A DNA stretch of 64,000 nt, from positions 231,263-295,262 of the forward strand of contig NZ_JBKBKQ010000001.1 of assembly GCF_046294525.1 (NCBI RefSeq). The letters run 5' to 3'. Position 1 is the first letter of the stretch; each line of letters opens with the position of its first letter. The notes under the pieces were generated by a model. It did not search any database, was not told the origin of the DNA, and was given only the letters and a program-made list of their open reading frames with translations. The translations under genes and the position numbers were made by a program. This document shows, in pieces, positions 1 through 64,000 of this stretch. This stretch comes from Acidovorax sp. (GTDB taxonomy: Bacteria; Pseudomonadota; Gammaproteobacteria; Burkholderiales; Burkholderiaceae_C).

Positions 1-24
1 TCCTCGTTTCTGGGGGGGGTGGAT

Positions 25-675
25 TCAGGCGGCGGGGCGAATGGGCAGGCCCACCAGTTGCTCCAGCTCAGCGTGCGACAGGCCGGGCACGGTGTCGATG
101 AGCTGCAGCCCGGTGGGTGTGCAGGCCAGTGTGCACAGATCGGTGTAGATGCGCTTCACGCAGGCGACACCGGTGAGCGGGTAGGTGCATTGCGTGACGA
201 TCTTGCTGGCACCCTGCTTGGTCAGCAGGTCCATCATCACCCAGGTCTGCTTGGCGCCGATGGCCAGGTCCATGGCCCCGCCCACGGCGGGGATGGCGCC
301 GGGCTCGCCCGTGCTCCAGTTGGCCAGGTCGCCCGTGGCGCTGACCTGGAAGGCGCCCAGCACACAGATGTCGAGGTGCCCGCCGCGCATCATCGCGAAG
401 CTGTCGGCGTGGTGAAAGTACGCGCCGCCGGGCAGCAGCGTGACGGGCTGCTTGCCCGCGTTGATCAGGTCATAGTCCTCCAGCCCCGCAGCGGGCGCCG
501 GGCCCATGCCCAGGATGCCGTTTTCGCTTTGCAGGATGACCTCGCGGCCTGCCGGGATGTGATTGGCCACCAGGGTCGGCTGACCGATGCCCAGGTTGAC
601 GTAGGCGCCGTCGTGGATGTCTTGCGCCACGCGCTTCGCCAGTTCTTCTTTACTACGCTTTTGATAGCTGCTCAC
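25..675 (-). CDS. pcaJ: 3-oxoadipate CoA-transferase (succinyl-CoA:3-ketoacid CoA transferase) subunit B
   Basis: 216-aa ORF with glutaconate/3-oxoacid CoA-transferase beta-subunit-like sequence (SENG...MGP, ...GGAMDL), immediately downstream of the subunit A gene. Confidence 0.8.
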   Translation of the reverse strand: MSSYQKRSKEELAKRVAQDIHDGAYVNLGIGQPTLVANHIPAGREVILQSENGILGMGPAPAAGLEDYDLINAGKQPVTLLPGGAYFHHADSFAMMRGGHLDICVLGAFQVSATGDLANWSTGEPGAIPAVGGAMDLAIGAKQTWVMMDLLTKQGASKIVTQCTYPLTGVACVKRIYTDLCTLACTPTGLQLIDTVPGLSHAELEQLVGLPIRPAA

Positions 676-704
676 GCTTACTCCTCAGGCGGCAGGTGCC
701 AATT

Positions 705-1406
705 TCATGCTGATTTTTTGAATCCACCCGCCTGGGTCGCAGTGCGCGCGATCTGAACCACATGGCTCACGTAGATGCCGGGGGTGACGATGGCTTCGGG
801 GTCCAGCGCGCCCAGCTCCACCACCTCGTGCACGGTGGCAACCGTGGTCTTGGCAGCCGTGGCCATCACGGGGCCAAAGTTGCGCGCCGACATGCGGTAG
901 GTGAGGTTGCCCCAGCGGTCGCCCTTCTCGGCCTTGATCAGGGCCACGTCGCCGTGGATGGGGTACTCGAGCACGTAGTGTTTGCCGTTGATCTCGCGCG
1001 TCTCCTTGCCCGCAGCCAGTTCAGTGCCATAGGCGGTGGCGCAGAAGAAGGCGCCGATGCCCGCACCCGCAGCGCGCAGACGCTCGGCCAGGTTGCCCTG
1101 GGGCACGAGTTCGAGCTCCAGCTTGCCGCTGCGGTACAGGACGTCGAACACGTAGCTATCCACTTGGCGCGGAAAGCTGCAGATGATCTTGCGCACCTGG
1201 CCCGCCTTGAGCAACGCGGCCAGGCCCTGGTCGGCGTTGCCTGCGTTGTTGTTGACCACCGTTAGGTCACGCGCCCCCTGGGCGATGAGGCCATCGATCA
1301 GCTCGCCCGGAATGCCGGCGGTGCCGAACCCGCCTATCAACACCGTGGCACCATCCTTCACCCCCGCAAGGGCCTGGGCCACCGAGTCCGCCAGTTTGTT
1401 GATCAT
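705..1406 (-). CDS. pcaI: 3-oxoadipate CoA-transferase subunit A
   Basis: 233-aa ORF with a CoA-transferase alpha-subunit N-terminus (GGFGTAGIPGELI, LTVVNNNAG); it overlaps or abuts pcaJ. Confidence 0.8.
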   Translation of the reverse strand: MINKLADSVAQALAGVKDGATVLIGGFGTAGIPGELIDGLIAQGARDLTVVNNNAGNADQGLAALLKAGQVRKIICSFPRQVDSYVFDVLYRSGKLELELVPQGNLAERLRAAGAGIGAFFCATAYGTELAAGKETREINGKHYVLEYPIHGDVALIKAEKGDRWGNLTYRMSARNFGPVMATAAKTTVATVHEVVELGALDPEAIVTPGIYVSHVVQIARTATQAGGFKKSA

Positions 1407-1497
1407 TGCAACGCTTTCTTGGTTTCTCTGTTGTCTCTTTGAAATTTGTTCATATATAGAACAAATGTTCGCTTAAAGAATTATAGTTTGCATACGT

Positions 1498-2298
1498 ATG
1501 AATTCCCAAACCCCTGAAGCCAAAGACCCCAAACCGAGCGACAGCTATGTGCAGTCGTTCGCGCGCGGGCTGGAGGTGATCCGCTCGTTCAGCGCGGCCA
1601 CGCCGCAGCAAACCTTGAGTGAAGTCGCCGCGCAGACAGGCCTCACGCGCGCCGGCGCGCGCCGCATCCTGCTCACGCTGCAGACGCTGGGTTATGTGGA
1701 GACGGACGGCAAGCTGTTTCGCCTGACCCCGCGCATCCTGGACCTGGGGTTTGCGTACCTGTCCTCGCTGCCCATCTGGAACCTGGCCGAGCCGGTGATG
1801 GAAGACCTGGTGGAAGAGGTGCGCGAGTCGTCATCGGCGGCAGTGCTCGACGGCCTGGACATCGTCTATGTGCTGCGCGTGCCCACGCACAAGATCATGC
1901 GCACCAACCTGGGCGTGGGCTCGCGCCTGCCCGCGCCGTGGACGTCGATGGGCCGCGTGCTGCTGGCATCGCTGCCCGACGACGAACTGGAGGCCCGGCT
2001 GCAGGGCCACCCCATGGAGCGGTTCACCGAGCACACCACCACCGACGTGGATGCGCTGCTGGCCCACATCCGCACGGCACGCCAGCAGGGCTGGTGCCTG
2101 GTGAACCAGGAGCTGGAGGAGGGCCTGATATCCATTGCCACGCCCCTCACCGACCGCGCGGGTCGCACGGTGGCGGCGCTCAACATCAGCGGCCAGGCCA
2201 ACCGCACGAGCGAGGCGCAGATGCGCGAGCAGATGCTGCCCGCGCTGCTGCGCGCGGCGCGCATCATCTCGCGCATGATGGGCGCGCCGGGCCACTGA
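1498..2298 (+). CDS. pcaR: IclR-family transcriptional regulator (pca regulon regulator-like)
   Basis: 266 aa with an N-terminal HTH (SLSEVAAQTGLTRAGARRIL) and an IclR effector domain; it is divergent from pcaIJ. Confidence 0.7.
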   Translation: MNSQTPEAKDPKPSDSYVQSFARGLEVIRSFSAATPQQTLSEVAAQTGLTRAGARRILLTLQTLGYVETDGKLFRLTPRILDLGFAYLSSLPIWNLAEPVMEDLVEEVRESSSAAVLDGLDIVYVLRVPTHKIMRTNLGVGSRLPAPWTSMGRVLLASLPDDELEARLQGHPMERFTEHTTTDVDALLAHIRTARQQGWCLVNQELEEGLISIATPLTDRAGRTVAALNISGQANRTSEAQMREQMLPALLRAARIISRMMGAPGH

Positions 2299-2356
2299 CT
2301 GGCCCCCCAAAAAAAAGAAAGCCCGCGCAATGCGGGCTCACTTGGGCGTTGAACGC

Positions 2357-3874
2357 TTATGCAACAGCGGCCACGCCGGCACCGCGCTTCTTGCGCGCCA
2401 GCAGGCGCAGAAGGGGGGGCACCGACACCATGGCGGCCGCGCCAACCCACAGGCTGATGGAGATGGGGCTTTCCACCAGAATGCCCAGCTCGCCGTTGGT
2501 GATGGACAGCGCGCGGCGCAGGTTCTGCTCCATCATGTCGCCCAGCACAAAACCCAGGATCAGCGGCGCCATGGGCACGCCGCGCTTGCGCAGCAGGTAG
2601 CCCGCCACGCCAAAGCCGGCCATCAGCAGCAGGTCGAACGTGGTGGCATGCACCGAATACACACCCACCGCGCTCACGGCCAAAATGCCGGGCACCAGCA
2701 TCCAGTTGGGCAGGCGCAGCACGCGGGTGAACACGCCCACCAAAGGGATGTTGATAAACAGCAGCATCACGTTGGCGATGAACAGCGAGGCGATCAGCCC
2801 CCAGACCAGCGTGGGGTTCTGCGTGAACAGGGCGGGGCCGGGCGTGATGTTGTAGAGCGACAGCGCGCCCACCATCACCGCCGTGGTGCCCGAGCCCGGC
2901 ACGCCCAGCGTGAGCATGGGCACGAACGAGCCTGCGGCCGAGGCGTTGTTGGCGGCTTCGGGTGCCGCCACACCGCGGATGTCGCCCTCGCCAAAGCGGC
3001 CATCTTCACCGGCCAGGCGCTTTTCCATGGAGTAGGTCATGGCACTGGCAATGGTGGCACCCGCGCCCGGCAGCACGCCCACCACAAAGCCCACCACGCT
3101 GGAGCGCAGCGTGCTCCACCAAGTCTGCGCCACTTCCTTCAGGTTGAAAAGGCTCCGGCCGGTGACCTGGATGATCCCTTCGTTGCGGTGGTGCTGCTCC
3201 AGCATCAGCAGGATTTCGCTGACCGAGAACACGCCGATCACCACCACGATGAACTGGATGCCGTCAGACAGGTGCACGCTGTCGCCGGTGAAGCGGTACA
3301 CGCCCGAGTTGGAGTCCAGCCCCACGGTGGACAGCGACAGGCCGATGACGGCGGCCAGCACTGCCTTCATGGGCGCATCGCCCATCAGGCCCGTGATGCA
3401 GGCAAACGCAAAACACATCAGCGCAAAGTATTCGGCCGGTCCAAAGGCCAGCGCCCAGCGGGCCAGCAGCGGCGCGAACAGCACGATGCCCGCCGTGGCC
3501 ACCAGCGAGCCGATGAAGGAGCTCCAGGCCGAGATCGACAGCGCCACGCCGCCCAGCCCCTTGCGGGCCATGGGGTAGCCGTCCAGCGCGGTCATGATGG
3601 CGCCCGCGTCGCCGGGCACATTGAGCAGGATGGACGAGATGCGCCCGCCGTATTCGCAACCCATGTAAACGGCAGCCAGCAGGATCAGCGCCGTCTCGGG
3701 CGGCAGCTTGAGCGCAAAGGCCAGCGGCATGAGAATGGCCACGCCGTTGATGGGTCCCAGGCCCGGCAGCATGCCCACCACGGTGCCGATGAATGCACCC
3801 AGCGCCGCCACCATCAGGTTGGAGGGCGTGAGTGCCACGCCAAAGCCGGACCACAGGTATTGCAGCGTATCCAT
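2357..3874 (-). CDS. tctA: tripartite tricarboxylate transporter large permease TctA
   Basis: 505-aa polytopic membrane protein with a TctA-family N-terminus ([28 protein letters not shown]), in an operon with tctB and tctC. Confidence 0.85.
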
Positions 3875-3875
3875 C

Positions 3876-4385
3876 TCACCGCCCCCCGAAGATGAAGGCC
3901 AGCAGACCGGTGGGCAGGATCACGTCCAGCAGCTTGTCGAACATCAAGTACATCACCACGCCCATGCCCACCCCGGCAGCCAGCGACTGGCGCCAGGTGC
4001 CGCCAAACGCGATGCCCACGGGCAGCGCCATCAGCGCCGTGGCCAGCGGAAAGCCCAGCCACTGGAACAGCGTCACATACACGGCGATGGCCGCCAGCGC
4101 CAGCGCCAGCGGCTTGAGGTGCTGCCAGCGGTTGGCCGGGGCGCCCGTTACGCCCGGTACGCCTGCGGCATCCGCGTTAGCGTCGGCAGGTGCATGCGAA
4201 GCCGCCGCCGCACCGGGGCGCACCACCAGCCACGCGCCAGCGGCCACCATGAAGGCCGACAGCAGCAGCGGGAAGGCGCGCGGCCCCACGGGTTCGTACG
4301 AAATCTCGGCCGCGTAGCCTTGGGCGGCCCAGGCCATGCCGGCGCCCACGGCCACGGCCACAGCGCCCAGAATGCGATCACTCAT
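3876..4385 (-). CDS. tctB: tripartite tricarboxylate transporter small membrane subunit TctB
   Basis: 169-aa hydrophobic protein between tctC and tctA, with a 1-nt gap to tctA. Confidence 0.6.
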   Translation of the reverse strand: MSDRILGAVAVAVGAGMAWAAQGYAAEISYEPVGPRAFPLLLSAFMVAAGAWLVVRPGAAAASHAPADANADAAGVPGVTGAPANRWQHLKPLALALAAIAVYVTLFQWLGFPLATALMALPVGIAFGGTWRQSLAAGVGMGVVMYLMFDKLLDVILPTGLLAFIFGGR

Positions 4386-4476
4386 GTGGTTCTCCTCATG
4401 CGGCAGCCGCAGCTGCGCCCGGGCGGCATGCCCAGGCGGCTGCTCACGGCTGGCGTGATGAATGGGGAAGGGTCGG

Positions 4477-5469
4477 TTACTTGCTGACGTTCAGGCCGAA
4501 CTCGGCGGCCAGCGTGCGGTACTCGCCCACGCGCTTCTTCACGTAGGCATCAAGCTCAGGCCCGGTGAGCGTGAACTGGAACAGGCCGCGTTCGGCGCGC
4601 AGCTTCTGGAAGGCCGGCGTGGCCAGCATGCGGCTGAAGGTGTCCTGCCAGACCTTGTAGTCGGCATCGCTGACCTTGGGGCCCAGATAGAAGCCGCGGA
4701 TGATGGGCCATTCGATGTCCAGGCCTTGCTCCTTGGCGGTAGGCACTTGCGCCAGGCCACCGTCCAGCCGCTTGTCGGCCATCACGGCCAGCACGCGGAT
4801 CTTGGCGCCGGCCTTGATCTGCTCTTCGGCCTCGGACGCGTCGCCCGAGTACACGTGCACGTGACCCCCCTGCAGCGCAGTCAGCGCCTCGCCACCGCCT
4901 TCAAACGCCACGAAGCGCATGGACTTGGGGTTGAGCCCGGCCGCGCGCGCGGTGAGCGCAGCCTTCATCCAGTCCTGGCTGCCCACGGTGCCGCCCGCGC
5001 CAAACACCACCTTGGTGGGGTCGGCCTTCACGGCGGCAATCAGGTCCTGCAGGGTCTTGAAAGGCGACTTCTCGGCCACGACGACGGCGCCAAAGTCGGT
5101 GCCGATGGCGGCCAGCCAGCGCACGTCGTTTTCGTTGTAGCGGCCGAACTTGCCTTGTGCCAGGTTGAGCAGCGAGCCGCCGGAGAACGCCACCAGGGTG
5201 TTGGACTCGGCCGGGCGCTGCGCCACGATGGCGTTGTAGGCCACCGCGCCAATGCCGCCGGGCATGTACGAGATGCGCATCGCATCGCTGATGTGCTTGC
5301 CTTCCATCAGGCCCGACTGCACGAGCTTGCAGGTCAGGTCAAACCCGCCGCCGGGCTTGGCGGGTGCGATGCACTCGGGCTTGTCCAGCGGGCCAGCAGC
5401 GGCTGCGGTGGCGGCGCAGGCCAGCACCAGCGGCAGGGCCAAGGACAGGAAGGAAAACTTGCGGTTCAT
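4477..5469 (-). CDS. tctC: tripartite tricarboxylate transporter periplasmic substrate-binding protein TctC (Bug family)
   Basis: An internal Met (MNRKFSFLSLALPLVLACAATAAAA) gives a signal peptide, and the protein resembles Bug/TctC; the start was moved from the ORF-track Met at 5535 to 5469. Confidence 0.8.
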   Translation of the reverse strand: MNRKFSFLSLALPLVLACAATAAAAGPLDKPECIAPAKPGGGFDLTCKLVQSGLMEGKHISDAMRISYMPGGIGAVAYNAIVAQRPAESNTLVAFSGGSLLNLAQGKFGRYNENDVRWLAAIGTDFGAVVVAEKSPFKTLQDLIAAVKADPTKVVFGAGGTVGSQDWMKAALTARAAGLNPKSMRFVAFEGGGEALTALQGGHVHVYSGDASEAEEQIKAGAKIRVLAVMADKRLDGGLAQVPTAKEQGLDIEWPIIRGFYLGPKVSDADYKVWQDTFSRMLATPAFQKLRAERGLFQFTLTGPELDAYVKKRVGEYRTLAAEFGLNVSK

Positions 5470-5603
5470 GGGATCGTCTCCTGAAAAGTGTGTGTCCGGT
5501 CGGCAGAGCTGGCACGGGCTGAGCGGTGCACGCATGCCGACCGGTGCAGGGCACTGTATCGAGCGGCGACTTTCAAACCGCTTTCAGCGAAACGCCAAAA
5601 ATT

Positions 5604-7079
5604 TCAGGGTAAACCCGGTGCCATGGAGGGGGCCGTAGCCTGGTCCGCAGCGGCCATTGGCGGCAGGCAGAGACTCACGCACAGGCCCTGGCCCGCGGCC
5701 CCTGGGGCAAAGCGCAGCTGGCCGCCATGCCGCTCCACCACCGACTTGACGATGGCCAGCCCCAGGCCCGTGCCCGGCAGGCGGGCGCCGCTGGCGCGGT
5801 AGAAGCGTTCGCCCAGCCGCGCCATCTCAGGCTCGGCCACGCCGGGGCCCGTGTCCTCCACCATCACCGCCACGCAGTCGGCCTGGGTGCGCACGCGCAC
5901 CGTCACCTGCCCGCCGCGCGGCGTGTAGCGCAGGGCGTTGTGCAGCAAGTTGGACAGCGCTTCTTTGAGCAGCGCAGGGTGCGCCTGCGCCCAGGCGGGC
6001 TGGGGCGCGGGCTCCAGGCCCAGGTCCAGCCCGCGCTCGCGCGCATCGCTCCACCACTTGCGTGCCACGTCCCGCGCCAGGGCGTTCAGGTCTACGGGCT
6101 CGGCCGCAGCCTCGGCGCCCGCAGCGCTGTCGGCGCGCGCCAGCGCCAGCATCTGGTTGGTCTGGCGCACGGTCTCATCCAGCTGCTGCTTGATGGCTTC
6201 CAGCGCGCGGCGCTGCTCGTTGGCATCGGTCTCGCGCAGCGCAAAGCTGACCTGCGTGGCCAGCGTGGTGAGCGGTGTGCGCAGTTGGTGCGAGGCATCG
6301 TCCACAAACTGTCGGTGTGCCTGCGCCTGCCGGCGGTTGCGCTCCACATGGTGGTTGATGGCCTCCACCAGTGGCCGAACGTCGGCCGGTATGCCGTGCG
6401 TGGACACGGGCGTGAGGTCCAGCGCCGACCGCGACTGCACGCCGCTGCGCAGCCGCTGCAGCGGGCGCAGCGCCCAGCCCACGATGAGCACCATGGCGCC
6501 CATGGCCGCCACCACCAGCAGCACGTCCCGTGCAAGGGCCTGCAGCACCAGCACGCGGGTGAAGGCCTGGCGCGACTCCAGGGTTTCTGCAACCTGGATG
6601 ACCAGACGCTGCGGGCCCACCTGGCCTGCCAGCGGTGGGTCGATGAAGCGCGCGTACGAGCCGATGCGCACCGGCGTGTCGTAGTACACCGCGTCGCTGA
6701 ACTGCGGCCACTCTGTCACGAGCTCGTGCGGGGGCGCGGGCAGGTCGGCGTTGCCGATCTCCACCAGCTCGTTCTCGGTCGCCACGCGGTAGTACACGCG
6801 CCCGCTGGCCGTCAGCTCAAAGAACTCCAGCATGCGATAGGGCAGCTCCACGCCCAGACCTCCGCTGGCGGTGGAGATGTTGGCATCCATGGCCTTGATG
6901 GCGCCGAGCAACGACCGGTCGTAGGCCGCATTGGCAGCGTCCAGCGCGGTGCGCCAGGTCAGCCACAGCTCCATGCCCGCCAGCCCCAGCAAGCTGGGCA
7001 GCAGCACCAGCAGCAGCGTGCGCCGCAGGCTGAGCGTGTGCAACCGCTCCAGCAGGTCGCGGGCTTGCTGCCGGATCAA
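5604..7079 (-). CDS. tctE: sensor histidine kinase (TctE-like)
   Basis: 491 aa with two TM segments, an H-box (FVDDASHQLRTPL) and an HATPase_c G-box (GTGLGLAIVKSVVERHGG); it overlaps the response-regulator gene by 4 nt. Confidence 0.7.
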   Translation of the reverse strand: MIRQQARDLLERLHTLSLRRTLLLVLLPSLLGLAGMELWLTWRTALDAANAAYDRSLLGAIKAMDANISTASGGLGVELPYRMLEFFELTASGRVYYRVATENELVEIGNADLPAPPHELVTEWPQFSDAVYYDTPVRIGSYARFIDPPLAGQVGPQRLVIQVAETLESRQAFTRVLVLQALARDVLLVVAAMGAMVLIVGWALRPLQRLRSGVQSRSALDLTPVSTHGIPADVRPLVEAINHHVERNRRQAQAHRQFVDDASHQLRTPLTTLATQVSFALRETDANEQRRALEAIKQQLDETVRQTNQMLALARADSAAGAEAAAEPVDLNALARDVARKWWSDARERGLDLGLEPAPQPAWAQAHPALLKEALSNLLHNALRYTPRGGQVTVRVRTQADCVAVMVEDTGPGVAEPEMARLGERFYRASGARLPGTGLGLAIVKSVVERHGGQLRFAPGAAGQGLCVSLCLPPMAAADQATAPSMAPGLP

Positions 7080-7744
7080 GCCGCGTTCTCCAGCACGTAG
7101 CCCAGGCCACGCAGGGTGGTGATCTGCACGGTGGATGAAGCCAGGCGCTTGCGCAGGCGGTGCACCAGCACCTCGGTCACCTCCGGGTTCACGTCCTGCT
7201 CGTCGCTGAAGACGCGCTCGATGATCTCCTGCTTGGACAGCGGCTCGCCGCTGCGCTGGATGAGCGCGCGCAGCACGGCGTGCTCGCGCGGCGTGAGGGC
7301 CAGCGGCTGGTGGCCCAACGTGAACTGGCGCGCGCCCGGGTCGTACGCCAGCGGCCCGCAGGCCAGGCGCGGGTGCTCGCCCCCGCGCGCGCGGCGCACC
7401 AGCGCGACCAGGCGCGCCTCCAGCTCAGCCAATTCAAACGGCTTGGCCAGAAAGTCGTCGGCCCCTTCGTGCAGGGTGCTCACGCGCTCCATCAGCGAAT
7501 CGCGCGCGGTGAGGATGAGCACGGGCAGCGTGTGCCCCGCGTCGCGCAGGTCGGCCAGCACATCGTGCCCGCCCAGGCCGGGCAGGCCCAGGTCCAGGAT
7601 CAACGCGTCGTAGCGGGTGGCCTTGAGGCTGCGGCGCACCATGCGCCCGTCGTCCACCCAGTCCGCCTGAAAGTCGGCCTGCTGCAAGGCACGCACAAGC
7701 CACGTGGCCAGCTCGGGCTCGTCTTCTGCCAGAAGAATGCGCAT
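7076..7744 (-). CDS. tctD: OmpR-family response regulator (TctD-like)
   Basis: MRILLAEDEPELA receiver domain plus a winged-helix C-terminus; the start was set at the internal Met. Confidence 0.75.
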   Translation of the reverse strand: MRILLAEDEPELATWLVRALQQADFQADWVDDGRMVRRSLKATRYDALILDLGLPGLGGHDVLADLRDAGHTLPVLILTARDSLMERVSTLHEGADDFLAKPFELAELEARLVALVRRARGGEHPRLACGPLAYDPGARQFTLGHQPLALTPREHAVLRALIQRSGEPLSKQEIIERVFSDEQDVNPEVTEVLVHRLRKRLASSTVQITTLRGLGYVLENAA

Positions 7745-7855
7745 GGGACAACGGCCGCCGCCAAAGCAGCGGGAGAGTGAAAAGGCGGCCATTGTGCCGC
7801 TCCTTCACTCTCCCGTCGGGCGCGTTCCGCGGCGCCCCGTTTATCTACCCGCGCG

Positions 7856-8077
7856 TCAGTTGCGGCGGAAGCCCAGCACCAGCACCATGCCGCCCAGCAC
7901 CATCGCGCCCAGGCTGAGCCATTGCGGCACCTGAACAGATTCTTTTTCTTTCACAGTCAGCTCCAGGGGCCCGAGCTTGGCCTGCGTGGTGTCCTTGGTG
8001 AAGCTGAAGCCGCCGGTCAGGAACCCTGCCAGCCCCAGCACCAAGAGCAGCACACCTACGATTCGCATTGCAGTCAT
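7856..8077 (-). CDS. small hypothetical membrane protein (2 TM)
   Basis: 73-aa product from an internal Met (MTAMRIVGVLLLVLGLAGFLTGG...), with GC3-rich codon usage; upstream part of the ORF discarded as non-coding-like. Confidence 0.35.
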   Translation of the reverse strand: MTAMRIVGVLLLVLGLAGFLTGGFSFTKDTTQAKLGPLELTVKEKESVQVPQWLSLGAMVLGGMVLVLGFRRN

Positions 8078-8319
8078 GACAGTTCTCCCAAACAACCGGG
8101 CAGCAGCAAACACAAGAAGGGGAATCAACAAATACACGGGGTGTGCAAAGAAGACCCGGCTGGCTCCTCGTCTTTGCGCCACGCCACTGTAGGGTTGCCG
8201 CCGTTGCGCCCGCGTAGGACGCCGCCGCAGCCCTGCGTAGCGGGCACGCCTGAGAGATGCATTCCCCCCCCAACCCCACGCGCACATCGGCCAGGGGCTG
8301 CGTGCTACGCTCTCGCCCC

Positions 8320-8754
8320 ATGTTCAGCCCCTCCCAAGCCGACGTGCGCCGCTTTCTGTGCGGCGTGCATGCCAAAACCCGAGACGGCGCCCCCATGGAA
8401 GCCATCGAAACCCTGGCCAGCCTGTGGATCGCCGAGCATCCCGAATACCACGCCGACCTGTCCGACGCCGACGCGGCGGTAGCCCGCAACTACGACCAAA
8501 CGCCGGGCCAGACCAACCCCTTCCTGCACCTGTCCATGCACCTCTCGATCAGCGAGCAGTGCAGCATTGACCAGCCCCGCGGCATCCGCCAGGCGGTGGA
8601 GCTGCTGACCGCGCGGCTCGACTCATTGCACGATGCGCACCATGCCGCCATGGACTGCCTGGGGGAGATGCTGTGGGAGAGCCAGCGCGCGGGCCGCCCA
8701 CCGGACGGCGACGCGTACATTGCGTGCGTGCAGCGGCGCGCCACGCAGGACTAA
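8320..8754 (+). CDS. DUF1841-like conserved hypothetical protein
   Basis: 144 aa from MFSPSQ..., with NPFLHLSMHLSISEQ resembling the DUF1841 signature; a terminator follows. Confidence 0.45.
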   Translation: MFSPSQADVRRFLCGVHAKTRDGAPMEAIETLASLWIAEHPEYHADLSDADAAVARNYDQTPGQTNPFLHLSMHLSISEQCSIDQPRGIRQAVELLTARLDSLHDAHHAAMDCLGEMLWESQRAGRPPDGDAYIACVQRRATQD

Positions 8755-8786
8755 CCCTCTTACCTTGTCAACAGGCGCCGCTGCGT

Positions 8787-8846
8787 TGATATCATTTTGA
8801 TAGCTATTAGCGCTTGCTGCATAAGCGCTAGCGGCCATTTTTACTC
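8787..8846 (-). repeat. copy A of ~55-60 bp palindromic repeat family (core TAGCGCTT-N-AAGCGCTA flanked by AGCTAT and CAAAA)
   Basis: Its reverse complement aligns almost base-for-base with the copy at 18998-19057. Confidence 0.55.
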
Positions 8847-8860
8847 ATATCCGGAAGCAC

Positions 8861-8896
8861 AAAACAAAAAGCCCGCAAGACGCGGGCTTTGTTGTT
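8861..8896. terminator. bidirectional rho-independent terminator
   Basis: AAAGCCCGC-aaga-GCGGGCTTT hairpin with a T-run on both strands, lying between the convergent DUF1841 and cytochrome c4 genes. Confidence 0.5.
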
Positions 8897-8915
8897 CAAG
8901 CGATGGCTTTTACGT

Positions 8916-9578
8916 TCAGCGGAAGCGCGATTGCGGCGTGACGTGCAGGTCGCCCTCGATGCTGCCCAGGTAGTTAGACAGCGCCTTCAGCTCGGCGTTG
9001 GTGAACTGCTTGGCCACGCCGGCCATGATGGCGTTGCTGCGACCCATGGTGTTGTTCTTTTCCACCTTGTACGACTTGAGGGCCACGAACAGGTAGTCCG
9101 CGTGCTGGCCTGCGATCTTGGGATAGGACGGGTCGATGGGCTTGGCAAAGTTCTCGCCGTGGCAGGACACGCAGGCGCCCTTTTGCAGCAAGGCGGCCAC
9201 TTGCACGCTGGGCTCGCGCTTGGGTTTGGCGGCCAGCTCGGTGCTGGTCTTGCCGTGTTGTTCATAGTAGGCGGAGACGTCTGCGATGTCTTGTTCAGAC
9301 AGCGTCTCGGCGATGCCACGCATGGTGGGGTGCTTGCGCTCGCCCTTCTGGTAGGCGGTCAGTGCGGCGGCGATGTACTTGGCGCTCTGGCCCGAGATCA
9401 TGGGCACCTTGTGCACTTCCGGAAAGCTGGCCTGGTAGCCCGGGATGCCGTGGCAGCCAATGCACATGGCGATCTTTTGCTTGCCGGCTTCCACGTCGCC
9501 CTTGGCTTCCTGGGCATGGGAGATAGCGGTCACGGAAGCGACAGCCAGGGCGAATAGCGTGGTCAGCGTTTTGTTCAT
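8916..9578 (-). CDS. diheme cytochrome c4
   Basis: 220 aa with a signal peptide and two CxxCH haem-binding motifs (CIGCHG, CVSCHG). Confidence 0.8.
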   Translation of the reverse strand: MNKTLTTLFALAVASVTAISHAQEAKGDVEAGKQKIAMCIGCHGIPGYQASFPEVHKVPMISGQSAKYIAAALTAYQKGERKHPTMRGIAETLSEQDIADVSAYYEQHGKTSTELAAKPKREPSVQVAALLQKGACVSCHGENFAKPIDPSYPKIAGQHADYLFVALKSYKVEKNNTMGRSNAIMAGVAKQFTNAELKALSNYLGSIEGDLHVTPQSRFR

Positions 9579-9684
9579 TTTGCGCGCACAATCTCGTGGA
9601 AGTTCAGCTCTGGGCTCTGATCAACCGCAGATTATAGCCAGCGCCCTGTCAAGCCCATTCATCAACGATCCGGTGTTTTCCCCC

Positions 9685-10539
9685 ATGAAATTCCAAGGCT
9701 CCCAGAACTACGTCGCCACCCAGGACCTCATGCTCGCCGTCAACGCAGCCATCACGCTGCAACGGCCTCTGCTGATCAAGGGCGAACCTGGAACGGGCAA
9801 GACGATGCTGGCCGAGGAAGTGGCACAGGCGCTCGACATGCCGCTGCTGCAGTGGCACATCAAGTCCACCACCAAGGCCCAGCAGGGCCTGTATGAATAC
9901 GACGCCGTGAGCCGCCTGCGCGACAGCCAGCTCAATGACGAAGGCAGCGCCGAACGCGTGAAGAACATCCGCAACTACATCGTGCAGGGCGTTCTCTGGC
10001 AGGCCTTCACGGCCGACCGGCCGGTAGCGCTGCTCATCGACGAGATCGACAAGGCCGACATCGAATTCCCGAACGACCTGCTGCGCGAGATCGACCGCAT
10101 GGAGTTCTACTGCTACGAGACGCGCGAACTCATCAAGGCCAAGCACCGCCCGCTGGTGTTCATCACGTCGAACAACGAAAAGGAACTGCCCGACGCCTTC
10201 TTGCGTCGCTGCTTCTTCCACTTCATCAAATTCCCCGAGGCCGACACCATGCGGCAGATCATCAACGTGCATTTCCCCACGCTCAAGAGCGAGCTGCTGA
10301 GCGTGGCAATGAAGACGTTCTATGACGTGCGCAATCTGCCGGGTCTCAAGAAAAAGCCCTCCACCAGCGAACTGATCGACTGGCTCAAGCTGCTGGTGGC
10401 CGAGGACATTCCGCTCACCGCACTGCAAAGCGCCGACAACAAGGTGGCCGTGCCGCCGCTGGTGGGCGCGCTGTTGAAGAACGAACAGGACGTGAGCCTG
10501 TTTGAAAAGCTGGTGTTCATGAATCAGCGCAACCGCTGA
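9685..10539 (+). CDS. MoxR-family AAA+ ATPase (CoxD/NorQ/CbbQ-like)
   Basis: Walker A GEPGTGKT, Walker B LLIDEIDK and sensor TSNNE; the start was set at an internal Met to remove overlap with cytochrome c4. Confidence 0.8.
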   Translation: MKFQGSQNYVATQDLMLAVNAAITLQRPLLIKGEPGTGKTMLAEEVAQALDMPLLQWHIKSTTKAQQGLYEYDAVSRLRDSQLNDEGSAERVKNIRNYIVQGVLWQAFTADRPVALLIDEIDKADIEFPNDLLREIDRMEFYCYETRELIKAKHRPLVFITSNNEKELPDAFLRRCFFHFIKFPEADTMRQIINVHFPTLKSELLSVAMKTFYDVRNLPGLKKKPSTSELIDWLKLLVAEDIPLTALQSADNKVAVPPLVGALLKNEQDVSLFEKLVFMNQRNR

Positions 10540-10555
10540 AGACTGGAGCCCGGCC

Positions 10556-11158
10556 ATGAGTTTCGTGGAACCGCTGGTCATGCGCCACAACGGGGTGCGG
10601 CTCGAACCTCTGGCGCTGTCGCATGAGGACGGGCTGCGCGCAGCCGCCGCTGATGGCGAGCTGTGGACGCTGCGCATCACATCCGTACCCGAGCCCGAAA
10701 ACACCCGCAAGTACATCGAGGACGCGCTGCGCATGCGCGCCGATGGCAACCGCTTTGCGTTTGCCGTGGTGGATGAGGCCACCAGCACCGTGCTGGGCAC
10801 CACGAGCTACCACGACATCCTGCCCGCCGTGAAGCGCGTGGAGATCGGCTACACCTGGTACCGCCAGAGCGTGCAGCGCACGCACGTCAACACCACCGCA
10901 AAGCTCTTGATGATGGGCCACGCGTTCGACACGCTGGGCTGCCACGTGGTGGGCTGGCGCACCGACAATTTCAATTTCGCGTCGCAACGCGCCATCGAGC
11001 GCCTGGGCGCCCAAAAGGACGGCGTGATCCGCGGCCACGCGCTGCGCCGCGACGGCACGATCCGCGACACGGTGATGTACAGCATGCGCGCTGGCGAGTG
11101 GCCCGAGGCCAAAGCGCAGCTGCTATATCTTTTAGAGCGCCGAGCGCACGCCCAATAA
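10556..11158 (+). CDS. GNAT-family N-acetyltransferase
   Basis: 200 aa with an acetyltransferase fold signature (VEIGYTWY, GCHVVGWRTDNFNFASQRAIERLG). Confidence 0.7.
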   Translation: MSFVEPLVMRHNGVRLEPLALSHEDGLRAAAADGELWTLRITSVPEPENTRKYIEDALRMRADGNRFAFAVVDEATSTVLGTTSYHDILPAVKRVEIGYTWYRQSVQRTHVNTTAKLLMMGHAFDTLGCHVVGWRTDNFNFASQRAIERLGAQKDGVIRGHALRRDGTIRDTVMYSMRAGEWPEAKAQLLYLLERRAHAQ

Positions 11159-11176
11159 GCGCTGGAGGCCAAAAAC

Positions 11177-12364
11177 ATGCTGATCGACTTCTTCTACACC
11201 CTGCGTTCGGCCAAGCTGCCTGTGTCCGTGAAGGAATATCTCACGCTGCTCGAAGCGCTGCAGGCCGGCGTGGTGGGCCCGAAGTCGGATGACGCATGGA
11301 GCCTGGACGATTTTTACAGCCTCTCTCGCCTGACCTTGGTGAAGGACGAGAAGCACTACGACAAGTTCGATCGGGCCTTCGGCGCCTACTTCAAGGGCGT
11401 GGAGATGGTGGCCGATTTCACCAAGGAGATCCCGGCCGACTGGCTGCGCAAGATTCTGGAGAACGAACTCACGCCCGAGCAGAAGGCCGCCATCGAGAAG
11501 ATGGGCTGGGACGAGCTGATGGAGACGCTCAAGAAGCGCCTGGAAGAGCAGAAAGAGCGCCACGAGGGCGGCAACAAGTGGATCGGCACCGGCGGCACCA
11601 GCCCATTCGGCCACGGCGGCTACAACCCGCAGGGCGTGCGCATTGGCGGCGCGGGCAAGAACAAGAGCGCGGTGAAGGTGTGGGAGCAGCGCGCCTACAA
11701 GGACTACGACGACCAGCAAGAGCTGGGCACGCGCAACATCAAGGTGGCGCTGCGCCGCCTGCGCAAGTTTGCGCGCGAAGGGCATGAGCTGGAGCTGGAC
11801 CTGCCCGACACCATCCGCAGCACTGCCGCCAACGCGGGCTACCTGGACATCAAGATGGTGCCCGAGCGGCACAACAACGTGAAGGTGCTGCTGCTAATGG
11901 ACGTGGGCGGCACCATGGACGAACACATCCAGCGCGTGGAAGAACTCTTTTCCGCGGTGAAGAACGAGTTCAAGCACCTGGAGTTTTATTACTTCCACAA
12001 CTGCGTGTACGACTTCATGTGGAAGAACAACCGCCGCCGCTTTGCCGAGAAGTTCCCGACCTGGGACATCATCCGCAAGTACAACAAGGACTACAAGCTG
12101 ATCTTCGTGGGCGACGCGACCATGAGCCCGTACGAAATCCTGCAGCCCGGCGGCAGCGTGGAATACAACAACGAGGAGCCGGGTGCCGAATGGATCCAGC
12201 GCCTCACACATGCCTTCCCCAAGCACGCCTGGATCAACCCCGAGCCCCAGGGCGTATGGCAGTACCGCCAGAGCATCAGCATCATCCAGCAGCTGCTGGG
12301 CAACCGCATGTACCCGCTGTCGCTCAAGGGGCTGGAAGAGACCATGCGGCTGCTGTCCAAGTAG
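11177..12364 (+). CDS. VWA-domain protein, CoxE-like partner of MoxR ATPase
   Basis: 395 aa with an N-terminal MLIDFFYTLRSAKLPVSVKEYLTLLEAL typical of the VWA_CoxE family, and a C-terminal VWA-like region. Confidence 0.7.
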   Translation: MLIDFFYTLRSAKLPVSVKEYLTLLEALQAGVVGPKSDDAWSLDDFYSLSRLTLVKDEKHYDKFDRAFGAYFKGVEMVADFTKEIPADWLRKILENELTPEQKAAIEKMGWDELMETLKKRLEEQKERHEGGNKWIGTGGTSPFGHGGYNPQGVRIGGAGKNKSAVKVWEQRAYKDYDDQQELGTRNIKVALRRLRKFAREGHELELDLPDTIRSTAANAGYLDIKMVPERHNNVKVLLLMDVGGTMDEHIQRVEELFSAVKNEFKHLEFYYFHNCVYDFMWKNNRRRFAEKFPTWDIIRKYNKDYKLIFVGDATMSPYEILQPGGSVEYNNEEPGAEWIQRLTHAFPKHAWINPEPQGVWQYRQSISIIQQLLGNRMYPLSLKGLEETMRLLSK

Positions 12365-12493
12365 GCAGCGGGCGGCCTGCAAAGGCGCGACACTGTCTGA
12401 CACGGAAGGGGTATTTTTCAGGGCATAGTCGGGCGCAGCGCATACTGCGCGCTCCTCGCTCCTGACACCCCTTCACTCATACGTCCTCCTGCC

Positions 12494-14428
12494 GTGCTGT
12501 TCCGCGTTCTGCGCCTTTCCCCTGCGAATGCTCCAACGCCGACCCTCTGGTCGGCGTTGCTGCTTTTCGGCGCGCTGGGCTTGCAGGGCTGCAGCCTGCT
12601 GCCGCGCGGCGATGCCGACAATCAGGGCGATGGCAGCGACGGCGCCATGCCCCCCGTGATTGCCGAGTCGGCCACCCCTTCGTTTGCCGTGGAGGTACGC
12701 GCACCCGACACCGTGCGCGAAACACTGGAGCGCCACCTGGAACTGCAGCGCTTTCGCAACCTGCCCGACCTGCACGCCAACGAACTGCAGCGCCTGCTGG
12801 GCGCGGCCGATGCCAACGCCCGAGAACTACTGGGCACCTTGGGTTATTTCGCACCCACCATCACTGTGGAGCTGGTGGAAACGCCGGAGCACCCCACCAC
12901 CCCGCGCAAGGTGGTGGTCACGGTGGACACCGGCCCGCAGACCCGCATCGCCGGGGCCGACGTTACGTTTTCAGACCCCGCCGAGGGCAGCAACGACGCC
13001 GAAGGCCGGGCGCGCCAGTTGCGGCGCGTGCAGCGCGACTGGTCCCTGCCGCCGGGCCAGCCCTTTACGCAATCAGCCTGGGACGGTGCCAAGGCGGGCG
13101 GGCTGCGCCAGTTGCAGGCGCGCCGCTACCCCACGGCCCGTGTGGCCAACAGCCGTGCCGAGGTGGACGCCGACACCCACCAGGCCCAGCTGAGCGTGAC
13201 GTACGACCCAGGGCCCGTCTACCGCTTCGGGCCGCTGCGGGTCGAAGGCAACGAGCGCTACGACCCCGACGGCGCGCGCCGACTGGCCCGCCTGCCCACC
13301 GGCGCCATCTATGACGAGGCCGAGATGCTGGACGCGCAGCTGCGGCTGGCCAGCAGCGGGTACTACGACGCGGTGTTCCTGACGCTGGACACCGAAGGCA
13401 CCGACCCGCAGGCTGCGCCCGTGGTGGCCCAGGTGCGGGAGGCCCCTCTGCAGAAGCTGGTGTTTGGCCCCGGCTTTTCTACCGACAGCGGCGCACGCCT
13501 GTCGCTGGAGCACATCCACAACCAGTTGCCCGTGCTGGGCTGGCGCGCCGTGAGCAAGCTGTCATTGGACCGCGAGACCAAGCTCGCCAACACCGAATGG
13601 ACCGGCCTGCCCAACAACAACGGCTGGCGCTGGTTTACCGGCGCGCAGCTGCAGCGCGAGGCCACCGGCGACTATGACGTGAACAGCGGGCGGCTGCGCT
13701 ACGGCCGCAGCAAAAGCACCAAACACATCGACCGCAACTACTTTCTGCAGTACGACTATGCGCACAGCCAGGGGCTGGCCGAGCGCGAGCAACTGCCCTC
13801 CAACTCCAGCACGGCCATCAGCGCCAACTATGGGTGGACGGGCCGCTATTTCAACAGCCTCACGGCGCCCACGCGCGGCCACGGCATCGCGGTGGAACTG
13901 GGCCTGGGCACCACGCTGCGGCCGGAGCGCGACCCATTCGTGCGCACGCTGGTGCGCTGGCAATCCTTCATCCCCGCCGGCCGTGTGCGGGACGACGACG
14001 GCCAGAGCCGCAACGCACGCATTGCCCTGCGCGCCGAGGGTGGCGCAGTGCTGGCGCGTGACGGCGCGCAGGTGCCCGTCACGCAGCTGTTCTTGACAGG
14101 CGGCGACACCACGGTGCGTGGCTACGGCTACCGCAGCATCGGCGCACGCACCGACAACGGCCAACTTTATGGCGGCCGCTACATGGCCGTCGGCAGCGTG
14201 GAATGGCAGCGCCCCATCGTCTACAAGGGCCAGATGACCGACTGGGAAAGCACGCTGTTTGTGGACGCAGGCGCCGTGGCGGACCGCGCGGGCGACCTGG
14301 ACCCACGCGTGGGCGTGGGCGCCGGCGTGCGCTGGCGCAGCCCCGTGGGCCCGCTGCAGGCTGACCTGGCCTACGGCGTGAAGACCAAAGAGGTGCGGCT
14401 GCACCTGCGCCTGGGGTTCAGCTTCTGA
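12494..14428 (+). CDS. tamA: translocation and assembly module outer-membrane protein TamA (Omp85 family)
   Basis: 644 aa with POTRA-like repeats and a C-terminal beta-barrel ending ...LRLGFSF; it is followed by tamB and has an LQGC lipobox-like N-terminus. Confidence 0.8.
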   Translation: MLFRVLRLSPANAPTPTLWSALLLFGALGLQGCSLLPRGDADNQGDGSDGAMPPVIAESATPSFAVEVRAPDTVRETLERHLELQRFRNLPDLHANELQRLLGAADANARELLGTLGYFAPTITVELVETPEHPTTPRKVVVTVDTGPQTRIAGADVTFSDPAEGSNDAEGRARQLRRVQRDWSLPPGQPFTQSAWDGAKAGGLRQLQARRYPTARVANSRAEVDADTHQAQLSVTYDPGPVYRFGPLRVEGNERYDPDGARRLARLPTGAIYDEAEMLDAQLRLASSGYYDAVFLTLDTEGTDPQAAPVVAQVREAPLQKLVFGPGFSTDSGARLSLEHIHNQLPVLGWRAVSKLSLDRETKLANTEWTGLPNNNGWRWFTGAQLQREATGDYDVNSGRLRYGRSKSTKHIDRNYFLQYDYAHSQGLAEREQLPSNSSTAISANYGWTGRYFNSLTAPTRGHGIAVELGLGTTLRPERDPFVRTLVRWQSFIPAGRVRDDDGQSRNARIALRAEGGAVLARDGAQVPVTQLFLTGGDTTVRGYGYRSIGARTDNGQLYGGRYMAVGSVEWQRPIVYKGQMTDWESTLFVDAGAVADRAGDLDPRVGVGAGVRWRSPVGPLQADLAYGVKTKEVRLHLRLGFSF

Positions 14429-17400
14429 TGGCCGCGCCCAACCCGCCCCCGGTGCCGCGCGCGCCATCGTCCGATTTCAGCGCGGGTTCGTCTTCCACCC
14501 GGCGCGCCCCGCGCCAGCGCATGCGCCGCGCTGCGCGTGTGCTGGGCTGGCTGCTGGTGGGCGTGGTGGCGCTGCTGCTCGCGGCCGCCGCTGCCCTGTG
14601 GTGGTGGGCGGGCAGCAGCACATCACTGGCTACCGCCCTGGCACGTGCCGCGCAGCACCTGCCGGCCGAGCAGCGACTGGAAAGCCGGGATGTCACCGGC
14701 TCCCTGCGTAGCGGCGGCCAGATCGGCTGGCTGCGCTGGAGCAGCCCTGCCCTCAGCGTAGAAGTCACGGACATCCGCCTGGGCTGGCAGTTGCTGCCGC
14801 TGCTCCAACGCCGCCTGGAGCTGGGCGAAGTCCACGCGGCGCGCGTGCTGATCACGCCCCAGGCGGTGGAAAAGCCCGAGCCCGACACCCGGCCTGCGCC
14901 ACTCGAATCGCTGGTGCTGCCGCTGCAGATCAGCGTGCCTTTTCGCGTGGACGAGATCCAGTGGGCCGGGCCGCCCGCCGTGCAGGCGCTGGGCCTGCAG
15001 GGGGATTACCACTTTGACGGGGCCGAGCACCGGCTCAACATCGGCCAGGTAGCGCTCGCCCAGGGCCGCTATAGCGCCCGCGTCACGCTGCAGGCCCAGG
15101 CCCCCATGGCACTGCAGGCCACCGTGGACGGCACACTCGAGACCGCCGTGCCCGGCAGTACCCGCACCACGCCCATCGCCCTGGGCGCGCACGCCACGCT
15201 GCAAGGCACGCTGGCCACGGCCGCCGCGCAGTTGCAGCTGCAGGCAAACATCCGCCCGGTCGCCGATGCTGCGCAGTCTGCAGCGCCGATTGCTTCAGGT
15301 GCTTCACGCGCAGGGGCGAACGCACAGGCCACCCCCGCATCCCGCACGCGCGCCAATGCCGCTCCGGCGCCCGAACCCATGCAGGCCGAAGTACGGGCCA
15401 CGCTGGCCCCCTGGGCGCCCCAGCCCCTGCAGTCCGCCACCGCCACGCTGCGCGCTGTAGACCTGGCCACCCTGTGGTCCGAGGCCCCTGCAACCCTGCT
15501 GCAAGGCACGGTGCAGGCCGGCCCCACGCACGCTGCAGGGGGCTGGGCACTGCAAGCCGATTTGCGCAACGACCTGCCCGGCCCCTGGGACCGCAACCGC
15601 CTGCCGCTGACGGCTCTGCAGGCCAGCGCCACCTACGACGGCACGCGCTGGAACGTGCCCGGCGCCACGGCCAGCGCCGGCTCTGGCAGCGCCACGCTGC
15701 AGGGCCACTTCACGCCGGCTACGGGCGCGCTGGAAGGCCGCGCCGACCTGCGCGGCATCCGCCCCGACGCGCTGCACACCGCCATGGCGGCCGCGCCGCT
15801 GTCGGGCCGGTTGCAGGCGCAAACGCAAGGCGACAGCGTGAGCTTCAGCGCCGATGTGCGCGCGGCCGCGGCTGAACGCGCGGCACCCGCAGGCAACCGC
15901 CCCACACCGTTGCGCATCAACACCTTCTCTGCAGAAGGCCGCTGGCAGCCGGCCCCCGCGTCGGCTGCGGGCGCGCAAACCGGCGGCACCATTCAAGTAG
16001 ACCGCCTGCTGCTGGACGCGCTGCAAGCCCGCGCCGAGGCCACCAACCTGCGCGTGGCCCTCGGCGCCCGGTCCGCACAGGGGCAGTTCGCACTCACCAT
16101 GCCCGGCACCACGCTGCGCGCCAGCGGCCAGGCCGGCCCGCAATCAGGCAACGGCGAGGTTCAATGGCAAAGCAGCGATATCGAGCGCACGCTGCGCTGG
16201 CTGACCACCCTGCCCTTTGTGGGCACGCAAGTGCAAGACGCGCTGCGCGGCGCCACCGCCAAAGGCGGTGTGCAGCTCAACGCGCGCTGGAAGGGCTGCT
16301 GGCAGGCAGCCGCGGACCAGTTGCAGGCCGCCGCCGCAGGCGCCGCGCTGCCGCGCAGCAGCACCGCGTTCGATCTGCAGGCCACGCTGACCACGCCCCA
16401 GCTCGACCTGACCTTGCCTGCTGCTCCGTCCGCACCTGCGGCCGCACCCACGCCCATGCCAGCGACCCCATCGCAGGCATCGCCTTCCGCCCAGGTCGTG
16501 ACAGCACCGCAGACCATTGCGTTGCGCGGCGTGTCTGCGGAGCTTTCGGGCACACTGGCCCAGGCCACCCTCGCACTGACCGGCGAGGCCCGCACCATGG
16601 GCCCGGAGCCTGTGCGTGCCAGCGTGCAAGCGCGCATCGCCGGTGGGCTGACGGGCGCAGGCCAGTGGCAGGCCCAGATCAACAGCCTGCGGCTGCAGGC
16701 CCAGCAAGGTCAGCGCCCCGGCCCCTGGGCGGTGCAGTTGGCGCAACCGCTGTCCATCACTGCCACGCAGGCGGCCACCACCACCACGGTGCAAACCTCC
16801 GCAGGCCAGGCCCAGCTAACGGGCCCTGCGCCGGGCGCCGTCACGCTGCGCTGGTCGCCCGCACGCTTGGCCATGACGCCCGCTGGCACGGCGCTGCAAA
16901 CGCAGGGCACGCTGCAGGGCCTGCCCACCGCCTGGGTGGACGCTCTGGGCCTGGGCACCCCGGCGCCTGCCGCACAGGGCAGCGCAGCGCAGCCCGCGGC
17001 CCAGCCACTGCTCGCCCGCATGGGCCTGGCCACCACGCTGGTGCTGGACGGCCAATGGAATGTGGACACCACCCAGCCCAACGCCCCGCGCGCCAGCGCC
17101 AGCCTGCGCCGTGCGGGCGGCGACCTGCGCATCCTGGCGGGCGACCCCACCGCCGTCACCGCCGTGCAAAGCAGCGGCCAGGGCACGGGCGCCGGCGCAC
17201 CCACACCGATTGCCACCGAAGCCACCGACAGCGCGGGGACGGCCCGCACAGCCACCCTGAGAAGCGCCACACCCGAGGCGGGCACGCCCGCCGGCGTACG
17301 CCAGGCCGAACTGGCCATCGACCTGGACGGCGACACCCTTCGCGCACGCCTGCAATGGGCCAGCGACCGCGCAGGCGAGATCGACGCCAACGCCACCACC

Positions 17401-18858
17401 CGCCTCACCCAGCCCACGGCAGATGCCTCATGGACCTGGGCCGCCAGTGCGCCCCTTGAGGGTACGCTGCGCGCCCGCCTGCCCGATGTGGGTGTGTGGT
17501 CGGCCCTGGCGCCACCGGGCTGGCGCGTGCGCGGCACCGTGGACGCCAGCGCCACGCTGTCCGGCACGCGCGATGCGCCCCGCTGGTCGGGCACGCTGGG
17601 GGCGGACGACATGGCCGTGCGGTCGGTGGTGGATGGCGTGGACCTGCAAGGCGGGCGCCTGCGTGCCACGCTGGAGGGCAACCAGCTCAACATCACCGAG
17701 TTCCGCCTGCAAGGCGGCCGCGGCAGCAGCGCGCGCATTGCGGGCTTCAGCGGCAACCGCACCGCCGCGCCGCGCGATGGCGGCACCCTGACGGCCACCG
17801 GCCGCGTGAGCTGGGGCAACGCCAGCACAGCGGCCGCGAGCGGCCTGTCAGGCATCACCATGGCGCTGCAGGCCGAGGCGCGCGCGCTGCAAGTGCTGGT
17901 GCGCGCAGACCGGCAGGTCAGCGTGTCGGGCCAGCTGCAGGCGCAGTTGCAGCAGGGCCAGATAAGCCTGCGCGGCAAGCTCACCACCGACCGCGCCACC
18001 ATCATCCTTCCGGACGAGTCCGCCCCCAGCCTTGGATCGGACGTGGTGGTGCGCTCTGCCGCCAAGGACCGCGAAGCGCAGGCCAAGGCCCAGCAGGCCG
18101 CCAAGGCCAGCCAGAACGCCGCACAGGTCGAAGCCGCCAAACCGCCCGACATCGCCGTCACCCTCAACCTGGGCAACGACTTCGCGCTGCACGGCCACGG
18201 CATCACCACGCGCCTGACAGGCGAGCTGGACATTCGCAGCAGCCCTGTGCCCGGCGCGCCGCCCCGGGTGATCGGCGAGGTGCGCACCGAACAAGGGCGC
18301 TACCGCGCATGGGGCCAGATGCTGGACGTGGAGACCGGACTCATCCGCTTCAATGGGCCCTACAACAACCCCTCGCTCGACATCCTGGCGCTGCGCCCCA
18401 ACATCAGCGTGCGTGCGGGGGTGCAAGTCACCGGCAGCGCGCAGGCGCCGCGCGTCAAGCTCTATTCCGACCCCGAACTGCCTGATGCAGAAAAGCTGTC
18501 GTGGGTGGTGCTGGGCCGCAATGCTGCAGCCGGCGGCGCCGAGGCCGCCGTGCTGCAGCAGGCCGCCCTGGCCCTGCTGGGTCGCGGCGGCACCAACCCG
18601 GGCGGCGGCTTTGCCAAGCGCATCGGCCTCGATGAAATCGGCTTTCGCGGCGCAACGCCGGGAGACGATGCCAGCAGCGCCGCAGTCACCTTCGGCAAGC
18701 GCCTGTCGCAAGACCTGTACGTGACGTACGAGCGCAGTCTGTCGGGCACGCTGGGCACGCTGTACATCTTTTACGACCTCACCCGCAGCCTTACGCTGCG
18801 CGGGCAAACGGGCGAGAAAAGCGCGGTGGACATCATCTACACCGTGAAGTACGACTGA
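14428..18858 (+). CDS. tamB: translocation and assembly module protein TamB (DUF490)
   Basis: 1476 aa with an N-terminal TM anchor and a long Ala/Gln-rich beta-rich body; the C-terminus (DLYVTYERSLSGTLGTLYIFYDLTRSLTLRGQTGEKSAVDIIYTVKYD) matches the DUF490 end; the start overlaps the tamA stop. Confidence 0.8.
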   Translation: MAAPNPPPVPRAPSSDFSAGSSSTRRAPRQRMRRAARVLGWLLVGVVALLLAAAAALWWWAGSSTSLATALARAAQHLPAEQRLESRDVTGSLRSGGQIGWLRWSSPALSVEVTDIRLGWQLLPLLQRRLELGEVHAARVLITPQAVEKPEPDTRPAPLESLVLPLQISVPFRVDEIQWAGPPAVQALGLQGDYHFDGAEHRLNIGQVALAQGRYSARVTLQAQAPMALQATVDGTLETAVPGSTRTTPIALGAHATLQGTLATAAAQLQLQANIRPVADAAQSAAPIASGASRAGANAQATPASRTRANAAPAPEPMQAEVRATLAPWAPQPLQSATATLRAVDLATLWSEAPATLLQGTVQAGPTHAAGGWALQADLRNDLPGPWDRNRLPLTALQASATYDGTRWNVPGATASAGSGSATLQGHFTPATGALEGRADLRGIRPDALHTAMAAAPLSGRLQAQTQGDSVSFSADVRAAAAERAAPAGNRPTPLRINTFSAEGRWQPAPASAAGAQTGGTIQVDRLLLDALQARAEATNLRVALGARSAQGQFALTMPGTTLRASGQAGPQSGNGEVQWQSSDIERTLRWLTTLPFVGTQVQDALRGATAKGGVQLNARWKGCWQAAADQLQAAAAGAALPRSSTAFDLQATLTTPQLDLTLPAAPSAPAAAPTPMPATPSQASPSAQVVTAPQTIALRGVSAELSGTLAQATLALTGEARTMGPEPVRASVQARIAGGLTGAGQWQAQINSLRLQAQQGQRPGPWAVQLAQPLSITATQAATTTTVQTSAGQAQLTGPAPGAVTLRWSPARLAMTPAGTALQTQGTLQGLPTAWVDALGLGTPAPAAQGSAAQPAAQPLLARMGLATTLVLDGQWNVDTTQPNAPRASASLRRAGGDLRILAGDPTAVTAVQSSGQGTGAGAPTPIATEATDSAGTARTATLRSATPEAGTPAGVRQAELAIDLDGDTLRARLQWASDRAGEIDANATTRLTQPTADASWTWAASAPLEGTLRARLPDVGVWSALAPPGWRVRGTVDASATLSGTRDAPRWSGTLGADDMAVRSVVDGVDLQGGRLRATLEGNQLNITEFRLQGGRGSSARIAGFSGNRTAAPRDGGTLTATGRVSWGNASTAAASGLSGITMALQAEARALQVLVRADRQVSVSGQLQAQLQQGQISLRGKLTTDRATIILPDESAPSLGSDVVVRSAAKDREAQAKAQQAAKASQNAAQVEAAKPPDIAVTLNLGNDFALHGHGITTRLTGELDIRSSPVPGAPPRVIGEVRTEQGRYRAWGQMLDVETGLIRFNGPYNNPSLDILALRPNISVRAGVQVTGSAQAPRVKLYSDPELPDAEKLSWVVLGRNAAAGGAEAAVLQQAALALLGRGGTNPGGGFAKRIGLDEIGFRGATPGDDASSAAVTFGKRLSQDLYVTYERSLSGTLGTLYIFYDLTRSLTLRGQTGEKSAVDIIYTVKYD

Positions 18859-18913
18859 GGCTGCGCCCGCCAGAGGGTGTGCGTGGCCCCACTACAATGC
18901 GCGGCTGTCTTGC

Positions 18914-18988
18914 CTCCTCGTAGTTCAATGGATAGAACGAGTGCCTCCTAAGCGCTAGATACAGGTTCGATTCCTGTCGAGGGGACCA
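18914..18988 (+). tRNA. tRNA-Arg (anticodon CCT)
   Basis: 75-nt cloverleaf folded by hand: acceptor CTCCTCG/CGAGGGG, D-arm GTTC-AATGGATA-GAAC, anticodon arm AGTGC-CTCCTAA-GCGCT, T-arm ACAGG-TTCGATT-CCTGT, discriminator A, encoded CCA. Confidence 0.8.
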
Positions 18989-18997
18989 GATTTATGG

Positions 18998-19057
18998 TCA
19001 AAATGGCCTCTAGCGCTTATTGGATAAGCGCTAGCAGCTATCAAAACAGTAGTATCC
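18998..19057 (+). repeat. copy B of ~55-60 bp palindromic repeat family (CTAGCGCTTAT-TGG-ATAAGCGCTAG perfect palindrome)
   Basis: Lies immediately 3' of tRNA-Arg and upstream of hsdM; aligns with the copies at 8787, 26281, 44668 and 50490. Confidence 0.6.
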
Positions 19058-19149
19058 AAAGAAGAAGCAACCCCGTGGCAGGGTCTTCGCAGTGTGTGCG
19101 GCGGGCCTGCCCGCTTGACGGCCCCTTGCAGGCCACACACCGCAGCCAC

Positions 19150-20775
19150 ATGCTCCAAGACATCCAGAAAACCCTGTGGGCCACCGCCGACAAGCTGCGT
19201 GCCAACATGGACGCCGCCGAATACAAGCACCTGGTGCTCGGCCTCATCTTCGTCAAATACATCTCTGACACCTTTGCCGCCCACCACGCCACGCTGGTGC
19301 TGCGCCTGGCAGACCCCAACGACGAATACTTCTACGGTGACGCCGACCCCGCCGACATAGCCGCCGAGCTGGAAGACCGTGACTACTACAAGGAAGCCAA
19401 CGTCTTCTGGGTGCCCGAAGCCGCCCGGTGGGAGCAACTGCGCAGCAGCGCCAAGCAGCCCGACATTGGCAAACGCATTGACGACGCGCTGACGCTGATC
19501 GAGGCCGAGAACCCCACGCTCAAAGGCATCCTGGACAAACGCTACGCCCGTGCACAGCTGCCCGACGGCAAACTGGGCGAGCTGGTCGATTTGGTGTCAA
19601 CCATCGGCTTTGGCGACACCCCCGACGTGGCCCGCGACACCCTGGGCCAGGTGTACGAATACTTTCTGGGCATGTTCGCCAGCGCCGAAGGCAAACGCGG
19701 CGGGCAGTTCTACACGCCCGCCAGCATCGTCAAAACCCTGGTGGCCGTGCTCAACCCGCACACCGGCAAGGTGTACGACCCGTGCTGCGGCAGCGGCGGC
19801 ATGTTTGTGCAGAGTGAGAAGTTCATTGAGGCACACGGCGGCAAGAAGGGCGACGTCTCCATCTACGGGCAAGAGAGCAACCCCACCACCTGGCGCCTGG
19901 CCGCCATGAACCTGGCCATTCGCGGCATCGACTTCAACCTGGGCCGCGAACCCGCCGACACCTTTGTGCGCAACCAGCACCCCGACTTGCGCGCCGACTT
20001 CATCCTGGCCAACCCGCCCTTCAACATCAGCGACTGGTGGCACCCCAGTTTGGAGGGCGACGCCCGCTGGGTGTATGGCGACCCACCCCACGGTAACGCC
20101 AACACCGCCTGGCTGCAGCACATGCTGCACCACCTCAAAGCCACGGGCCGTGCGGGCATCGTGCTGGCCAACGGCAGCATGAGCAGCAGCCAGAACAACG
20201 AAGGCCAGATCCGCGCCGCCATGGTCGATGCCGACGTGGTGGAAGTGATGATCGCCCTGCCCGGCCAGCTGTTTTTCAACACGCAAATCCCGGCGTGCCT
20301 GTGGTTTTTGGCCAAAAGCAAGAAGCGCAAGGGCGAGGTGCTGTTCATCGACGCCCGCAAGCTCGCCACCCCTATCAGCCGCGTGCAGGGCGAGCTGACC
20401 GACGAAGTCATCGACCGCATCGCCGCCACTGTAGCCGCCTGGCGCGGCGAGCCCGCACCCACCGTCATCACGCCCTCGTCCTCGTCCACCCCAAACCCCG
20501 TTCGGGCTGAGCCCGTCGAAGCCCACCCCCACCCCACCCCCTACCAGGACATACCCGGCTTCTGCCGCAGCGTGCCCCTGGCCGAGATCGCCCAACACGG
20601 CCACGTACTCACCCCCGGCCGCTACGTGGGCGCCGAGGCGGTGGAGGACGACGACGAAGCCTTTGCCGACAAGATGGTGAAGCTGACGGAAAAGCTGGGT
20701 GAGCAGATGGCCAAGGGCGCGGAGCTGGATGCGGTGATTCGGCAGAAGTTGGGGGGGTTGGGGTATGAGTTCTGA
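19150..20775 (+). CDS. hsdM: Type I restriction-modification N6-adenine DNA methyltransferase subunit HsdM
   Basis: HsdM N-terminal domain ([32 protein letters not shown]), SAM-binding motif (DPCCGSGGM) and catalytic NPPF (LANPPFN). Confidence 0.9.
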
Positions 20776-22015
20776 GTGGCCTCAAGTCTCACTTCGAGAG
20801 TTTGCAGATCTACTCGCTGGGTTCGCATTTAAAAGCAGCGGCTACACAGACGACTCCTCGGATGTTCGACTCCTTCGAGGAGACAACATCGCACCCGGCC
20901 AAGTCCGGTGGGATGGTGTAAAGCGGTGGCCCAAAGCTCCGGCTCTCACACTGTCGAGATATCGCTTGGAACCCGGCGATGTCGTGCTCGCTATGGATCG
21001 ACCGTGGATACCCGCTGGTTTGAAGGTTGCGCAGGTTACCGAAACCGACACGCCTAGCTACTTGGTACAGCGCGTTGCTCGCCTTCGTACAACTTCACGA
21101 GAGGATCGCAGCTTTCTATTTGCGCTCTTATCAACGACAGATTTTGAGTCGTACATCCAGAACGCGACTACTGGAACAGCCGTTCCTCACATCAGCGCCA
21201 AGCAAATACTCGACTACAAATTTAATCTTCCACCAGCGACTGTACGAACTGGAATCGGCGCTCTCGCAGCTGCACTTAACGACCGCATCACCCTCCTGCG
21301 CGAAACCAACGCCACGCTCGAAGCCATTGCCCAGGCGCTGTTCAAGTCGTGGTTTGTCGATTTCGACCCCGTGCGCGCCAAGATGGAAGGCCGTGCCCCC
21401 GAAGGCATGGACGAAGCCACCGCCGCGCTGTTTCCCGATGCGCTGGAGGAGTCGGAGTTGGGGGAGGTGCCGAGGGGGTGGCTACCCGTTCGACTGAACT
21501 CGTTTTTGGAGCTTGCTTACGGGAAGGCACTCAAAGCAGAAAACCGCAACCCCGGTCCAGTGCCTGTGTATGGGTCTGGCGGAATTACGGGGTGGCACGA
21601 CACGCCGCTGATTGATAGCCCGTCGATCATCGTCGGCCGTAAGGGCACAGTTGGAAGCCTCTACTGGGAGAGCCGCCCGTTCTACCCAATCGATACGGTC
21701 TTTTACGTGAAGTCCAAGTGTCCGTTGACGTATTGCCACCAGCTTTTGAAGACTGTGGGTTTGCATGACATGAATACCGATGCAGCGGTCCCTGGGTTGA
21801 ACAGAGAAAACGTCTATCGCTTGCTGGTTCCAGATGCCCCTGCAAACGTTCTCGCAGCGTTCGATGCGTCGGCCAACGCATTGAGAAACAGCATCGACCA
21901 AAACGAAGCCCAAGCCCAAACCCTCTCCACCCTCCGCGACACCCTGCTCCCCCACCTGATCTCGGGCCAGTTGCGCTTGCCCGAGTCGCAGGCCGCTATG
22001 AAGGACGCGTTATGA
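20765..22015 (+). CDS. hsdS: Type I R-M specificity subunit HsdS
   Basis: 416 aa with two target-recognition domains separated by conserved repeats; both TRD regions are visibly lower in GC; overlaps the hsdM stop. Confidence 0.85.
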
Positions 22016-22713
22016 CCGAACGCATCCACATCTATTGCGACGAGTCGTGCCATCTGGAAAACGACCACATGCGTGCGATGGTGCTGGGCGCCGTGTGGTG
22101 CTCGGCGTCGCATCGGCAGTCGCTGGCAGACAAGATCAAACGCTTGAAAGCAGACTACGGTTTGCCAGCTCAGTTTGAAATCAAGTGGGTGAAGGTGTCA
22201 CCCGGAAAATTGCCGTTCTACCAAGCGTTGCTGGACTTGTTTTTCGACGAACCCTTGCTGCATTTCCGAGGATTGGTGGTGCCAGATAAGGGGGCCTTGG
22301 ATCATGGCCGTTTTTCCCAAAGCCATGACGATTTCTATTACAAGCAGTGGTACACGCTACTCAATCGACTGATCGACCCGAGCAACCGATACCGCATTTT
22401 TCTGGACATCAAGGACACACGCGGCCAAGCCAAGGTGCGCAAGCTGCACGATGTGCTGTGCAACGCCAACTATGACTTCGACCGCAATGTGATCGAGTCG
22501 ATCGAACTGGTGCATTCGCACGATGTGCTGCTACTCCAACTGGCAGACCTGCTGATTGGTGCGCTGGCGTATGTGCACCGGGGTTTGCACGGCAGCCCGG
22601 CCAAGCTGGCGCTGGTGGCGCATCTACGGCACCGCTCGGGCTTGCGGCTGGAACAAAGCTCACTGCTGCGGGCAGACAAGTTCAATCTGTTCATCTGGAG
22701 GCCGCAGTCTTGA
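22012..22713 (+). CDS. DUF3800-like protein embedded in Type I R-M locus
   Basis: 233-aa ORF beginning [15 protein letters not shown]... (the IYxDES motif is typical of DUF3800); GC is lower than its surroundings; ATGA start/stop overlap with hsdS. Confidence 0.55.
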   Translation: MTERIHIYCDESCHLENDHMRAMVLGAVWCSASHRQSLADKIKRLKADYGLPAQFEIKWVKVSPGKLPFYQALLDLFFDEPLLHFRGLVVPDKGALDHGRFSQSHDDFYYKQWYTLLNRLIDPSNRYRIFLDIKDTRGQAKVRKLHDVLCNANYDFDRNVIESIELVHSHDVLLLQLADLLIGALAYVHRGLHGSPAKLALVAHLRHRSGLRLEQSSLLRADKFNLFIWRPQS

Positions 22714-22715
22714 GC

Positions 22716-23216
22716 ATGCCGCCACCTTTGATGCCATTCAGTGGGGATGACGACTGGGCCGACTATGAAGATGCCATTTACGAGGTGTACTTGCAGACGG
22801 TTGCACATGCTCAGCTCACGTTCATGGGTGCCCCGGTCAAAGTGCGCTTTATGCCGACCACCAAACACAAAGGCTACGGGTTTTGGCACTTGATCTCTGA
22901 AGCACCCGACCAGGACAACCGGAATGAAGATGACCGCGTACCTGACCTGCGCCGATGCGAGCGGGTGCGCTGGGTGGCATGGTGCATTCAGAATGCAGGC
23001 AAGACGGGGTTTTCGTGGTGGGAAAACGACCGCAAAGGTCAAACCCATGTGGTCATATGGGCCGAGGAGCACGACTATGCGGTGATGCTGGGCAAGCGAA
23101 ACACGCCAGAAGGAGTTCGCTTTTATTTGCTCAAGACCGCCTACTGCCTGCGGTCACACAACGTACGCCGCTTTGCCAAGGAACGCGATGCGTATTGGGC
23201 AAGCCAGAAAGACTGA
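22716..23216 (+). CDS. hypothetical protein (166 aa) co-transcribed with DUF3800-like gene
   Basis: Its ATG lies 3 nt after the DUF3800 stop; moderately low GC; no recognisable motif. Confidence 0.4.
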   Translation: MPPPLMPFSGDDDWADYEDAIYEVYLQTVAHAQLTFMGAPVKVRFMPTTKHKGYGFWHLISEAPDQDNRNEDDRVPDLRRCERVRWVAWCIQNAGKTGFSWWENDRKGQTHVVIWAEEHDYAVMLGKRNTPEGVRFYLLKTAYCLRSHNVRRFAKERDAYWASQKD

Positions 23217-23391
23217 AGCCCCGGCACACGGATGTGCAAGGGCTTCGGATACTCCTTCTACACGTGGTAGATGAGCTGGGCTGATTGTAGCGGTGCAAGC
23301 AAATCAAGGCATTCCGAATGTTGTATTACCCACAAAAAGCGAAAAGCATACTGGCGGCGCGGGGCCGCTGCTGGGGAGTTGCCTGTGGGGC

Positions 23392-23453
23392 TCCGAACAT
23401 TCGCAGCTGAGGTCCGAACATTTACAGCTCAGCTCCGAACATTCGCAGATACC
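23392..23453. repeat. 3 tandem ~21-bp direct repeats (TCCGAACATTCGCAGCTGAGG-like)
   Basis: Read directly in the AT-richer intergenic region upstream of fic. Confidence 0.6.
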
Positions 23454-23620
23454 AAAAGCCGCGCGATGCCGAGAATCTCCGGCCACTTGCGCTTGTCCGA
23501 GGCGCAGGCGCTAATCAACGCGGTTTGAAACTGAACAGCTATGAAAGTGGTCTTTCACAGCGGCCCGACCTTTAAAGAGTTCTTTCACAGCTTGCCGGAC
23601 GACAAGCTGGGCGTCGCTGA

Positions 23621-23651
23621 CATGTATAGAAATCCGCGTTTTCTATACATG
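23621..23651. promoter_or_regulatory. perfect 12-bp inverted repeat CATGTATAGAAA-N7-TTTCTATACATG (candidate operator upstream of fic)
   Basis: Read directly; a second AAATCCG(C/T)GTTTT motif repeats ~25 bp downstream. Confidence 0.4.
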
Positions 23652-23764
23652 TCGCAGTCCACATGCTTAAAAATCCGTGTTTTTTGTACAGATGCTGGCT
23701 AACATGGTGAAGCCATTGCGTTTTTTCGCCATGTTTCCCCCTCCCCCACTCTGGATGCACCGGC

Positions 23765-24841
23765 ATGCCTTTTGACCGCAGCCAACCCCACAACGACCTG
23801 CCCCTGCTGCCGCCCGCAGTAGAGCTGGAGAGCAAGGCTGTGCTCAAGCAGGCGATTGCGGCCAACCGGGTGCTGGCCAACCTGCGCGGGCTGGCGGCGC
23901 AGATTCCGAACCAGGGCGTGCTGATCAACAGCATCGTGCTGCAGGAAGCGCGCTTGTCGTCGGAAATTGAAAACATCGTCACCACCAACGACGAGCTGTA
24001 TCGCGCCGACGCGGACGCTGACGGCAAGGCCGATGCCCATACCAAGGAGGTGTTGCGCTACCGCGAGGCGCTCTACCACGGCTTTGCCGCGCTGAAAGAC
24101 CGCCCTTTGAGCACCAATCTGTTCATAGAGATAGCCCAGCGCATCAAGCAGATGGATTTGCAGGTGCGCGCCGTGCCCGGCACGGCTTTGAAGAATGAGC
24201 GGGGCGAGGTGGTGTACACGCCGCCTGTGGGCGATGCGGTGATTCGCGACAAGCTGTCCAACCTTGAAAAGTTCATCCACGCCGATGACGACCTCGACCC
24301 GCTGGTAAAGATGGCGGTCATGCACTACCAGTTCGAGGCGATTCACCCGTTCCCGGATGGCAACGGCCGCACGGGGCGCATCCTGAACCTGCTGTTTCTG
24401 GTGGAAAAGGGCTTGCTGGACATTCCGGTGATGTTCCTGTCGCGCTACATCATTGCCCACCGTGCGGCCTACTACGAGGGTTTGCGCCGGGTGACGGAAG
24501 AGCAGGACTGGGAGAACTGGCTGCTTTACATGCTGCGTGCGGTGGAAAGCACGGCTCAGCAGACGTTTGATCAGGTCAACCGCATCCGTGACTTGATGGA
24601 GCAGGTGCGCGAGCGTGTGCAGCGCGAAGCGCCTGGCGTGTACAGCAAAGACCTGATCGAGGTGATCTTCAAGCAGCCCTATACAAAAATCCAGTTCGTG
24701 GTGGACGCTGGCATTGCCAAACGGCAAACCGCGTCCGGTTACCTGCAAACCCTGGCGGGCCTGGGCGTGCTGCGCGAAAGCAAGCACGGGCGCGAGAAGT
24801 ACTACATCAACGACGCCTTGTTGGCAGAGCTGGTGGGTTGA
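23765..24841 (+). CDS. fic: Fic/Doc-family protein (AMPylation-type Fic)
   Basis: Canonical Fic motif HPFPDGNGRTGR, sitting between hsdS and hsdR, which is a well-known association. Confidence 0.85.
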   Translation: MPFDRSQPHNDLPLLPPAVELESKAVLKQAIAANRVLANLRGLAAQIPNQGVLINSIVLQEARLSSEIENIVTTNDELYRADADADGKADAHTKEVLRYREALYHGFAALKDRPLSTNLFIEIAQRIKQMDLQVRAVPGTALKNERGEVVYTPPVGDAVIRDKLSNLEKFIHADDDLDPLVKMAVMHYQFEAIHPFPDGNGRTGRILNLLFLVEKGLLDIPVMFLSRYIIAHRAAYYEGLRRVTEEQDWENWLLYMLRAVESTAQQTFDQVNRIRDLMEQVRERVQREAPGVYSKDLIEVIFKQPYTKIQFVVDAGIAKRQTASGYLQTLAGLGVLRESKHGREKYYINDALLAELVG

Positions 24842-24921
24842 CCATATGGTGATGGCATCGACAGATCACGATAACTTGTCGATTTTCTTTGTTTTTTTAA
24901 ACATATTCTCCCCATCTGTCG

Positions 24922-27900
24922 ATGGCATCGACACATCCGCCACCTCTCAGCCCCGGACCTGACCGCATGACCGAAGACCAGCTCGAACGCGAAACCCTGG
25001 CCTGGCTGCAGGACGTGGGCTACACCCACATCGCCGGTCCCGACATCGCCCCCGACGGCCCCGCGCCCGAGCGCAGCGACTACCGCCAGGTGCTGCTGGC
25101 AGGCCGCCTGAAGGCAGCGCTGATGCGGCTGAACCCTGCCGTGCCCGTGGTGGCCATCGACGACGCGCTGGCGCAGGTGCAAGACCTGGGCGTGCCCGCG
25201 CTGCTGGCGGCCAACCGACGGTTTCACCGGCTGCTGGTGGCGGGCGTGCCGGTGCAGTACCAGCGCGGCAACGAGACAGTGGGCGACTTCGTGCGCCTGG
25301 TGGACTGGGCTGCGCCCGAGCGCAATGAGTGGCTGGCGGTGAACCAGTTCAGCGTGCGCGGGCCGCGCCACACGCGCCGGCCCGACGTGGTGCTGTTTGT
25401 GAACGGCCTGCCGCTGGTGCTGCTGGAGTTAAAAAACCCCGCCGACCAGGCCGCCAGTGTGTGGAAGGCGTACGACCAGATCCAGACGTACAAAGAGCAG
25501 ATCCCGGACCTGTTTAACACCAACGAGGTGCTGGTGATTTCAGACGGCACCGAGGCACTGCTGGGGTCGCTGAGCGCAAGCGCCGAGCGCTTCATGGCGT
25601 GGCGCACGATTGACGGCGTGGCGCTGGACCCGCTGGGCCAGTTCAACGAGCTGCAGACACTGGTGCGCGGCGTGCTGGCGCCGCAATACCTGCTGGACTA
25701 CCTGCGCTACTTTGTGCTGTTTGAGGACGATGGGCAGCTGGTCAAAAAGATCGCGGGCTACCACCAGTTTCATGCGGTACGCGCCGCCATTGCGCAGGTG
25801 GTGGCTGCTGCCACGCCGGGCAGCGGCGCAGACCCGGCCATCAAGGGCAAGGGCGGCGTGGTGTGGCACACGCAGGGCAGCGGCAAGAGCATCACCATGA
25901 CCTGCTTTGCCGCCCGCGTGATGCAGGAGCCCGCGCTGCAGAACCCCACCATCGTGGTCATCACCGACCGCAACGACCTGGACGGCCAGCTGCTGGGCGT
26001 GTTTGGCCTGGCGCAAGACCTGCTGCGCGAGCAGCCCGTGCAGGCCCGCACCCGGCAAGAGCTGCGCACGCTGCTGGCCAACCGCCCCTCGGGCGGCATT
26101 GTGTTTGCCACCATCCAGAAGTTCATGCCCAGCGAGGACGAAGACAGCTACCCCATGCTGTCGGACCGCCACAACATCGTGGTGATTGCCGACGAGGCGC
26201 ACCGCACGCAGTACGGGTTTGAGGCGCGACTGAAGGTGCGCAAGGCTGATGTGAAGGCCGATGGGAAGGAAGATTTCAAGCCAAATCAGGCTATAGCGCT
26301 TGATACACAAGCGTCACCAGCTACAAATAATGTAGCAAACCCCATCGCCACAGGCAGCGGCACCGCCCCCGCACACCGCGCCGAATTTGCGCCGCCCACC
26401 TACCGGGCAGGCACCGAAGCGAACACAGTGGAACACGCCCGCGAGCATTACCAGGTGGGCTACGCCCAGCACCTGCGCGATGCTCTGCCCAACGCCACCT
26501 TTGTGGCGTTTACCGGCACCCCGGTGAGCGGCACCGACCGCGACACGCGCGCCGTGTTTGGCGACTACATCCACGTGTATGACATGCAGCAGGCCAAGGA
26601 AGACGGCGCCACCGTGGCCATCTACTACGAAAGCCGCATGGTGAAGCTGGGCCTGAAGGCCGACGAGCTGCCCAGCATTGACGCCGAGGTGGACGAGCTG
26701 GCCGAGGACGAAGAAGAAAGCGTGCAGTCGCGCCTGAAAAGCCGCTGGGCGGCGCTGGAGCAGGTGGTGGGCGCCGAGCCCCGCGTGGCGCGCGTGGCGC
26801 AGGACCTGGTGGCGCATTTTGAAGAGCGCAACACCGCCCAGCTCGGCAAGGCCATGGTGGTGGCCATGAGCCGCGACATCTGCGCGCACCTGTACAACGA
26901 GATCGTGCGCCTGCGCCCCGACTGGCACAACGCCGACCCCGAGCTGGGCGCCATCAAGATCGTGATGACCGGCAGCGCCAGCGACAAAGCGCTGCTGCGC
27001 CCGCACATCTACAGCGCGCAGGTGAAAAAGCGGCTGGAAAAGCGCTTCAAAGACCCGGCCGACCCGCTGCGCATCGTGATCGTGCGCGACATGTGGCTGA
27101 CCGGCTTTGACGCGCCCTGCGTACACACCCTGTATGTAGACAAGCCCATGAAGGGCCATAACCTGATGCAGGCCATTGCCCGCGTGAACCGCGTGTTCAA
27201 GGACAAGCAGGGTGGCCTGGTGGTGGACTACATCGGCATTGGCAACGAGCTGAAAGCCGCCATGAAGGAATACACCGCCGCCCAAGGCCGGGGCCGCCCC
27301 ACGGTGGACGCGCACGAGGCCTTCAGCGTGGTGCTGGAAAAGCTGGATGTGCTGCGCGCCCTGCTGCACGGGTTTGACTACAGCGGCTTTCTGACGGGCG
27401 GCCACCGCGTGCTGGCGGGTGCTGCCAACCACGTGCTGGGCCTGCCGCGCCAGGCCGGGCAAGACGGCAAAAAACGGTTTGCCGACACTGCCCTGGCGAT
27501 GAGCCAGGCCTTTACCCTGAGCTGCACACTGGACGAGGCGAAGGGCGTGCGCGAGGAAGTGGCCTTCATGCAAGGCGTCAAGGTCATCCTGACCAAGCGC
27601 GACATCACCGCCAAGCAACGCACCGACGAGCAGCGCGAGCTGGCAGTGCGCCAGATCATCAGCCATGCAGTGGTGTCTGAAAGTGTGGTGGACATCTTTG
27701 ACGCCGTGGGGTTGGAGAAGCCCAACATCGGCCTGCTGGACGAAGGCTTTCTGGCCCAGGTGCGGGCGCTGCCCGAACGCAACCTGGCGGTGGAGTTGCT
27801 GGAGCGACTGCTGGAGGGCGAGATCAAGAGCCGCTTTGCCAGCAACGTGGTGCAAAGCAAAAAGTTCTCGGAGCTGCTGGGCGGCGTGATCGTGCGCTAC

Positions 27901-28296
27901 CAGAACCGCAGCATTGAAACCGCCCAGGTGATGGAAGAACTGCTGGACATGGCCCGCCAATTCCGCGAGGCACATGGTCTGGCCGACAAGCTGGGGCTGA
28001 GCGAAGACGAGGTGCGCTTTTACACCGCGCTGGCCGAGAACGAATCTGCCGTACGCACGCTGAGCGACGACACGCTGAAAAAAATCGCCCACGAACTGAC
28101 CGACAACCTGCGCAAAAACCTGACGGTGGACTGGACCGAGCGCGAGAGCGTGCAAGCCAAGCTGCGCCTGATGGTCAAACGCATCTTGCGCAAGTACAAA
28201 TACCCGCCGGACCTGGAAGCTGCAGCGGTGGAGCTTGTGCTGCAACAAGCGCAGGCATTGGGTGAAGAGTGGAGCGAGCTGGCTGCAGCGGTCTGA
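24922..28296 (+). CDS. hsdR: Type I R-M endonuclease/helicase subunit HsdR
   Basis: SF2 helicase motifs (GSGKS, DEAHRTQ, FTGTP); the start may be the second Met at 24967; it contains an unusually long low-GC insertion between DEAH and the FTGTP motif. Confidence 0.9.
26281..26340 (+). repeat. degenerate in-frame copy C of the ~55-60 bp palindromic repeat inside hsdR
   Basis: CAAATCAGGCTATAGCGCTTGATACACAAGCGTCACCAGCTACAAATAATGTAGC aligns with copy B; there is a local GC dip. Confidence 0.45.
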
Positions 28297-28378
28297 ACAA
28301 ACCGACACAAAAAACACCCTCTGTCGTTTGCCACACACCACGCTTGCAATTGGTGACAAACGAACACATTGACATGAT

Positions 28379-28882
28379 ATGTCGATGCACCTATTCTCCC
28401 GATCCATGCAGGCACACGGACTTTCTCCCGGCCGCCTGCCCCACCCGCACGACGAAGGAGACGCCGTGGCCACTTTGCTGGAACAACTCAACAACCTGGA
28501 CGTGCTGACTTCGGCACTCATGGGCGGTGTGGCGGTGCAGTTGCAGCCGATTGCGGGCGATGTGCCCGTGGTGCAGGTCAGCATTGAGGGGCGCGATGAG
28601 CTGCCCATCTTCGTGACCTGCTCGGACATGCAGATGATCTGCCTGTGCTACCTGTGGACCGATGCCGATGTGCGGCCCGAGCGCCGGGCCGAACTGATGG
28701 AGGCGCTGCTGGACCTGAACCCTTCCGTGCCCCTGTCGGCCTTTGGCCGCGTGGATGGCCGCTTTGTGCTGGTGGGCGCCCTGGCCCGCGCAGCGCGTGC
28801 TGAAGACGTGGCGCACGAGGTGGCCGTGCTCAGCGACAACGCGCTGGATGCGCTGGATGCGCTGGCGGAATTCCTGCATTGA
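28379..28882 (+). CDS. YjfI-like (DUF2170) or YbjN-type chaperone-like protein
   Basis: 167 aa, acidic, lying immediately upstream of a PspA-family gene as in the enterobacterial yjfI-yjfJ arrangement; the family assignment is from memory. Confidence 0.45.
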   Translation: MSMHLFSRSMQAHGLSPGRLPHPHDEGDAVATLLEQLNNLDVLTSALMGGVAVQLQPIAGDVPVVQVSIEGRDELPIFVTCSDMQMICLCYLWTDADVRPERRAELMEALLDLNPSVPLSAFGRVDGRFVLVGALARAARAEDVAHEVAVLSDNALDALDALAEFLH

Positions 28883-28961
28883 ACAGGCGCCCCGTCATCC
28901 CCGCTTCTTCCTCTTCACACCGTTTCGGTCCCGCAATTTTCGACATTGACAGGAGAACACC

Positions 28962-29723
28962 ATGTCGGTCATCAAGAAACTCGTCACCCTGCTGCGCGGC
29001 AGCGCCCGCGAACTGGGCCAGAGCGTGGTCGATGGCAACGCCACGCGCATTTATGAACAAGAGATCATCGACGCCAAGGCCAGCATCGCCGAAGCGAAGA
29101 CCGAACTCACCGGTGTGATGGCCAAACAGATGCAGACGGCGCGCGACATCGAGCGCATCAAGGGCGACATGCTGCGCCACGAAGACATGGCCGTGCAGGC
29201 GCTGGACAAGGCTAACGAAGGCCTGGCGCTGGAAGTGGCCGAGCGCGTGGCCGGCCTGGAGGCCGAGCTGAACGAGCAGACGCAGGCCCACGCCAGCTAT
29301 GCGATGCAGGTGTCGCGCCTGAAGGACCTGATCCGCAGCGCGGAAGGCCGTGTGCGAGAGCACGAGCGCGAGATCGGCATTGCCAAGACCACCGAGAGCG
29401 TGTACCGCGCCACGCAGAGCATCTCTGAAAGCATCGGCGCCACGGGTTCGCAGCTGACCAGCGCGCGCGATTCGCTGGAGCGCATCAAGAAGCGCCACGA
29501 AGACCTGGCCGACCGCATGGCCGCCGCCGAGCAGCTGGACCAGGAGTTCGGCCACCGCGCGCTGGAGCGCAAGCTGGCAGACGCGGGCATTGGCGACAGC
29601 GACAAGGTGCGTGCCGCCAAGGTGATGGAGCGCCTGCGCGCCCGCCAGGCCGGGGCTGCCGCTGCAACCACCGCCGCCGCCCCCCACGCGCTGCCCTCCC
29701 CCACGCCCACACAGGCCCCATGA
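28962..29723 (+). CDS. PspA/IM30 (ESCRT-III-like) family protein, YjfJ-like
   Basis: 253 aa, all coiled-coil, with a PspA-like N-terminus (MSVIKKLVTLLRGSARELGQSVVD) and an Ala/Pro-rich tail. Confidence 0.8.
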   Translation: MSVIKKLVTLLRGSARELGQSVVDGNATRIYEQEIIDAKASIAEAKTELTGVMAKQMQTARDIERIKGDMLRHEDMAVQALDKANEGLALEVAERVAGLEAELNEQTQAHASYAMQVSRLKDLIRSAEGRVREHEREIGIAKTTESVYRATQSISESIGATGSQLTSARDSLERIKKRHEDLADRMAAAEQLDQEFGHRALERKLADAGIGDSDKVRAAKVMERLRARQAGAAAATTAAAPHALPSPTPTQAP

Positions 29724-30097
29724 GCCCCGCACCGCGCAAGCCCGCGCGGTGGCAGGGCTCCGAGCCCGCTCTGCGCGCCGTCCAGGTGGCGTTTGACGTG
29801 GAAGAAGCCGTGATGGAGGCCATCCGCGTGGCGGCTTTCCATGCCAACGTGTCCACCTCCACGCAGATCCGCAGCGTACTGGACTTGCCCGTGGCGGCCC
29901 GGCCCAAGCGGCCGCGCCTGACGGTGACGCTGGACGCAGCCGACTACGAGTTGCTGGCGCAGCGCTACGGCCTCACACCGGAAGACCGCCTGGGCATCAA
30001 GGAGGCGGCCACGCGCGAGCTGATTGCTTTTGTGCAGCAGCCACCGCGCGCGGCCCGGGCGGGCACCGGCGGCGGCAAGAAGAAAAACAGTCGATAA
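29720..30097 (+). CDS. hypothetical protein with two ribbon-helix-helix-like repeats
   Basis: 125 aa; a beta-alpha-alpha pattern is repeated twice (LRAVQVAFDVEEAVMEAIRV..., RLTVTLDAADYELLAQRYGL...); ATGA overlap with the PspA-like gene. Confidence 0.35.
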   Translation: MSPAPRKPARWQGSEPALRAVQVAFDVEEAVMEAIRVAAFHANVSTSTQIRSVLDLPVAARPKRPRLTVTLDAADYELLAQRYGLTPEDRLGIKEAATRELIAFVQQPPRAARAGTGGGKKKNSR

Positions 30098-30197
30098 AAA
30101 ATTAAGAGAACCGCTTCACAAACAAGACATAAAAAGCGGTTCCCGGTGTCTTCGGTTCACAAACCAACACACAACACAACGAGGGGGGATTTGATTC

Positions 30198-30842
30198 ATG
30201 TTTGCCAGTCTTCTTGGGGCGGTCTCCGCGTTCCCGACCGCCATCTACACCGTGCTGTTGGGCGTGGTGCTGGTGTATTGGCTGATGGCCATGCTGGGCA
30301 TGGTGGACTTCGAGTCCAGCGGCATCGACGTGGCGATTGACGCCCACGCCGACGCCAGCGTGGACGACCTGGGCACCATTGCCAGCTATGTGGTGGCCTT
30401 CGGCCTGCACGGGGTGCCGTTCTCCATTGTGGTGAGCCTGCTGGTGCTGGTGGGATGGACGCTGTCCTTCCTGGCCGGCGTCACGCTGCTGGCCTGGGTG
30501 CCCACCGACATCCTGCGCTGGGCAGCTGGCGCCGTGGTGCTGGTGGTGACTGCGGCGCTGTCGGTGGTGATCACGGCGCGCATCGTGCGGCCGCTGCGCG
30601 GGCTGTTTGTGCACCACACGGCGCAAAGCAATGCCTCGCTGGTGGGCCAGACCTGCAAGGTGCTGACCGGCGTGGTGGACGAGCGCCAGGGCCGTGCCGA
30701 AGTGGCCCAGCGCGGCGCCAGCATCAACATCCGCGTGTGGTCGCCCAGCCCCAACACCTTGAAGCGCGGCGACGCCGCGCTGATCACCGAATACGACCCG
30801 GGCAGCCACCGCTACCTGGTTGTGCCGCTGCCACCCGCGTGA
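30198..30842 (+). CDS. YqiJ/NfeD-like inner membrane protein (DUF1449-like), flotillin partner
   Basis: 214 aa with N-terminal TM helices and a C-terminal OB-like soluble domain, directly upstream of the flotillin gene as in yqiJ-yqiK. Confidence 0.6.
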   Translation: MFASLLGAVSAFPTAIYTVLLGVVLVYWLMAMLGMVDFESSGIDVAIDAHADASVDDLGTIASYVVAFGLHGVPFSIVVSLLVLVGWTLSFLAGVTLLAWVPTDILRWAAGAVVLVVTAALSVVITARIVRPLRGLFVHHTAQSNASLVGQTCKVLTGVVDERQGRAEVAQRGASINIRVWSPSPNTLKRGDAALITEYDPGSHRYLVVPLPPA

Positions 30843-30937
30843 TGTGGCGCCCCACGGGGCGTCCGCCGGGCCAGGCTCCGTCGTTTTTCCAAGTTTCCTT
30901 TTCTCTCTCCACCCTTTCACCAGAAAGCGTACTTCTC

Positions 30938-33064
30938 ATGCCGCAATCCTTCATGGTCATCCTGATTGCCGTTGGCATCTTTGTCTTCCTGATCCTGGCG
31001 ATGTTCGCCATGTTCGCGAAGTTCTACCGGAAGGTGGAGCAAGGCCACGCGCTCATCATCAACACCCTGCGCTCCGAGCCCGAAGTCACCTTCACCGGCC
31101 GCATGGTCTACCCCATCATCCACAAGGCCGAGCTGATGGACATCTCGGTCAAGACCATCGAGATCGACCGCTCGGGCGACCAGGGCCTGATCTGCGCGGA
31201 CAACATCCGCGCCGACATCAAGGTGAAGTTCTTCGTGCGGGTGAACAAGACGGCCGAGGACGTGCTGCGCGTGGCGCAAGGCATTGGCTGTGCGCGCGCG
31301 TCCAACCACGAGATTCTGGAAGACCTGTTCTCGGCCAAGTTCTCCGAGGCGCTCAAGACCGTGGGCAAGTCGCTCGACTTCGTGGACCTGTACCAGGCGC
31401 GCGATGCCTTCCGCGACAAGATCATCGAGCAGATCGGCGACGACCTGTCGGGCTATGTGCTGGAAGACGCGGCGATTGACTACCTGGAGCAGACGCCGCT
31501 GTCCAAGCTTGATGCCAACAACATCCTCGACGCGCAGGGCATCAAGAAGATCACCCAACTCACTGCAGTGGAACACGTGGTGACCAATGAGCTGCGCCGC
31601 AACGAGGAAATGCAGATCAAGAAGAAGAACGTGGAAACGCAGGAAGCCCTGCTGGAGCTGGAGCGCCAACAGGCCGACGCCACCGCCCGCCAGGCGCGCG
31701 AAGTGGCCAGCGTGAAGGCGCGCGAAGAAGCCGAAACCGCCAAGGTGCGTGCCGAAGAACACACACGCGCCGAGATGGCGCGCCTGCAGTCCGAACAGTT
31801 GCTGGCCGTGCAGAACGAGAACGTGTTGCGCGAGAAGGAAGTGGCCGAGAACAACCGCAAGCGTGCGGTGGTGATCGAGCAGGAGCGCGTGACCCGCGCG
31901 CAAGACCTGGAAGTGGTGGCGCGCGAGAAGGAAGTGACGCTGCAACGCATTGAAAAAGACAAGGCGGTGGAGGTACAGAAGAAGGCCATTGCCGACGTGG
32001 TGCGCGAACGCATCGTGGTCGAACGCACGGTGGCCGAGCAGGAAGAAGCCATCAAGGAAGTGCGCGAAGTGGCCGAGGCCGACCGCACCCGCAAGGCCGT
32101 AGTCATCGGCGCCGAAGCAGCTGCCGAAGAAAAGGTGATCCTGGAAGTGAAGGCTGCTGAAGCCCAGGAACGCAAGGCGCGCCACAAGGCCGCCGAAGAC
32201 CTGGTGCTGGCCGACGCCCGTCTGAAGGTGGCCGAGCGCGAGGCCGAAGCCAAGAAGCGCGAAGCCGAAGGCATTGAAGCCCTGACCGCCGCGCCCGGCC
32301 TGGCCGATGCCAAGGTGCAGATGGCCAGCGCCAGCGCCAAACTGGCCACCATGGAAGCCGAAGCCAGCGGCAAGGAAAAAATTGGCCGTGCCGAAGCCCA
32401 GGTGACCGAAGCCCAGGCACATGCCGACGCCGTGGGCCTGCGCGCCCGCATGGAAGCTGAAGCCGCCGGCAAGGAAAAGGTCGGCCAGGCCGAAGCCTTG
32501 GTGCGCACCGTGGACGCCGAAGCCCTGGCCAAGATGGGCGACGCCGAAGCGCACAACATCGACGTGAAGTTCAACGCCGAGGCGCGCGGCCTGAAGGAAA
32601 AGTTCGAGGCCATGAAAGCCATGAGCACCGAAACGCGCGAGCACGAGGAGTACCGCATGCGCCTGGAGCGCGCGCACCTCGAAACCCTGAAGCAGATCGA
32701 GGCGCAGCAGCACATCGCCAAGGAACAGGCCGAAGTGCTGGGCGTGGCGCTGAAGAACGCGCGCATCGACATCGTGGGCGGCCAGGGCGACTACTTCGAC
32801 AGCTTTGTGCGTGCGCTGTCCGTTGGCAAGGGCATCGACGCGGCCGTGAACAAAAGCGACACGCTGCAGGTGGCCTTCAAAGACCAGCTCAGCGGCGAGC
32901 GCGACGTGGTGGAAGACGTGAAACAGATCCTGGGCGCTGCAGGCCAGTCGGCAGGCGAGCTGCAGAACCTGAGCGTCTCGGCCCTCATCGCACGGGTGAT
33001 GCAGACCGGCACCGACAGCCAGAAGCAGGCCTTGCAGCAACTGGCACAGAGCTTTCGCAAGTAA
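30938..33064 (+). CDS. flotillin-family protein (SPFH/band 7 domain, YqiK-like) with a long coiled-coil extension
   Basis: N-terminal TM segment then an SPFH domain (...PIIHKAELMDISVKTIEIDRSG...ICADNIRADIKVKFFVRV...), followed by ~450 aa of E/A/K-rich coiled coil; 708 aa. Confidence 0.85.
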   Translation: MPQSFMVILIAVGIFVFLILAMFAMFAKFYRKVEQGHALIINTLRSEPEVTFTGRMVYPIIHKAELMDISVKTIEIDRSGDQGLICADNIRADIKVKFFVRVNKTAEDVLRVAQGIGCARASNHEILEDLFSAKFSEALKTVGKSLDFVDLYQARDAFRDKIIEQIGDDLSGYVLEDAAIDYLEQTPLSKLDANNILDAQGIKKITQLTAVEHVVTNELRRNEEMQIKKKNVETQEALLELERQQADATARQAREVASVKAREEAETAKVRAEEHTRAEMARLQSEQLLAVQNENVLREKEVAENNRKRAVVIEQERVTRAQDLEVVAREKEVTLQRIEKDKAVEVQKKAIADVVRERIVVERTVAEQEEAIKEVREVAEADRTRKAVVIGAEAAAEEKVILEVKAAEAQERKARHKAAEDLVLADARLKVAEREAEAKKREAEGIEALTAAPGLADAKVQMASASAKLATMEAEASGKEKIGRAEAQVTEAQAHADAVGLRARMEAEAAGKEKVGQAEALVRTVDAEALAKMGDAEAHNIDVKFNAEARGLKEKFEAMKAMSTETREHEEYRMRLERAHLETLKQIEAQQHIAKEQAEVLGVALKNARIDIVGGQGDYFDSFVRALSVGKGIDAAVNKSDTLQVAFKDQLSGERDVVEDVKQILGAAGQSAGELQNLSVSALIARVMQTGTDSQKQALQQLAQSFRK

Positions 33065-33175
33065 GCAAAAACCATAGCATCTGGCGCTTGGTGCACAAGG
33101 GCTTCAGATGTTTTTCATTTGAAACCCAATGAAATCAAGCGCCAAAAGCTCTCATTTTCATAGCACAACACAGCC

Positions 33176-33751
33176 ATGACCCCACGCTTGCATTGCAGCT
33201 GCACCCTGCGCTCCGTGCTTAAAAACGTGGCGCTGGACGAAGGCCTTCCCGCACTGGCCTGTCCCGACTGCGGCGCCGTGCTGCTGAAGATGGACGACTG
33301 GCGCCGCTGGCGCAGCCGCTCGCCTGCGGCAGTGGCGCTCGGTGTTTCCGTAGCCGCTGATGCCGTCTCTGCCGACCCAGGCCGTGCGCGCGCCTGCCCG
33401 GCCTGCACACGGCTCATGGAACGCCTGCCCTTGGACGCCGCCGGTGCCCTGCGCCTGGACCGTTGCAGCACTTGCCAGACGGTGTGGCTGGACCCGGGCG
33501 AATGGCAGGCCCTGGTGGAGCGTGGCCTGGCGTCACAGCTGGACGCTCAGATGTCGGACGGCGGTCAACGCCGCCTGCAGGCCGAACGTCTGCATGCAAG
33601 CCGCATTCAGGCTTTGCGCCAACGCCACGGCGACGCTTGCATGGACGAAGTGCTGCGCATCCGCCGCTGGCTGGCCGAACAGCCGCGCCGTGACGAAGTG
33701 CTGGCGCTGTTGCAGGCGCCCGAAGCGGCAGCGCCCTCACAAAGAAACTGA
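33176..33751 (+). CDS. zinc-ribbon domain protein (hypothetical)
   Basis: 191 aa with two Cys clusters (CPDCG...CPAC...CSTC); GC-rich coding. Confidence 0.45.
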   Translation: MTPRLHCSCTLRSVLKNVALDEGLPALACPDCGAVLLKMDDWRRWRSRSPAAVALGVSVAADAVSADPGRARACPACTRLMERLPLDAAGALRLDRCSTCQTVWLDPGEWQALVERGLASQLDAQMSDGGQRRLQAERLHASRIQALRQRHGDACMDEVLRIRRWLAEQPRRDEVLALLQAPEAAAPSQRN

Positions 33752-33817
33752 AATAAGACGACGGGCAACGCATATCAACGCTCTCGCGTCTGCCTTAAAT
33801 TTGAACTGGATAGCTGC

Positions 33818-35227
33818 ATGACCTACAAATCCACCTGGCAATTGCCCGGCCATAACCCGCCAATGCTTGTCCAGCTTTCCATCGTTCCCTATGGCGCCAA
33901 CGGCACAGCTTCTTTCCGAATCTCAAGCTGCGTACTTAAAAAGGACCCGAGTCCCACCATTTTTCCCGGCGGCGAGGTGCTTCAGCTGACGCAGCCGGAC
34001 GGCGACCGAATCGTTGTGCAGAAGTATCTGGACTGGATTGCAGCCAACCCTGGGGTAATTCCGCGGTTCGACAACAACAACGGTCTTTTCCCTGAGTACT
34101 TCTTGGAGCCACAAGGTCGGCGCAAGACAGCCACTGAACTCCTGCTCGACGAAGCCATGTTGCGAGTGGAGCTGGGAGACTACGAGATTGCCCAGACCCT
34201 TCTCAACTCCATCGTTGAGCCTTCAGACTGCATGTTTCACCACACCGTGCTGCGCCGTCTTTATGCCAACTGGGCCACCGACGCTGCTGGCGCACCGGCA
34301 CAAGTGCATGCACAACGGGCAGTGCACCATGCAGAAGTCATCGTTGACATCTATCGCAAGATGGAGTCGGTGCATGAATACCCTGACAGATATGTTTGCT
34401 ACTACTTCGGTGACTACAGCACCGCCGGCTCTCAAGTCTCCAGCGCATGCGCGACCTTGGTGAGACATCGGTTACAGCAGCGGCAATTCCAAGCTGCGCT
34501 GGAAATCGCCGCATACGGAATCGCCGCAAATCGCTGGGACAGCGACTTGCGTGAACTGCAGATTCGCGCCCTGATGGCTATGGGCCGCAATGAGGAGGTT
34601 TGGCCGATATACGCCCTAAATCATCGCGGTATCGGCCCCATGCCGGAGGTAACCGAAACGGAAGGCTATCGCGCCTACATACGCGCGCAGTCTGAAGAAG
34701 CGCAGACCCAAGAGAAAAAGCGCCGCGCCAGCGTCGTCTTGCGCTATCACGATAGCCCTCTCCTCACCGACACAGAGCAGGCTGCATGGAAGGCACGGTA
34801 TCTGAATCTGCCGCAGAACTTTCTGTCCTGGGTCTCCAGCGGCCAGCGTACGCATCTGAAGGGCAGCGTGGAAACGGACGAGTACGAATACCGTCTGTTC
34901 AACCTGCAACAAAGCCAAGAATGGCACACCGACTTCATGGGGTGGCTCAATCTGCACGCAAAAAGCAGCCCAGACTTTCATGCGGAGATTTGGCAACACA
35001 TCCACGCAAGCGGCATTGATCCCGAACGCATGACTCCCATCCTAGGTGATACACACACGCCAGATGGCTTTCTGGTGCGATGCGACGGCGGGCCCGGAGA
35101 GTATGGCGCCGTCTACTTCTGGAGCCATGAGGAACTGCCAGTGTTCGAAAAAATCGCTGACAGCGCCCAAGACCTAATGCCGTGGCTTGCGACCGCAATA
35201 AGAGAAGGCAAGCCATTCATTTTGTAA
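33818..35227 (+). CDS. hypothetical protein with C-terminal SUKH-1 (SMI1/KNR4) immunity-like domain
   Basis: 469 aa; the C-terminal ~130 aa carry the SUKH-1 hallmarks LPQNFLSWV ... DGGPGEYGAVYFWSHEELPVFEKIADSAQDLMPWL; the gene is markedly lower in GC than its flanks. Confidence 0.5.
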   Translation: MTYKSTWQLPGHNPPMLVQLSIVPYGANGTASFRISSCVLKKDPSPTIFPGGEVLQLTQPDGDRIVVQKYLDWIAANPGVIPRFDNNNGLFPEYFLEPQGRRKTATELLLDEAMLRVELGDYEIAQTLLNSIVEPSDCMFHHTVLRRLYANWATDAAGAPAQVHAQRAVHHAEVIVDIYRKMESVHEYPDRYVCYYFGDYSTAGSQVSSACATLVRHRLQQRQFQAALEIAAYGIAANRWDSDLRELQIRALMAMGRNEEVWPIYALNHRGIGPMPEVTETEGYRAYIRAQSEEAQTQEKKRRASVVLRYHDSPLLTDTEQAAWKARYLNLPQNFLSWVSSGQRTHLKGSVETDEYEYRLFNLQQSQEWHTDFMGWLNLHAKSSPDFHAEIWQHIHASGIDPERMTPILGDTHTPDGFLVRCDGGPGEYGAVYFWSHEELPVFEKIADSAQDLMPWLATAIREGKPFIL

Positions 35228-35313
35228 CCGCCTTGCTTCTCAATGCATGCAAATTTGATAGCGCGTAGCGCTCATTGGATTAACGCCACAGCGACTTTTA
35301 ACAAAATTCCGCC

Positions 35314-38300
35314 ATGACCTCCATGTCCGAAACGCACGATGACGCCATCGACACCAGCGTGGCCGAAAGCAGCAGCTATGAGTTGCTGAAGAAACGCCTG
35401 GAAGCCCAGGGCGACACGCTGTTGTCCAAAGCACAGGCGCTCAACGCGGCGCGCATTGGCCAGTTCGGCCAGCGCGACCAGCAACTGCTGATGCGTTTGC
35501 GTGCGCGCACCGAGCACAGCTGCGTGGCGCGTGACCTGGCCTACATCGGCGGCAACCGGCTGCTGTTTGGCTACAACGTGTTCATGGGCCTCAAGCGCGA
35601 AACGCGGGTGGAGGACGTTTTCGCGCTGTACGAGTTGGCGCACCACGATGCGACCCGTGAAGAAGCGGGCGCTCCCGACAGCGACGAGCTGGTGCAGGTG
35701 CCGATGGCGGGCGGCTTTCTGGACGACCCACGTTTTGTGGCCGACTTCAACGAGCTCTACACCTACTACAAGCAGGCCACGCTGCAGTTGCTGCGCCCCA
35801 CGCCCGAATTTTTGTTGGCCGCGTTTCAGATCGGCCAGCAGGCGCAGGACATTCGAGTGTTTCGCTGGCGGCGTGAAAGCGATGGCTCGCTGAAGTACGT
35901 GGACAACCGCGGCGAGCGCGACCTGGCGCCGCCGCCCAGCCACGATTTCAGCTGGACGCCGCTGACACGCGAACACCATGTGGGCGGCGCGCACCCGCAC
36001 ATCAATGTGCTGGACACCATCTTTGTGGAAACCACCGGTGGCACGCTGACGGTGAAGGTGGAGAACAACACCGAGTCTGGCCTGGGCATCTACGATGAGC
36101 CCGTGGAAGACGCCAACCAGGCGCTGGGCGATGCCGAGTTTGCCTACGCCAAGCTGGGCCTGTTGATCCTGCTGCAGGTGCGCCCCTACCGCGAGAGCAC
36201 CACGCGCTACCTGGTGTTCAACCAGCGCACGCGGCAGGTGGTGCGCATCGACGCCATTGGCGCATCGTGCATGCAGCTGCCGGAGGACCACGGCATCATC
36301 TTCCCCGGCGGGTACTACCTGCAGTCGGGCGAGACCAAGCGCTTTGACCTGCCGCCCGAGCTGACCGAGCAGCTGCGCTATACGCGCATGAAGCGCTCGC
36401 CGAACGGGGAAGACGTGGCCTACATCTTCTACGGCACGGTGCCCCCGCCGCAGGGCAGCCCGGCCACGCTGGATGCGGGCTGCTATGCCATCTTCACCTA
36501 CAACCTCATCGACAAGTCGCTCGCGCCGCCCGTCCTGGCCGATGGGTACAGCACCTTCCCGGACGGGCGCATGCTGGTGTTCCAGGCCGCGCGCGGCGAG
36601 GCCGCGCGCGTACACCCTATGCAGCTGTGGCGCACACCCTTTGCCACCGAGGAACACGCCAGCCGCCAGCCCGCCGGCACGGGCTTCTTTGGCCGCGTGG
36701 GCAATGCCGACCTGGTGCGCGGCATCTCGGACCTGCTGGGCATTGCCCGCATGGTGCGCGAGCAGGTGCCCACGCGCACTGCGTACGAAGACCTGATACG
36801 CCAGTGCCAGCGCGCACGCGACGCCTACTTCTGGCTGGACGCCGGCGAGGTGCAGAACGCTGCGGCTGACCTGTCGGCCATCGAGCAGGCCGCGCAGGCC
36901 ACGCTGGGCGAGTTTGAAAAGGTTGAGAGCATCCGCCAGGACACGGCCCGCGCATTGCACAAGGCCGAAGGCCAGCAGCGCGAGCTGATGACCGCCATTG
37001 CCAGCCAGATGTGGCGCAGCCCCAGCGACTTTGTGCAGGCGCTCAACCGCCTGCGCCAGCGCCAGGGCGAGCTGCACCTGCTGCGCGAGCTGCGCTATGC
37101 CGACCTGGCCGCCGTGGATGCCATGGCCGCGCAGCTCACGGCCGAGCAGCAGCGCGTGGGCGAACGCGCGCTGCAGTTCCTGTCCGACGAAAAAGCCTTT
37201 GACGGCCAGCGCCAGGCCCTGACCAAGGTGGCCACCACCCTGCCCCAGGCCGCCACCGCCGCGCAACTGGCCGAGCAGTTGGACACGCTGGACGCCGAAG
37301 CCGCCAGCCTGGACCTGCTAAGCGAACAACTGGGCAACCTGCCCGGCGGCGATGCCGTGCAGCGCACCACCATCCTCGACCGCATTGCGCTGCTGTACGC
37401 TGACATCAACCGCCTGCGCGCCGATGCCCGCGCGCGCCGCCGCAACCTGGGTGCGGCCGAGCAGCGGGCGGAGTTTGGCGCGCAGTTCAAGCTGTTCGGC
37501 CAGGCCGTGGAAAACGCGCTGGAGCTGTCGGACACGCCCGAAAAGTGCGACGAGGCGCTGACCCGCCTGCTGGCGCAGCTGGAAGACATCGAAGGCCGCT
37601 TTGCCGAGCAGGAAGAGTTTCTGGCCGACATCGCCACCCAGCGCGAAAGCGTGTACGAGGCCCTGTCGGCCCGTCGCCAAAGCCTGGTGGATGCACAGCA
37701 GCGCCGCGCCAAGGCCCTGGCCGATGCGGCCGGGCGCGTGCTGGACGGCGTGCCGCGCCGCATTGCCGGCTTTGGCGAGCTGGCCCAGGTGCACAGCTAC
37801 TTCGCGTCCGACCCCATGCTGACCAAGCTGCGCGAGCAGGTGGCCGAGCTGCGCCGCCTGGGCGCGGCCGTGGCGGCCGACGACATCGACACGCGCCTGA
37901 AGACCGCCCGCGACCAGGCCGTGCGCGCGGTGCGCGACCAGCGGGAGCTCTCGGCCGGCGCCGAGGGCGGCCTGAAGCTGGGCAGCCACACCTTCACCAT
38001 CAACAAGCAGCCGCTAGACCTGACCCTCGTCGCCCACGGCAATGGACTGGCCTGGCAGATCACCGGCACCGACTACCTGGCCCCGGCGCACGACGCGCGG
38101 CTGCAGGTGCTGCGCCCCTTCTGGCAGCAGGCCCTGGTGTCGGAGACGCCGCAGTTGGCACGCGCCGAATACCTGGCCGCCGAATGGCTGGAAGCCCAGC
38201 AGCGCGGCGAGGCCGAGCCCGGCTGGAGCGAGCTGCTGGTGCAGCTGGCCGAGCATGCGCGCACGGATGGCATCGATGGCACCGAGCCCACCACCCCGCC

Positions 38301-40944
38301 CGCCGTGCTGCTCGATTCACTACGCCGCTTTGCCGCCAGCCGCTATCAAGAGGGCTACCAGCGCGGCATCCACGACGACGACGCCCTGGCCATCGTGCGC
38401 GTGCTCGCGCCCATCCAGGATGCGGCCGGGCTGCTGGTCTATGGCCCATCCGAGCGCGCGCTGGCCAAGCTCTACTGGCACCTGGGCCTGCGCGAGGAGA
38501 GCCGCAACTCCCTGGCCCGCCGCGCTCGCAGCGCCCAGCACATCGCGCAGCTGTTTTCACAGACCACGCTGCGGGACACGCTGGAGGCCGAGGCTGCGCA
38601 GGGTCTGCGCCAGTTTGTGGAGCAGCACCCCGTGCTGGCCGATGAGTGGCTGCCGGAGCTGGCCCAAGCACTGGGAACCGACAGCGCGGAAGGCGGGAGC
38701 GACGAGGCTTTGCTGCGCACGCTTGTGGAAGAAGCCAGCGCCTACCTGGTGCGCGAGCTGGCCCACACCGACATCGGAACGGCCGAGCTGGCCTCCGTCA
38801 CGCCGCAATGGGTGATCAGCAACACGGGCGCGGACCTGGTGCAGGCCCTGCAGCGCGCGCTGGACCATGGGGGCCTGGCCAGCGCCTGGCAGCGCGACCT
38901 GGCGGCCGCCGAGCCGCTGGAGCGCTGGCGCCTCGCGCGCGGCTGGCTGCGCGCGTTTGCCGCATCGCAGGCGGATGCCGACGGTGCCACGCCAGCCCTC
39001 GCCTGGATTGACGATGCCGCCACGGCGCTCACCTTCCAGGGTACGCGCCGCCGCATCAACGCCACGCTGGACGCGCAGGTGGCCGGGCTGCGCAGCGAGC
39101 ACATGCGCATCCAGCACGGCGCGCTGGCGTTCAACCTCAACGACTTTCGCCGGCGCGTGCGCCATCACCGCAGCCACGCGGTGCGCGGCTTTTTGCAGTT
39201 GCAGGCCCTGCGGCACGAGCTGCTGGTGCAAGAAAAAGCGCGCCTGCACCTGGCCCAGTTCCAGGCCAAACCGCTGGCCACCTTTGTGCGCAACCGGCTC
39301 ATCGACGAGGTGTACCTGCCGCTGGTGGGCAACAACCTGGCCAAGCAACTGGGCGCCGCAGGCGAGAGCGCACGCACCGACCGCATGGGCATGCTGCTGC
39401 TGATCTCGCCGCCCGGCTATGGCAAGACCACGCTGATGGAATATGTAGCCAACCGCTTGGGCCTGGTGTTTGTGCGCATCAACTGCCCGGCCCTGGGCCA
39501 TGGCGTGACCAGCATCGACCCCAGCACCGCGCCCAACAGCGCGGCGCGGCAAGAGCTGGAAAAGCTCAACCTGGGCCTGGCTATGGGCAGCAACGTGATG
39601 CTGTACCTGGACGATATCCAGCACACGCACCCCGAGTTTTTGCAGAAGTTCATCGCTCTGGCCGACGGCACCCGCCGCATTGAAGGCGTGTGGCAGGGCC
39701 AGCCCCGCACCTGGGACATGCGCGGCAAGCGCTTTGCCATCGTGATGGCGGGCAACCCGTACACCGAATCGGGCGACGTGTTCCGCATCCCCGACATGCT
39801 GGCCAACCGCGCCGACATCTACAACCTGGGCGACGTGCTCTCGGGCCGCGAGGCCGTGTTTGCGCTGTCGTACATCGAAAACAGCCTGACCGCCCACCCC
39901 GTGACCCAGCCCCTGGCCGCGCGCGAACCGCAGGACGTGCACGTGCTGGTGCGCATGGCCCAGGGCGAGGCCATCGACACCAGCAGCTTTGCCCACCCCT
40001 ACAGCGCGGTGGAGCTGCAGGAACTCAAGGGCCTGCTGCAGCGCCTGTTCAAAGTGCGCGACGTGCTGCTGAAGGTGAACCTGGCCTACATCGCCTCGGC
40101 CGCGCAGGACGACCGCTACCGCGAGGCGCCGCCCTTCCGCCTGCAAGGCAGCTACCGCAACATGGCGCGCCTGGCGCCGCAGGTCACGCCGCTGATGCAG
40201 GACGACGAGCTCGATGCGCTGCTGCGCGACCACTACCGCGGCGAGGCGCAGACTCTGACCACTGGCGCCGAAGAAAACTTGCTGCAGCTGGCGCAGCTGA
40301 TCGGCCGCCCCACGCCCCAGGAGCAAGAGCGCTGGGACCAGATCCGGGGCGACTACCAGCGCCAGCGCAAGATGGGCGGCGCCGAGGACGACCCGAGCGT
40401 GCGCGTGACGCGTGGGCTGCTGGACATTGCCCGCAGCGTGGAAGCCCTGCAGCCCCGCCAGGCCACCGAGCAGCTCACGCAGCAGATCGCAAAGCCGTTG
40501 GCCGCTATTGCGCAGCAGCTGGCCCAGCCCTCGCCCGCGCAGCAGGCCCAGGCCGCGGCGTTGGACCGCATCGAACCCGCGCTGAACGCCCTGGCGGAGC
40601 TGGCCCAGCACCTGCAAAAGGGCACCACCCAGACCCAGGCGCAGATGCGCGCCAGCCTGGACGCCACGGCAGAGGCGCTGCTAGCCCTGCAGGCCAGCAC
40701 CCAGGTCCTGCACGCCCACAGCGACCAGGCCCAGAGCCAGCGCATGGTGGACGCACTGCTGTCGCTGTCGGTCACCTACCGCCAGCTCATCATGCCGCTG
40801 GTGCGGGCGGTGGAAAGCCGCGTGGGGGCCGACGCCAAGATGCACCAGGAGGTGGAACGACTGGAGGGCATGATCGACAACCTGCGCGAGGCTCCGCCAT
40901 CAAGGGAAGCGCCGCCACCAAAGAAGAAGCCCCATCAGACTTAG
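35314..40944 (+). CDS. giant (1876 aa) uncharacterised protein with C-terminal-proximal MoxR/midasin-like AAA+ ATPase module
   Basis: Walker A LLISPPGYGKTT, Walker B VMLYLDDIQH and sensor-1 IVMAGNPYTESGD at about residues 1370-1480; roughly 700 aa of coiled-coil-like Ala/Leu/Gln/Arg-rich sequence precede it, and an N-terminal ~500-aa globular region; the frame stays open across 5.6 kb of high-GC DNA. Confidence 0.8.
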   Translation: MTSMSETHDDAIDTSVAESSSYELLKKRLEAQGDTLLSKAQALNAARIGQFGQRDQQLLMRLRARTEHSCVARDLAYIGGNRLLFGYNVFMGLKRETRVEDVFALYELAHHDATREEAGAPDSDELVQVPMAGGFLDDPRFVADFNELYTYYKQATLQLLRPTPEFLLAAFQIGQQAQDIRVFRWRRESDGSLKYVDNRGERDLAPPPSHDFSWTPLTREHHVGGAHPHINVLDTIFVETTGGTLTVKVENNTESGLGIYDEPVEDANQALGDAEFAYAKLGLLILLQVRPYRESTTRYLVFNQRTRQVVRIDAIGASCMQLPEDHGIIFPGGYYLQSGETKRFDLPPELTEQLRYTRMKRSPNGEDVAYIFYGTVPPPQGSPATLDAGCYAIFTYNLIDKSLAPPVLADGYSTFPDGRMLVFQAARGEAARVHPMQLWRTPFATEEHASRQPAGTGFFGRVGNADLVRGISDLLGIARMVREQVPTRTAYEDLIRQCQRARDAYFWLDAGEVQNAAADLSAIEQAAQATLGEFEKVESIRQDTARALHKAEGQQRELMTAIASQMWRSPSDFVQALNRLRQRQGELHLLRELRYADLAAVDAMAAQLTAEQQRVGERALQFLSDEKAFDGQRQALTKVATTLPQAATAAQLAEQLDTLDAEAASLDLLSEQLGNLPGGDAVQRTTILDRIALLYADINRLRADARARRRNLGAAEQRAEFGAQFKLFGQAVENALELSDTPEKCDEALTRLLAQLEDIEGRFAEQEEFLADIATQRESVYEALSARRQSLVDAQQRRAKALADAAGRVLDGVPRRIAGFGELAQVHSYFASDPMLTKLREQVAELRRLGAAVAADDIDTRLKTARDQAVRAVRDQRELSAGAEGGLKLGSHTFTINKQPLDLTLVAHGNGLAWQITGTDYLAPAHDARLQVLRPFWQQALVSETPQLARAEYLAAEWLEAQQRGEAEPGWSELLVQLAEHARTDGIDGTEPTTPPAVLLDSLRRFAASRYQEGYQRGIHDDDALAIVRVLAPIQDAAGLLVYGPSERALAKLYWHLGLREESRNSLARRARSAQHIAQLFSQTTLRDTLEAEAAQGLRQFVEQHPVLADEWLPELAQALGTDSAEGGSDEALLRTLVEEASAYLVRELAHTDIGTAELASVTPQWVISNTGADLVQALQRALDHGGLASAWQRDLAAAEPLERWRLARGWLRAFAASQADADGATPALAWIDDAATALTFQGTRRRINATLDAQVAGLRSEHMRIQHGALAFNLNDFRRRVRHHRSHAVRGFLQLQALRHELLVQEKARLHLAQFQAKPLATFVRNRLIDEVYLPLVGNNLAKQLGAAGESARTDRMGMLLLISPPGYGKTTLMEYVANRLGLVFVRINCPALGHGVTSIDPSTAPNSAARQELEKLNLGLAMGSNVMLYLDDIQHTHPEFLQKFIALADGTRRIEGVWQGQPRTWDMRGKRFAIVMAGNPYTESGDVFRIPDMLANRADIYNLGDVLSGREAVFALSYIENSLTAHPVTQPLAAREPQDVHVLVRMAQGEAIDTSSFAHPYSAVELQELKGLLQRLFKVRDVLLKVNLAYIASAAQDDRYREAPPFRLQGSYRNMARLAPQVTPLMQDDELDALLRDHYRGEAQTLTTGAEENLLQLAQLIGRPTPQEQERWDQIRGDYQRQRKMGGAEDDPSVRVTRGLLDIARSVEALQPRQATEQLTQQIAKPLAAIAQQLAQPSPAQQAQAAALDRIEPALNALAELAQHLQKGTTQTQAQMRASLDATAEALLALQASTQVLHAHSDQAQSQRMVDALLSLSVTYRQLIMPLVRAVESRVGADAKMHQEVERLEGMIDNLREAPPSREAPPPKKKPHQT

Positions 40945-40969
40945 GCGATGTCGTCGCGCACGGTTCTAC

Positions 40970-41185
40970 TTACTTCAGCCAGCTGCGCTTGGGCCGGGGC
41001 TGCACCGTGATATCCACCGCCTGGCGCACAGTGGGCTGGCCGCTGGCGGGGTCGGTGTCTACCACATCTTCCAGATCAATGTCCTTTACATCGGAGTCGG
41101 TGGACTCTTCCAGCTCTTCCAGAACGGCGTTGACCTTGCGTTCGGCCTGCTGGACTGCGGCCTCGGAAACAGGGGGGTTGCCCAT
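40970..41185 (-). CDS. small acidic hypothetical protein (71 aa)
   Basis: GC3-rich codon usage; convergent with the giant gene and 26 bp from its stop. Confidence 0.3.
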   Translation of the reverse strand: MGNPPVSEAAVQQAERKVNAVLEELEESTDSDVKDIDLEDVVDTDPASGQPTVRQAVDITVQPRPKRSWLK

Positions 41186-41301
41186 GGCGGTGGCTCCTCA
41201 GGTTGGCGGATATCCCCCATTCTTGCCGCAGTACAGCCTGTGCGCTGTCAGCCGATGCCGGCGGACAGGGGTAGGCGGCGGGCTCGCTCAGGCTCCCGCG
41301 T

Positions 41302-42204
41302 TCAGGCCGGTTGGGTAGCGGCGCGCTGCGCCGCGGGCGCCCGGGCCGTGGCCGCGCTGCCCATGGACGCGGCCATGATGCAGCCGATGGCCAGCCACTG
41401 CACCGCACTCAAGTGTTCGCCCAGCAGCACCATGGCCACCAGCGCAGCCACGGCGGGCTCCATGCTGATCATGATTCCGAAGGCCTCCTTGGGCAGGCGC
41501 TTGAGGGCCATCATCTCCAGCGATATGGGCACGGCGCTGGAGACTGCCGCCACCGCCACGCCGATCAGCAGCAGGCTGGGCGACAGCAACGCCGCGCCCG
41601 CATGCGCCACGCCCACCGGCACCACCACCAATGCGGCCACCAGCAACCCCAGCGACACCGAATGCCCCGCGTGCAGGTGTCCTGCCCGCTTGCCGAACAC
41701 GATATACATCGCCCAGAACACCGCAGCACCCAGCGCATAGGCCACGCCTACTGGGTCCAGCATGCTGCCGCTCAGCCCCAAGGGCAGCAGCAGCCCCAGG
41801 CCCGCCATGGCCAGCAGCACCCACACAAAATCCACCGCGCGGCGCGACGACCAGATGGCCACGGCCAGCGGCCCCGCAAACTCGATGGCCACCGCCAGCC
41901 CGAACGGCAGCGTGCGCAATGACATGTAGAACATCAGGTTCATGCCGCCCAGGGCCGCGCCGTACAGCACCACCGACTTCGCGTCGGCCCGGCTCAGGTG
42001 CCAGCGCCAGGGCCGCCACAGCAGCAGCACCAACAGCGCCGAAAACCCCACGCGCAACGCCGTGGTGCCCTGTGCGCCCACGGCCGGAAACAGCCAGTGC
42101 TTGGCCCACGATGTGCCGATGCCCAGGGCCGTGACGGAGCCCAGGACGGCAAGAAAAGGAAGAAAACGGTGGAACACCGCAGAGGTGGAGGAAGAAACTG
42201 GCAT
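41302..42204 (-). CDS. DMT-superfamily (EamA-like) transporter
   Basis: ~300 aa with 10 predicted TM helices and two EamA-like halves; the start was set at an internal Met. Confidence 0.75.
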   Translation of the reverse strand: MPVSSSTSAVFHRFLPFLAVLGSVTALGIGTSWAKHWLFPAVGAQGTTALRVGFSALLVLLLWRPWRWHLSRADAKSVVLYGAALGGMNLMFYMSLRTLPFGLAVAIEFAGPLAVAIWSSRRAVDFVWVLLAMAGLGLLLPLGLSGSMLDPVGVAYALGAAVFWAMYIVFGKRAGHLHAGHSVSLGLLVAALVVVPVGVAHAGAALLSPSLLLIGVAVAAVSSAVPISLEMMALKRLPKEAFGIMISMEPAVAALVAMVLLGEHLSAVQWLAIGCIMAASMGSAATARAPAAQRAATQPA

Positions 42205-42305
42205 GCGCAAAAATATAGTTCGCCCACGCCGTTTTTTTGACTCTGATTTGAGGGGTAAAACGCAACTTTCACTCACCCCGTTCTCGCCCCCGCAGAAGGT
42301 TCCGC

Positions 42306-42818
42306 ATGACCGCACCCACCGCACTCGACCGCTTCGACCTCGCCATCCTGGACATCCTGCAGGCCGACAACACCACGCCCCAGCGCGTGATCGCCCAGGC
42401 CGTGAACCTCTCGGCCCCGGCCGTGCAGCGGCGCATTCAGCGGCTGCAAAGCACCGGCGTGATCCGCGCCAACGTGGCCGTGCTGGACCCGGAGAAGGTC
42501 GGCAAGCCGCTGACCATCATCGTGGAGGTGCACCTGGAGAACGAGCGCCCCGACCGCACCGCCCCGCTGCGCGCACGCATCGCTGCCGAAGAGGCCGTGC
42601 AGCAGTGCTACTACGTGACGGGCGAGGCGGACTACCTGCTGGTGGTGACGGTGGCCTCCATGGCCGACTACGAGGCGCTGACGCGGCGGCTGTTTGATGG
42701 GGATGACAACGTGCGGCGGTTTCGCACGTCGGTGGCGCTGGGGTGCTTGAAGGCGGGGCTGAGGGTGCCGCTGGGAACGGCGCCCGCGTCACCCGTAGGT
42801 CGGGTTAGCGAAGCGTAA
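42306..42818 (+). CDS. Lrp/AsnC-family transcriptional regulator
   Basis: HTH_AsnC N-terminus (RFDLAILDILQADNTTPQRVIAQAVNLSAPAVQRRIQRLQSTGVI) plus a RAM domain; the last ~9 codons and the stop are supplied by a REP element. Confidence 0.8.
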   Translation: MTAPTALDRFDLAILDILQADNTTPQRVIAQAVNLSAPAVQRRIQRLQSTGVIRANVAVLDPEKVGKPLTIIVEVHLENERPDRTAPLRARIAAEEAVQQCYYVTGEADYLLVVTVASMADYEALTRRLFDGDDNVRRFRTSVALGCLKAGLRVPLGTAPASPVGRVSEA

Positions 42819-42824
42819 CCCGAC
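42795..42824. repeat. REP element (GTAGGTCGGGTTAGCGAAGCGTAACCCGAC hairpin) upstream of RAYT
   Basis: Inverted-repeat hairpin of the same family as the four copies downstream of the RAYT gene. Confidence 0.7.
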
Positions 42825-42850
42825 ACCCTCTTCAGAAGCCCGCCCGACCC

Positions 42851-43369
42851 ATGCAATACCGCCGCGCCTTCACCCCGGGCGCCACTTTGTTCTTCACCGT
42901 CGTCACCCACGACCGCCGCCCCCTCTTGCAAAGCGAGGACGCCGTGGAAACGCTGCGCGCCGCTTTCCGCAGGGTGCGCTCGGCGCGACCCTTCGTGATC
43001 GACGCCATGGTGGTGCTGCCGGACCATGTGCATTGCATCTGGACACTGCCGCCAGACGACGCGGATTTTGCGACCCGGTGGCGGCTGATCAAGACTTGGT
43101 TCACCAAGCACGGCCCTGCGAACCAGCGAGGCCCGCAGAATGCCGCCCGCGCCGCCAAGCAGGAGCAAGCCGTTTGGCAACACCGCTACTGCGAGCATCG
43201 AATCCGGGACGAAGAGGACTACGCCCGGCATGTGGACTACATCCACTACAACCCGGTCAAGCACGGGTGGGCGAAATCTGCGGGGGGCATGGCCGTATTC
43301 GAGTTTTGGGCGGTATGTGGCGGCGGGGATTTATCCGCCCGATTGGGGGCACTCCGCGCCAGATCTTGA
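42851..43369 (+). CDS. REP-associated tyrosine transposase (RAYT, IS200/IS605 TnpA-like)
   Basis: 172 aa with an HUH motif (HVHCIW), a catalytic Tyr region (HYNPVKHGW) and an N-terminus (YRRAFTPGATLFFT) typical of IS200-like Y1 transposases; flanked by REPs. Confidence 0.8.
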   Translation: MQYRRAFTPGATLFFTVVTHDRRPLLQSEDAVETLRAAFRRVRSARPFVIDAMVVLPDHVHCIWTLPPDDADFATRWRLIKTWFTKHGPANQRGPQNAARAAKQEQAVWQHRYCEHRIRDEEDYARHVDYIHYNPVKHGWAKSAGGMAVFEFWAVCGGGDLSARLGALRARS

Positions 43370-43371
43370 AG

Positions 43372-43552
43372 GGGTAGGTCGGGAGTGAGCGGTGGCGTGC
43401 GTCGGGTTACGCCCTTCGGGCTAACCCGACCTACGGTCGAGTACCCGCGTCCTGGGCCTCTTGGCCGCGTCGGGTTACGCTGCGCTAACCCGACCTACGG
43501 GAGCGAACGGGCCCCATGGTAGGTCGGGTTAGCCCGAAGGGCGTAACCCGAC
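43372..43552. repeat. cluster of 3-4 REP hairpins (GTCGGGTTACGC...TAACCCGACCTAC) downstream of RAYT
   Basis: Copies at about 43372-43390 (partial), 43402-43435, 43469-43498 and 43518-43552, in alternating orientation. Confidence 0.75.
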
Positions 43553-43563
43553 AAGCCCCGCTC

Positions 43564-44556
43564 CTACACCCCCGCCATCCGGCGCATCTCCATGCCCGAA
43601 AGCCGCAGCCGCGGCCCGCTGAGCAGCTCGCACATCCTCGCATTCAGCGGCGCAGCCATCCCCTGCTGCGCTGCCAGCCGCACCACCGCGCCGCACAGCG
43701 CATCGACCTCTGTGACGCGCCCGGCCTCCAGGTCGTCCCACATGGACGAGCGGGCCGTGGCGTCGATCTGCAGCATGCGTTGGGCCAGCCGCGTGAACAG
43801 CCAGTTGGGCAGGCGCAGCACATGGGGCAGGAGCTTGGGCGCCACCGCCGTGACCTTGGCCGGCTGGATGCCCGCGCGGGCCATCACGGCCAGGGCTTCG
43901 GATTGCAGGGCGGCGAAGACGCGGCGGTAGTCACGGTCCAGCAGCTGCTGGCGCAGGGGCAGGTCGGACAGCGCATTGACAGGGTTGTTGAGGTTGAGCA
44001 GAAGCTTGCCCCACTGCACCGCCCGGATGTCCGGCGGCAGCACGGTGGCGAGGCCCGCGGCTTCGAAGACCGGGGCGATGCGCTCGGTGGCGGCATCGCG
44101 CTGCAGTTGCAGTTGCCCCGCCGTGGCCCGGTGCACGTGCGCGCCGCGCAGCACCACGTTGTACGGCACCATGCCGGCCAGCGCGCGCAGGGCCGGTGCC
44201 TGGGCCGCGATGCGGGCCACGTTGTCCACGCCGTTCTGCAGCGAGACGACCGCCGTGCCGGGCGCGCACGCGGCCGCCAGCTCGCGCGCGGCGGATTCGG
44301 TGGCGCCGCTTTTCACACACAGCAGGACGACGCTGCCCCCGAGGGGCGCGGCCTCGGCCAGGGTGGAGGCAAGCTGCATTGCGGCCGCGGGCACCGTGCG
44401 GTCAAAGCCGTCCAGGTCGGTCACGCGCAGGCCCTGCGCGGCGATGGGCTGCAGGGCGTGGGCACGGCCCACCAGCGTGACGGCCTGGCCGTGGGCCGCA
44501 AGGCGACCGCCCACATAGCAGCCGATGGCGCCGGCGCCGAGAACGATGAAATGCAT
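43564..44556 (-). CDS. panE: 2-dehydropantoate 2-reductase (ketopantoate reductase)
   Basis: 330 aa with an N-terminal Rossmann motif (MHFIVLGAGAIGCYVGGRLA), ApbA family. Confidence 0.75.
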   Translation of the reverse strand: MHFIVLGAGAIGCYVGGRLAAHGQAVTLVGRAHALQPIAAQGLRVTDLDGFDRTVPAAAMQLASTLAEAAPLGGSVVLLCVKSGATESAARELAAACAPGTAVVSLQNGVDNVARIAAQAPALRALAGMVPYNVVLRGAHVHRATAGQLQLQRDAATERIAPVFEAAGLATVLPPDIRAVQWGKLLLNLNNPVNALSDLPLRQQLLDRDYRRVFAALQSEALAVMARAGIQPAKVTAVAPKLLPHVLRLPNWLFTRLAQRMLQIDATARSSMWDDLEAGRVTEVDALCGAVVRLAAQQGMAAPLNARMCELLSGPRLRLSGMEMRRMAGV

Positions 44557-44667
44557 GGCTGCGAGGTCCTCTTTGAAAAGCGGGCTCTGTACCCGGGTGG
44601 CATTGTGAGGGCCTTCCCCAACAACCGTCTGGCGCCCAGGCGACGCTCAGCTCTGCGGCAGAAATTT

Positions 44668-44725
44668 CAAGCCATTTCGGCATCTAGCGCTTATCTATCA
44701 AGCGCCAGGAGCTATTGTTTCAGGA
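44668..44725 (+). repeat. copy D of ~55-60 bp palindromic repeat family
   Basis: CATCTAGCGCTTATCTATCAAGCGCCAGGAGCTATTGTTTC; it overlaps the stop codon of the histidine kinase gene. Confidence 0.5.
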
Positions 44726-46080
44726 GCAAAAACAACCGCCACTCGCAGGCCACCCAAGCGTTCCGATGCGCCCAGCTCCACCGCCGCGCCATGCCGCTGC
44801 GCGATGGCCTGCACGATGGCCAGGCCCAGGCCGCTGCCGGTGGCTGCGCTGTCGCTGCCCACGCGCACAAAGCGCTGCAGGGCGCGGTCGCGGTGCTCGG
44901 GGGCAATGCCCGGGCCGCTGTCTTCCACGGTGAGCCGCACGGCATGGCCTGAGGCCTCGGCACGCACCTGCACGTCCACCTGTCCGCCGGGCGGGGTGTA
45001 TTTGATGGCGTTGTCGAGCAGGTTGCGCACCAGCATGCGCAGCGCTTCGGCGTTGCCGGGCACGGTCGCGGCGTCGGAGTCGAGCAGGCCCGCATCCGTG
45101 CCGCGCGCCTGGGCGGCAGCGGCCACGTCGGCCAGCGCCAGTTGGGCCACGGCCCGCAGATCGACCGGCTCGGTCGGGGTGGCGGCGGCCTCCTGCCGGG
45201 CCAGGGCCAGCAGCTGCTCCACCAGGCGTGTCGCGCGGTCGATACCGGAAGACAGGCGCTCTGCCGCCGCGGCGCGCGCAGCGTCGTCACTCGCGCGCTG
45301 CAGGCCCTGCAGCTGCAGGCGCAGCGCAGCCAAAGGCGAGCGCAACTCGTGCGCGGCGTCGGCCACAAAGTGCTGCTGAATTTCAAACGCGCGCTGCACG
45401 CGCTCGAACAGCAGGTTGAGTTCGCTCACCAGCGGCTGCACTTCGTCGGGCAGCTGCGCATCGCTCACGGGCGAGAGGTCGTCGGCCTGGCGCTCGGCCA
45501 GCTGGCGGCGCACGCGCTCCACCGGGGCCAGGGATCGGCTCACGCCCCACCAGACGGCCACCACCAGGAGCGGCGCCATGAAGGCCAGCGGCGCCAGCGT
45601 GCGCAGAGCCAGGCTGCGCGCCATGCCCTGACGCACGGCCATGTTCTGCGCCACCTGGATGACCTGCGCGCGCGTCTGCAGGGAGAACACCCGGTAGGTG
45701 CCGCCACGCGCCTGCACGTTGGCGAAGCCCAGCACGGCAATCTGCGGAAGGTCGGCACCGACGGCGGATTCAAAAATGCGCAGGCCCTCGTTGGTCCACA
45801 CCTGCACGATGAACTCATGGTTCTCGTCCTCCGGGTCCAGCCCCGGGCCCAAGCCCTGCGCATCCACGGGCAGGCCCGAGCGCAGCGCCAGCGCGGTCTG
45901 CTGCATGTGGTAGTCGAACAGCGCATCGGCCTCGCCCAGCGCGCCGCGGTAGGCCAGCGCGCCCTGCACAGCACCGGCCAGCACGATGGCTGCGAGCAGG
46001 AAGGCCAGCAGCCGCATGCGCAGAGAACGGGGGAGCAACGACCGCAGCTTGGAGTACCGAGAAGTCACTTGCTTGTTCAT
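44698..46080 (-). CDS. sensor histidine kinase (QseC/PhoQ-like)
   Basis: 460 aa from an internal Met (MNKQVTS...), with two TM segments, an H-box (ADAAHELRSPLAAL) and an HATPase_c domain (GSGLGLAIVQAIAQRHG). Confidence 0.8.
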   Translation of the reverse strand: MNKQVTSRYSKLRSLLPRSLRMRLLAFLLAAIVLAGAVQGALAYRGALGEADALFDYHMQQTALALRSGLPVDAQGLGPGLDPEDENHEFIVQVWTNEGLRIFESAVGADLPQIAVLGFANVQARGGTYRVFSLQTRAQVIQVAQNMAVRQGMARSLALRTLAPLAFMAPLLVVAVWWGVSRSLAPVERVRRQLAERQADDLSPVSDAQLPDEVQPLVSELNLLFERVQRAFEIQQHFVADAAHELRSPLAALRLQLQGLQRASDDAARAAAAERLSSGIDRATRLVEQLLALARQEAAATPTEPVDLRAVAQLALADVAAAAQARGTDAGLLDSDAATVPGNAEALRMLVRNLLDNAIKYTPPGGQVDVQVRAEASGHAVRLTVEDSGPGIAPEHRDRALQRFVRVGSDSAATGSGLGLAIVQAIAQRHGAAVELGASERLGGLRVAVVFAPETIAPGA

Positions 46081-46183
46081 GGTCGTGCCTGCCCAAAGTG
46101 TGCCGCTCACCTCTGGGCCTCCAAGACTGGCGCTGCCAAGCCCAGTGCCCCCGCGCAAGGGCCTCCCCGCCGCGCTGGGGGCG

Positions 46184-46222
46184 TCCCCCTCTCGCATTGC
46201 GCAGCAATGCGAGAGAGGGGGA
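46184..46222. promoter_or_regulatory. long imperfect palindrome (TCCCCCTCTCGCATTGC-gca-GCAATGCGAGAGAGGGGGA) in the RR-HK intergenic gap
   Basis: Read directly; a ~17-bp stem, lying in the 178-bp gap between the co-oriented regulator and kinase genes. Confidence 0.3.
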
Positions 46223-46258
46223 AGGCGCGAAGCGACTCAGGGGGTGCCATCCGAGCCA

Positions 46259-46918
46259 TCACATTTTGGGTACGAGATAACCGACGCCGCGCACGTTCAG
46301 CACCAACTCGGGCCCCAGCTTCTTGCGCAGGCCGTGGATGTACACCTCCACTGCGTTGCTGCTGACCTCGTCGCCCCAGCCGTAGAGCTTGTCTTCAAGC
46401 TGCTGGCGCGACAGCACCATGCCGGGCCGGGCGATGAGCGGCTCCAGCACCGCCCATTCGCGGCCGGACAGCACCACGGGCACGCCGCGCACCGTCACCT
46501 CGCGCGTGGCGGGGTTGATGCTCACGCCCTGGTGCTCGTACACCGGCTCGGCGCGTCCGGCAGCGCGGCGCAGCAGCGCGCGGATGCGGGCGAGCAGCTC
46601 GTCCAGGTCATAGGGCTTGAGCACGTAGTCGTCGGCGCCTGCGTCCAGCCCCTCGATGCGCTGGGCCACGGCATCGCGGGCGGTGGCCACCAACACGGGG
46701 GTGCGGTCCTTGCGGGTGCGCAGGTCGCGCAGCACGGTCAGGCCATCGCGGTGCGGCAGGCCCAGGTCCAGCAGCACCAGGTCGTACGCCTGGGTGCGCA
46801 GGGCCGTGTCGGCTGCGTTGCCGTCGCGGGTCCAGTCCACGGCGTACTGCTCGGCGCGCAGCAGGTCCTGCACGGCCTCGCCGATCATGGGGTCGTCTTC
46901 TACTAGCAGCAGGCGCAT
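46259..46918 (-). CDS. OmpR-family response regulator
   Basis: MRLLLVEDDPMIGEAV receiver domain plus a winged-helix DNA-binding C-terminus. Confidence 0.85.
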   Translation of the reverse strand: MRLLLVEDDPMIGEAVQDLLRAEQYAVDWTRDGNAADTALRTQAYDLVLLDLGLPHRDGLTVLRDLRTRKDRTPVLVATARDAVAQRIEGLDAGADDYVLKPYDLDELLARIRALLRRAAGRAEPVYEHQGVSINPATREVTVRGVPVVLSGREWAVLEPLIARPGMVLSRQQLEDKLYGWGDEVSSNAVEVYIHGLRKKLGPELVLNVRGVGYLVPKM

Positions 46919-47030
46919 GGGGTGAGCATAGCCAATGGTGGAACACAAAGGCTGTGCCCTGGCTTCGACAGGCCCAGCCCGAACGGGTTGGGGTCAAGGC
47001 TCGTTGCCCGACCCCGCCCGCCCTACCCCA

Positions 47031-48565
47031 TCAACCCACCCGCACCGGCACAAAGATCTTGTTGCCGTCGCGCTCGATCAGCAGCGCCACCGACTTGCCC
47101 GCCTTGGCCATGGCCGCGCGCACCTGTTCGATGCTCTTGGCTGGGGCGCCGTTGATGGCCAGCAGCACGTCGCCGGGCTGCACGCCCGCGGCCGCGGCGG
47201 GGCCGCGCGCCTGCTCGATCACCAGGCCATCGACGCCGACCTCACGGCGCTCCTGCGGGTCCAGCGGGCGCAGCGACAGGCCCAGCTGGCCCTTGCGCAC
47301 GGCCTCGTCGTCATTGCGCGCCTGCTTGCTGCCCGCTTTGGCGCTGGCATCGCCCAGGGTGGCGGTCAGCTCCACGGGCTTGCCCTGGCGCCACACCGAC
47401 AGCTTGGCCTGCTGGCCGGGCTGCGCCTGGCCCACCCAGGCGGGCAAGTCGCCCGAGGCCACGATGGGCTGGCCGTCCACCTGGCGGATCACGTCGCCGG
47501 GCTGCAGGCCGGCCTTGTCGGCAGGGCCGCCGGGCGCGACGCTGGCCACCAGCGCGCCTTCGGGCTTGTCGAGGTTGAACGACTCGGCAAACGCCTGGTT
47601 CACCTCCTGCACGGCCACGCCCAGCTGCGCGTGGCGCACCTTGCCGGTGGCGACGATCTGGTCCTTGATCTTGCCGGCCAGCTCGATGGGGATGGCGAAC
47701 GACACGCCCTGGTAGCCGCCCGAGCGGCTTAGATCTGCGAGTTGATGCCCACCACCTCGCCGCGCGCATTGAACAGCGGCCCGCCGGAGTTGCCCGGATT
47801 CACCGCCACATCGGTCTGGATGAAGGGCACCAGGCTGTCGTCGGGCAGCGAGCGGCCCTTGGCGCTGACCACGCCCGCAGTCACGCTGTTTTCAAAGCCG
47901 AAGGGCGAGCCGATGGCCAGCACCCATTCGCCTACCTGCAGATCGCGCGTGCTGCCCAGGCGCACGGTAGGCAGGTTCTTGGCGTCGATCTTGAGCACGG
48001 CCACGTCGGTCTTGGCGTCGGCGCCCAGCACCTTGGCGCGGAACTCGCGCCGGTCGGTGAGCTTGACCACCACCTCGCTAGCACCCTTGACCACGTGCGC
48101 ATTGGTCAGCACCAGCCCGTCGGGGCTGACGATGAAGCCCGAGCCCAGGCCGTGCGTGGGCACGTTGCGCGGCGCCTGCTGCATGCCAGGCGCGGGAAAA
48201 CCGAACTGGCGGAAGAACTCGTAGAACGGATCGTTCGGGCCCATCTGCGGGCCGCGCCCCTGGCGCACCGTGGGCTGCTCGTCATCCTCATCGTCGTCGT
48301 CCGCAGCCATCGCTGTCTTGGTCGTGCCGGTGACGCTGATGTTGACCACGGCCGCACCGTTCTGCGCGGTGATCTGCGCAAAACTGGGCAGCGCTGCCGC
48401 CCCCGGTGCCGCCGCCTGGATGGCGGGCGCGCTGGTAGCCGCCACCGGCGCCGGGTTGGCCTGCGCGCGGTGCCCCACCACAATGCCCGCCCCCGTGCCG
48501 CCGATGGCGCCAGCGGCCACCAGGGCCAGGATGAGACGGCGGGGGGTGATTGCAACGGTGTTCAT
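47031..48565 (-). pseudogene. periplasmic serine endoprotease DegP/MucD (HtrA family), disrupted by a 1-bp frameshift
   Basis: The N-terminal ORF (47729-48565) carries the trypsin domain (TNAHVV, GNSGGPL) and ends ...GINSQI-stop; the C-terminal ORF (47031-47705) has two PDZ domains; the reading GINSQIYSRSGGYQGVSFAIPIE is restored by inserting one C near 47725. Confidence 0.6.
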
Positions 48566-48658
48566 GGTGTCTGCCTTTCCTTGGCTGAGATTGCGATGGA
48601 AGGCAGTGTGGGAGCGCAGACTTAGACGAGGCTTAGGCGCCGTTGCAGGCGCCTGCCG

Positions 48659-49450
48659 TCACAGGAACATCCCGCCCGAAGCCTCGACGCGCTGCGCATT
48701 CACCCAGCGCGTGGACGGCTGCAGCAGCGCAGCCACCAGCGGGCCGATGTCGTCGGGCACGCCCACGCGGCCCAGGGCCGTCTGGCTGGCGATGAAGGCG
48801 TTGAGCTGTGCGTTGTCGCGCACGGCGCCGTCGCCAAAGTCGGTTTCGATGGCGCCGGGGGCCACGACGTTCACCGCAATGCCGCGCGGGCCCAGCTCTT
48901 TGGCCAGGTAGCGGCTCAGTACTTCGATGGCGCCCTTCATGGCCGCATAGGCGGCGTAGCCCGGCAGCGCGAAGCGGGCCAGGCCCGACGACACGTTCAG
49001 GATGCGGCCGCCGTCGTTCATCAGCGGCAGCAGCTTCTGGGTGAGGAAGAACACGCCCTTGAAATGCACGTTGGCGAGGGCGTCGAACTGCGCCTCGGTG
49101 GTCTCGGCAAAAGGCGTGTGCACGCCCATGCCGGCGTTGTTCACCAGGAAGTCAAAGCGCTCGCGCTGCCAGGTGGTCTGCAGGGCCTGCGCAAGTTGCG
49201 CGGCAAAGGCGCCGAAGCTGGCGACGTCGCCCACGTCCAGCGCCAGGGCCACGGCGCGGCGGCCCAGGGATTCGATCTCGGCCACCACGGCATGCGCTTC
49301 GGCGGCCTGCTGGCGGTAGGTCAGCACCACGTCGATGCCGCTCTTGGCAGCAGCCAGCGCGGCACTGCGGCCCAGGCCGCGGCTGCCGCCGGTGATGAGA
49401 ACGATGGGACTGGAGGATGAAGAAGGTGTCAAGGTCACAGAGGTCGTCAT
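48659..49450 (-). CDS. SDR-family short-chain dehydrogenase/reductase
   Basis: TGGSRGLG cofactor motif, NNAG motif and a YxxxK catalytic pair (YAAMK). Confidence 0.8.
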   Translation of the reverse strand: MTTSVTLTPSSSSSPIVLITGGSRGLGRSAALAAAKSGIDVVLTYRQQAAEAHAVVAEIESLGRRAVALALDVGDVASFGAFAAQLAQALQTTWQRERFDFLVNNAGMGVHTPFAETTEAQFDALANVHFKGVFFLTQKLLPLMNDGGRILNVSSGLARFALPGYAAYAAMKGAIEVLSRYLAKELGPRGIAVNVVAPGAIETDFGDGAVRDNAQLNAFIASQTALGRVGVPDDIGPLVAALLQPSTRWVNAQRVEASGGMFL

Positions 49451-49558
49451 GGCAAGGTCCTTTGCAGAGAGGAATGGTTGATGGGTATGGACTTTATTGA
49501 TTGCCAAAGGACCGATAAATCACCAAAATTCAGATTCATTGTCCAGATTAAACAAACA

Positions 49559-50509
49559 ATGAACCCCCTCCTCGACCAGATGCAAACTTTTGCCCGCGTG
49601 GCGGAGCTGGCCAGCTTTACCCAGGCCGCGCAGGTGCTGGGCATTCCCAAGGCCACCGCGTCGCTGGCGGTGCAGCAGCTGGAGGCGCAGCTGGGCACGC
49701 GCCTGCTGCACCGCACAACGCGGCGCGTGCAGCTCACGCAGGACGGCCAGGCGTATTACGAGCGCTGCAAGGACCTGCTGGACGATGTGGACGAGCTGCA
49801 AGCCCTGTTCCAGCAGCCGGGCGGGGCGGCCCTGCGCGGGCGGGTCCGCATCGACATGTCCACTGGCATTGCGCGGCAGCTGGTGCTGCCGCGCCTTCCG
49901 GAGCTGATGGACCGCCACCCGCTGCTGGAGGTGGAGCTGAGCAGCACCGACCGCCGCGTGGACCTGGTGCGCGAGGGCTTTGACTGCGTGATCCGTGTAG
50001 GCCCCGTGGCCGAGCCCAGCCTGGTGGCGCGCCCGCTGGGCAATGTGCGCGTGGCCACCTGCGCCAGCCCAGGCTACCTGGCGCGCAAGGGCTGGCCCCA
50101 CACGCTGGTCGACCTGGCGCAGCACGACCTGGTGCACTACGTGAGCACGCTGGGCACGCGCTCGGCGGGGTTTGAAACACTGGATTCCAACGGCGAGACC
50201 CGCTTCCACACCATGGCGGGCCGCATCACGGTGAACAGCGCCGAGGCCTACCTGGGCGCCTGCGCTGCCGGGCTGGGGCTGATCCAGGCGCCGCTGCTGG
50301 GCGTGCGCGAACTGATTGACCGTGGCCTGCTGGTGGAGGTGATGCCTGAGCACCCCGCCCCGCCCATGCCGGTGACTCTGCTGTACGCCCATCGGCGCCA
50401 CCTGTCGCAGCGTGTGCGGGTGGTGATGGACTGGCTGGCGGAGGTGGTGCAGGCGCACCTGCGCAGCGAAGCAGAGACTGCGGACGCCCAAAAACTATCA
50501 AAAAAATAG
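49559..50509 (+). CDS. LysR-family transcriptional regulator
   Basis: N-terminal HTH (MQTFARVAELASFTQAAQVLGIPKATASLAVQQLE) plus a LysR substrate-binding domain; divergent from the SDR gene. Confidence 0.85.
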   Translation: MNPLLDQMQTFARVAELASFTQAAQVLGIPKATASLAVQQLEAQLGTRLLHRTTRRVQLTQDGQAYYERCKDLLDDVDELQALFQQPGGAALRGRVRIDMSTGIARQLVLPRLPELMDRHPLLEVELSSTDRRVDLVREGFDCVIRVGPVAEPSLVARPLGNVRVATCASPGYLARKGWPHTLVDLAQHDLVHYVSTLGTRSAGFETLDSNGETRFHTMAGRITVNSAEAYLGACAAGLGLIQAPLLGVRELIDRGLLVEVMPEHPAPPMPVTLLYAHRRHLSQRVRVVMDWLAEVVQAHLRSEAETADAQKLSKK

Positions 50510-50552
50510 CTGCCAGCGCTTGCTGGATAAGCGCTAGAAGCCAAAAACACTT
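50490..50552 (-). repeat. copy E of ~55-60 bp palindromic repeat family
   Basis: Its reverse complement, TTTTTGGCTTCTAGCGCTTATCCAGCAAGCGCTGGCAGCTATTTTTTT, aligns with copy B; it overlaps the LysR stop codon and last codons. Confidence 0.5.
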
Positions 50553-50576
50553 CAAACCCTGTGAATTGACGGATAG

Positions 50577-51704
50577 CTACGCGCCAGAGAACCGGTACAC
50601 GATGGCGCCACGCGCCACCTCGCCCGGTTGCCACCAACGGGTAGGGAAGGCAGGGTGGTTCGGGGCGTCGGGGTACTCCATGGGCTCCAGGCAGATGCCA
50701 TCGCCGGGTTGCCACAGCCAGCCCTCGCCAGGTGCGCCCACGGCGGGGCGCCCCAGGTCGCGCGCAGGGTCAGCCTTCAGGCCGTGGCCCGCGTACACCT
50801 GCACGCCCGGTACGCTGCTCCACACCTCCATGGCGCGGCCACTGACGGGCTCGGCCAGCAACGCGGCCAAGCGCAGGCCTGCGGGCGTGACGGCCGAGGT
50901 GGGCATGTGCGGTGGTGAGGCGTGCGCGCGGTCGTCCAGCACCAGGTAATGGTCCAGCCCGCCAGCGCGTGCCAGCTGCTCGTGCGGCTGCGCCACGGCG
51001 TCGCCCACGCGGCGCGGTTGAAGAAAATCGAACGGCGTGCCCTGCGCCGGCGCCAGCGCGCCGCTGGGGCACACGTCGGCCTCCAGCGGCACGTAGCGGC
51101 TGGCGGGCACCTGCAGGGTGTGGGCGTGCGTGCTGCCTGCGCCAGCCAGATTGAAAAACGCGTGGCCGGTGGGGTTGAACACCGTGGAGGCATCAGCCAC
51201 CTCGGCGGTCCACGCCATGTGCAAGGCGTTGTCGGGCGCGGCATGCAGCACCAGCTGCAGTCGCACCGAGCCGGGTACGCCATCGTCTTCGGTGCGGAAG
51301 GTGTGGCCCAGCACCAGGGTGTCGGGCTGCACATCCTGCACCACAAACACCTGGAACCGGCTGCCGCGCGGGCCGCCATGGTGGTGGTGCGGGCCGCTGT
51401 TGGTGGGCAGCTGCAGCGCTGCGCCATCGGGCAATGCCAACTTTCCCTGGCGCAGCCGCCCGGCCCATCGGCCGATGAAGGCGCCCATGGAGAGCTGGCC
51501 GTCCAGGTAGCCCTGCAGGCTGTCATAGCCCAGGGCCACATCGACCAGACCGCCCTGCGCGTCGGGCACGGCCACCTGCACCAGGCGGGCGCCGTAGTTG
51601 CTCACGGCCACCTGCAGGCCGCCTGCGCCGTGCAGGGTGAAAAGATCGGTGCGCTGGCCATGCAGGTCGCGCTGGAATGCGTCGCGGGAGAGTGTGAAAG
51701 CCAT
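50577..51704 (-). CDS. aldose 1-epimerase (galactose mutarotase-like)
   Basis: 375 aa with a mutarotase-like fold signature (NPTGHAFFNL, catalytic His/Glu context). Confidence 0.65.
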   Translation of the reverse strand: MAFTLSRDAFQRDLHGQRTDLFTLHGAGGLQVAVSNYGARLVQVAVPDAQGGLVDVALGYDSLQGYLDGQLSMGAFIGRWAGRLRQGKLALPDGAALQLPTNSGPHHHHGGPRGSRFQVFVVQDVQPDTLVLGHTFRTEDDGVPGSVRLQLVLHAAPDNALHMAWTAEVADASTVFNPTGHAFFNLAGAGSTHAHTLQVPASRYVPLEADVCPSGALAPAQGTPFDFLQPRRVGDAVAQPHEQLARAGGLDHYLVLDDRAHASPPHMPTSAVTPAGLRLAALLAEPVSGRAMEVWSSVPGVQVYAGHGLKADPARDLGRPAVGAPGEGWLWQPGDGICLEPMEYPDAPNHPAFPTRWWQPGEVARGAIVYRFSGA

Positions 51705-51714
51705 GGCGGCAAGT

Positions 51715-52644
51715 CTATTTGTTGGCAGGCGGCGCGTCGCGCGTCACCAGCCAGATGCCCGCGCACACCAGCACCAGGGCCAGCAGGTTCTTCCACTCCA
51801 GCAGCGCCTCGCCCAGAAAGAGTGCCGACAGCGCTGCGCCGAAGATCGGCACCGTGAAGTTGAACACCGTGACCTGGCTCACGCGGTTGTGCTTGAGCAG
51901 AATGCTCCACAACGAAAACGCGGCCGAGGACAACAGCGCCAGGTAGATCAGCAGCACGGTCGAGCCCACTGTGAAACCTGTGAGCGAGCCCCCCAGCGCC
52001 CAGCCGATGGCCAGCAGCGCCACGCCGCCAATGCCCAGCTGCCAGCCGGTCATCACCACCGAATCCATGCGCTGCGACACCTGCTTGCCGTAGATGCTGG
52101 CCGCGGCCAGCACGAAGGCGGCGAACACCACAAAGCCCTCGCCCAGCAGGGTGAAGTCCAGGTCCAGCGTGCCGCGCCCGAGGTTCACCACCATCACACC
52201 CACAAAGCCCACCACGCAGCCCCAAAGCTTGGCATGGCTCAGGCGGTCGTTGTGATAGACCCAGTGCGCCAGCAGCACGCTAAAAAACGTGCCCGTGGCA
52301 TTCATGATGGAGCCCTTGACGCCCGTGGTGTGCGCGAGGCCCACGTAGAAGAACACGTACTGCAGTGTCGTCTGTGCCAACCCCAGCACCACCAGCTGGC
52401 GCCCGGCCCCGGGCCCCAGACCCCAGATGGCCTTGCGCGTGGCCACGGCCCAGGCCAGCAGGATCAGCCCCGCGCCCAGAAAGCGCCAGCCTGCGAATAC
52501 GAGCTGCGTGGGAATGTCATTGCGGACGATGCCAAACCAGGCGTAGCCGGTCTTGATGGCCGGGTACGAGCTGCCCCATAGCAGACAGCACAGCAGCGCC
52601 AGCGCCACCACGACCTTGCGGTCGGAAAAACGGGTGTGACCCAT
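51715..52644 (-). CDS. DMT-superfamily (EamA-like) transporter
   Basis: 10-TM protein with two EamA halves; the start was set at an internal Met. Confidence 0.75.
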   Translation of the reverse strand: MGHTRFSDRKVVVALALLCCLLWGSSYPAIKTGYAWFGIVRNDIPTQLVFAGWRFLGAGLILLAWAVATRKAIWGLGPGAGRQLVVLGLAQTTLQYVFFYVGLAHTTGVKGSIMNATGTFFSVLLAHWVYHNDRLSHAKLWGCVVGFVGVMVVNLGRGTLDLDFTLLGEGFVVFAAFVLAAASIYGKQVSQRMDSVVMTGWQLGIGGVALLAIGWALGGSLTGFTVGSTVLLIYLALLSSAAFSLWSILLKHNRVSQVTVFNFTVPIFGAALSALFLGEALLEWKNLLALVLVCAGIWLVTRDAPPANK

Positions 52645-52727
52645 GAGAAACGGTCTTTCAAGGACAACAGCCCTTGCAGGCAAGGGCTGTTGGAGGGGAA
52701 ACACAAGGGGCCATAGCCCCTATAACT

Positions 52728-54305
52728 TCACGTCACCGGCGCCGGGTTGAACAGCCCCAGCGCGTTGTGCAGCTTCCACTGCTCGGCCCAAGTCTTCTTG
52801 CGGCCGCTGGCCACGTCGAGCAGCAGGTGGAACATCTCCCAGCCCAGGTCTTCGATGGTGGCCTCGCCGTCGGCTATCTTGCCCGCGTTGATGTCCATCA
52901 GGTCGTGCCAACGGCGCGCCAGGTCGCTGCGCGTGGCCACTTTGACCACGGGGCATTCGGCCAGGCCGTAGGGCGTGCCCCGGCCGGTGGTGAAGACATG
53001 CAGGTTCATGCCCGCAGCCAGCTGCAGCGTGCCGCAGATGAAGTCGCTGGCGGGCGTGGCGGCGTACACCAGGCCGCGCTGGTCGCGGCGCAGTTTTTCG
53101 CCCGGAGCCAGCACGTGCGCAATGGGCGCAGTGCCGCTCTTGATGATGGAGCCCATGGCCTTCTCGGCGATGTTCGACAGCCCGCCCGCCTTGTTGCCGG
53201 GGGTGGTGTTGGCTGCGCGGTCCACACGGCCGCGGTCCAGGTAGCGGTCGTACCAGCCGAGTTCGCGCACGATGGCTTGCGCGACTTCAGGCGTGGCGGC
53301 GCGGCTGGTGAGCTGCTCCACGGCGTCGCGCACCTCGGTGTTCTCGCTGAACATCACCGTGGCACCCGCGCGCACCAGCAGGTCTGCGCAAAAGCCCACG
53401 GCCGGGTTTGCGGTGACGCCCGAGAACGCATCGCTGCCGCCGCACTGCACGCCCAGCACCAGCTCGCTGGCCGGGAGGGTCTCGCGGCGGCGGGCGTTGA
53501 GGCGTTCGAGGTGCGGGCGCGCGCTTTGCACGATGTGGTCGAGCATGGACATGAAGCCGACATGCTCTTCGGCCTGCAGGCACACGGTCTCTGGGCCCAA
53601 GGCCGCATCGCGTTCGTCGGTGATGGGAAAGCTGCCCGGGGGCAGCAGGCGGTCGGGTTGCAGCTTTTCGCAACCGAGACTCACCACCATGACCTCGCCG
53701 CCAAAGTTGGGGTTGAGGCTGATGTTGCGCAGCGTGCGGATCGGGATGATGGCGTCGGGCGCATCAATGGCCACGCCGCAGCCGTAGGTGTGCTCCAGGC
53801 CGATCACATCATCCACATGGGGGTACAGAGGCAGCAGCTCGGCCTTGATGCGGCGCACGGCCTGCGTCACCACACCGGCCACACACTGCACGGTGGTGGT
53901 GATGGCCAGGATGTTGCGCGTGCCAACCGAGCCGTCGGCGTTGCGGTAGCCCTCGAAGGTGTAGCCGGTCAAAGGCTCCGGCACCGGCGGCTTCACCGTG
54001 GCCATGGGCAGGCCCTCGAGCGCGCGGGCCGAGGGCATCTGCAGCAGGCGTTCGTGCACCCAACTGCCGGCTGAAATATCTTTCAACGCATAGCCGATGG
54101 GCACGTTGTAGCGGCGCACCACCTCGCCTTCGGCAATGTTTTGCAGCGCCACCTTATGGCCTTGCGGTACCTTGTCGCGCAGCGCCAGGCCTGCGCCGGG
54201 CACCCCGGGAGGCAGCACGGTGCCAGCGGGCAGGCCGCCATCGTTGGCGACGATGGCGACGTTGTCATCCGCGTGCATGCGGATGGTGAGGGCGGGTCGG
54301 GTCAT
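52728..54305 (-). CDS. garD: galactarate dehydratase / altronate dehydratase family (UxaA/GarD, SAF + dehydratase domains)
   Basis: 525 aa with an N-terminal SAF domain and a C-terminal UxaA-family region; sits in an operon with uronate genes. Confidence 0.75.
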
Positions 54306-54345
54306 CGGTGGTGGGGTCTTGGCAAAGTCGGCAATGCAGCAAAGG

Positions 54346-55374
54346 TCATGCCTCAGGCTGCAGGGGCAGCATCGTGATCCAGTTCGGATTCAGGCCCACA
54401 TCGTGCTCTGCCACCTGCGTCAGCGCGCCGCTGGCGGGCGCAATCAAGTGCACGCCGACCCGGTGGCTCAGCTGGCCTGCGGCCAGCAGGTGGCGGCCGT
54501 CGGGCGCGATGGCGAAGCCGCGAGGCTGAAGCTGGGTGTGCCAATGTCCGATGGGGTTCAGCAGGCCACTGGTGGCGTCCACGGCAAAGCCCGCCAGTGT
54601 GTGGCTGTTGCGCTCGCTGGTGTACAGCCAGCGGCCGTCCGGGCTGAGGTGAATATCAGCAGCCCAGGCCGTACCGACAAAGCCGGGCGGCAGCGTGGGC
54701 AGGCTTTGCAACAGCTCCAGGCCGCCGCTTGCTTCGTCCCACGCCAGCACATGCACGAAGGCGTCGAGCTCGCCCAACAGATAGACCCGGTCGCCCCGCG
54801 CGTTAAAGCGCAAGTGCCTTGGACCGGTGCCCGCAGGCAGGGCGAAGACAGCGGGCTCGCTTGGCTGCAAAGCCCCCGTGGCCGCATCGAGGCGGTAACG
54901 GTGCAGCTGCCCACCACCCAGCGATGCCGCCAGCACAAAACCGTTGCCAGGGCTGGGCAGCGCGCTGTGCGCATGGCGGCCCGTGGCGTAGGTGGCGGCG
55001 GCAGCAGCAGCATCCACGACACCATTGGGGCCGATGGGCTGCACAGCCACCAGGTCGGACCCGTACGAGGCTGTAAGCAGCCAGCGTCCCGTGCCATCCG
55101 TGGCCACATGGGCCATGCTGGCAGGTAGCGGCGCCTCGCCCAGCACCTCGGCGCGGCCTGCGCGGCTGTCCACGGCCAGCGTGACCACAGCCAGCGGATC
55201 GCTGCGCCGAGCGACATACAGGCGGGTGCTGTCGGGACTCAATGCCATGGGCATGAGCTGGCCACCCAGAGGCAGTACCTGCTCGGTGCGCAGCTGGCCC
55301 GTGTGGGACGCCAGATGAAGCACGTGCAACTCGCCGCTGTCGGCGCAAGAAACCAAAACCAGGGTATCGCTCAT
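54346..55374 (-). CDS. 7-bladed beta-propeller lactonase (putative uronolactone/galactarolactone-acting)
   Basis: 342 aa with repeated beta-propeller blades (…LSPDGRWLY…, …IAPDGRHLL…), in the 3-carboxymuconate cyclase/6-phosphogluconolactonase family. Confidence 0.6.
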
Positions 55375-55390
55375 CGAACAAGCCCCATGG

Positions 55391-56674
55391 TCAGAGCCCC
55401 ATCGCGCGCGGCAGCGACAGCGAGATGGCCGGCACGTAGGTGATCATCAGTAGCACCACAAACAGCGCCGTAAAGAACGGCAGCATGGCGCGCGAGACGA
55501 TGCCAAGCGGCAGCTTAGCCACGGCCGCACCGGTGAACAGCACCGTGCCCACGGGCGGCGTGATGAGACCGATGCCCAGGTTGACCATCATGATCATGCC
55601 GAAGTGCACCGGGTCCACGCCCAGCAGCTTGACCACGGGCAGCAGGATGGGCGTGAGGATGAGGATGAGGGGCGACATGTCCATCAGGCAGCCCAGCAGC
55701 AGCAGCATGATATTGATCAGCGCAAGGATGACGTACTTGTTGTCCGACAGGCTGGTGAGGAACATGGTGACCTTCATGGGGATCATCATCATCGTCATGA
55801 GGTAGCCAAACGCTGCCGCAAAGCCGATGAGGATCATCACCACGGTCACCGTCTTCACGGTGCGGTGCACCAGCTTGGGCAGGTCGCGCCAGCGGTAGTC
55901 GCGGTAGATGAACATGGTCACGAAGAACGCCCACAGCACCGCAATCGACGCCGATTCGTTGGCAGTGAACACGCCCGACAGGATGCCGCCCAGGATGATG
56001 ACCATGGTCATCAGGCCCCACAGGGCTTCCACACAGATCTTGAGCGCCTGCTTGAGCGGGATGACCTCGCCCTTGGGGTAGCCCTGCCTGTGGGCCGTGA
56101 ACAGGCACAGGCCCGCCAGCGTGAGCCCCAGCATCAGCCCTGGCAGCACGCCGGCCATGAACAGCGCAGCAATGGACACGGAGCCCCCCGCTGCCAGCGA
56201 ATACAGCACCGCGTTGTGGCTGGGCGGGATGAGGATGGCCTGCACCGAGCCGCTGACGGTAACGGCCGTGGCGAACGGGCGTGGGTAGCCCTGCTTTTCC
56301 ATCTGCGGAATCAGCACCGAACCGATGGAGGCCGTGTCGGCCACCGACGAGCCCGAGATGGCGCCAAAGAACGTGGAAGCCAGGATGTTGACCAGCGACA
56401 GCCCGCCGCGGATAAAACCCACCAGCACGCCCGCAAACGCCACCAGCCGCCGCGCCATGCCGCCTTCGGCCATGATGGCGCCGGCCAGCACAAAAAACGG
56501 AATCGCCAGCAGCGAGAACTTGTTGACGCCCGAGGCGAGCTGGATCATCACCGCGTCCAGCGGCAGCTCGATCCACAGTGCACCGGCCAGCGCCGCCAGG
56601 CCCAGCGAATAGGCAATGGGCACGCCAATCATCATCAGCACGAAGAACGTGCCCAGCAGTACGAGGGTGTCCAT
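55391..56674 (-). CDS. dctM: TRAP transporter large permease DctM
   Basis: 427 aa with 12+ TM helices and a DctM family signature. Confidence 0.85.
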   Translation of the reverse strand: MDTLVLLGTFFVLMMIGVPIAYSLGLAALAGALWIELPLDAVMIQLASGVNKFSLLAIPFFVLAGAIMAEGGMARRLVAFAGVLVGFIRGGLSLVNILASTFFGAISGSSVADTASIGSVLIPQMEKQGYPRPFATAVTVSGSVQAILIPPSHNAVLYSLAAGGSVSIAALFMAGVLPGLMLGLTLAGLCLFTAHRQGYPKGEVIPLKQALKICVEALWGLMTMVIILGGILSGVFTANESASIAVLWAFFVTMFIYRDYRWRDLPKLVHRTVKTVTVVMILIGFAAAFGYLMTMMMIPMKVTMFLTSLSDNKYVILALINIMLLLLGCLMDMSPLILILTPILLPVVKLLGVDPVHFGMIMMVNLGIGLITPPVGTVLFTGAAVAKLPLGIVSRAMLPFFTALFVVLLMITYVPAISLSLPRAMGL

Positions 56675-56676
56675 GG

Positions 56677-57195
56677 TCAGGCTCCGTCAGCGAGTTCTTC
56701 GTAGCGCACGATGCGCCGATGGGCCTGCGTGCCGAACACCATTTTTTCCAGCACGAACAGCAGCGTCACTGCCGCGCCGATGGGCAGCGATGCATACGTG
56801 GCACCCACGGGCAGCCAGGGTAGTTCGGCAATGCCCTGCCCCCAGGTTTCAATGCAGAGGTTGGTGCCATACCAGGCCACAAAGCCGCAGATGACCAGCA
56901 TGAGCAAGTCCACCACCGTGCCCAACACGTGTTGCACAGCACGGGGCAGTTTTTCGGTGAGCATGTTGACGGCAATGTGGCCGCCCGCCCGGTAGGCTGC
57001 TGCGGCGCCGATGAAGGTGAACACCATCATGAGCAGGATGGCGATGGGCTCGGGCCATTGAGACCCCGTGCCCATCACGTAGCGACTGAACACGCCCCAC
57101 GGGATGATCAGCGACATGAAGAAGATGGCCGTGCCGGCGGCCCAGATGGTGGCCAGATACAGGCGGTCCATCCAGCGCAAGAAGGGGTGGTCCAT
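56677..57195 (-). CDS. dctQ: TRAP transporter small permease DctQ
   Basis: ~172 aa with 4 TM helices, between dctP and dctM; start at an internal Met. Confidence 0.7.
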   Translation of the reverse strand: MDHPFLRWMDRLYLATIWAAGTAIFFMSLIIPWGVFSRYVMGTGSQWPEPIAILLMMVFTFIGAAAAYRAGGHIAVNMLTEKLPRAVQHVLGTVVDLLMLVICGFVAWYGTNLCIETWGQGIAELPWLPVGATYASLPIGAAVTLLFVLEKMVFGTQAHRRIVRYEELADGA

Positions 57196-57287
57196 ACGAA
57201 TGGGTCCAGGAGAGGTCCAGGGGGCAAGGAAAAAGGCGCAGGCGCCCCACCAGGAGCTTTGCCTGCGCAAGACGTGAACGGTGGTGC

Positions 57288-58277
57288 TTACTTCACCGCC
57301 TCGATGCGCTTCATAAGGTCCGCATAGTTGGCGCCGTACTTGGCGCGCACGGGGGCTGTGGCGTCAAAGAACGGCTTGTTGTCCACAGTGATGAACTCCA
57401 CACCTGCCGCCTTGAGCTTGGCGGTGTAGTCCTCCACACTCTTGTCCCACAGCGCGCGCTGCTCCATCTGGGCTTCGCGCCCAAACTTCTTCAGGAGGGC
57501 CTGGTCATCCTTGCTGAGCTTGTCCCACGTCACCTTCGACACCACCAGCAACTCGGGGATGATCAGGTGGTTGGTCTGCGTGTAGAACTTGGCGCCCGTG
57601 CTGTAGTGGTTGCTGGTGAAGAAGCTGGGCGCATTGTTTTCAGCGCCATCCACCACGCCGGTCTGCAAGGCGGTGAACACTTCGCCGTAACCCATCGAGA
57701 TGCCGTTGCCGCCCATGGCATTCATGGTGTCCACGAACAGCGGGTTGCCCATCATGCGCACCTTCTGGCCCTTGAGGTCGGAGGGGCTGCGCACAGGCTT
57801 CTTGGTGTACAGGCTGCGCGATCCGCCGTCCATCCAGCCGATGGCCACCAGCTTGGCGGGCGATGCGCTGATCTTGGCCAGCAGTTCGTCGCCAATCGCG
57901 CCGTCGATCACCGCGCGCATGTGGTCCTGGCTGCGGAACACGAAGGGCATGTTGAACACGTTCACCTCCGGCACCACCGTTCCCACCGGGCCGAGCGAAG
58001 TGCGCAGGATGTTGATGGCGCCGAACTGCGTCTGCTCGATCATTTCCTTCTCGCCGCCCAGCACGCCGCCGGGGAAGGTCTGGATCTTCAGGCGGCCTTG
58101 CGTGGCGGCTTCGAGCTTTTTGCCCATGTTTTCCACCGCCACCACATTGGGGTAACCGGCGGGGTGCACGTCGGCCGCCTTCAGCACCATGGACTGGGCC
58201 TGGGCGGCAAGGGGAAGCATTGCCATCGCGGCCACAGCGGCGGCGCAGGCAGTCAGCAGGGATCGGCGAAAGGTCAT
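57288..58277 (-). CDS. dctP: TRAP transporter substrate-binding protein DctP (uronate/sugar-acid-type)
   Basis: 329 aa with a signal peptide and a DctP family signature. Confidence 0.85.
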   Translation of the reverse strand: MTFRRSLLTACAAAVAAMAMLPLAAQAQSMVLKAADVHPAGYPNVVAVENMGKKLEAATQGRLKIQTFPGGVLGGEKEMIEQTQFGAINILRTSLGPVGTVVPEVNVFNMPFVFRSQDHMRAVIDGAIGDELLAKISASPAKLVAIGWMDGGSRSLYTKKPVRSPSDLKGQKVRMMGNPLFVDTMNAMGGNGISMGYGEVFTALQTGVVDGAENNAPSFFTSNHYSTGAKFYTQTNHLIIPELLVVSKVTWDKLSKDDQALLKKFGREAQMEQRALWDKSVEDYTAKLKAAGVEFITVDNKPFFDATAPVRAKYGANYADLMKRIEAVK

Positions 58278-58340
58278 GGTTTGTCTCCGGTGGAATGGTT
58301 TTTGAGAGATGTGGAATGGACTGAAATCCCGGCGCCGGGG

Positions 58341-59159
58341 TCATTCGAAAGGACCAGTGCGCACGAACGGACCGCCCTGGTAGATCACGGCGGGGTCGGT
58401 CATGTCGGGATGCGGGTCGGCCGCCTCCACTTTCGCGCGGAAGGGCTCAGAGCTGTCCTCTGGGCGGTAGCCGATGTGGCGCGCCAGGGTGTTGTCCCAC
58501 CAGGTAGTGGTGTTATCGCCCATGCCATAGATGATGCTGTGGCCTACCACTGGCGCCGTGAGGCTGGCGACCACCAGGCGCTCCAAGTCGTCGTAGCTCA
58601 TCCAAGTGGCCAGCATGCGGCGGTTGCGCGGCTCGGGAAAGGATGAGCCAATGCGCAGGCACACGGTCTCGATACCGTAACGGTCGAAGTAGAAGCGCGA
58701 GAGGTCTTCGCCAAACGCCTTTGAAACGCCGTAAAGCCCATCGGGCCGCGCAGGGTCGCGCAGGCCCACGACTTCGTCCTGGCGATAGAAACCGGTGACA
58801 TGGTTGGAGCTGGCAAACACCACGCGCTTGACGCCCTGCTTGCGCGCCGCTTCGTACAAGTTAAAGACGCCCACGATGTTGGCGTGCAAGATGGGCTCCC
58901 AGGGCTGCTCGGTGGACACGCCGCCCAGATGCACCACAGCCTGAACACCCGCCAGCAGGGCCAGCATGGCGCCTGCATCTTCGAGCCGTGCAGGGCGCAG
59001 CTCTTCACCCTCGCTGGCGGCGCCCAGGTCAGCGATGTCGGAAATGCGCAGCGTGGCGCAATAAGCCTTGAGCCTTGGGCGCAGCTGCCGCCCCAGCCCT
59101 CCCGCGGCACCAGTCAACAGAAGTCGTTGGAATCGGATCGGCGTCGGGTGGCAGGGCAT
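58341..59159 (-). CDS. udh: NAD-dependent epimerase/dehydratase-family enzyme, probable uronate dehydrogenase
   Basis: ~270 aa with a TGAAGGLG Rossmann motif and a YxxxK motif; its size and context (lactonase, garD, TRAP) match bacterial Udh. Confidence 0.6.
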   Translation of the reverse strand: MPCHPTPIRFQRLLLTGAAGGLGRQLRPRLKAYCATLRISDIADLGAASEGEELRPARLEDAGAMLALLAGVQAVVHLGGVSTEQPWEPILHANIVGVFNLYEAARKQGVKRVVFASSNHVTGFYRQDEVVGLRDPARPDGLYGVSKAFGEDLSRFYFDRYGIETVCLRIGSSFPEPRNRRMLATWMSYDDLERLVVASLTAPVVGHSIIYGMGDNTTTWWDNTLARHIGYRPEDSSEPFRAKVEAADPHPDMTDPAVIYQGGPFVRTGPFE

Positions 59160-59280
59160 GGCAGTGGCGAAGGTTCTTGGTACAGTGGCGTTACACGGGG
59201 TTGCACGTCATCAGTTGTCGTACAACAATGCGGCAATGTACCCGTCTCTCCGTCGCCGCCACATAGGGATAACACCGAGA

Positions 59281-60009
59281 ATGAACACCGATACCCTGCT
59301 CCGCCGCAAGCCCCGCACCCTGGCCCTGGAGCTGGTTGAGTCACTGGGCGACCGCATCCGCGACGGCCGGTTGGCGCTGGGCGCCAAGCTGCCCACAGAG
59401 GCAGCGATCATGGACGAGTTCAGCGTGAGCCGCACGGTGGTGCGCGAGGCAATTTCCAAGCTGCAGGCGTCGGGGCTGGTGGAAACGCGCCACGGCATCG
59501 GCACGTTTGTATTGGGCCTGGGGCAGGCCCCGGGCTTCAAGATTACGCCAGACCAAGTCAGCACGCTGCGCGATGTGATTGCCGTGCTGGAACTGCGCAT
59601 CGGTGTGGAAACCGAAGCCGCGGCCCTGGCCGCGCAGCGACGCACCGACGCCAACTTGGCAACCATGCGCGAGGCGCTGAATGCCGTGGCGTCGGCCGTG
59701 GACGCAGGACGGGATGCAGTGGCGGCGGATTTCCAGTTCCATCTGGAAATCGCCCGTGCGACACAGAACAGCCACTTTGCCGAGCTGATGGGCACGCTGG
59801 GCAGCATGATCATTCCCCGCGCGCGGCTGGATGCCACCGACGCACTGAACGACGAGCGTCGCCAATACCTGCGCCGTGTAAACGGCGAACACGAGAGCAT
59901 CTACGATGCCATCGTGGCGCAAGACCCGGACGCCGCACGCGCCGCCATGCGCACCCACCTGGCCAACAGCCGCGAGCGCCGCCGCCGCGCGCAGGCCGAA
60001 GCCAGCTGA
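59281..60009 (+). CDS. GntR-family (FadR/FCD subfamily) transcriptional regulator
   Basis: Winged HTH (AIMDEFSVSRTVVREAISKLQASGLVETRHGIGTFV) plus an FCD domain; divergent from the uronate operon. Confidence 0.8.
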   Translation: MNTDTLLRRKPRTLALELVESLGDRIRDGRLALGAKLPTEAAIMDEFSVSRTVVREAISKLQASGLVETRHGIGTFVLGLGQAPGFKITPDQVSTLRDVIAVLELRIGVETEAAALAAQRRTDANLATMREALNAVASAVDAGRDAVAADFQFHLEIARATQNSHFAELMGTLGSMIIPRARLDATDALNDERRQYLRRVNGEHESIYDAIVAQDPDAARAAMRTHLANSRERRRRAQAEAS

Positions 60010-60286
60010 TATCAGAGACCCGCTGCAGCGACCAACCGCTCGGCGCTGCGGCCGAAGCAACTGCGCCGATACCTGCTACAGGGAGCTCCGCTACAGCTGA
60101 CTCCCGATACCAAAACCTCTCGCATTGTTGTACGATGACATACAACAAAATATCATTCTGTCACCGCTTTGAGCGCGGCATGTGCCCGGCCGCGGGCGTT
60201 ACGCAAGCGACTGCCACGTACTCCCATCGTGCCGTGCACGGGCCTCGTACCAACTTTCTTCCACCACCAACCACACCACCACAGCC

Positions 60287-61726
60287 ATGCATGCAAACCT
60301 GATCGGCGGCGCCTGGATCGACGGCGTCCGCACCTACCAGAACACCAACCCCTCTGACACACGCGACGTGATTGGCGACTACGCCGTGGCCAGCCGTGAG
60401 CAGGCGCTCGATGCCGTGGCCGCCGCACACGCTGCTTTCCCGGCATGGAGCCTGTCCACCCCACAGCAGCGCTTTGACATCCTAGATGCCGTGGGCAACG
60501 AAATCATCGCCCGCAAGGCCGAGCTGGGCGACCTGCTGGCCCGCGAGGAAGGCAAGACCCTGCCCGAAGCGATTGGCGAAGTGGGCCGCGCCGCCGCCAT
60601 CTTCAAGTTCTTTGCTGGTGAGGCGCTGCGCCCCGGTGGCGAGATGATCCCATCCGTGCGCCCTGGCGTGGGCATCGAGATCACACGCGAGCCGCTAGGC
60701 GTGATCGGCATCATCACGCCGTGGAACTTCCCCATCGCCATCCCGGCCTGGAAGATTGCCCCCGCCCTGGCCTACGGCAACACGGTGGTGTTCAAACCCG
60801 CTGAAGTGGTGCCAGGCTCTGCCTGGGCGCTGGCCGACATCCTGCACCGCGCGGGCCTGCCCGCCGGTGTGTTCAACCTGGTGATGGGCAGGGGATCGGA
60901 CGTGGGCGCCGTGCTGCTGGAAGACGAACGCATTGCGGGCGTGAGCTTTACCGGCTCGGTCGGCACCGGCCAGCGTGTGGCCGCCGCCTGCGTGCCGCGC
61001 GGTGCCAAGGTGCAGCTGGAGATGGGCGGCAAGAACCCGTTTGTGGTGCTGGACGACGCCGACCTGAACGTTGCTGTGGGCGCCGCCATCAACAGCGGGT
61101 TCTTCTCGACCGGCCAGCGCTGCACCGCCAGCAGTCGCGTGATCGTGACCGAAGGCATCCACGACCGCTTCGTGGCCGCCATGGTCGAGAAAATGAAGAC
61201 CTTGAAGGTGGACGACGCCCGCAGGGCTGGCACCGACATCGGCCCCGTGGTGGACGACCGCCAGCTCGCGCAAGACCTGGAATACATCGGCATCGGCCAG
61301 CAGGAAGGCGCCAAGCTCACCTACGGCGGCGAAGCCCTGGAGAAGAACGCCGACGGCGCGCCCGGCTACTACCTGCGCCCCGCCCTGTTCACCGAGACCA
61401 CGCCCGGCATGCGCATCAACCGCGAAGAAATCTTCGGCCCCGTGGTGAGCGTGTTGCGCGCCAAGAACTACGAAGAGGCCCTGGCCCTGGCCAACGACAC
61501 GCCCTTCGGCCTGGCCAGCGGCATTGCCACCACCAGCCTCAAGCACGCCACGCACTTCAAGCGCCACGCGCAAGCCGGCATGGTGATGGTGAACCTGCCC
61601 ACGGCGGGCGTGGACTACCACGTGCCCTTCGGCGGCCGCAAGGGCAGCAGCTACGGCCCACGCGAGCAAGGGCGTTACGCGGCGGAGTTCTACACCACGG
61701 TGAAGACGGCGTACACGCAAGCGTGA
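60287..61726 (+). CDS. aldehyde dehydrogenase, probable 2-oxoglutarate (alpha-ketoglutarate) semialdehyde dehydrogenase
   Basis: 479 aa with ALDH motifs (ELGGKNP, catalytic-Cys context GQRCTA); follows the GntR gene next to the uronate cluster. Confidence 0.75.
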   Translation: MHANLIGGAWIDGVRTYQNTNPSDTRDVIGDYAVASREQALDAVAAAHAAFPAWSLSTPQQRFDILDAVGNEIIARKAELGDLLAREEGKTLPEAIGEVGRAAAIFKFFAGEALRPGGEMIPSVRPGVGIEITREPLGVIGIITPWNFPIAIPAWKIAPALAYGNTVVFKPAEVVPGSAWALADILHRAGLPAGVFNLVMGRGSDVGAVLLEDERIAGVSFTGSVGTGQRVAAACVPRGAKVQLEMGGKNPFVVLDDADLNVAVGAAINSGFFSTGQRCTASSRVIVTEGIHDRFVAAMVEKMKTLKVDDARRAGTDIGPVVDDRQLAQDLEYIGIGQQEGAKLTYGGEALEKNADGAPGYYLRPALFTETTPGMRINREEIFGPVVSVLRAKNYEEALALANDTPFGLASGIATTSLKHATHFKRHAQAGMVMVNLPTAGVDYHVPFGGRKGSSYGPREQGRYAAEFYTTVKTAYTQA

Positions 61727-61939
61727 AGCGGCCAGCCCGCAACCCACCGGACAGGCGGCGCAGCGGGTTGCTGAAAATATGAGGAAAAAATAGGCCCTGC
61801 CGCTCTACCACATTGCGTCACAAGCTATACATTTAATAGCAAGCAGAACGCACGGGGCCTATCTCCTGATGGGAGGCTCGCCCCTCCCCCATGCCGGCCT
61901 CAGCGCGGGACTGGATCCCCTCCGCTATCATCGCGCCCC

Positions 61940-62299
61940 ATGACCGCCCCCCGACGAACCTTTGCTGCGCTGCGCCTGTGGGTGCTCGCATGGTTCGTGG
62001 CGTCAATGGGGGTGGCCATTGCATCGCCGCTAGCGCACCCGCAATCCTTTGAGGTGATCTGCTCGGGCGCGGGCACCATCAAGCTGCTGGTGCAGACCGA
62101 CGATGGCACCGTCGAAATGGGCGCGATGGGCATGGACTGCCCCTTGTGCTCCACCCCCAGCGCCCCGCCACCCACACCGGCAGCCGCCGTGCTGCCACCC
62201 CATCCCCTGGCCCATGCGCTGCAGCCTGTAGAGGCTGCCCGCATCGCGGCCGCCACTGCGGCGCCCCTGCCCGCACGCGGGCCCCCATCGCGCTCTTGA
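61940..62299 (+). CDS. DUF2946-like small secreted protein (copper-related, precedes TonB receptor)
   Basis: 119 aa with a signal peptide and Cys/Met/His-rich motifs (GMDCPLC). Confidence 0.45.
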   Translation: MTAPRRTFAALRLWVLAWFVASMGVAIASPLAHPQSFEVICSGAGTIKLLVQTDDGTVEMGAMGMDCPLCSTPSAPPPTPAAAVLPPHPLAHALQPVEAARIAAATAAPLPARGPPSRS

Positions 62300-62433
62300 T
62301 CTGAAGCTTGTTGGCAGTGCCCGGTACCTGGTGGTCGGGTGCTGCCCTGTTCCCGCTGTTTTCCAGATCGCGCAGCCCTGCGTGCAACTCACGCAGGCCC
62401 GGCTGCGCTGTCGCCTCAAGACAAGAGCGTTTT

Positions 62434-64000
62434 CATGTCCTGTATTTCCTTTGCTTCGCGCAGCGCTGCGGCCTTGCCGCGCCTGCCCCTTTCCCCTCTG
62501 TGCCTGGGCGTGCTTGCCACCTGCGCGCTGGCCTCGGCCGCCACCCATGCACAGCAGCCCACTACACCCACATTGCAGGCCGTGGACGTGGTCGATGCCA
62601 CTGCATCCCCCAACGGCAAACTCAACCTGGACACCCCCGTGGACACCGGCAGCCGCCTGGGCCTGACGGTGCGCGAGAACCCCGCCTCCGTCACCGTGGT
62701 AGACCGCGCCACCATCGACGCACGCGGCGCACAGGACACGCAGGAAATTCTGCGCGCCGTGCCGGGCGTGGTGGCGCACAACGCGCCGGGTTCGATGTCC
62801 GCGCACTACCGGGGCTTTACCAGCAACTCGGTGGCGCAGCTCTACAACGGCATCAACCCGCAATACGGCAGCGCCACGCGCGCGGTCGATAGCTGGATCT
62901 ACGACCGCGTGGAAGCCATCGGCGGTGCCTCAAGCTTTTTGTACGGCTCGGGCGGAGTGGGTGGCTCCATCAACTACATCACCAAGACGGCCGAGCGCAG
63001 CGACTTTGCCGAAGGCCAAGTGCGCCTGGGCTCGTACGACCTGAAAGAAGTGTCTGTGGGCTTGAACCGCCGCATCGCAGGCGGCGACGGCACTGCAGGC
63101 CCCACGCACTACGCACGCATCGACCTCAACCACCGCGACGCAGGCAGCTGGACCGAGGGCACCAAGACGCAGTCCACCCAGCTCGCTACCTCGCTGCTGT
63201 CGGACCTGGGCGGCGGCTTCAGCCACACGCTGGCCTACGAATACCAGAAGGACCATGTGGACCGCCCTTACTGGGGCACGCCGGTGCTGAACCCTGCCGT
63301 GGGCGCGCTGACCATCGACCCCGCCACGCGCTTCAAGAACTACAACAGCGCCGACGGCATGTACGAGCACCGCGTGCAGTGGCTGCGCTCGGTGGCGCAA
63401 TGGCGCGTGTCCGATGCGCTGCAGCTCAAGAACACGCTCTACGTGTACGACGCGCTGCGCGACTATCGCAACGTGGAGATCTACACCTTCAACGCCACCA
63501 ACACTGCCGTCACCCGCACCTCCCCCCTGCTCCAGCGGCACGACCAGCAACTGCTGGGCAACCGCATTGAAGGCACGTACCTGGGGCAACTGGCTGGCAG
63601 GAAAAGCGACTGGGCGTTTGGCCTGGACGTGAGCGTGAACAAGCAAACCCGATTCCCGCTGGGCCCGTCGGTCACCGTAAGCACGGTCAACCCCTACAAC
63701 TTCTCCACCGAGAACTTCTTCAGCATCACTGGCATCTCGCCCGTCTGGAGCCCCGACAAGGACAACAAGATCACCAACACCGCGCTGTACCTGGAAAACC
63801 GCACGGCCGTGGTGCCTGGCGTGAATCTGATCACCGCGCTGCGGCACGAGCGCATCGATCTCGACCTGGTGAACCGCCGCGCCGTCACAGCCACCGCGCC
63901 CGCCACCTTCAGCCGCAGCTACAGCCCCACCACTGGCCGCCTGGGCGTGGTGTGGGACATTGCGCCTGGCGCCAACCTGTATGCGCAGGCCTCCAACGCG
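62434..64000 (+). CDS. TonB-dependent outer-membrane receptor (copper/OprC-NosA-like), 3'-partial
   Basis: Hand-translated from the ATG at 62434: signal peptide, plug domain (NPASVTVVDRATIDARGAQDTQEILRAVPGV) and beta-barrel repeats; the frame is open to the window end and is not in the ORF track because it lacks a stop. Confidence 0.8.

Follow-up and report, generated by a model that had tools for sequence, protein, structure and literature searches.

In this Acidovorax genome, tRNA-Arg(CCT) is followed by roughly 22 kb in which a type I R-M system and several genes of lowered GC stand side by side, and a preliminary description of the sequence had read the whole as one island brought in by integration at the tRNA. 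The question is whether these genes share a history and whether the tRNA had any part in their arrival. In the stretch of 64,000 nucleotides analyzed here (the window), we find that the ~22 kb are dispensable and occupy a variable hot spot of the chromosome, and that they probably consist of two unrelated pieces in tandem, a recently exchanged phage-defense R-M cassette (module A, ~19.06 to 28.34 kb) and an older membrane-stress operon (module B, 28.34 to 40.97 kb). Both kinds of module, the type I R-M with embedded defense genes and the PspA/flotillin operon, are already known. Features are collected in Table 1, and the loci of relatives used for comparison carry L numbers.

TABLE 1 Features of the hot spot and its anchors (positions in the window)
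Feature	Position	Strand	Evidence or remark
tRNA-Arg(CCT), left anchor	18914..18988	+	ARAGORN; Rfam tRNA 61.5 bits
Palindromic REP-like element native to tRNA 3' side, core CTAGCGCTTATTGGATAAGCGCTAG	18989..19057	.	common to empty and non-R-M loci
hsdM, type I R-M methyltransferase	19150..20775	+	Pfam N6_Mtase E 2e-102, HsdM_N
hsdS, specificity subunit	20765..22015	+	Pfam Methylase_S, 2 stretches
35-bp imperfect direct repeat, copy 1 (conserved hsdS 3' segment, left edge of PDC-M04 cassette)	21959..21993	+	31/35 identical to copy 2
PDC-M04A (DUF3800), phage-defense candidate	22012..22713	+	PADLOC PDC-M04A E 2.6e-91; Pfam DUF3800 E 3.6e-15; phrog_3732 E 2e-39
PDC-M04B, partner gene of candidate	22710..23216	+	PADLOC PDC-M04B E 1.7e-51; phrog_16230 E 8e-29
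hsdS 3'-end relic (repeat copy 2 and stop codon)	23475..23528	+	aligned to hsdS ends of window and L011
SoFic-type Fic AMPylase (abortive-infection defense)	23765..24841	+	PADLOC SoFic E 2.7e-123; Pfam Fic_N, Fic, SoFic-like_C
hsdR, restriction/translocase subunit	24922..28296	+	Pfam HSDR_N, SWI2_SNF2/ResIII, T1R_D3-like, T1RH-like_C
Sigma-70-like promoter of module B, TTGACA-17-TATTCT	28369..28397	+	scan, 10/12 matches
DUF2170/YjfI/BacA-like protein	28379..28882	+	Pfam DUF2170 E 2e-26; PDB 8q8o E 1.5e-5
PspA/IM30 family protein, YjfJ type	28962..29723	+	Pfam PspA_IM30 E 5e-33
Conserved 125-aa protein	29720..30097	+	same position in L006, L008, L081, L085, L095-L097
Four-TM membrane protein, soluble C-terminal domain	30198..30842	+	hydropathy
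Flotillin/YqiK-like protein	30938..33064	+	N-terminal TM segment, long Glu/Ala-rich coiled coil
Zinc-ribbon protein	33176..33751	+	Pfam Zn_ribbon_TFIIB E 1.5e-6
orf469 (N-terminal beta domain, TPR repeats, C-terminal SUKH domain)	33818..35227	+	
Giant ATPase, 1876 aa	35314..40944	+	Pfam DUF3686 (36-506), DUF7902 (627-711), coiled coil, AAA+ (~1361-1487)
orf71, small conserved ORF of right flank, outside accessory DNA	40970..41185	-	in empty L002 site, L021, L081
EamA transporter gene, right anchor	41302..42324	-	Pfam EamA

Extent of the hot spot and state of the attachment site

The position of tRNA-Arg(CCT) after tamB is conserved across Comamonadaceae; among 50 loci scanned, it lies on the + strand downstream of tamB in 48 and on the - strand in one (L029), and it was not found in the short locus L013. 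Comparison with relatives disclosed the empty site. In the sister species L002 the order is tamB-tRNA-REP and then orf71-EamA, the ~22 kb being missing, and homology with the window stops at 19020 and restarts at 40971. Essentially empty or near-empty sites occur also in L004, L016, L023, L026, and L030, where EamA is likewise the first conserved gene past the tRNA. Nine further loci hold other cargo of 1.6 to 9 kb (L007, L011, L012, L014, L019, L021, L027, L031, and L033), and the content of the tRNA-EamA interval differs in nearly every species, so that the interval from tRNA-Arg(CCT) plus REP to orf71/EamA serves Acidovorax as a hot spot for accessory DNA. The preliminary description was thus right in seeing an accessory, composite region, and its edges were nearly exact. 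On the right it had placed the edge near orf71 and EamA, where it lies (at 40970/40971, ahead of both), or at the REPtron, where it does not.

The same tRNA does serve as a target in the genus, as in P4-like tRNA hot spots, with P4-type integrases immediately 3' of it in A. kalamii (L009) and A. temperans (L033). In the latter, a P4-like element with an integrase and a Toprim-DUF3987 primase separates the tRNA from the native REP; its attL and attR share a 16-nt repeat, and the REP comes after attR. In the window, the REP directly abuts the intact tRNA, the same arrangement as at empty sites, and because the L033 element sits before this same REP, the attachment site of the window is unoccupied. 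Unlike P4-like elements, the cargo is distal to the native REP and comes without an integrase or repeat. As already reported in the preliminary description, there is no integrase gene among the window ORFs, to which we can add that no integrase remnant was detected among them, and that the window contains neither a second copy of any tRNA segment of at least 13 nt nor a fuzzy match to the last 17 to 45 nt of the tRNA; long direct repeats flanking the region were not found either. Weaker copies of the REP-like element are present at other places in the window.

The type I R-M operon and its embedded genes

Module A carries an intact, complete hsdM-hsdS-hsdR operon, and ARAGORN, Rfam, and Pfam agree with the earlier reading of a tRNA-Arg(CCT) followed by a complete type I R-M. 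The longest hsdM ORF opens at 18994, within the REP, and the Met at 19150 is its probable true start; that of hsdR, whose product has all five domains, is probably near 24967, with homology to L011 starting at 24966. At the nucleotide level, hsdM is 93% identical to its counterparts in L011 and L003, and hsdR is 94% identical to those in L011 and L012. The hsdS gene (GC3 0.63) has two unique target-recognition domains (~20805 to 21278 and ~21483 to 21901) amid conserved segments, and its matches to L011, L088, and L091 (91 to 99%) are confined to the latter.

The interval between hsdS and hsdR holds genes A and B of the candidate PDC-M04 and, after them, a SoFic AMPylase gene that ends only 80 nt before the hsdR ORF. 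What had been called a DUF3800 pair is indeed two genes, but DUF3800 is found only in gene A, gene B matching PDC-M04B only (no Pfam match). The cassette is marked by the duplicated 35-bp hsdS 3' end, and the 85-aa ORF at 23271 to 23528, which ends in the hsdS relic, is probably not a gene. The uninserted operons in L088 and L091 have one repeat copy, 236 nt ahead of SoFic. The SoFic protein is 100% identical among these operons, yet the slot after hsdS is empty in L088 and L091, holds another DUF3800 gene in L089, L090, L092, and L093, and holds PDC-M04 in L087 and the window. Recombination at the conserved hsdS segments would swap both the target-recognition domains and the small cassette behind them.

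EcoprrI with PrrC is the classic type I R-M with an embedded defense gene. The window has the same kind of layout, with embedded genes that match the PADLOC models of PDC-M04 and SoFic. PDC-M04 itself is a candidate defined from its embedding in type I R-M operons ("guilt-by-embedding"), according to Payne et al. 2024 (bioRxiv 10.1101/2024.01.29.577857). As in the operons described there, the extra genes lie between hsdS and hsdR and all genes are co-oriented; having two systems embedded in tandem sets the window apart from them, and the 35-bp duplication around PDC-M04 is a detail not met in the passages of the preprint that were consulted. Relatives of this R-M on Comamonadaceae plasmids share 81 to 82% of nucleotides and have other embedded genes at the same position. 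The Fic protein resembles SoFic (PMC12249575) in its Fic_N, Fic, and SoFic-like_C domains and in the intact motif HPFPDGNGRTGR (HxFxDGNGRxxR type). It differs in scoring under the NCBIfam equivalog cut-off (510 versus 550 bits) and, unlike stand-alone SoFic, is encoded inside an R-M. In Escherichia coli, Sofic has a small AS1 antitoxin ORF downstream (PMC12249575).

The PspA/flotillin operon

Judging from sequence, module B corresponds to the known envelope-stress type operon with the order YjfI/DUF2170-PspA-small protein-4TM protein-flotillin-Zn ribbon-giant DUF3686 AAA+. The promoter ahead of it is retained in R-M-less species (alignment with L006 and L008, and L081), which marks module B as a separate unit. 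The module junctions map to 19016 to 19096 and 28337 to 28343, the second being where homology to the R-M-less loci begins. The DUF2170 gene probably starts downstream of 28379.

A CesT/Tir(YjfI, DUF2170)-PspA operon with a band-7/flotillin, a YqiJ/YuaF-like membrane protein, and a novel AAA+ ATPase has been described (Ravi et al. 2024, PMC11237479), and the window follows it with DUF2170, then PspA_IM30, a multi-TM protein, a flotillin-like protein with TM and coiled coil, and a giant AAA+ that corresponds to the novel ATPase partner. An HKD phospholipase is added in some relatives of module B, as in that operon. Differences are the zinc-ribbon gene, the inserted TPR-SUKH gene (orf469), and the flotillin- and NfeD-like proteins, which lack Pfam matches of their own, so that both labels rest on homologue names and architecture. 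Homologues of the former go under the names flotillin family or YqiK, and PF01145 is found in one of them (the window protein has no PDB match either). The four-TM protein, with no match in Pfam or PDB, is a conserved companion of the flotillin at about 70 loci and is taken as YqiJ/YuaF (NfeD)-like by its position and architecture only, after PMC11237479. For the 125-aa protein, there was no family match in Pfam, NCBIfam, PADLOC, or PHROG. Proteins of the DUF2170/YjfI/BacA type have a CesT/Tir-type chaperone fold (PMC11237479, PMC10948618), and BacA of the Pseudomonas aeruginosa bacABCDEF operon (PDB 8q8o; PMC10948618) matches the window protein; bac is reported to be sigma-54 dependent, in contrast to the sigma-70-like promoter seen here. 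The zinc-ribbon gene is frequent in module B, ahead of the giant ATPase gene at many loci, and the gene order recurs in Ottowia, Variovorax, Hydrogenophaga, and about 70 metagenomic loci. From the literature, the presumed role would be ATP-driven PspA/flotillin membrane maintenance.

The low-GC gene orf469 (GC3 0.65) is inserted between the zinc-ribbon and giant ATPase genes, in a slot that is normally closed: L006 and L008 lack the gene, and about 70 loci have the slot closed. It is rare (21 clusters among 1.84 billion representatives) and would have been picked up by module B as a single TPR-SUKH gene. Its earlier label as a SUKH gene is not reached by its own match to SMI1_KNR4, which is subthreshold (E 0.013), but holds at the level of the family, with matches in 15 of 18 members (best E 5e-12). 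The AF2 model (pLDDT 89) matches TPR folds.

Separate histories of the two modules

The R-M occurs without module B in L011, and module B occurs without the R-M at this site in L006, L008, L081, and L082. Third-codon identity, a crude stand-in for dS that shifts with codon bias, is 0.89 to 0.90 for hsdM (L011, L003) and 0.87 to 0.88 for hsdR (L011, L012), versus 0.63 to 0.84 in core genes, every flanking core gene being lower. Identity rises in a step at the start of hsdM. The excess in third-codon identity over all flanking core genes argues that the R-M operon was exchanged recently between Acidovorax species, although, with species representatives as the basis of every comparison, this gives only a relative timing. 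Module A would then be a phage-defense islet that arrived without using the tRNA attachment site, most likely by homologous or illegitimate recombination. On the same measure, most module B genes fall inside the core range (0.65 to 0.81 to L006 and L008), which is consistent with module B having been at the site since before these species split, with later repeated deletion in sister lineages.

Two readings of the region as a whole have to be set against that of two independent modules. A single old ~22-kb island, inserted by a tyrosine integrase at the tRNA 3' end and since deprived of its integrase gene and attR by decay, was in essence what the preliminary description proposed. It would fit the use of this tRNA by P4-type integrases, the absence of the whole block from L002, and the GC dips, which do exist where they had been noted (hsdS 0.569, PDC-M04 cassette 0.561, and orf469 0.564, versus 0.67 to 0.68 in the flanks). 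The dips are not diagnostic of an island, as the core block at 8.5 to 12.4 kb (96 to 99% aa conserved) has a GC content of 0.618, and in dinucleotide signature this block and tamAB stand out to the same degree. As the halves separate in other species at different levels of divergence, the REP abuts an intact tRNA, unlike in the integrated L033 element, and the window shows neither a tRNA repeat nor, among its ORFs, an integrase remnant, we consider one island very improbable. That the region is core, with a gene order after tRNA-Arg conserved in the family and GC dips due merely to gene content, could draw on the low GC of those truly core genes and on the genome-typical GC3 of hsdM, hsdR, and the module B genes (0.80 to 0.89). 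It is refuted by the empty sites in at least six species and the different cargo after the same tRNA in many others, family-wide conservation of that order not being found, and we give it practically no credence.

Instead of being ancestral at this site, module B may have entered the hot spot on several occasions, or passed from one Acidovorax lineage to another by homologous recombination in the conserved tamB/tRNA and EamA flanks, and so be as mobile as the R-M and only older, a reading that we regard as unlikely. Its distribution is patchy on the tree from which gains and losses were placed, a single-locus tree of tamAB, which adjoins the hot spot (three clades, with the window plus L081 in one, L008 in another, and L006 in the third); it lies at other chromosomal places in Acidovorax sp. 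YS12 and other genera; and it is a dinucleotide outlier beyond the range of flank chunks of the same size, although core tamAB is an equally strong one. Against repeated arrival speak the core-like third-codon identity of most of its genes and the lack of mobility genes beside it in about 80 contexts examined, as well as the relic in the "empty" L026, where 77 nt of the giant gene 3' end remain (82%, E 2e-13) and point to loss by deletion. We therefore favor an ancestral module B that has also undergone some gene conversion or moved horizontally at times, as suggested by its location in YS12, its dinucleotide signature, and the segment from 30.2 to 35.2 kb, which is unusually close to L081 (third-codon identity of 0.84 to 0.89, versus 0.63 to 0.80 in the flanks).

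The interval between tRNA-Arg(CCT) and EamA

The gene series of the region was obtained by GC-frame analysis and Pfam. The preliminary description had placed here a tRNA-Arg(CCT) next to a type I R-M system, which ARAGORN, Rfam, and Pfam confirmed; the tRNA starts 55 nt past the end of tamB and was the only match of Rfam on the window. The GC dips are located where that description had put them, in hsdS (0.569), the cassette at 22.0 to 23.5 kb (0.561), and orf469 (0.564), versus 0.67 to 0.68 in the flanks. Low GC is no sign of foreign DNA here, as a conserved pair of MoxR-like AAA and VWA genes belongs to a block with a GC of 0.618. The dinucleotide signature (delta*) was dropped as a discriminator, since core DNA, namely, tamAB and the block at 8.5 to 12.4 kb, deviates no less than the modules do. 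The MoxR-like AAA and VWA proteins are mostly 93 to 99% identical in the closest Acidovorax loci, going down to ca. 82 to 90% in more distant ones, while the neighboring TamB protein is just 53 to 79% identical, a sharp rate contrast between adjacent core genes.

Features of the tRNA-Arg(CCT)-EamA region and its surroundings (window coordinates)
Feature	Position	Strand	Remark
MoxR-like AAA gene	9445-10539
VWA gene	11177-12364
tamA	12494-14428
tamB	14428-18858
tRNA-Arg(CCT)	18914-18988	+	ARAGORN and Rfam agree
REP-like palindrome after tRNA	18989-19057		conserved across species
hsdM	probable true start 19150	+
hsdS	20765-22015	+
DUF3800 gene (PDC-M04A)	22012-22713	+
168-aa gene (PDC-M04B)	22710-23216	+
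Fic gene (SoFic)	23765-24841	+
hsdR	24922-28296	+
sigma-70-like promoter, module B head	28369-28397		TTGACA-17-TATTCT
DUF2170 gene	28379-28882	+	Pfam
PspA gene	28962-29723	+	Pfam
125-aa gene	between PspA and 4-TM genes	+
4-TM gene (214 aa)	30198-30842	+
TM and coiled-coil gene (708 aa)	30938-33064	+
Zn-ribbon gene	33176-33751	+
orf469	33818-35227	+
DUF3686/DUF7902/AAA gene (1876 aa)	35314-40944	+	Pfam
orf71	40970-41185	-
EamA gene	41302-42324	-
REPtron	42792-43552
Y1_Tnp/RAYT-like ORF of REPtron	42851-43369		Pfam E 1.4e-6

We compared 80 tamB loci (a single genome for each species, flanks of 10 kb) by means of tblastn and blastn maps. The C-terminal 399 aa of TamB gave matches of 96 to 80% identity in Acidovorax and Paracidovorax genomes, and the window belongs to an Acidovorax (Comamonadaceae). 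Fifty loci were scanned for the tRNA, which comes 3' of tamB in almost every one. In L002 (93% identity in the TamB C terminus) the order is tamB-tRNA-REP-orf71-EamA, with the window homology ending at 19020 and restarting at 40971, which makes the edges proposed earlier, with the right one near the small ORF and EamA, nearly exact. L004, L016, L023, L026, and L030 are essentially empty as well, with a tRNA-to-EamA spacing of 180 to 540 nt. Other species carry different cargo of 1.6 to 9 kb (a KilA-N/BstA-like gene, a methyltransferase, RCC1-repeat proteins, and unknowns), and L001, the closest species representative, codes for a mobile-element polyvalent protein right after the tRNA. These empty sites and the different cargo identify the tRNA-to-EamA interval as an accessory hot spot, and the empty-site comparison that had been suggested thus confirms that the region is accessory.

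The REP after the tRNA is one copy of a dispersed palindromic element of ca. 50 nt (core CTAGCGCTTATTGGATAAGCGCTAG) located at gene ends; being conserved across species, this copy marks the native sequence 3' of the tRNA. Weaker copies lie near 651-680, 8795-8849, 44678-44715, and 50506-50542. In the REPtron, the Y1_Tnp/RAYT-like ORF is flanked by inverted REP repeats of 33 to 34 nt that are 97 to 100% complementary (42792-42824, 43401-43434, 43469-43501, and 43519-43552). As L002, L004, and L081 lack the REPtron between their AsnC-type regulator and ApbA genes, it is a separate lineage-specific insertion.

Two modules and the tRNA attachment site

The hot spot of the window holds two modules and not one island, namely, the R-M operon (module A, ca. 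19.06 to 28.34 kb) and an operon that runs from a DUF2170/YjfI gene through PspA and flotillin-like genes to a giant AAA+ ATPase gene (module B, 28.34 to 40.97 kb). Acidovorax benzenivorans (L011) has the order tRNA-hsdM-hsdS-Fic-hsdR-EamA, without the PspA module, and L006, L008, and L081/L082 go from the tRNA to DUF2170, PspA, and the giant ATPase without any R-M genes. The junctions lie at 19016-19096 on the left and at 28337-28343 between the modules, and the promoter at the head of module B, detected by a sigma-70-type scan, is kept in the alignment with R-M-less species.

No integrase domain was found in any ORF between 18.9 and 41.3 kb, and the tRNA 3' end gave neither an exact repeat of at least 13 nt nor a fuzzy match in the window, in agreement with the preliminary description. 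A stricter tRNA-repeat search over the 80 loci found none, and the sole match of an 11-mer search over the loci was a 16-mer in L033. The window has no long flanking direct repeats, with just chance-level repeats inside the region, and its strong inverted repeats are those of the REPtron (42.8 to 43.5 kb). P4-type integrases (Arm-DNA-bind_3, Phage_int_M, and Phage_integrase) lie directly 3' of the same tRNA in L009 and L033. The latter (Acidovorax temperans DSM 7270, 11335-18173) contains a 6.8-kb P4-like element that codes for an integrase and a Toprim-DUF3987 primase. The tRNA forms one border of this element, and a 16-nt repeat of the tRNA T-arm/acceptor 3' segment, TTCGATTCCTGTCGAG, forms the other, giving an attL/attR pair. 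Beyond the repeat comes the same palindromic REP that trails the tRNA in empty sites. In the window, the REP comes immediately after the intact tRNA and both modules are distal to it, so the integrase site is vacant. Nothing was found in favor of the use of the tRNA attachment site in the window, and some evidence speaks against it. The classic integrated island first proposed holds only in part, as accessory DNA with good boundaries that is made of two modules beside a vacant attachment site. The region is a clean example of how a tRNA, an R-M system, and GC dips do not necessarily make a tRNA-integrated island.

The two modules also differ in their history. Third-codon identity of hsdM and hsdR between the window and L011, L003, and L012 is 0.87 to 0.90, whereas that of the flanking core genes is 0.63 to 0.84, even where amino acid identity is 98 to 99%, and in a sliding comparison identity rises stepwise at the hsdM start. 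R-M carriers are spread over four clades of the tamAB tree, and related operons, at 81 to 82% nucleotide identity, are found on plasmids of Acidovorax carolinensis and Polaromonas. The high third-codon identity, the four clades, and the plasmid relatives together indicate that the R-M operon was recently exchanged between species. Module A would have arrived by recombination following plasmid or DNA transfer. L008 retains ca. 40 nt of the R-M leader (to 19096) and has an LprI-like gene, a type also embedded in the plasmid operon of Polaromonas, which suggests earlier turnover at the same spot.

For module B, third-codon identity to L006 and L008 is 0.65 to 0.81, within the core range, and the "empty" site of L026 retains 77 nt of the giant gene 3' end (window 40822-40898, 82% identity, E value of 2e-13), a relic from which we deduce that the module was deleted there. 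The simplest reading is an ancestral presence followed by repeated loss. Repeated gain at the hot spot would be the alternative, and some features go in that direction, as the module is located elsewhere in Acidovorax sp. YS12, the tract at 30.2 to 35.2 kb is unusually close to L081 (third-codon identity of 0.84 to 0.89), and the dinucleotide signature is atypical. These three features imply that descent was not purely vertical, and we keep repeated gain as an unlikely rival to ancestral presence with repeated loss. Overall, the region is a hot spot with a recently exchanged R-M defense islet and its nested cargo beside an older, dispensable PspA-flotillin-AAA+ operon, the accessory DNA being a stack of independently evolving layers. 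Each component is of a kind already described, and current concepts are unchanged by these results.

The R-M operon and its embedded cargo

HsdM contains N6_Mtase and HsdM_N domains (Pfam E values of 2e-102 and 3e-21), HsdS has two Methylase_S stretches with two target-recognition domains between conserved regions, and HsdR is a single uninterrupted ORF with HSDR_N, SWI2_SNF2/ResIII, T1R_D3-like, and T1RH-like_C domains. Judging by these domains, the type I R-M system is complete, with predicted methylation and restriction activity. Similarity of the hsdS gene to those of L011, L088, and L091 is confined to the conserved N-terminal, central, and 3' segments, and both of its target-recognition domains are unique to the window in this comparison, which explains the GC dip at hsdS.

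The genes that follow hsdS are adjacent and co-oriented, with a 4-nt overlap, and were assigned by PADLOC to PDC-M04A (E value of 2.6e-91) and PDC-M04B (1.7e-51), a candidate phage defense class. The definition of PDC systems is based on genes that are embedded within BREX, DISARM, and type I R-M loci (bioRxiv 10.1101/2024.01.29.577857). A literature search for PDC-M04 gave no match, nor did the comparison of the cassette with phage DNA, and both proteins lacked significant matches among PDB sequences. The Fic protein was recognized as SoFic by PADLOC (E value of 2.7e-123), with the Pfam domains Fic_N, Fic, and SoFic-like_C and an intact HxFx(D/E)GNGRxxR motif, HPFPDGNGRTGR. It reaches 510.4 bits on NCBIfam NF046030, below the equivalog cutoff of 550, so it is a close relative of the curated SoFic equivalog that stays under the threshold. 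SoFic has been reported to cause abortive infection through AMPylation (PMC12249575).

Exact-protein look-ups revealed three states of the slot after hsdS, all beside a 100% identical SoFic. The slot is empty in L088 and L091, is occupied by a different 301-aa DUF3800 gene in L089, L090, L092, and L093, and contains PDC-M04 in L087, with 100% identity to the window over 3072 nt. This is a natural series on defense gene embedding in type I R-M operons, and the window offers a concrete intact PDC-M04, SoFic, and R-M locus for experiments. The cassette (21994-23474) is flanked by an imperfect 35-bp repeat of the conserved hsdS 3' end (21959-21993 and 23475-23509; 31 of 35 positions identical). 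Its second copy extends to an hsdS-like stop at 23528, with SoFic starting 236 nt further on, and L088 and L091 have the same 236-nt spacing past their only hsdS end. The 85-aa ORF at 23271-23528, which ends in this second hsdS 3' end, is thus a relic and was rejected as a gene. The 35-bp repeat suggests that small cassettes may enter the R-M operon by recombination at hsdS ends.

A degraded R-M operon is present in L012 (11330-16734), where a 437-nt match beginning at the tRNA includes ca. 280 nt of the hsdM 5' end and is followed by an AlbA_2/HATPase_c_4 (Schlafen-like) gene and then by an hsdR that is 93% identical and broken into several ORFs. The genome is a long-read MAG, and this state of the operon reflects either decay or an assembly error.

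The PspA-flotillin-AAA+ operon and its internal slot

The DUF2170 protein matches the crystal structure of Pseudomonas aeruginosa BacA (PDB 8q8o, E value of 1.5e-5), and its gene is directly upstream of that of PspA_IM30 (Pfam). The 708-aa protein combines a TM segment at the N terminus with a long coiled coil rich in Glu and Ala; its homologs are labeled flotillin or YqiK and one contains PF01145, while Pfam and PDB gave no match to the protein of the window. The 214-aa protein, with four TM-like segments and a soluble tail, matches no family or PDB entry. In the giant ATPase, Pfam detected DUF3686 (E value of 4.5e-176), DUF7902, and AAA, with a coiled-coil region and a predicted N-terminal propeller, and only weak AAA+ (Rix7) matches were found among PDB sequences. 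A literature search for DUF3686 gave no match.

This gene set corresponds to the operon class of Ravi et al. 2024 (PMC11237479). Besides a CesT/Tir(YjfI)-PspA dyad and a novel AAA+ ATPase, that class has a band-7/flotillin protein and a YqiJ/YuaF-like protein, to which the 708-aa and 214-aa proteins are putative counterparts, and in some cases an HKD phospholipase. The same gene order was found in Ottowia, Variovorax, and Hydrogenophaga, with PLDc_2 added in two of these genera, in unrelated chromosomal contexts with no mobility genes, and metagenomes gave about 70 further loci with it. Experiments have been done on a relative, the bac operon of P. aeruginosa, which is linked to biofilm, rhamnolipid, and virulence phenotypes (PMC10948618) and reported to be sigma-54 dependent; our comparison with it covered BacA and BacB. 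From this literature, the likely function of module B is an ATP-dependent PspA/flotillin membrane maintenance.

The orf469 gene, between the Zn-ribbon and ATPase genes, is missing from L006 and L008 and was found in L081 and L099. Its family is very rare, as an indexed search gave 3 clusters and a total of 1.84 billion representatives contained 21. SMI1_KNR4 was matched by 15 of 18 family members (best E value of 5e-12), with orf469 of the window falling below the cutoff (0.013), and nothing significant was found among PDB sequences. The AF2 model built on an 18-sequence alignment (pLDDT of 89, versus 54 for an earlier 4-sequence model) predicts an N-terminal beta domain, a TPR array, and a C-terminal alpha/beta domain, and Foldseek comparison of the whole model with PDB gave TPR matches only (MamA, LapB, and consensus TPR proteins). 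A 35%-identical relative is located in an unrelated caspase/TPR-OmpA/Ank context. A very rare putative TPR-SUKH family is thereby flagged inside an uncharacterized PspA/flotillin/AAA+ operon.

The slot before the ATPase gene is taken in the YS12 lineage by PDC-S02 (a DUF1016/YhcG PDDEXK nuclease, E value of 1e-126) and a 113-aa gene, and PDC-S02 is also embedded in the type I R-M operon of a Polaromonas plasmid. The sole open internal slot of module B in Acidovorax has thus captured conflict-type genes twice (TPR-SUKH in the window lineage and PDC-S02 in YS12), and in the window the module stands back-to-back with the defense islet. Both facts would fit a module B that is itself a membrane-based anti-phage or conflict system, for which the captured genes are the sole hint. 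We consider this very improbable, since nearly all other loci have a closed slot. The distance from the Zn-ribbon end to the ATPase start is -7 to 59 nt in about 26 of the 32 loci with a recognized Zn-ribbon gene, and in loci with no detected Zn-ribbon gene, the end of the flotillin gene is usually ca. 50 to 300 nt ahead of the ATPase start. The idea of module B as a frequent host of embedded genes was rejected, as the slot is closed in most of the ca. 30 surveyed loci with a recognizable Zn-ribbon gene.

In YS12 (L085, CP053915.1, 7698-19742), as in L106 and L108, module B is at a different chromosomal site, beside homologs of the window at 61.9 to 64 kb (TonB-dependent receptor), and has PDC-S02 and the 113-aa gene before the ATPase gene. 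Four metagenomic loci (L111 to L113 and L134) code for relatives of the giant DUF3686 ATPase, with 73% identity at the N terminus; the module B partner proteins of the window were undetectable upstream of the ATPase gene, and these ATPases may have a different partner set. Last, the coiled-coil part of the flotillin-like gene contains a 60-nt unit twice (32345-32503, 99-nt spacing, 80% identity), an internal repetition of the MEAEA-GKEK-G-AEA motif.

Follow-up and report, generated by a model that had tools for sequence, protein, structure and literature searches.

Bases 18998-19057 of the window, the 64-kb stretch of DNA analyzed here, read AAAATGGCCTCTAGCGCTTATTGGATAAGCGCTAGCAGCTATCAAAAC and lie just 3′ of a tRNA gene. 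They raise the question of what kind of palindromic repeat recurs along this chromosome segment, and whether it acts as a terminator or mRNA stabilizer, as a transposable element, or as a binding site for a dimeric protein, the alternatives offered in a preliminary description of the locus. Our analysis supports its general view that a REP-like palindrome is dispersed among the 3′ ends of genes. We conclude that the family is, very probably, a ~69-bp dispersed palindromic repeat of the Comamonadaceae, comparable in type to REP/BIME, ERIC and Correia elements. With a probability of roughly 0.5, we further read it as an ancient REP/ERIC-like element that has been kept as a predicted protein-binding or DNA-bending site in double-stranded DNA. 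The copies in the window, with bit scores from nhmmer, are as follows.

649-731, minus strand: copy F, degenerate (29 bits, E 3e-7)
8778-8852, minus strand: copy A (69 bits)
11118-11180, minus strand: copy G, degenerate (21 bits)
18990-19058, plus strand: copy B, the best copy (74 bits), with an 11-bp perfect stem and a 3-nt loop
26262-26346, plus strand: copy C (43 bits), in frame inside hsdR (24922/24967-28296)
33068-33127, minus strand: a weak full copy, degenerate (19.6 bits), membership uncertain
33134-33167, plus strand: a 3′ half copy (17 bits) in the same spacer as the weak full copy, membership uncertain
44655-44734, plus strand: copy D (63 bits), oriented opposite to transcription
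50482-50562, minus strand: copy E (62 bits), a T-tract variant

The five copies reported earlier (A to E) were all recovered where they had been placed, both by repeat search and by nhmmer (42.7-74.1 bits, E 2e-11 to 4e-21). They form the top direct-repeat family of the window (D1) and are also linked as inverted pairs (I1, I2, I9 and I13). The count of five was incomplete, as the same repeat search added two partners at 651-705 and 11130-11171, and the window thus also holds copies F and G besides the weak pair near 33.1 kb. Gene identities assigned from Pfam place most copies at the ends of genes. Copy B sits between hsdM and the gene for tRNA-Arg(CCT) (18914-18988), the sole tRNA of the window, which it directly adjoins on the 3′ side as first described. 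Copy A separates a convergent pair, a DUF1841 gene (8257-8754, plus strand) and a cytochrome c gene (8916-9578, minus strand). Copy D lies between tandem minus-strand genes for a histidine kinase (44698-46197) and PanE (43564-44556), and copy E between convergent genes for a LysR protein (49478-50509) and an aldose 1-epimerase (50577-51704). The proposed overlap of these two copies with the stop codons of the kinase and LysR genes was borne out by Pfam and the gene calls. Copy F spans the 30-nt scoA-scoB spacer and provides the scoA stop, the GTG start of scoB and the first scoB codons. Copy G takes in the final ~13 codons of a GNAT gene (10556-11158) together with its stop codon, as well as the spacer before a VWA gene. 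Copy C is not intergenic, being translated within hsdR.

The repeat consensus is AAATTTTGAGTCAAATTGGCCTCTAGCGCTTATccAtcAAGCGCTAGCAGCTATcAAaTtaatAGCAAT. Column statistics from 172 copies, together with a MAFFT alignment that took in seven window copies, confirm that similarity reaches past the palindrome into shared flanks, over ~69 nt rather than the 55-60 bp first suggested; the family thus withstands the refutation test set in the preliminary description, namely that the copies might not align beyond the palindrome. Information content and AT content agree on a unit of ~69-70 bp with sharp edges at model columns 21-92, with non-palindromic arms around the palindromic core; intergenic copies with such a core are many. 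AT content within the unit is 60-85% against a background of 35%; at ~40% GC, the copies stand out as AT-rich islands in a window of 66% GC overall. The core usually takes the form CTAGCGCTT-N7-AAGCGCTAG, and 4 nt 3′ of the stem comes an invariant tetranucleotide, AGCT. The core first proposed, CTAGCGCTTAT-N5-ATAAGCGCTAG, had no match even when three mismatches were allowed: copy B itself reads CTAGCGCTTAT-TGG-ATAAGCGCTAG, with a loop of 3 nt instead of five. The perfect 11-bp arms noted earlier are present in copy B and do not extend to the family, the other window copies having stem arms of 9 bp or shorter and a 7-nt loop. A relaxed core, AGCGCTT-N7-AAGCGCT, recovers all window copies. Four blocks are near-invariant (AGCGCTT, AAGCGC, AGCTAT and a distal AG), and they are so as well in 50 copies that do not match our scan pattern; in these copies, not selected by the motif, the GCGC arms are conserved at 94% or more and AGCT in 48-50 of 50. 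Column 44 is C in 142 of 172 copies and G in 16, so the usual sequence there is CTAG and not GTAG.

We scanned 596 Gb of sequence, one genome per species, with a pattern of 21 specified bases (AGCGCTTATNNNNNAAGCGCNNNNAGCTAT). It matched at least 115 stretches, against ~0.3 expected by chance. Among the matches listed, all genomes were of Comamonadaceae type, covering Acidovorax, Giesbergeria, Comamonas, Simplicispira, Diaphorobacter, Ottowia, Paracidovorax, Paenacidovorax and Albidiferax, as well as MAGs, which make up many of the source genomes of the copies. Iterated nhmmer searches of the window and the fetched loci (951 kb) yielded 194 non-overlapping copies, 172 of them at 35 bits or more, in at least 58 Comamonadaceae genomes. 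The window holds five strong and three to four weak copies in 64 kb; loci fetched by the pattern carry ~1 additional copy per 13 kb with the seeded copy excluded, and loci fetched by protein homology carry five strong copies in 110 kb. By extrapolation from these loci, the density is probably ~1 copy per 10-20 kb, or a few hundred copies per genome. The family also extends beyond chromosomes. Matches to the consensus were found in megaplasmids of Diaphorobacter, Acidovorax and Comamonas and in one E. coli plasmid, and the exact motif occurs in thirty IMG/VR contigs, some of only 49-58% GC, in which the HMM finds 42 copies. In the phage contigs L150 and L146, copies lie between genes for an integrase, Ant anti-repressors and a dNMP kinase.

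Relative to genes, the copies fill the spacers at 3′ ends, whichever way they are oriented, and are rare in divergent promoter spacers. With genes called by a crude GC3-based method, we counted 44 convergent, 61 tandem and 4 divergent contexts, against 56, 161 and 51, respectively, among background spacers of 60-400 bp from the same loci (chi-square ~33, 2 d.f.). The median distance from a copy to the flanking stop codons is 10-20 nt, and spacers are largely filled. In tandem contexts, 28 copies run in the same direction as transcription and 33 in the opposite one.

The arms flanking the palindrome follow a rule. In the 5′ arm (columns 34-37), 152 of 168 copies have the form AnTm, against 93±4 expected from column shuffles (maximum 105), and TpA steps number 0 against 65 expected. 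The 3′ arm (columns 77-80) behaves similarly, with AnTm in 106 of 171 copies (71±4 expected from column shuffles) and 24 TpA steps (75 expected). The two tracts are centered 20 and 23 bp from the dyad, about two helical turns. A-runs and T-runs replace one another even in orthologous copies; we found no linkage between the 5′ and 3′ states of the kind that an outer stem or a flip of the whole element would leave, and the states are also unlinked to other columns. Runs of AnTm without TpA steps are classical bent, narrow-groove A-tract DNA, whereas A-runs and U-runs are not equivalent in RNA. Since the two states are interchangeable here, the constraint appears to act on double-stranded DNA. 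The AAA/TTT dimorphism itself could be mutational in origin, for instance through template switching in a quasi-palindrome, rather than a product of selection.

Taken as sequence evidence, these features make a binding site for a dimeric protein the best fit among the alternatives raised initially, because the stem is conserved as sequence and is flanked by phased, interchangeable A-run/T-run tracts. Our preferred reading of an ancient element kept as a duplex-DNA site builds on this. We tentatively propose that it would work as an orientation-independent site for a candidate abundant host protein. In such a scheme, the protein would recognize the palindrome AGCGCTT-N7-AAGCGCT and the AGCT tag by their sequence, and the two A-tract arms would supply bends or narrow minor grooves, so that the DNA could wrap. 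The GCGC blocks are 15 bp apart and face different sides of the helix, an unusual arrangement for a simple one-face dimer. E. coli REP/BIME elements bind gyrase and IHF, and by analogy the present element, placed as it is where transcription units end, may have a topological or insulating role. That the element serves as the genome-wide site of one abundant Comamonadaceae DNA-binding or bending protein is a bolder idea that we consider rather doubtful. Such a candidate protein might be associated with the nucleoid, linked to a topoisomerase or an insulator of transcription units, and selection on its site would hold orthologous positions across genera, impose AT-ending synonymous codons and be exploited by temperate phages. 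Binding to the duplex alone does not account for the covariation that we observe at two stem-extension pairs, 44-68 and 45-67 (p=0.0005 each; 172 copies), which needs intrastrand pairing. Hairpins in single-stranded DNA or in transcripts probably form as well, helping to keep the arms complementary.

This covariation also counts in favor of a different explanation, namely that the element acts at the RNA level, as a stem-loop in 3′ UTRs and intercistronic spacers that blocks 3′ exonucleases or attenuates or terminates transcription, a behavior demonstrated in some E. coli REPs, ERIC and Correia elements. We regard it as unlikely, although the element may still act as the mRNA-stabilizing hairpin suggested at first. 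Several other observations are in its favor: copies lie right after stop codons, are enriched between convergent genes and occur between phage accessory genes, a usual location of terminators. Single copies fold into a stable central hairpin on either strand; copy E, uniquely in the window, passes a consensus terminator scan; and a 3′ T-tract is found marginally more often in copies whose canonical strand is read by transcription (9 of 28 vs 3 of 33, p=0.05). However, a general role as an intrinsic terminator, as suggested earlier, has to be rejected. Copies A, B, D, F and G fail the scan, only one of the eight window copies passes it, and the combination of GC-rich stem and U-tract is confined to copy E, the other seven lacking a U-tract. 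A canonical terminator at 8868-8890, between copy A and the neighboring cytochrome c gene, belongs to that gene, and copy F lies inside a two-subunit operon. RNAalifold returned no consensus fold for 43 copies, and Rfam gave no match at the gathering threshold or at E≤10. In a three-hairpin model, 79.5% of cells are paired, compared with 78.3% after shuffling and 25-49% in slid controls; pairing barely above the shuffles reflects conserved sequence, with few compensatory changes. Apart from the two stem-extension pairs, the stem does not covary. The 5′ mini-hairpin covaries weakly and pairs in only 53% of cells, and the 3′ hairpin GCTAT/ATAGC has no testable covariation. The invariant AGCT lies outside the stem, and the avoidance of mixed A/T states in the arms, with A-runs and T-runs interchangeable, is hard to understand in RNA. 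A strand-specific RNA can likewise be set aside, as orientation is unbiased and the asymmetries of G.T over A.C implicate different strands in different helices.

A second alternative, also improbable in our judgment, is that the family is a selfish element that still moves, mobilized in trans by an HUH/Y1 transposase specific for single strands (RAYT- or IS200/IS605-like) that reads the hairpin and the AGCT. Conservation of the core would then reflect the needs of the transposase and not a function in the host. A hairpin next to an invariant tetranucleotide does resemble REPs and the ends of IS200/IS605, copies ride on temperate phages and plasmids, some in-frame copies have inserted into genes, and the window contains a RAYT gene. 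That gene, however, has a different REP family beside it. Its ORF (42851-43369) is flanked by REPs of GTAGGTCGGGTTA type (I5 and I7) and not by the present element, and the GTAG-tagged GTCGGGTTA REPs around it (42.8-43.6 kb) are unrelated in sequence to our repeat, as the first reading of the locus had held; a GTAG tag is present in only 16 of our 172 copies. No transposase-like ORF flanked by the element was seen in the multi-copy loci, ~1 Mb in all. Matching flanking k-mers that could be target-site duplications occur in at most 2-3 of 122 copies at any offset pair; old duplications may have decayed, and their absence would also fit HUH/Y1 chemistry. Within genomes, we found neither near-identical copy pairs nor genome-specific variants, and identity at variable columns is the same within genomes (0.495, maximum 0.75) as between them (0.485). 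Orientation shows no strand bias; local GC skew is no guide to replication-strand bias here, because skew in 8-kb pieces fails to track even gene orientation. In the sequences compared, we thus see no sign of recent transposition, given the lack of target-site duplications, near-identical copies and genome-specific variants. The same findings speak against a classical MITE, an identity considered at the outset, and the arms are not mutually complementary in the consensus.

Occupied sites shared by different genera weigh further against ongoing mobility. In eleven site pairs from orthologous fetched loci, with flanks 75-93% identical, the element occupies the same site in both genomes. Six syntenic loci were fetched through DUF1841 homologs and not by the motif. 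Simplicispira suum (L120) and L118 have the element at site A, which is lost where other genes have inserted; in the closest relatives, L116 and L117, the region has been rearranged by gene insertions and offers no clean empty-site boundaries. Site G is occupied in four genomes, those of the window, L117, L118 and S. suum (39 bits in the last). Site F is occupied in L117 and L118, partly so in Alicycliphilus (L119), and not in Paracidovorax (L121), and one further occupied site is common to Alicycliphilus and Simplicispira. There is also evidence of turnover, in that one orthologous site in an 88%-identical genome holds a different, GC-rich palindromic repeat instead, an observation that also counts in favor of a mobile element. 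When orthologous copies were paired with partners that had not been picked by the motif, 108 of 126 core positions (86%) were identical, against 140 of 264 (53%) in other columns; these partners are nhmmer hits themselves, and the conservation is partly conditioned on detection. We consider it highly likely that a core of ~21 nt, comprising AGCGCTT, AAGCGC, AGCTAT and the distal AG, is held by purifying selection. The family probably dispersed in the distant past as a non-autonomous element and has since become mostly fixed. A spread of this kind would explain why chromosomes, megaplasmids and temperate phages all carry copies, some of which even lie in frame within genes.

The copies that overlap coding sequence illustrate this last point. 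Copy C encodes 22 residues of HsdR between helicase motifs II and III, and decayed versions stand at the same spot in Giesbergeria, Polaromonas jejuensis and others. The copy is an insertion relative to P0113 and P0079, and in the HsdR proteins of Polaromonas JS666 and P0079 a whole segment of ~70 residues is missing. In relatives, Pfam domains span genuine copies in genes for an HI0933-like flavoprotein, EarP (with two copies), an RlmI-like methyltransferase and PBP1C. Translating the element yields the EarP peptides QIGLQRLSDKREQLSISYL and FIAYSAYPSSA, which were present in all 120 EarP homologs from Comamonadaceae, down to 71% identity, with a net change in length of only ~6-7 residues per site compared with Pseudomonas EarP. 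We found no empty site for the earP copies, as all 120 homologs carry the peptides and L034 loses synteny. Element sequence also bears on codon choice. At site G, the GNAT peptide QLLYLL is encoded by codons of the type CTA TAT CTT TTA in genomes that have the element; Alicycliphilus, which lacks it there, encodes this peptide with CTC TAC CTG CTG. Intragenic copies are a minority, at most 12 of 174 candidates, several of which are artifacts. Matches in LpxB (L074 and L087) were rejected as insertions, aligning ungapped to native E. coli LpxB; they fit the 21-base motif, with 13 of 22 codons ending in A or T, and were treated as look-alikes or overprinted sequence and left out of later statistics. 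A match in GpsA (L039) is likewise doubtful.

Such overprinting with little or no change in length and with AT-ending codons (GNAT C-terminus, scoB start, EarP and the LpxB-like patch) would be expected if molecular drive, through a DNA-uptake-signal-like motif or biased gene conversion, overwrote resident and coding sequence without any insertion, and a core with flanking AT tracts does recall the extended Haemophilus USS, which has that layout. We find this explanation very improbable. Known uptake sequences are 10-20 times denser than the ~1 copy per 10-20 kb seen here, and point mutation could not readily build a motif as long as 69 bp. Homogenization within genomes is absent, and comparison with Polaromonas JS666 shows that the copy in HsdR was truly inserted.

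Comparison with known repeat families shows what the element shares with them and where it differs. One close parallel is REP/BIME of E. coli and Pseudomonas, likewise found as hundreds of intergenic palindromes at gene 3′ ends, in both orientations and not in promoter spacers, with a sequence-conserved stem and an adjacent conserved tetranucleotide; proposed roles include protein binding (gyrase, IHF) and mRNA stabilization. However, REPs are 20-40 nt long, whereas the present element is 69, has AT-rich A-tract arms and carries no GTAG or CGTC tag. It is also not clustered at the RAYT gene, and its site occupancy is conserved between genera. Assignment as a RAYT-type REP was rejected, as neither the GTAG/CGTC tag nor a flanking RAYT was found in the loci inspected. 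ERIC/IRU of enterobacteria is similar in being a longer imperfect palindrome in transcribed intergenic DNA, in either orientation, old, conserved, with a host range at the family level and no known transposase. It differs in length (~127 bp), unrelated sequence and host family, and A-tract arms are, to our knowledge, not a described feature of ERIC. The Correia/NEMIS elements of Neisseria are also small palindromes near genes that sometimes overlap gene ends. Their internal protein-binding and bending site binds IHF, whereas that of the present element is predicted, and the terminal inverted repeats, TA target duplication and strain polymorphism of Correia were not seen here. In being translated in frame within functional genes (HsdR, EarP and the HI0933-like flavoprotein), the element behaves like the Rickettsia palindromic elements, a shared behavior and not a sign of family membership: those are 100-150 bp, Rickettsia-specific and often intragenic, whereas intragenic copies are a small minority in our family.

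For this bacterial group, the only published repeat that we found is BRE of the beta-proteobacteria, including Bordetella and Comamonadaceae, which is mostly intergenic and sometimes lies inside coding sequences, and is ~90 bp long with 69% GC, arranged in tandem arrays with at most 29 copies per genome (Hot et al. 2011, PMC3110155). Its description excludes identity with the present element, which is ~69 bp long with ~40% GC, dispersed singly and far more numerous. Searches of the literature by taxon, element type and sequence fragments, and of Rfam, returned no description of our element. The family is thus apparently undescribed, although its kind is familiar from REP and ERIC.

Small dispersed palindromic repeats are a major and poorly understood part of bacterial genomes, in which, for most families, selfish DNA and host cis-elements are difficult to tell apart. 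The present family offers an unusually clean way into this problem: comparing orthologous copies between genera distinguishes a core under constraint from positions that are saturated, the A-tract rule speaks for a constraint on DNA over one on RNA, and the copies that overlap genes show the constraint on the element competing with codon bias. In practical terms, the element could act as a family-specific marker, and it accounts for AT-rich islands, CTAG sites and spurious start and stop calls at gene ends in annotations of Acidovorax, Comamonas and Giesbergeria. In an annotated Diaphorobacter megaplasmid record, a copy lies unannotated between cobN and a TonB-dependent receptor gene.

Within the window, the tetranucleotide CTAG is strongly avoided: base composition predicts about 199 sites, and 15 are present. 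Five of these 15 sites fall in copies of the element, the ~69-bp AT-rich palindromic repeat, although the elements account for under 1% of the window sequence. The C-terminus of the GNAT protein, QLLYLLERRAHAQ* (11118-11160), is encoded by a run of AT-ending codons at its overlap with copy G, whereas an Alicycliphilus locus without the element (L119, 13855-13975) encodes the identical C-terminal peptide from GC-rich codons. Judged from the sequences, this contrast suggests that codon bias is opposed by a constraint at the DNA level. The 21-base motif used to scan for the element is also matched within lpxB at two loci (L074, 3054-3116; L087, 7788-7851). Both LpxB proteins are native sequence, aligning without gaps to E. 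coli LpxB, and 13 of the 22 codons in the matching stretch end in A or T. This likeness may have arisen by chance or by convergence, or the element may have overwritten the sequence there.

Immediately downstream of tRNA-Arg(CCT) is a type I restriction-modification cluster. The tRNA gene and the cluster together span 18914-28296, an arrangement resembling a tRNA-associated island. The cluster includes:

from ~19 kb, hsdM
24922-28296, hsdR

The junction between the tRNA gene and the cluster is occupied by copy B. The first ATG of the hsdM open reading frame (18994) lies within this copy, and the actual start of hsdM is therefore probably further downstream. In hsdR, the stretch that separates helicase motifs II and III (window 26200-26450) is a hot spot of translated insertions in the HsdR clade, containing the element together with a conserved 19-residue piece. 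The HsdR homologue P0094 carries an additional insertion in this stretch, beginning with a 17-residue piece, which by its sequence looks like another translated repeat. The HsdR of Polaromonas JS666 lacks the entire motif II-III segment.

In an orthologous spacer of two genomes that are ~88% identical (L053, 4880-5040; L063, 5936-6005), the element is present in one genome, while an unrelated type of palindromic repeat, GC-rich and of the form GCTGAGCCTGTCGAAGC...GCTTCGACAGGCTCAGC, takes its place in the other. Palindromic repeats thus seem to share this spacer as a landing place. Within the window, the GTAG-tagged REPs at the following locus are a different family from the element:

42851-43369, RAYT-like open reading frame (REP-associated transposase), with GTAG-tagged REPs (CCCGTAGGTCGGGTTA...) on its flanks (42792-43552)

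A repeat search of the window placed a perfect 34-nt inverted pair among these REPs (43401-43434 and 43519-43552).

The element is also found on mobile DNA, including three viral contigs:

L150, 9553-10168, element site
L133, 9855-9907, element site
L151, 1615-1668, element site

In these related temperate-phage contigs, the element is enclosed in a longer repeated unit with common flanks, GGTGGTGCCGCTGGGGTAAAAACTGCC...TTGTTTTGTGTTGCCCTGCGTTGGCC, close to genes for integrase and Ant. A conjugative E. coli plasmid (NZ_MZ513635.1, 54341-54392) bears a partial copy, 81% identical, under a DUF1010 gene, and this element-like DNA may have originated in Comamonadaceae.

The cytochrome c gene neighboring copy A has its own terminator:

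8868-8890, minus strand, canonical intrinsic terminator, AAAGCCCGCG-TCT-TGCGGGCTTT, followed by a T-run

This terminator is also kept in L117 and in the Simplicispira suum locus (L120).

What the first reader, a model, noticed from the sequence alone, without database searches (positions are those of the whole stretch)
22012..23216. Two low-GC genes (DUF3800-like + 166-aa unknown) inserted between hsdS and fic-hsdR of the Type I R-M operon
Type I R-M loci often host hitch-hiking defence genes between hsdS and hsdR (anticodon nucleases such as PrrC or RloC, Abi proteins). Here a DUF3800-like gene (IYCDESCH N-terminus) overlaps the hsdS stop, and a tightly coupled 166-aa gene follows it. Both are lower in GC than hsdM and hsdR. 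An AT-rich region with tandem repeats and a Fic toxin-like gene follow. This is a plausible uncharacterised two-gene defence or abortive-infection cassette.
Basis: partly seen in the sequence, partly recalled or inferred. Interest (0 to 1): 0.7.

Follow-up and report, generated by a model that had tools for sequence, protein, structure and literature searches.

The report
DUF3800 gene pair plus hidden small RNA
The two genes inside this restriction-modification operon are real and belong to an untested candidate phage-defence pair related to phage P1 rlfA/rlfB. They always come with a conserved ~70-nt small RNA gene that no database searched here lists, and many phages carry that RNA on its own.

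Summary
Gene A (22012-22713, DUF3800, RNase HII-like fold) and gene B (22710-23216, 168 aa) are translationally coupled to hsdS, and both have lower GC than hsdM and hsdR.

The pair is not unknown. It matches PADLOC candidate PDC-M04 (E 2.6e-91 and 1.7e-51), which was predicted by the same embedding logic and which I found no report of having been tested. It is also homologous to phage P1 RlfA/RlfB (47% and 37% identity).

In 60 loci from one-genome-per-species contigs, A precedes B in 55 of 57 evaluable cases. The pair lies between hsdS and hsdR in 29 of 34 and outside hsd genes in 5 of 34.

New here is a ~71-nt small RNA gene (about 23277 to 23207, minus strand) that abuts the stop codon of B in 60 of 61 loci, P1 included.
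- 14 of its 20 base pairs covary.
- It has 98 G·U cells on the minus strand against 3 on the plus strand.
- A -10 box sits at a fixed distance upstream, and an intrinsic terminator closes it.
- No Rfam 15 family matches it.
- The same RNA occurs in at least 120 viral contigs, 109 of them without A or B.

Best model (inferred, about 0.4): a toxin-antitoxin-like abortive-infection module held in check by the RNA, with phages carrying the RNA as an antidote. Nothing here has been shown experimentally.

The parts
18914..18988 (+). tRNA-Arg(CCU), immediately upstream of the hsd island (context)
   Evidence: ARAGORN and Rfam tRNA at 61.5 bits. GC drops from 0.73 to about 0.6 after it. No att-like repeat of its 3' end was found.
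19150..20775 (+). hsdM (Type I methyltransferase subunit). The ORF opens at 18994; the likely start is the Met at 19150.
   Evidence: Pfam N6_Mtase 2e-102 and HsdM_N 3.2e-21. The 19150 start is my reading of the ORF and of where the Pfam domains begin.
20765..22015 (+). hsdS (specificity subunit)
   Evidence: Pfam Methylase_S, two stretches. Its stop overlaps the start of gene A as ATGA.
22012..22713 (+). Gene A: DUF3800 protein with an RNase HII/H2-like fold (PDC-M04A; homologue of P1 RlfA)
22710..23216 (+). Gene B: 168-aa protein with no Pfam family (PDC-M04B; homologue of P1 RlfB)
   Evidence: PADLOC PDC-M04B 1.7e-51. No Pfam or NCBIfam hit. PHROG 16230, labelled 'replication protein', 8.1e-29. 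37% identical to P1 RlfB, E 1e-33. AF2 pLDDT 89.9. H60 is invariant, and R76, R82, C83, R85, W59, W88 and W104 are 90-98% conserved, over 121 diverse members. The family has 973 clusters at 50% identity.
23207..23277 (-). Predicted ~71-nt small RNA, convergent with gene B. It has a conserved 5' hairpin (CUCAUCURCCAnGyGYAGAAGGAG), a short linker, and a covarying GC-rich terminator hairpin with a U-tract that overlaps the stop codon and last codons of B.
   Evidence: CM R1 hit at 23205-23285(-), 91.2 bits, E 3e-25, the only full-length copy in the window. The MFE fold gives the same two hairpins, -30.8 kcal/mol, z -4.35. Covariation: 14 of 20 pairs with compensatory changes, 97.6% of cells paired against 40-57% in slid controls, 0 of 500 shuffles as high. 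Strand: 98 G·U cells on minus against 3 on plus. Present in 60 of 61 loci that carry B, P1 included. The transcript ends are inferred, not measured.
23284..23289 (-). Putative -10 box (TACAAT on the minus strand) of the small RNA promoter
   Evidence: Read from the sequence. A -10-like hexamer lies 9 nt before CUCAUC in nearly all loci, and many also have TTGAC(A) 17-18 nt further upstream. In this window the -35 is poor, and the simple promoter scan calls nothing.
23390..23448 (.). 21-bp x 2.8 tandem repeat in the spacer upstream of fic. It belongs to the fic insertion, not to the A-B module.
   Evidence: TRF and the repeat finder family D2. Relatives without fic have only 85-250 nt between B and hsdR.
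23765..24841 (+). SoFic-type Fic protein, a separately catalogued defence gene inserted between the module and hsdR
   Evidence: PADLOC SoFic 2.7e-123. Pfam Fic_N, Fic and SoFic-like_C. NCBIfam NF046030 at 510 bits, below its cut-off of 550. A Fic gene lies between B and hsdR in only 9 of 46 loci.
24922..28296 (+). hsdR (restriction subunit)
   Evidence: Pfam HSDR_N, SWI2_SNF2, ResIII, T1R_D3-like and T1RH-like_C.

Best explanation
The region holds a three-part mobile module riding in a Type I R-M operon:
- an RNase HII-like DUF3800 nuclease (A);
- a small Arg/Trp/His-rich protein (B) translated from the same hsdM-hsdS-A-B message;
- a convergently transcribed ~71-nt small RNA with its own promoter and terminator.

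Shown here: the three parts are inherited together across bacterial phyla, one archaeal MAG and phage P1. A keeps an intact acidic motif set. The RNA has a covarying structure and a strand-specific G·U signature. The RNA also exists alone in many phages.

Inferred: the module works like a toxin-antitoxin or abortive-infection system of the RNA-antitoxin kind, comparable in logic to type III TA systems or retrons.
- The RNA's invariant 5' hairpin is bound by A and/or B and keeps the nuclease silent.
- Infection lowers or displaces the RNA, for example through host transcription shut-off or RNA decay.
- The freed RNase H-fold enzyme then cuts nucleic acid and stops the infected cell or the phage.
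- Phages that carry solo copies of the RNA, often in tRNA or small-RNA clusters, would use them as antidotes.

Being embedded in hsdS-hsdR gives co-expression and co-transfer with restriction as a second layer. It is not required for function, because P1 and island-borne copies lack hsd genes.
For: - Family: PADLOC PDC-M04A/B; homology to P1 RlfA/RlfB.
- Linkage: A lies upstream of B in 55 of 57 loci; hsdS and hsdR flank the pair in 29 of 34; 5 of 34 are free-standing, three of them beside integrase or recombinase genes.
- The cassette is more conserved than the hsd backbone and is found with several backbones.
- A: RNase HII/H2 fold with the invariant DE...D...QxxD set. DUF3800 is repeatedly linked to structured RNAs and defence loci in the literature: 11 RNA motifs (PMC5737381), type VII retrons (PMC7736814), Cas12a2/a3 loci (PMC10910872, PMC13594972).
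- RNA: present in 60 of 61 B loci.
- Asymmetry typical of toxin and antidote: no locus with readable downstream sequence has B without the RNA, yet 109 of 120 viral contigs have the RNA without A or B.
- In 3 of 11 viral loci the RNA is co-directional with A-B, which argues for a trans, protein-binding role rather than pure cis-antisense control.
- Decayed modules (L045, A lost and B truncated; L028, no A homologue detected upstream of B) still keep the RNA.
- SPbeta-like phages carry two tandem copies beside an Rfam DUF3800-VIII RNA. No A-type DUF3800 homologue was found in them.
Against: - No experiment of any kind. [quoted passage not shown]
- Expression of the RNA is inferred only. In this window the -35 is poor, and the simple scans call neither promoter nor terminator.
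- In P1, rlfAB lie behind a C1 operator in the lytic replication region, are annotated 'possibly associated with lytic replication', and are dispensable. That fits a prophage defence role poorly.
- The solo RNA could have a phage function of its own that is unrelated to A/B.
- The genome survey used peptide patterns from the close subfamily, so the hsd-embedding frequency may be biased.
Confidence: 0.4

Rival explanations
1. Guard of the restriction enzyme, in the manner of PrrC or Ronin. A/B are held latent by the HsdMS or HsdMSR complex and are released when a phage anti-restriction protein (Ocr, ArdA or Stp-like) blocks the enzyme. The RNA is an extra brake.
For: - The pair sits between hsdS and hsdR, which is the gene order I recall for prrC (from memory, not checked here).
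- It is translationally coupled to hsdS.
- Embedding persists across divergent Type I families, including L047-L055, L059 and L060.
- There is precedent for R-M-linked suicide effectors triggered by anti-restriction proteins (bioRxiv 10.1101/2023.04.06.535777).
Against: - 5 of 34 evaluable loci, phage P1 and 11 viral contigs carry the module without adjacent hsd genes, so HsdMS cannot be an obligatory partner.
- There is no homology to PrrC, RloC or RonA.
- L045 keeps an intact hsd operon after losing A.
Confidence: 0.2
2. Regulator of restriction. The small RNA is antisense to the read-through transcript just upstream of hsdR. Together with the A/B nucleases it tunes or delays HsdR synthesis, for example when the operon enters an unmethylated host.
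For: - In loci without fic, only 85-250 nt separate B from hsdR, and about 72 nt of that is the RNA gene.
- This leaves little room for an hsdR promoter downstream of it, so hsdR mRNA probably contains the RNA's complement.
Against: - The module occurs without hsdR, in P1, genomic islands and viral contigs.
- The RNA can be co-directional with A-B.
- The extreme sequence conservation of the 5' hairpin is not needed for cis-antisense pairing.
- Here fic and a 548-nt spacer separate the RNA from hsdR.
Confidence: 0.1
3. Replication-linked function, as P1 annotates rlfAB. An RNase H-type enzyme with an RNA would process primers or R-loops for a mobile element, and the hsd location would be incidental.
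For: - P1 rlfAB follow kilA-repL/oriL behind a C1 operator.
- PHROG 16230 is labelled 'replication protein'.
- A has an RNase HII-like fold.
Against: - The 'replication' label is positional only.
- rlfAB are non-essential for P1 and are replaced by other cargo in P1-like plasmids (PMC6906374).
- In the loci whose neighbours I examined, the module sits in chromosomal R-M operons; no origin or replication initiator was noted beside it, though none was searched for.
Confidence: 0.08
4. The conserved element is not an RNA gene. It would be a folded single-stranded DNA site, like an integron attC, that marks the 3' end of the cassette and mediates its insertion into hsd operons and phages.
For: - The element lies at the cassette's 3' boundary.
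- Its structure is conserved while the sequence of the second hairpin varies.
- The cassette has clearly moved between hsd backbones.
- G·T pairs are also tolerated in folded DNA (established knowledge).
Against: - A -10/-35 pair lies at fixed spacing, with a purine start, in most loci.
- A U-tract follows the 3' hairpin on the same strand.
- No recombinase is consistently adjacent.
- Solo copies carry their own promoters and occur in tandem inside phage tRNA clusters.
Confidence: 0.05

Closest known systems
PADLOC PDC-M04 (phage defence candidate, multi-gene 04; Payne et al., bioRxiv 10.1101/2024.01.29.577857)
   Same: Both proteins match its two HMM sets end to end (2.6e-91 and 1.7e-51). The genes are adjacent and in the same order. 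The context, embedded in a Type I R-M operon, is the one from which PDCs were derived.
   Different: The models I could search define PDC-M04 by two proteins only. The small RNA gene found here is not among them. I found no sign that it has been tested.
Phage P1 rlfA-rlfB (P7 rapA-rapB)
   Same: Homologous pair in the same order with the same 4-nt overlap (47% and 37% identity). The same small RNA lies downstream on the opposite strand (76.9 bits).
   Different: The P1 copy sits in the lytic-replication region behind a C1 operator, with no hsd genes nearby. It is annotated by position as replication-linked and is non-essential.
DUF3800-associated RNA motifs I-XI (Weinberg et al. 2017, PMC5737381)
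   Same: Small structured RNAs next to DUF3800 genes, on either side and strand, several ending in Rho-independent terminators. The RNA here fits that description.
   Different: No Rfam 15 family matches this RNA even at E up to 10. That includes DUF3800-I, -VIII and -IX, which are confirmed to be in the library. The DUF3800-VIII consensus looks unrelated. I could not check motifs that may be missing from Rfam, because the paper's supplement is not held.
Type VII retrons (RT + ncRNA + DUF3800; Mestre et al. 2020, PMC7736814)
   Same: A DUF3800 RNase H2-like protein is teamed with a structured non-coding nucleic acid in a defence-type tripartite unit.
   Different: The Pfam scans of the seven hsd-locus proteins and of sampled neighbours showed no reverse transcriptase; other short ORFs were not scanned. 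Gene A keeps the Q of QxxD, which the retron-linked clade lacks.
PrrC / EcoprrI
   Same: An extra nuclease gene sits between hsdS and hsdR of a Type I system. The gene order is from my own knowledge. The guard logic is described.
   Different: There is no ABC-ATPase or PrrC anticodon-nuclease domain. This is a two-protein plus RNA unit, and it also occurs without hsd genes.
Type III toxin-antitoxin systems (ToxIN) and phage pseudo-ToxI escape
   Same: The proposed logic matches: a protein nuclease held in check by a small RNA, and phages that carry the RNA as an antidote (established knowledge).
   Different: The RNA is a single copy with its own promoter, downstream of and usually convergent with the protein genes, not an upstream tandem-repeat array. 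There is no ToxN/AbiQ homology. Nothing has been tested.

Membership tests
PADLOC PDC-M04 | Protein matching a PDC-M04A model | tested here: met
   PDLC04353, E 2.6e-91, residues 1-232 aligned to 1-229 of 232.
PADLOC PDC-M04 | Adjacent protein matching a PDC-M04B model | tested here: met
   PDLC04357, E 1.7e-51, residues 3-167 aligned to 5-161 of 162. The genes overlap by 4 nt.
PADLOC PDC-M04 | Anti-phage activity | not testable with these tools
   It is a candidate only. [quoted passage not shown]
DUF3800 (PF12686) | Pfam score above the gathering cut-off | tested here: met
   57.4 bits against 21, covering profile positions 1-148 of 149.
DUF3800 (PF12686) | N-terminal DE motif and C-terminal QxxD motif | tested here: met
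   D10-E11 and Q176-xx-D179 are invariant in 39 homologues. The motifs are as described in PMC7736814.
DUF3800 (PF12686) | RNase H-like fold | tested here: met
P1 RlfA/RlfB pair | Both proteins homologous and in the same order | tested here: met
   BLASTP 8e-81 (47% identity) and 1e-33 (37% identity); same order and overlap.
Type I R-M system (host operon) | HsdM, HsdS and HsdR all present with their characteristic domains | tested here: met
   N6_Mtase with HsdM_N; Methylase_S twice; HSDR_N with SWI2_SNF2/ResIII and T1RH-like_C.
PrrC / RloC anticodon nucleases | ABC-type ATPase domain fused to an anticodon-nuclease domain | tested here: not met
   Neither A nor B has such a domain in Pfam, NCBIfam or PADLOC.
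Type III toxin-antitoxin | ToxN/AbiQ-fold toxin with an upstream tandem-repeat RNA antitoxin | tested here: not met
   PADLOC returned only PDC-M04 models for A and B. The RNA is single-copy and downstream.
Retron (type VII) | Reverse transcriptase with msr/msd | tested here: not met
   No RT domain in the seven hsd-locus proteins scanned or in the neighbours sampled in other loci; the locus was not scanned exhaustively. No Rfam retron RNA either.
BECR-fold RNase toxins (RelE, colicin D/E5, CdiA-CT), for protein B | Significant structural match to the fold | tested here: inconclusive
Rfam DUF3800-associated RNA families | Covariance-model match to the RNA | tested here: not met
   No such family appears at E up to 10 in three short-window scans, or at gathering score in 20 loci. 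The only weak hit is sar RNA on the minus strand, at 22.9 bits against a threshold of 43.
SoFic (neighbouring gene) | Fic_N + Fic + SoFic-like_C architecture and a PADLOC SoFic model match | tested here: met
   The NCBIfam equivalog scores 510 bits, below its cut-off of 550.

The most novel reading that the evidence does not exclude
RlfA/RlfB-type (PDC-M04) modules are ribonucleoprotein immune or addiction systems. Their obligatory third part is a small RNA class absent from Rfam 15, which acts as the antidote to an RNase H-fold nuclease. Phages, including SPbeta-like Bacillus phages, some Vibrio phages and more than 100 uncultured viral contigs, have captured this RNA and place it among their tRNA and small-RNA genes as an RNA anti-defence factor. 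In SPbeta-like phages it sits beside a second DUF3800-linked RNA (DUF3800-VIII). This would hint that the unexplained DUF3800 RNA motifs in general are antidote RNAs of a large, unrecognised family of nuclease-RNA defence systems.
Probability: 0.3. Interest if true: 0.85.

Novelty: new variant of a known kind. Interest (0 to 1): 0.66.

Why it matters
DUF3800 proteins are common in defence islands, retrons and CRISPR loci. Eleven unexplained RNA motifs have been associated with them since 2017, and I found no assigned function for any of them.

This locus gives a compact, widely conserved case: two proteins and one 71-nt RNA, present in the well-studied phage P1 and carried solo by the well-studied phage SPbeta. 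The question of what the RNA does for the nuclease therefore becomes directly testable with standard E. coli and B. subtilis genetics.

If the RNA is an antidote, three things would follow:
- a new RNA-antitoxin defence class would be defined;
- one reason for small-RNA genes in phage tRNA clusters would be explained;
- an RNA component would need to be added to the PDC-M04 definition used by defence-annotation tools.

If it is not, the result still corrects the annotation of P1 rlfB as a 'replication protein', which rests on position only.

Tried and rejected
- Rfam scans of the island, of short windows around the RNA and of 20 related loci found no family for the RNA. They returned only a tRNA, a sub-threshold sar hit and chance miRNA hits.
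- PDB sequence searches with profiles of A and B found nothing.
- Foldseek of B against the PDB found nothing, so I do not call B a RelE-type RNase.
- NCBIfam has no model for A or B.
- The protein-pattern scan of viral contigs with the B profile found nothing, because the patterns were subfamily-specific. It was replaced by a DNA-pattern scan for the RNA.
- A search for an att-like repeat of the tRNA-Arg 3' end found none.
- The simple promoter and terminator scan did not call the RNA's signals in this window.
- Literature searches for 'PDC-M04', for the RNA's sequence and for yonN/yonK small RNAs found nothing relevant.
- One 2026 preprint that mentions DUF3800 could not be opened, and the Weinberg supplement is not held.
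- Neighbours of solo RNA copies show no recurrent partner protein.
- I rejected a plus-strand 3'-UTR element (only 3 G·U cells, 88.6% paired).
- I rejected a small ORF behind the GAAGGAG motif, because no start codon follows it (read from the alignment).
- I rejected a hammerhead reading of GAUGAG, because no Rfam ribozyme family hit the region.
Full report
**1. What is in the window**

The + strand reads as follows:
- tRNA-Arg(CCU), 18914-18988
- hsdM, about 19150-20775
- hsdS, 20765-22015
- gene A, 22012-22713
- gene B, 22710-23216
- a 548-nt spacer
- a SoFic-type fic gene, 23765-24841
- hsdR, 24922-28296

The start of A overlaps the hsdS stop as ATGA. B most likely starts at the TTG at 22710, overlapping the stop of A as TTGA. 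Homologues align from that residue, and an independent gene call on an identical metagenome contig also gives 168 aa.

GC is 0.560 for both A and B, 0.569 for hsdS, 0.646 for hsdM, 0.650 for hsdR and 0.73 for the flanking genome. GC3 shows that hsdS+A+B form one lower-GC block inside the operon.

**2. The two proteins**

Protein A:
- It is a full-length DUF3800 protein.
- D10, E11, D132, D135, Q176 and D179 are invariant in homologues. This matches the DE and QxxD motifs described for the family (PMC7736814).

Protein B:
- It has no Pfam or NCBIfam family.
- It is a stand-alone protein of about 160 aa in 973 clusters at 50% identity.
- H60 is invariant over 121 diverse members. R76, R82, C83, R85, W59, W88 and W104 are nearly invariant (90-98%).
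- I treat an RNA-binding or RNase role for B as a lead, not a result.

**3. It is already catalogued, and it is P1 rlfAB**

Both proteins match PADLOC's PDC-M04A and PDC-M04B models end to end. PDC systems were predicted from genes embedded in BREX, DISARM and Type I R-M loci (bioRxiv 10.1101/2024.01.29.577857). [quoted passage not shown]

tblastn against phage records shows that the pair is homologous to P1 rlfA/rlfB and P7 rapA/rapB. In P1 they follow kilA-repL behind a C1 operator and are annotated 'possibly associated with lytic replication'. They are non-essential by CRISPRi (PMC10695390) and are replaced by other cargo in P1-like plasmids (PMC6906374). 102 plasmid records, mostly from E. 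coli and presumably P1-like, carry a B homologue.

**4. Recurrence and context**

A profile of B recovered 60 loci from one-genome-per-species contigs. They cover Beta-, Gamma- and Alphaproteobacteria, Nitrospira, Chloroflexi, CPR bacteria, Verrucomicrobia, a Lachnospiraceae member and a Thermoplasmatales archaeon.

| Feature | Count |
|---|---|
| A directly upstream of B | 55 of 57 evaluable |
| HsdS upstream | 33 of 38 |
| HsdR downstream | 42 of 52 |
| Both hsdS and hsdR | 29 of 34 |
| Neither | 5 of 34 |
| Fic between B and hsdR | 9 of 46 |

The five free-standing loci lie next to integrases, a serine recombinase, a DUF927 protein or mnmE/mnmG. One locus has the order hsdM-A-B-hsdS-x-hsdR.

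The cassette is often better conserved than the backbone. In L008, A is 86% identical and B 73%, but HsdM is 48% and HsdR 52%. The reverse occurs in L031. The cassette has therefore moved between Type I families and yet lands in the same slot.

One caveat applies. The search patterns came from the close subfamily, so the embedding frequency may be inflated.

**5. A third, unannotated component**

The 60-75 nt after the stop of B are 82-97% identical at the DNA level across almost all loci, even where B is only 30-50% identical as a protein. An alignment of 54 distinct copies gives two hairpins.
- 14 of 20 pairs show compensatory changes.
- 97.6% of cells are paired, against 40-57% when partners are slid.
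- None of 500 shuffles reaches the observed values.

The structure belongs to the minus strand. Read that way there are 98 G·U cells and 97.6% pairing. Read on the plus strand there are 3 G·U cells and 88.6% pairing.

On the minus strand the second hairpin is followed by a U-tract that overlaps the stop of B and its last codons (the conserved QKD end). A -10-like hexamer lies 9 nt before the invariant CUCAUC in nearly all loci. Many loci also have TTGAC(A) 17-18 nt upstream, and a conserved AG marks the likely start.

The predicted product is a ~71-nt RNA:

5'-AG CUCAUCURCCAnGyGYAGAAGGAG yAUCC [terminator hairpin] U-tract

In this window it runs from about 23277 to 23207. It folds as predicted (-30.8 kcal/mol, z -4.35). 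The covariance model finds one full-length copy in the window and one per locus in 60 of 61 sources, including P1 downstream of rlfB. The exception is cut off by a contig end. No Rfam 15 family matches it. Expression is inferred, not shown. In this window the -35 is poor, and the simple scans call nothing.

**6. The RNA also lives alone in phages**

The core pattern has 20 specified bases, so I estimate far fewer than one chance match even in about 10^11 bases.
- Only 11 of the 120 have A+B beside it. Eight are convergent and three co-directional.
- 109 are solo, and 27 of those lie within 1 kb of tRNA genes.
- Solo copies match the whole model at 34-66 bits. They have their own promoters and terminators and are sometimes tandem.
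- No recurrent partner protein was found.

Among cultured phages the RNA is in 22 SPbeta-like Bacillus phages (between yonN and yonK), two Vibrio phages and P1/P7. In an SPbeta-like viral contig (L067) two tandem copies sit about 100 nt from an Rfam DUF3800-VIII RNA (44.7 bits). An A-type DUF3800 gene was detected in only 11 of 50,697 phage records, none of them SPbeta-like.

**7. How it most likely works**

Shown:
- the three parts are co-inherited;
- A has a nuclease fold with an intact motif set;
- the RNA is structured, strand-specific and independent of orientation;
- B is never seen without the RNA, while the RNA is often seen without A or B;
- decayed modules keep the RNA (L045 and L028).

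Inferred: the invariant 5' hairpin is a protein-binding site. Cis-antisense pairing alone would not constrain its sequence and cannot operate in the co-directional loci. The asymmetry is the pattern expected of a toxin and its antidote.

I therefore favour an RNA-antitoxin, abortive-infection type of module in which the RNase H-fold enzyme is the effector. Solo phage copies would be antidotes, as with pseudo-ToxI against ToxIN (established knowledge). Confidence is about 0.4.

The rivals are set out in their own section: an R-M guard (0.2), control of hsdR expression (0.1), a replication-linked role (0.08), and a folded-DNA recombination site (0.05).

**8. Comparison and novelty**

Membership of PDC-M04, of DUF3800 and of the RlfA/RlfB pair is met by test. 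Membership of PrrC/RloC, of type III TA systems and of retrons is not met, and BECR-fold membership of B is inconclusive.

The general theme of a DUF3800 gene with a nearby structured RNA ending in a terminator was described in 2017 (PMC5737381). New here are three things:
- this particular RNA;
- its obligatory link to the RlfAB/PDC-M04 pair, including in P1;
- its wide solo distribution in phages.

I rate this a new variant of a known (candidate) kind.

Noticed in passing
window 24842-24867 and 24912-24937: A 26-nt direct repeat (85% identical) duplicates the first codons of hsdR (ATGGCATCGACA...). One copy lies just after the fic stop and the other at the real hsdR start. It looks like a scar of the fic cassette inserting at the 5' end of hsdR.
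   Followed up: partly
L002:4505-6884: A related locus has a partial duplicate of the hsdR 5' end, then an insertion of about 2 kb, then the full hsdR. The insertion shares 83% identity over 127 nt with the window's spacer at 23352-23473, which contains the 21-bp repeats. This suggests a recurrent insertion hotspot between the small RNA gene and hsdR.
   Followed up: no
window 23620-23652: A perfect 13-bp inverted repeat (ACATGTATAGAAA, 7 nt, TTTCTATACATGT) lies about 112 nt upstream of fic. A second repeat pair lies at 23544-23561 and 23574-23591. These may be regulatory sites for fic.
   Followed up: no
window 20765-23216: hsdS, A and B share a lower GC3 (0.63-0.73) than hsdM, fic and hsdR (0.82-0.87). 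The operon appears to be a mosaic in which the specificity gene and the cassette arrived together.
   Followed up: partly
window 18914-28400: The whole hsd island (GC about 0.55-0.65) starts right after a tRNA-Arg(CCU) gene in a genome of about 0.73 GC. No direct repeat of the tRNA 3' end and no integrase were seen.
   Followed up: partly
window about 26226-26448 (HsdR residues about 437-505): A low-complexity insertion splits the SWI2/SNF2 motor domain of HsdR. Pfam matches it in two stretches. The segment is absent or unalignable in L003, L004, L007, L019, L021 and L045, but aligns in L001 and L002.
   Followed up: no
L067:3299-3545 (SPbeta-like viral contig; corresponds to SPBc2 between yonN and yonK): Three small RNA genes lie in a row: two copies of the RNA described here, then an Rfam DUF3800-VIII RNA. 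No DUF3800 domain was found in the eight neighbouring ORFs scanned.
   Followed up: partly
L045:4909-5271 and L028:5132-5653: These are decayed modules. In L045, A is lost and B truncated. In L028, no A homologue was detected upstream of B. Both still carry an intact, high-scoring small RNA gene (92.1 and 93.7 bits).
   Followed up: partly
L051:4960-5077: A LOOT RNA (Rfam RF03000, 89.9 bits) lies 2.5 kb from the module in a Gracilibacteria contig.
   Followed up: no
window 28379-29723: Downstream of hsdR lies a DUF2170 protein with a weak match to the BacA biofilm regulator. It is followed by a 253-aa ORF that was not scanned. Neither was examined further.
   Followed up: no

Follow-up and report, generated by a model that had tools for sequence, protein, structure and literature searches.

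An in-frame copy of a hairpin-forming dispersed repeat in the hsdR gene of an Acidovorax type I restriction-modification system

In-frame insertions of small repeats into bacterial genes are known. The RPEs of Rickettsia, ~100-150 bp long, are found in obligate intracellular alphaproteobacteria that are AT-rich, and a sizeable share of the copies lies within genes according to the summary of Ogata et al. 2000 in PMC10969869. QMITE1 of Coxiella burnetii is a MITE that makes in-frame fusions with host ORFs (PMC5896051, PMC10969869). In Xanthomonas campestris and X. oryzae, recB carries intragenic REPs at nearly the same site, according to a survey (Di Nocera et al. 2013, PMC3733652) that makes no mention of Comamonadaceae or hsdR. 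REP/REPIN populations are mobilised by RAYT transposases (PMC3116915, PMC3337134).

Here, we analyze a 64,000-nucleotide stretch of Acidovorax sp. DNA (hereafter, the window; contig NZ_JBKBKQ010000001.1, positions 231,263 to 295,262) together with 80 Burkholderiales and related loci. An initial annotation had proposed that a copy of a palindromic repeat was inserted in-frame into hsdR. Our reading, to which we give a probability of about 0.85, is that nucleotides 26274-26338 are a hairpin-forming, non-coding dispersed repeat that was inserted in-frame in hsdR and is tolerated there as a neutral passenger while the enzyme remains functional. The relevant features of the gene are:

24922-28296, + strand: hsdR coding sequence, the restriction and translocase subunit of a type I R-M system (1124 aa; ORF, translation, Pfam, AF2/Foldseek)
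26191-26211, + strand: helicase motif II, DEAHRTQ, residues 424-430 (translation)
26212-26508, + strand: spacer from motif II to motif III, 99 aa, hypervariable in length among orthologues (translation, ortholog comparison)
26242-26269, + strand: 12-nt tandem duplication (AAGGCCGATGGG, 2.3 copies), encoding 10 residues (TRF)
26274-26338, + strand: in-frame copy of the 65-nt dispersed repeat, encoding F452-A472, 21 residues (nhmmer, E=2.5e-8)
26279-26292, + strand: hairpin A of the element, AGCC...GGCU (RNA fold)
26296-26314, + strand: hairpin B, the central palindrome of the family, GCGCTTG-ATACA-CAAGCGT (palindrome pattern, copy alignment, RNA fold)
26320-26336, + strand: hairpin C, GCTACA-AATAA-TGTAGC (RNA fold)
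26347-26403, + strand: older, GC-rich clade-specific module, residues 476-494 (ortholog comparison)
26509-26523, + strand: helicase motif III, FTGTP, residues 530-534 (translation)

The product has the architecture of a type I HsdR, with a nuclease domain at the N terminus, a motor of two RecA-like SF2 domains that carry motifs I, II and III, and a C-terminal domain that is helical (Pfam HSDR_N, SWI2_SNF2/ResIII, T1R_D3(-like) and T1RH-like_C, E=3.7e-48 to 1.6e-115). The ORF of 1124 codons is intact, and GSGKS, DEAH and TGTP are conserved; across a 97-sequence alignment, D424, E425, H427 and R428 of motif II and T531, T533 and P534 of motif III are invariant. Upstream on the same strand lie hsdM (an HsdM_N + N6_Mtase ORF ending at 20775) and hsdS (a Methylase_S ORF, 20765-22015), both intact and in one operon with hsdR.

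The distance between motifs II and III was put at ~90 aa at first, against ~40 aa in relatives. The spacer actually measures 99 aa, and the figure for relatives holds for distant ones, which have 19-40 aa (median 31 in 77 representatives), but not for the nearest orthologues, which overall range from 35 to 115 aa (35 aa in P0113 and P0079; 51-115 aa in the 80 Burkholderiales and related loci). All 150 of 150 distant matches align in two stretches and skip query residues ~434-511. A repeat was inserted here, as proposed, but the extra length is not a single insertion: it is a composite of the older module, the repeat (~21 codons), the 12-nt tandem duplication and small indels, with the repeat supplying only ~21 of roughly 65 extra residues. 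The older module is found in most Burkholderiales orthologues, element-free ones included; a repeat origin for it was considered and rejected, as it has no blastn matches outside hsdR loops. At the tandem duplication, two close relatives lack 12 nt (L001, L002) and two lack 24 nt (L003, L004) in the alignment.

Profile searches place the AT-rich part of the spacer in a repeat family. When an nhmmer profile is built from just the four intergenic copies in the window and searched against the window and the 80 loci, 26271-26338 is found at E=0.004; with 51 copies, all taken from outside hsdR loops, the match is 26274-26338 at E=2.5e-8 across all 65 model positions, which bears out the proposed in-frame insertion. 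The AT-richer peptide segment that had been quoted is present in the translation, with a GC content of 0.43-0.47 at 26250-26340 versus 0.60-0.78 on either side. A grouping of repeats within the window puts the hsdR copy together with the intergenic copies at 8797, 19000, 44674 and 50503, and the 5' flank ATTTCAAGCCA is indeed common to the hsdR copy and the one at 44674; the element itself is 65 nt long, not 55-60 bp as estimated. With blastn, the homologous loop copy of L001 matches the window's intergenic copy at 44662-44730 (E=8e-6), unlike the window's own loop copy, for which no blastn match was reported. The repeat is common in the intergenic DNA of Comamonadaceae: we count 85 copies in the window and the 80 loci (nhmmer profile search), eight of them in the 64 kb of the window, where one (hsdR) is intragenic and seven lie between ORFs or at gene ends. 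These seven, all found by nhmmer, are:

650-709, - strand: weaker copy at a gene boundary
8787-8849, - strand: intergenic copy
11121-11178, - strand: weaker copy across the junction of two ORFs
18992-19055, + strand: intergenic copy directly 3' of tRNA-Arg(CCT), upstream of hsdM
33072-33121, - strand: weak intergenic copy (E=0.003)
44666-44729, + strand: intergenic copy with the same 5' flank as the hsdR copy
50495-50555, - strand: copy between convergent ORFs, overlapping a gene end

The palindromic pattern AGCGCTT-N7-AAGCGCT (<=2 mismatches) occurs eight times in the window, compared with 0.6 expected and at most two in shuffles. Copies of the family consist of a central palindrome and a further hairpin unlike it, with direct TCAAAA motifs on the flanks. 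The hsdR copy has both, as hairpins B and C, although its hairpin B is without the outer CTAG...CTAG pairs. CTAG rather than GTAG borders the central palindrome, and the 3' arm of hairpin C consists of GTAGC or ATAGC. As RNA, 26274-26340 folds at -21.6 kcal/mol (z=-6.5), with none of 200 shuffles equally stable. A promoter and terminator scan of 25900-26700 gave consensus-level matches only, with no U-tract 3' of the hairpins.

The element is of the REP or small-MITE kind, and the initial label "MITE-like" is loose. Terminal inverted repeats are absent (TTTNAAG... at one end and ...TAGCAA at the other lack complementarity), and no target-site duplication is seen in the 12 nt on either side of the 85 copies, a weak negative since the element ends are not sharply defined. 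Because neither hallmark is seen, the repeat, judged from its sequence, looks more like a REP-type small repeat than a MITE: it is a short imperfect palindrome, present in many copies that are mostly extragenic, and occurs as single units in the DNA examined. It matches no Rfam family at gathering or E-value thresholds, and in the literature searched, this Comamonadaceae repeat is not described.

A family copy sits at the same site, strand and frame in 23 of the 81 orthologues, and many others have no element at all. Alignment with element-free orthologues (L034, L021, L014), a check that had been suggested, leaves a gap that spans exactly this segment. The four Acidovorax relatives L001-L004 have this copy at an identical position, which shows common ancestry within the genus; the insertion predates the split of the window genome from four relatives, among them A. 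radicis N35 and A. benzenivorans. Acidovorax sp. SUPP3334 (L082), the nearest element-free relative, was considered as a clean empty site and rejected. It has no significant element, but its hsdR loop is AT-richer and ends in ...CTACAAAACCCATAGTGA, resembling a decayed 3' hairpin. The same genome carries the element in-frame in a gene of the amine-oxidase family, which means that intragenic copies are not confined to hsdR. We also rejected the shared frame of all 23 hsdR copies as proof of a single insertion, as this independent amine-oxidase insertion lies in that frame as well; the sharing could result from selection on the peptide that is encoded.

Of the element's six frames, one is open in the hsdR copy, and the net change in length left hsdR in frame, so the element is translated, as ~21 residues rich in Ala, Pro, Gln and Asn. 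Every indel in the spacer alignment is a multiple of 3, and the frame is kept in 81 of 81 loci and 120 of 120 database homologues despite many indels. Between the window and L001-L004, the hsdR codons that flank the element show pN of 0.008-0.011 and pS of 0.167-0.178 (pN/pS ~0.06). The element itself has diverged by 0.11-0.14 in the window lineage, close to the divergence at 4-fold sites (0.12-0.14). Its 14 variable sites are split 4/6/4 over the codon positions, and the stems are not spared within Acidovorax (variable sites 4/26 vs 10/39, p=0.37). Since the insertion, the element has been drifting as a neutral passenger with the remaining HsdR under strong purifying selection, and for this reason the enzyme is most likely still functional; to judge by that selection, ATP-dependent restriction activity would be retained.

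A structure model of the loop, which the initial annotation had also called for, points the same way. With a shallow alignment (61 sequences, ~80% identical), AF2 gave a pLDDT of 48 and was uninformative; we used a diverse alignment instead, which gave a pLDDT of 84.4 and a pTM of 0.75 and a model matching the fold of EcoR124I HsdR (Foldseek E=1e-30). Strands 436-439 and 508-511 enclose residues 448-503, which have a pLDDT of 30-38 and form no secondary structure in this otherwise confident model. The insert is thus predicted to be a disordered surface excursion at the tip of a beta-hairpin, a structurally permissive position. Other orthologues have two unrelated repeat families in the same loop: L016 carries a second family there and L081 a third, for which L011 provides the matching empty site. 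YQV tandem duplications are present in the loops of L078, L007 and L050, and Polaromonas sp. JS666 has a hairpin of roughly 35 aa. To judge from these sequences, the loop between motifs II and III is permissive: across orthologues it has taken up repeats of three or more families and has undergone tandem duplications and deletions, each change a multiple of three. Purifying selection on the gene, neutral drift of the element and the predicted disordered excursion together suggest that the element is tolerated rather than inactivating, as in the surface-loop alternative of the initial annotation.

That annotation had also allowed that the insertion may inactivate the restriction subunit, in which case the gene would be decaying or a methylation-only remnant. 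The location, between two catalytic helicase motifs in a spacer three times the family norm, lends this some plausibility, but we regard it as very unlikely given the intact ORF with all helicase motifs conserved, the predicted external disordered loop, the frame retention noted above, and the low pN (0.01) against pS (0.17) accumulated since the insertion over five genomes carrying it. Still less credible is that the segment is an ancestral low-complexity linker whose resemblance to the repeat is coincidental. The initial annotation would have taken similar peptides in orthologues from distant taxa as a sign of such a linker, and peptides of this kind (KPN..LAL..AQAA..V) do exist in several genera. 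However, they are translations of the repeat as well: the corresponding DNA matches the repeat significantly in its own right (23 loops), so that a test on peptide similarity would wrongly reject an insertion. Against a linker, too, the DNA-level match covers all 65 positions and persists when hsdR copies are excluded from the profile, the segment is missing in distant relatives and many close ones, and intergenic copies virtually translated in the frame of the hsdR copy (+2) yield similar peptides.

A more substantial challenge to a neutral passenger comes from comparing each loop copy with its own genome's repeats. For 7 of the 18 genomes compared, none of 15-19 unrelated loops matches the intergenic copies as well as the genome's own loop copy does; the normalised rank averages 0.22, where 0.5 would be expected (P<5e-5), for loci that are not phylogenetically independent. 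Lineage-specific cores are common to loop and intergenic copies in L011, L012, L081, L023 and L054, and the elements of L011 and L012 differ by 0.085 although their flanks differ by 0.38 at 4-fold sites. Because hsdR copies across genera resemble their own genome's variant more closely than expected of a frozen ancestral insertion, and the L011 and L012 elements are too alike, the history is not simply one insertion followed by decay. The hsdR copy could instead be active or functional, either overwritten repeatedly from the genome's current variant, by gene conversion or site-specific re-insertion, or kept because its DNA or RNA structure has a role inside hsdR; it might bind a protein, or regulate how the restriction subunit is translated or how its mRNA decays. 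The frame +2 shared by all 23 hsdR copies, though only 28% of intergenic copies are open in it, would fit such a copy, and the very stable fold of the window copy could hint at selection on structure. We nonetheless find it unlikely, given the neutral rate in the window lineage with no bias by codon position or stem, and given that the window loop copy is equally close to its own and to foreign intergenic copies (0.59 vs 0.59; rank 5 of 14). The Polaromonas and Rhodoferax variants, conserved in sequence, fold no better than shuffles (z about 0), and the element is absent from many orthologues. A related and likewise doubtful possibility is that the loop acts as a long-lived "safe harbour" whose copies are re-inserted or gene-converted to track the genome's current variant, the hairpins perhaps being co-opted to adjust expression of the restriction subunit; if true, this would be concerted evolution of a coding-sequence copy with hundreds of intergenic copies.

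If the element is a neutral passenger, as we favor, hsdR would offer a clean, well-controlled case in which a DNA repeat, selfish or structural, lengthens an active enzyme harmlessly, with one surface loop absorbing such insertions repeatedly across Burkholderiales. The HsdR loop may accordingly serve as a permissive site for protein engineering or tagging. For annotators, AT-rich dips and unusual peptides in high-GC genes, for example FKPNQ..LAL..AQAA, GLRQAQGER and SLRGAQRRGNP, are a warning of translated repeats. Co-variation between an hsdR copy and its own genome's intergenic copies also makes it tractable to ask if gene conversion or turnover drives the evolution of small bacterial repeats.

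Among the known systems, EcoR124I HsdR (PDB 2W00 and related) is the structural reference: it shares domain order and fold with the window HsdR, and motifs II and III align, but its DECHRSQ-FTGTP spacer has ~19 residues and no repeat, and the C-terminal domain families differ, that of the window HsdR being T1RH-like_C. QMITE1-type fusions also join a non-autonomous repeat in-frame with a host ORF; MITEs, however, have the terminal inverted repeats and target-site duplications that are not visible here. Like REPs and REPINs, this repeat comprises short hairpins in high copy number, mostly extragenic, with long-lived lineage-specific variants (PMC3116915, PMC3337134), but REPINs are inverted REP doublets, unlike the palindrome and dissimilar second hairpin with direct flanks seen here. 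The intragenic REPs of Xanthomonas are likewise wholly contained in genes for nucleic-acid enzymes, which they extend by short peptides, and orthologues of related species share the site; these REPs differ in bearing GTAG or CGTC tags and in their link to RAYT transposases (PMC3733652). RPEs, as described in PMC10969869, are small palindromic repeats that are translated in-frame at a fold-tolerated site of a host gene under selection, and the hsdR copy behaves similarly, with in-frame translation in a gene under purifying selection, at a position predicted to be surface-exposed and permissive. The hsdR repeat has no sequence relationship to RPEs, is 65 nt long, belongs to a high-GC, free-living betaproteobacterium and is overwhelmingly intergenic, with one of eight window copies in a gene. 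By analogy, then, the hsdR case belongs with in-frame repeat insertions already described, among them the RPEs of Rickettsia and intragenic REPs: the event is real but of a known kind.

The spacer of HsdR between helicase motif II (DEAHRTQ) and motif III (FTGTP) carries a copy of a dispersed, hairpin-forming 65-nt repeat (window 26274-26338, encoding F452-A472). We conclude that this element is an old passenger, drifting neutrally in a hypervariable loop on the surface of an HsdR that remains under selection. The low-GC segment described in the initial annotation is readily seen, with a GC content of 0.43-0.47 at 26250-26340 versus 0.60-0.78 on both flanks. A repeat search clusters 26283-26330 with copies at 8797, 19000, 44674, and 50503, and the core AGCGCTT-N7-AAGCGCT, with two mismatches allowed, occurs 8 times in the window versus 0.6 expected. 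An nhmmer profile built from the four intergenic window copies only, searched against the window and 80 orthologous loci, recovered 26271-26338 at E=0.004 and, with E-values of 6e-8 to 2e-4, the homologous positions in four Acidovorax relatives. The final profile (two iterations, all hsdR-loop hits left out; 51 sequences, 65 positions) matched 26274-26338 along its whole length (E=2.5e-8) and found 85 non-overlapping family copies in total in the window and loci. Together with the 5' flank ATTTCAAGCCA, which is common to the hsdR copy and the copy at 44674, this bears out the proposed family membership at the DNA level, flank included. Rfam holds no family for the 65-nt repeat.

The hsdR copy is the only one in the window deep within a gene; the remaining seven are intergenic or reach into the ends of genes. 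Two of these, at 11121-11178 and 50495-50555, extend into the 3' ends of ORFs 10523-11158 and 49421-50509, respectively, and may give C-terminal residues or stop codons to the adjoining genes. A different repeat, two 60-nt direct copies 80% identical and 99 nt apart (32345-32503) within ORF 30455-33064 (869 aa), is an internal protein repeat unconnected with hsdR.

The gene is the last of an operon (hsdM, hsdS, a DUF3800 gene, an unknown ORF, a Fic gene, hsdR) that begins directly 3' of a tRNA gene, and its product has the Pfam domains HSDR_N, SWI2_SNF2/ResIII, T1R_D3-like, and T1RH-like_C.

Features of the operon and of hsdR
18914-18988, tRNA-Arg(CCT), directly before the operon
20765-22015, hsdS
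23765-24841, Fic gene (Fic/SoFic-like), between hsdS and hsdR
24922-28296, plus strand, hsdR, 1124 aa (ORF list and translation)
26242-26269, 12-nt tandem duplication (KADV-KADG), a window extra
near 26430, 12-nt indel, a window extra

The interval between hsdS and hsdR (22012-24841) holds the DUF3800 gene, the unknown ORF of 168 aa, and the Fic/SoFic-like gene. Orthologous locus L081 has a Fic gene at the same position, and L082 (Acidovorax sp. SUPP3334) has an SLFN/AlbA_2 ATPase-type gene there; the cargo is therefore variable. At 18914-19055, only a few bases separate the tRNA gene from a repeat copy, and hsdM comes next; L001-L003 keep the same tRNA-repeat junction. The R-M operon has the appearance of a tRNA-associated island. 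At 47417-47454, Rfam gives a match below threshold to DUF3800-XI RNA (25.8 bits, gathering score 37.8, E=0.12); it lies some 25 kb away from the DUF3800 gene and is probably due to chance.

At 99 aa, the window's spacer is long relative to distant homologues, as initially claimed, but not relative to the closest ones.

Spacer length (DEAHRTQ to FTGTP) in HsdR sets
77 full-length representatives, 31-57% identity: 19-40 aa, modes 22 and 31-33, median 31
EcoR124I HsdR: about 19 aa
120 closest database homologues: 35-115 aa
80 species-level loci, mostly Burkholderiales: 51-115 aa

Each of the 150 distant hits aligns as two blocks, with query residues of about 434-511 left out between them. The spacer is built in layers: a family-typical hairpin of ~33-35 aa (YGFEAKLK...YQVGYAQ), present alone in Polaromonas sp. 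JS666 (P0113) and homologue P0079; a GC-rich clade module (residues 476-494), which matches no repeat and brings the spacer to about 59-63 aa; the 65-nt element of ~21 codons; and lineage-specific extras. In alignments with element-free Variovorax (L034, L021) and Rhodoferax (L014) loci, the gap is exactly the element plus its immediate flanks. The element is thus an in-frame insertion, as had been proposed, yet it accounts for only part of the extra length, the rest being the clade module and lineage-specific extras. P0113 and P0079 are 83% identical to the window HsdR over aligned columns with a spacer of just 35 aa (YGFEAKLKGKQGQESYQGGYAQ...), probably through secondary deletion of the entire clade-specific insert, which would, on that reading, be dispensable.

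The same loop has received insertions repeatedly. Among 81 sequences (the window and 80 loci), 23 have a significant family copy in the loop, all on the coding strand, in one frame, and with one 3' junction (...TAGCAA|CYGGYGAYGG). A neighbour-joining tree from flanking HsdR protein sequence groups most orthologues that bear the element in a single Comamonadaceae clade, interspersed with element-free members; L038 appears partly deleted, and L072 (Ottowia), L054, and probably L073 (Xylophilus) lie outside the clade. This scatter implies that the element was gained more than once or that loop segments were exchanged. Two further, unrelated repeat families occur in the loops of L016 and L081. In L016, the stretch encoding SLRGAQRRGNP shares 95% identity with L015 intergenic repeats (3241-3279 and 20063-20098); in this Rhodoferax antarcticus locus (11240-11584), the 115-aa spacer combines the 65-nt element with the second family, and a related insertion, EASLRAQRGNPEPWIATASGLAMT, is seen in homologue P0005. 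In L081, a 42-nt insertion (11386-11427) encoding GLRQAQGERASGSE matches an intergenic repeat at L011:5186-5212, and the otherwise 89-94% identical loop of L011 (about 11373-11381) is the empty site. Its motif EALRQAQGER also occurs in P0015, P0021, P0058, P0063, P0074, P0091, and P0094. The loops of L078, L007, and L050 have YQV tandem duplications. Nor is hsdR the sole gene colonised, since an amine-oxidase-family gene of L082 carries the element in the same frame as hsdR.

Element copies in L082 (BQXQ01000018.1)
14891-16561, amine-oxidase-family gene
15508-15572, element copy, E=2.5e-5, peptide GWKPNQPLAQIHLGLDAITFIAW, local GC dip
16383-16443, second, weaker copy in the gene

Inactivation of HsdR by the element, raised initially beside tolerance in a surface loop, is unlikely. 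The same copy occupies the same place in A. radicis N35 (L001), a MAG (L002), A. benzenivorans (L003), Acidovorax sp. WCS2018Noco2-16 (L004), and metagenomic protein P0001. Between the window and L001-L004, 700 flanking codons give pN 0.008-0.011 and pS 0.167-0.178 (ratio about 0.06), and all length differences are multiples of three, a selection pattern from which we infer that hsdR was kept functional after the insertion. The element diverges by 0.11-0.14 versus 0.12-0.14 at 4-fold degenerate sites, and its 14 variable sites divide 4/6/4 among the codon positions, with no sparing of stems (variable at 4/26 stem sites versus 10/39 elsewhere, p=0.37). The inserted segment is thus constrained only to remain in frame. 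An AlphaFold2 model from a diverse 97-sequence alignment (mean pLDDT 84.4, pTM 0.75; a shallow alignment gave pLDDT 48) has EcoR124I HsdR as its closest structural match (E=1e-30). Residues 448-503 are its largest low-confidence segment (block means 30-38), lack secondary structure, and exit between strands 436-439 and 508-511, with helix 514-521 and the motif III strand directly after. The model supports a predicted disordered surface excursion off a beta-hairpin, consistent with tolerance in a surface loop.

The frame used in hsdR is stop-free in just 28% of intergenic copies, against 41% and 61% for two of the other frames; the uniform frame must be due to selection on the encoded peptide or to common descent. 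Loop copies also resemble copies elsewhere in their own genomes. The own loop copy was the best match to the own intergenic copies in 7 of 18 genomes, among 15-19 unrelated loops (mean normalised rank 0.22 versus 0.5 expected, P<5e-5, the loci being not fully independent), which points to possible re-insertion or gene conversion in some lineages. In L011, L012, and L081, loop and intergenic copies have the core CTCTAGACCAATNAATACGGGCGCAAGCAGCT in common, and L011 and L012 diverge by 0.085 in the element versus 0.38 at 4-fold sites in the flanks, suggesting gene conversion or recent re-insertion. The window's loop copy gives no own-genome signal (0.59 versus 0.59; rank 5 of 14). The locus is of moderate interest, chiefly because several repeat families have repeatedly colonised one loop and because coding and intergenic copies co-vary.

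The Acidovorax unit consists of TTTNAAGNCAAATNGGC on the 5' side, a perfect palindrome in the centre (CTAGCGCTT-loop-AAGCGCTAG), and a second hairpin AGCTAY-(A/T-rich loop)-RTAGC. The window hsdR copy lacks the outer CTAG pairs of the palindrome; as RNA, it folds into three hairpins at -21.6 kcal/mol (z=-6.5, 0/200 shuffles equally stable). In Polaromonas and Rhodoferax, the family sequence is conserved (GGCCTCTAGCC...GCGCAAGCAGCTAT...TAGCAA), and these variants fold no better than shuffles.

The label MITE-like is loose. A strict MITE has terminal inverted repeats and target-site duplications; this element lacks inverted repeats at its ends, and its copies show no visible target-site duplication, which places it nearer a REP-type repeat. 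Our literature search found no account of this Comamonadaceae repeat and none of repeats within hsdR. In-frame small palindromic repeats in functional genes are established for Rickettsia palindromic elements (RPEs), intragenic ERIC, and QMITE1 (review PMC10969869), and REPs occur within DNA-metabolism genes, including the same recB site in two Xanthomonas species (PMC3733652). In-frame small-repeat insertion is thus already known as a phenomenon, of which the repeat in hsdR is a further example. The element behaves like an RPE or an intragenic REP: like RPEs, it is a small palindromic repeat in frame in a functional gene, and like intragenic REPs, it lies inside a DNA-metabolism gene at the same site in relatives.
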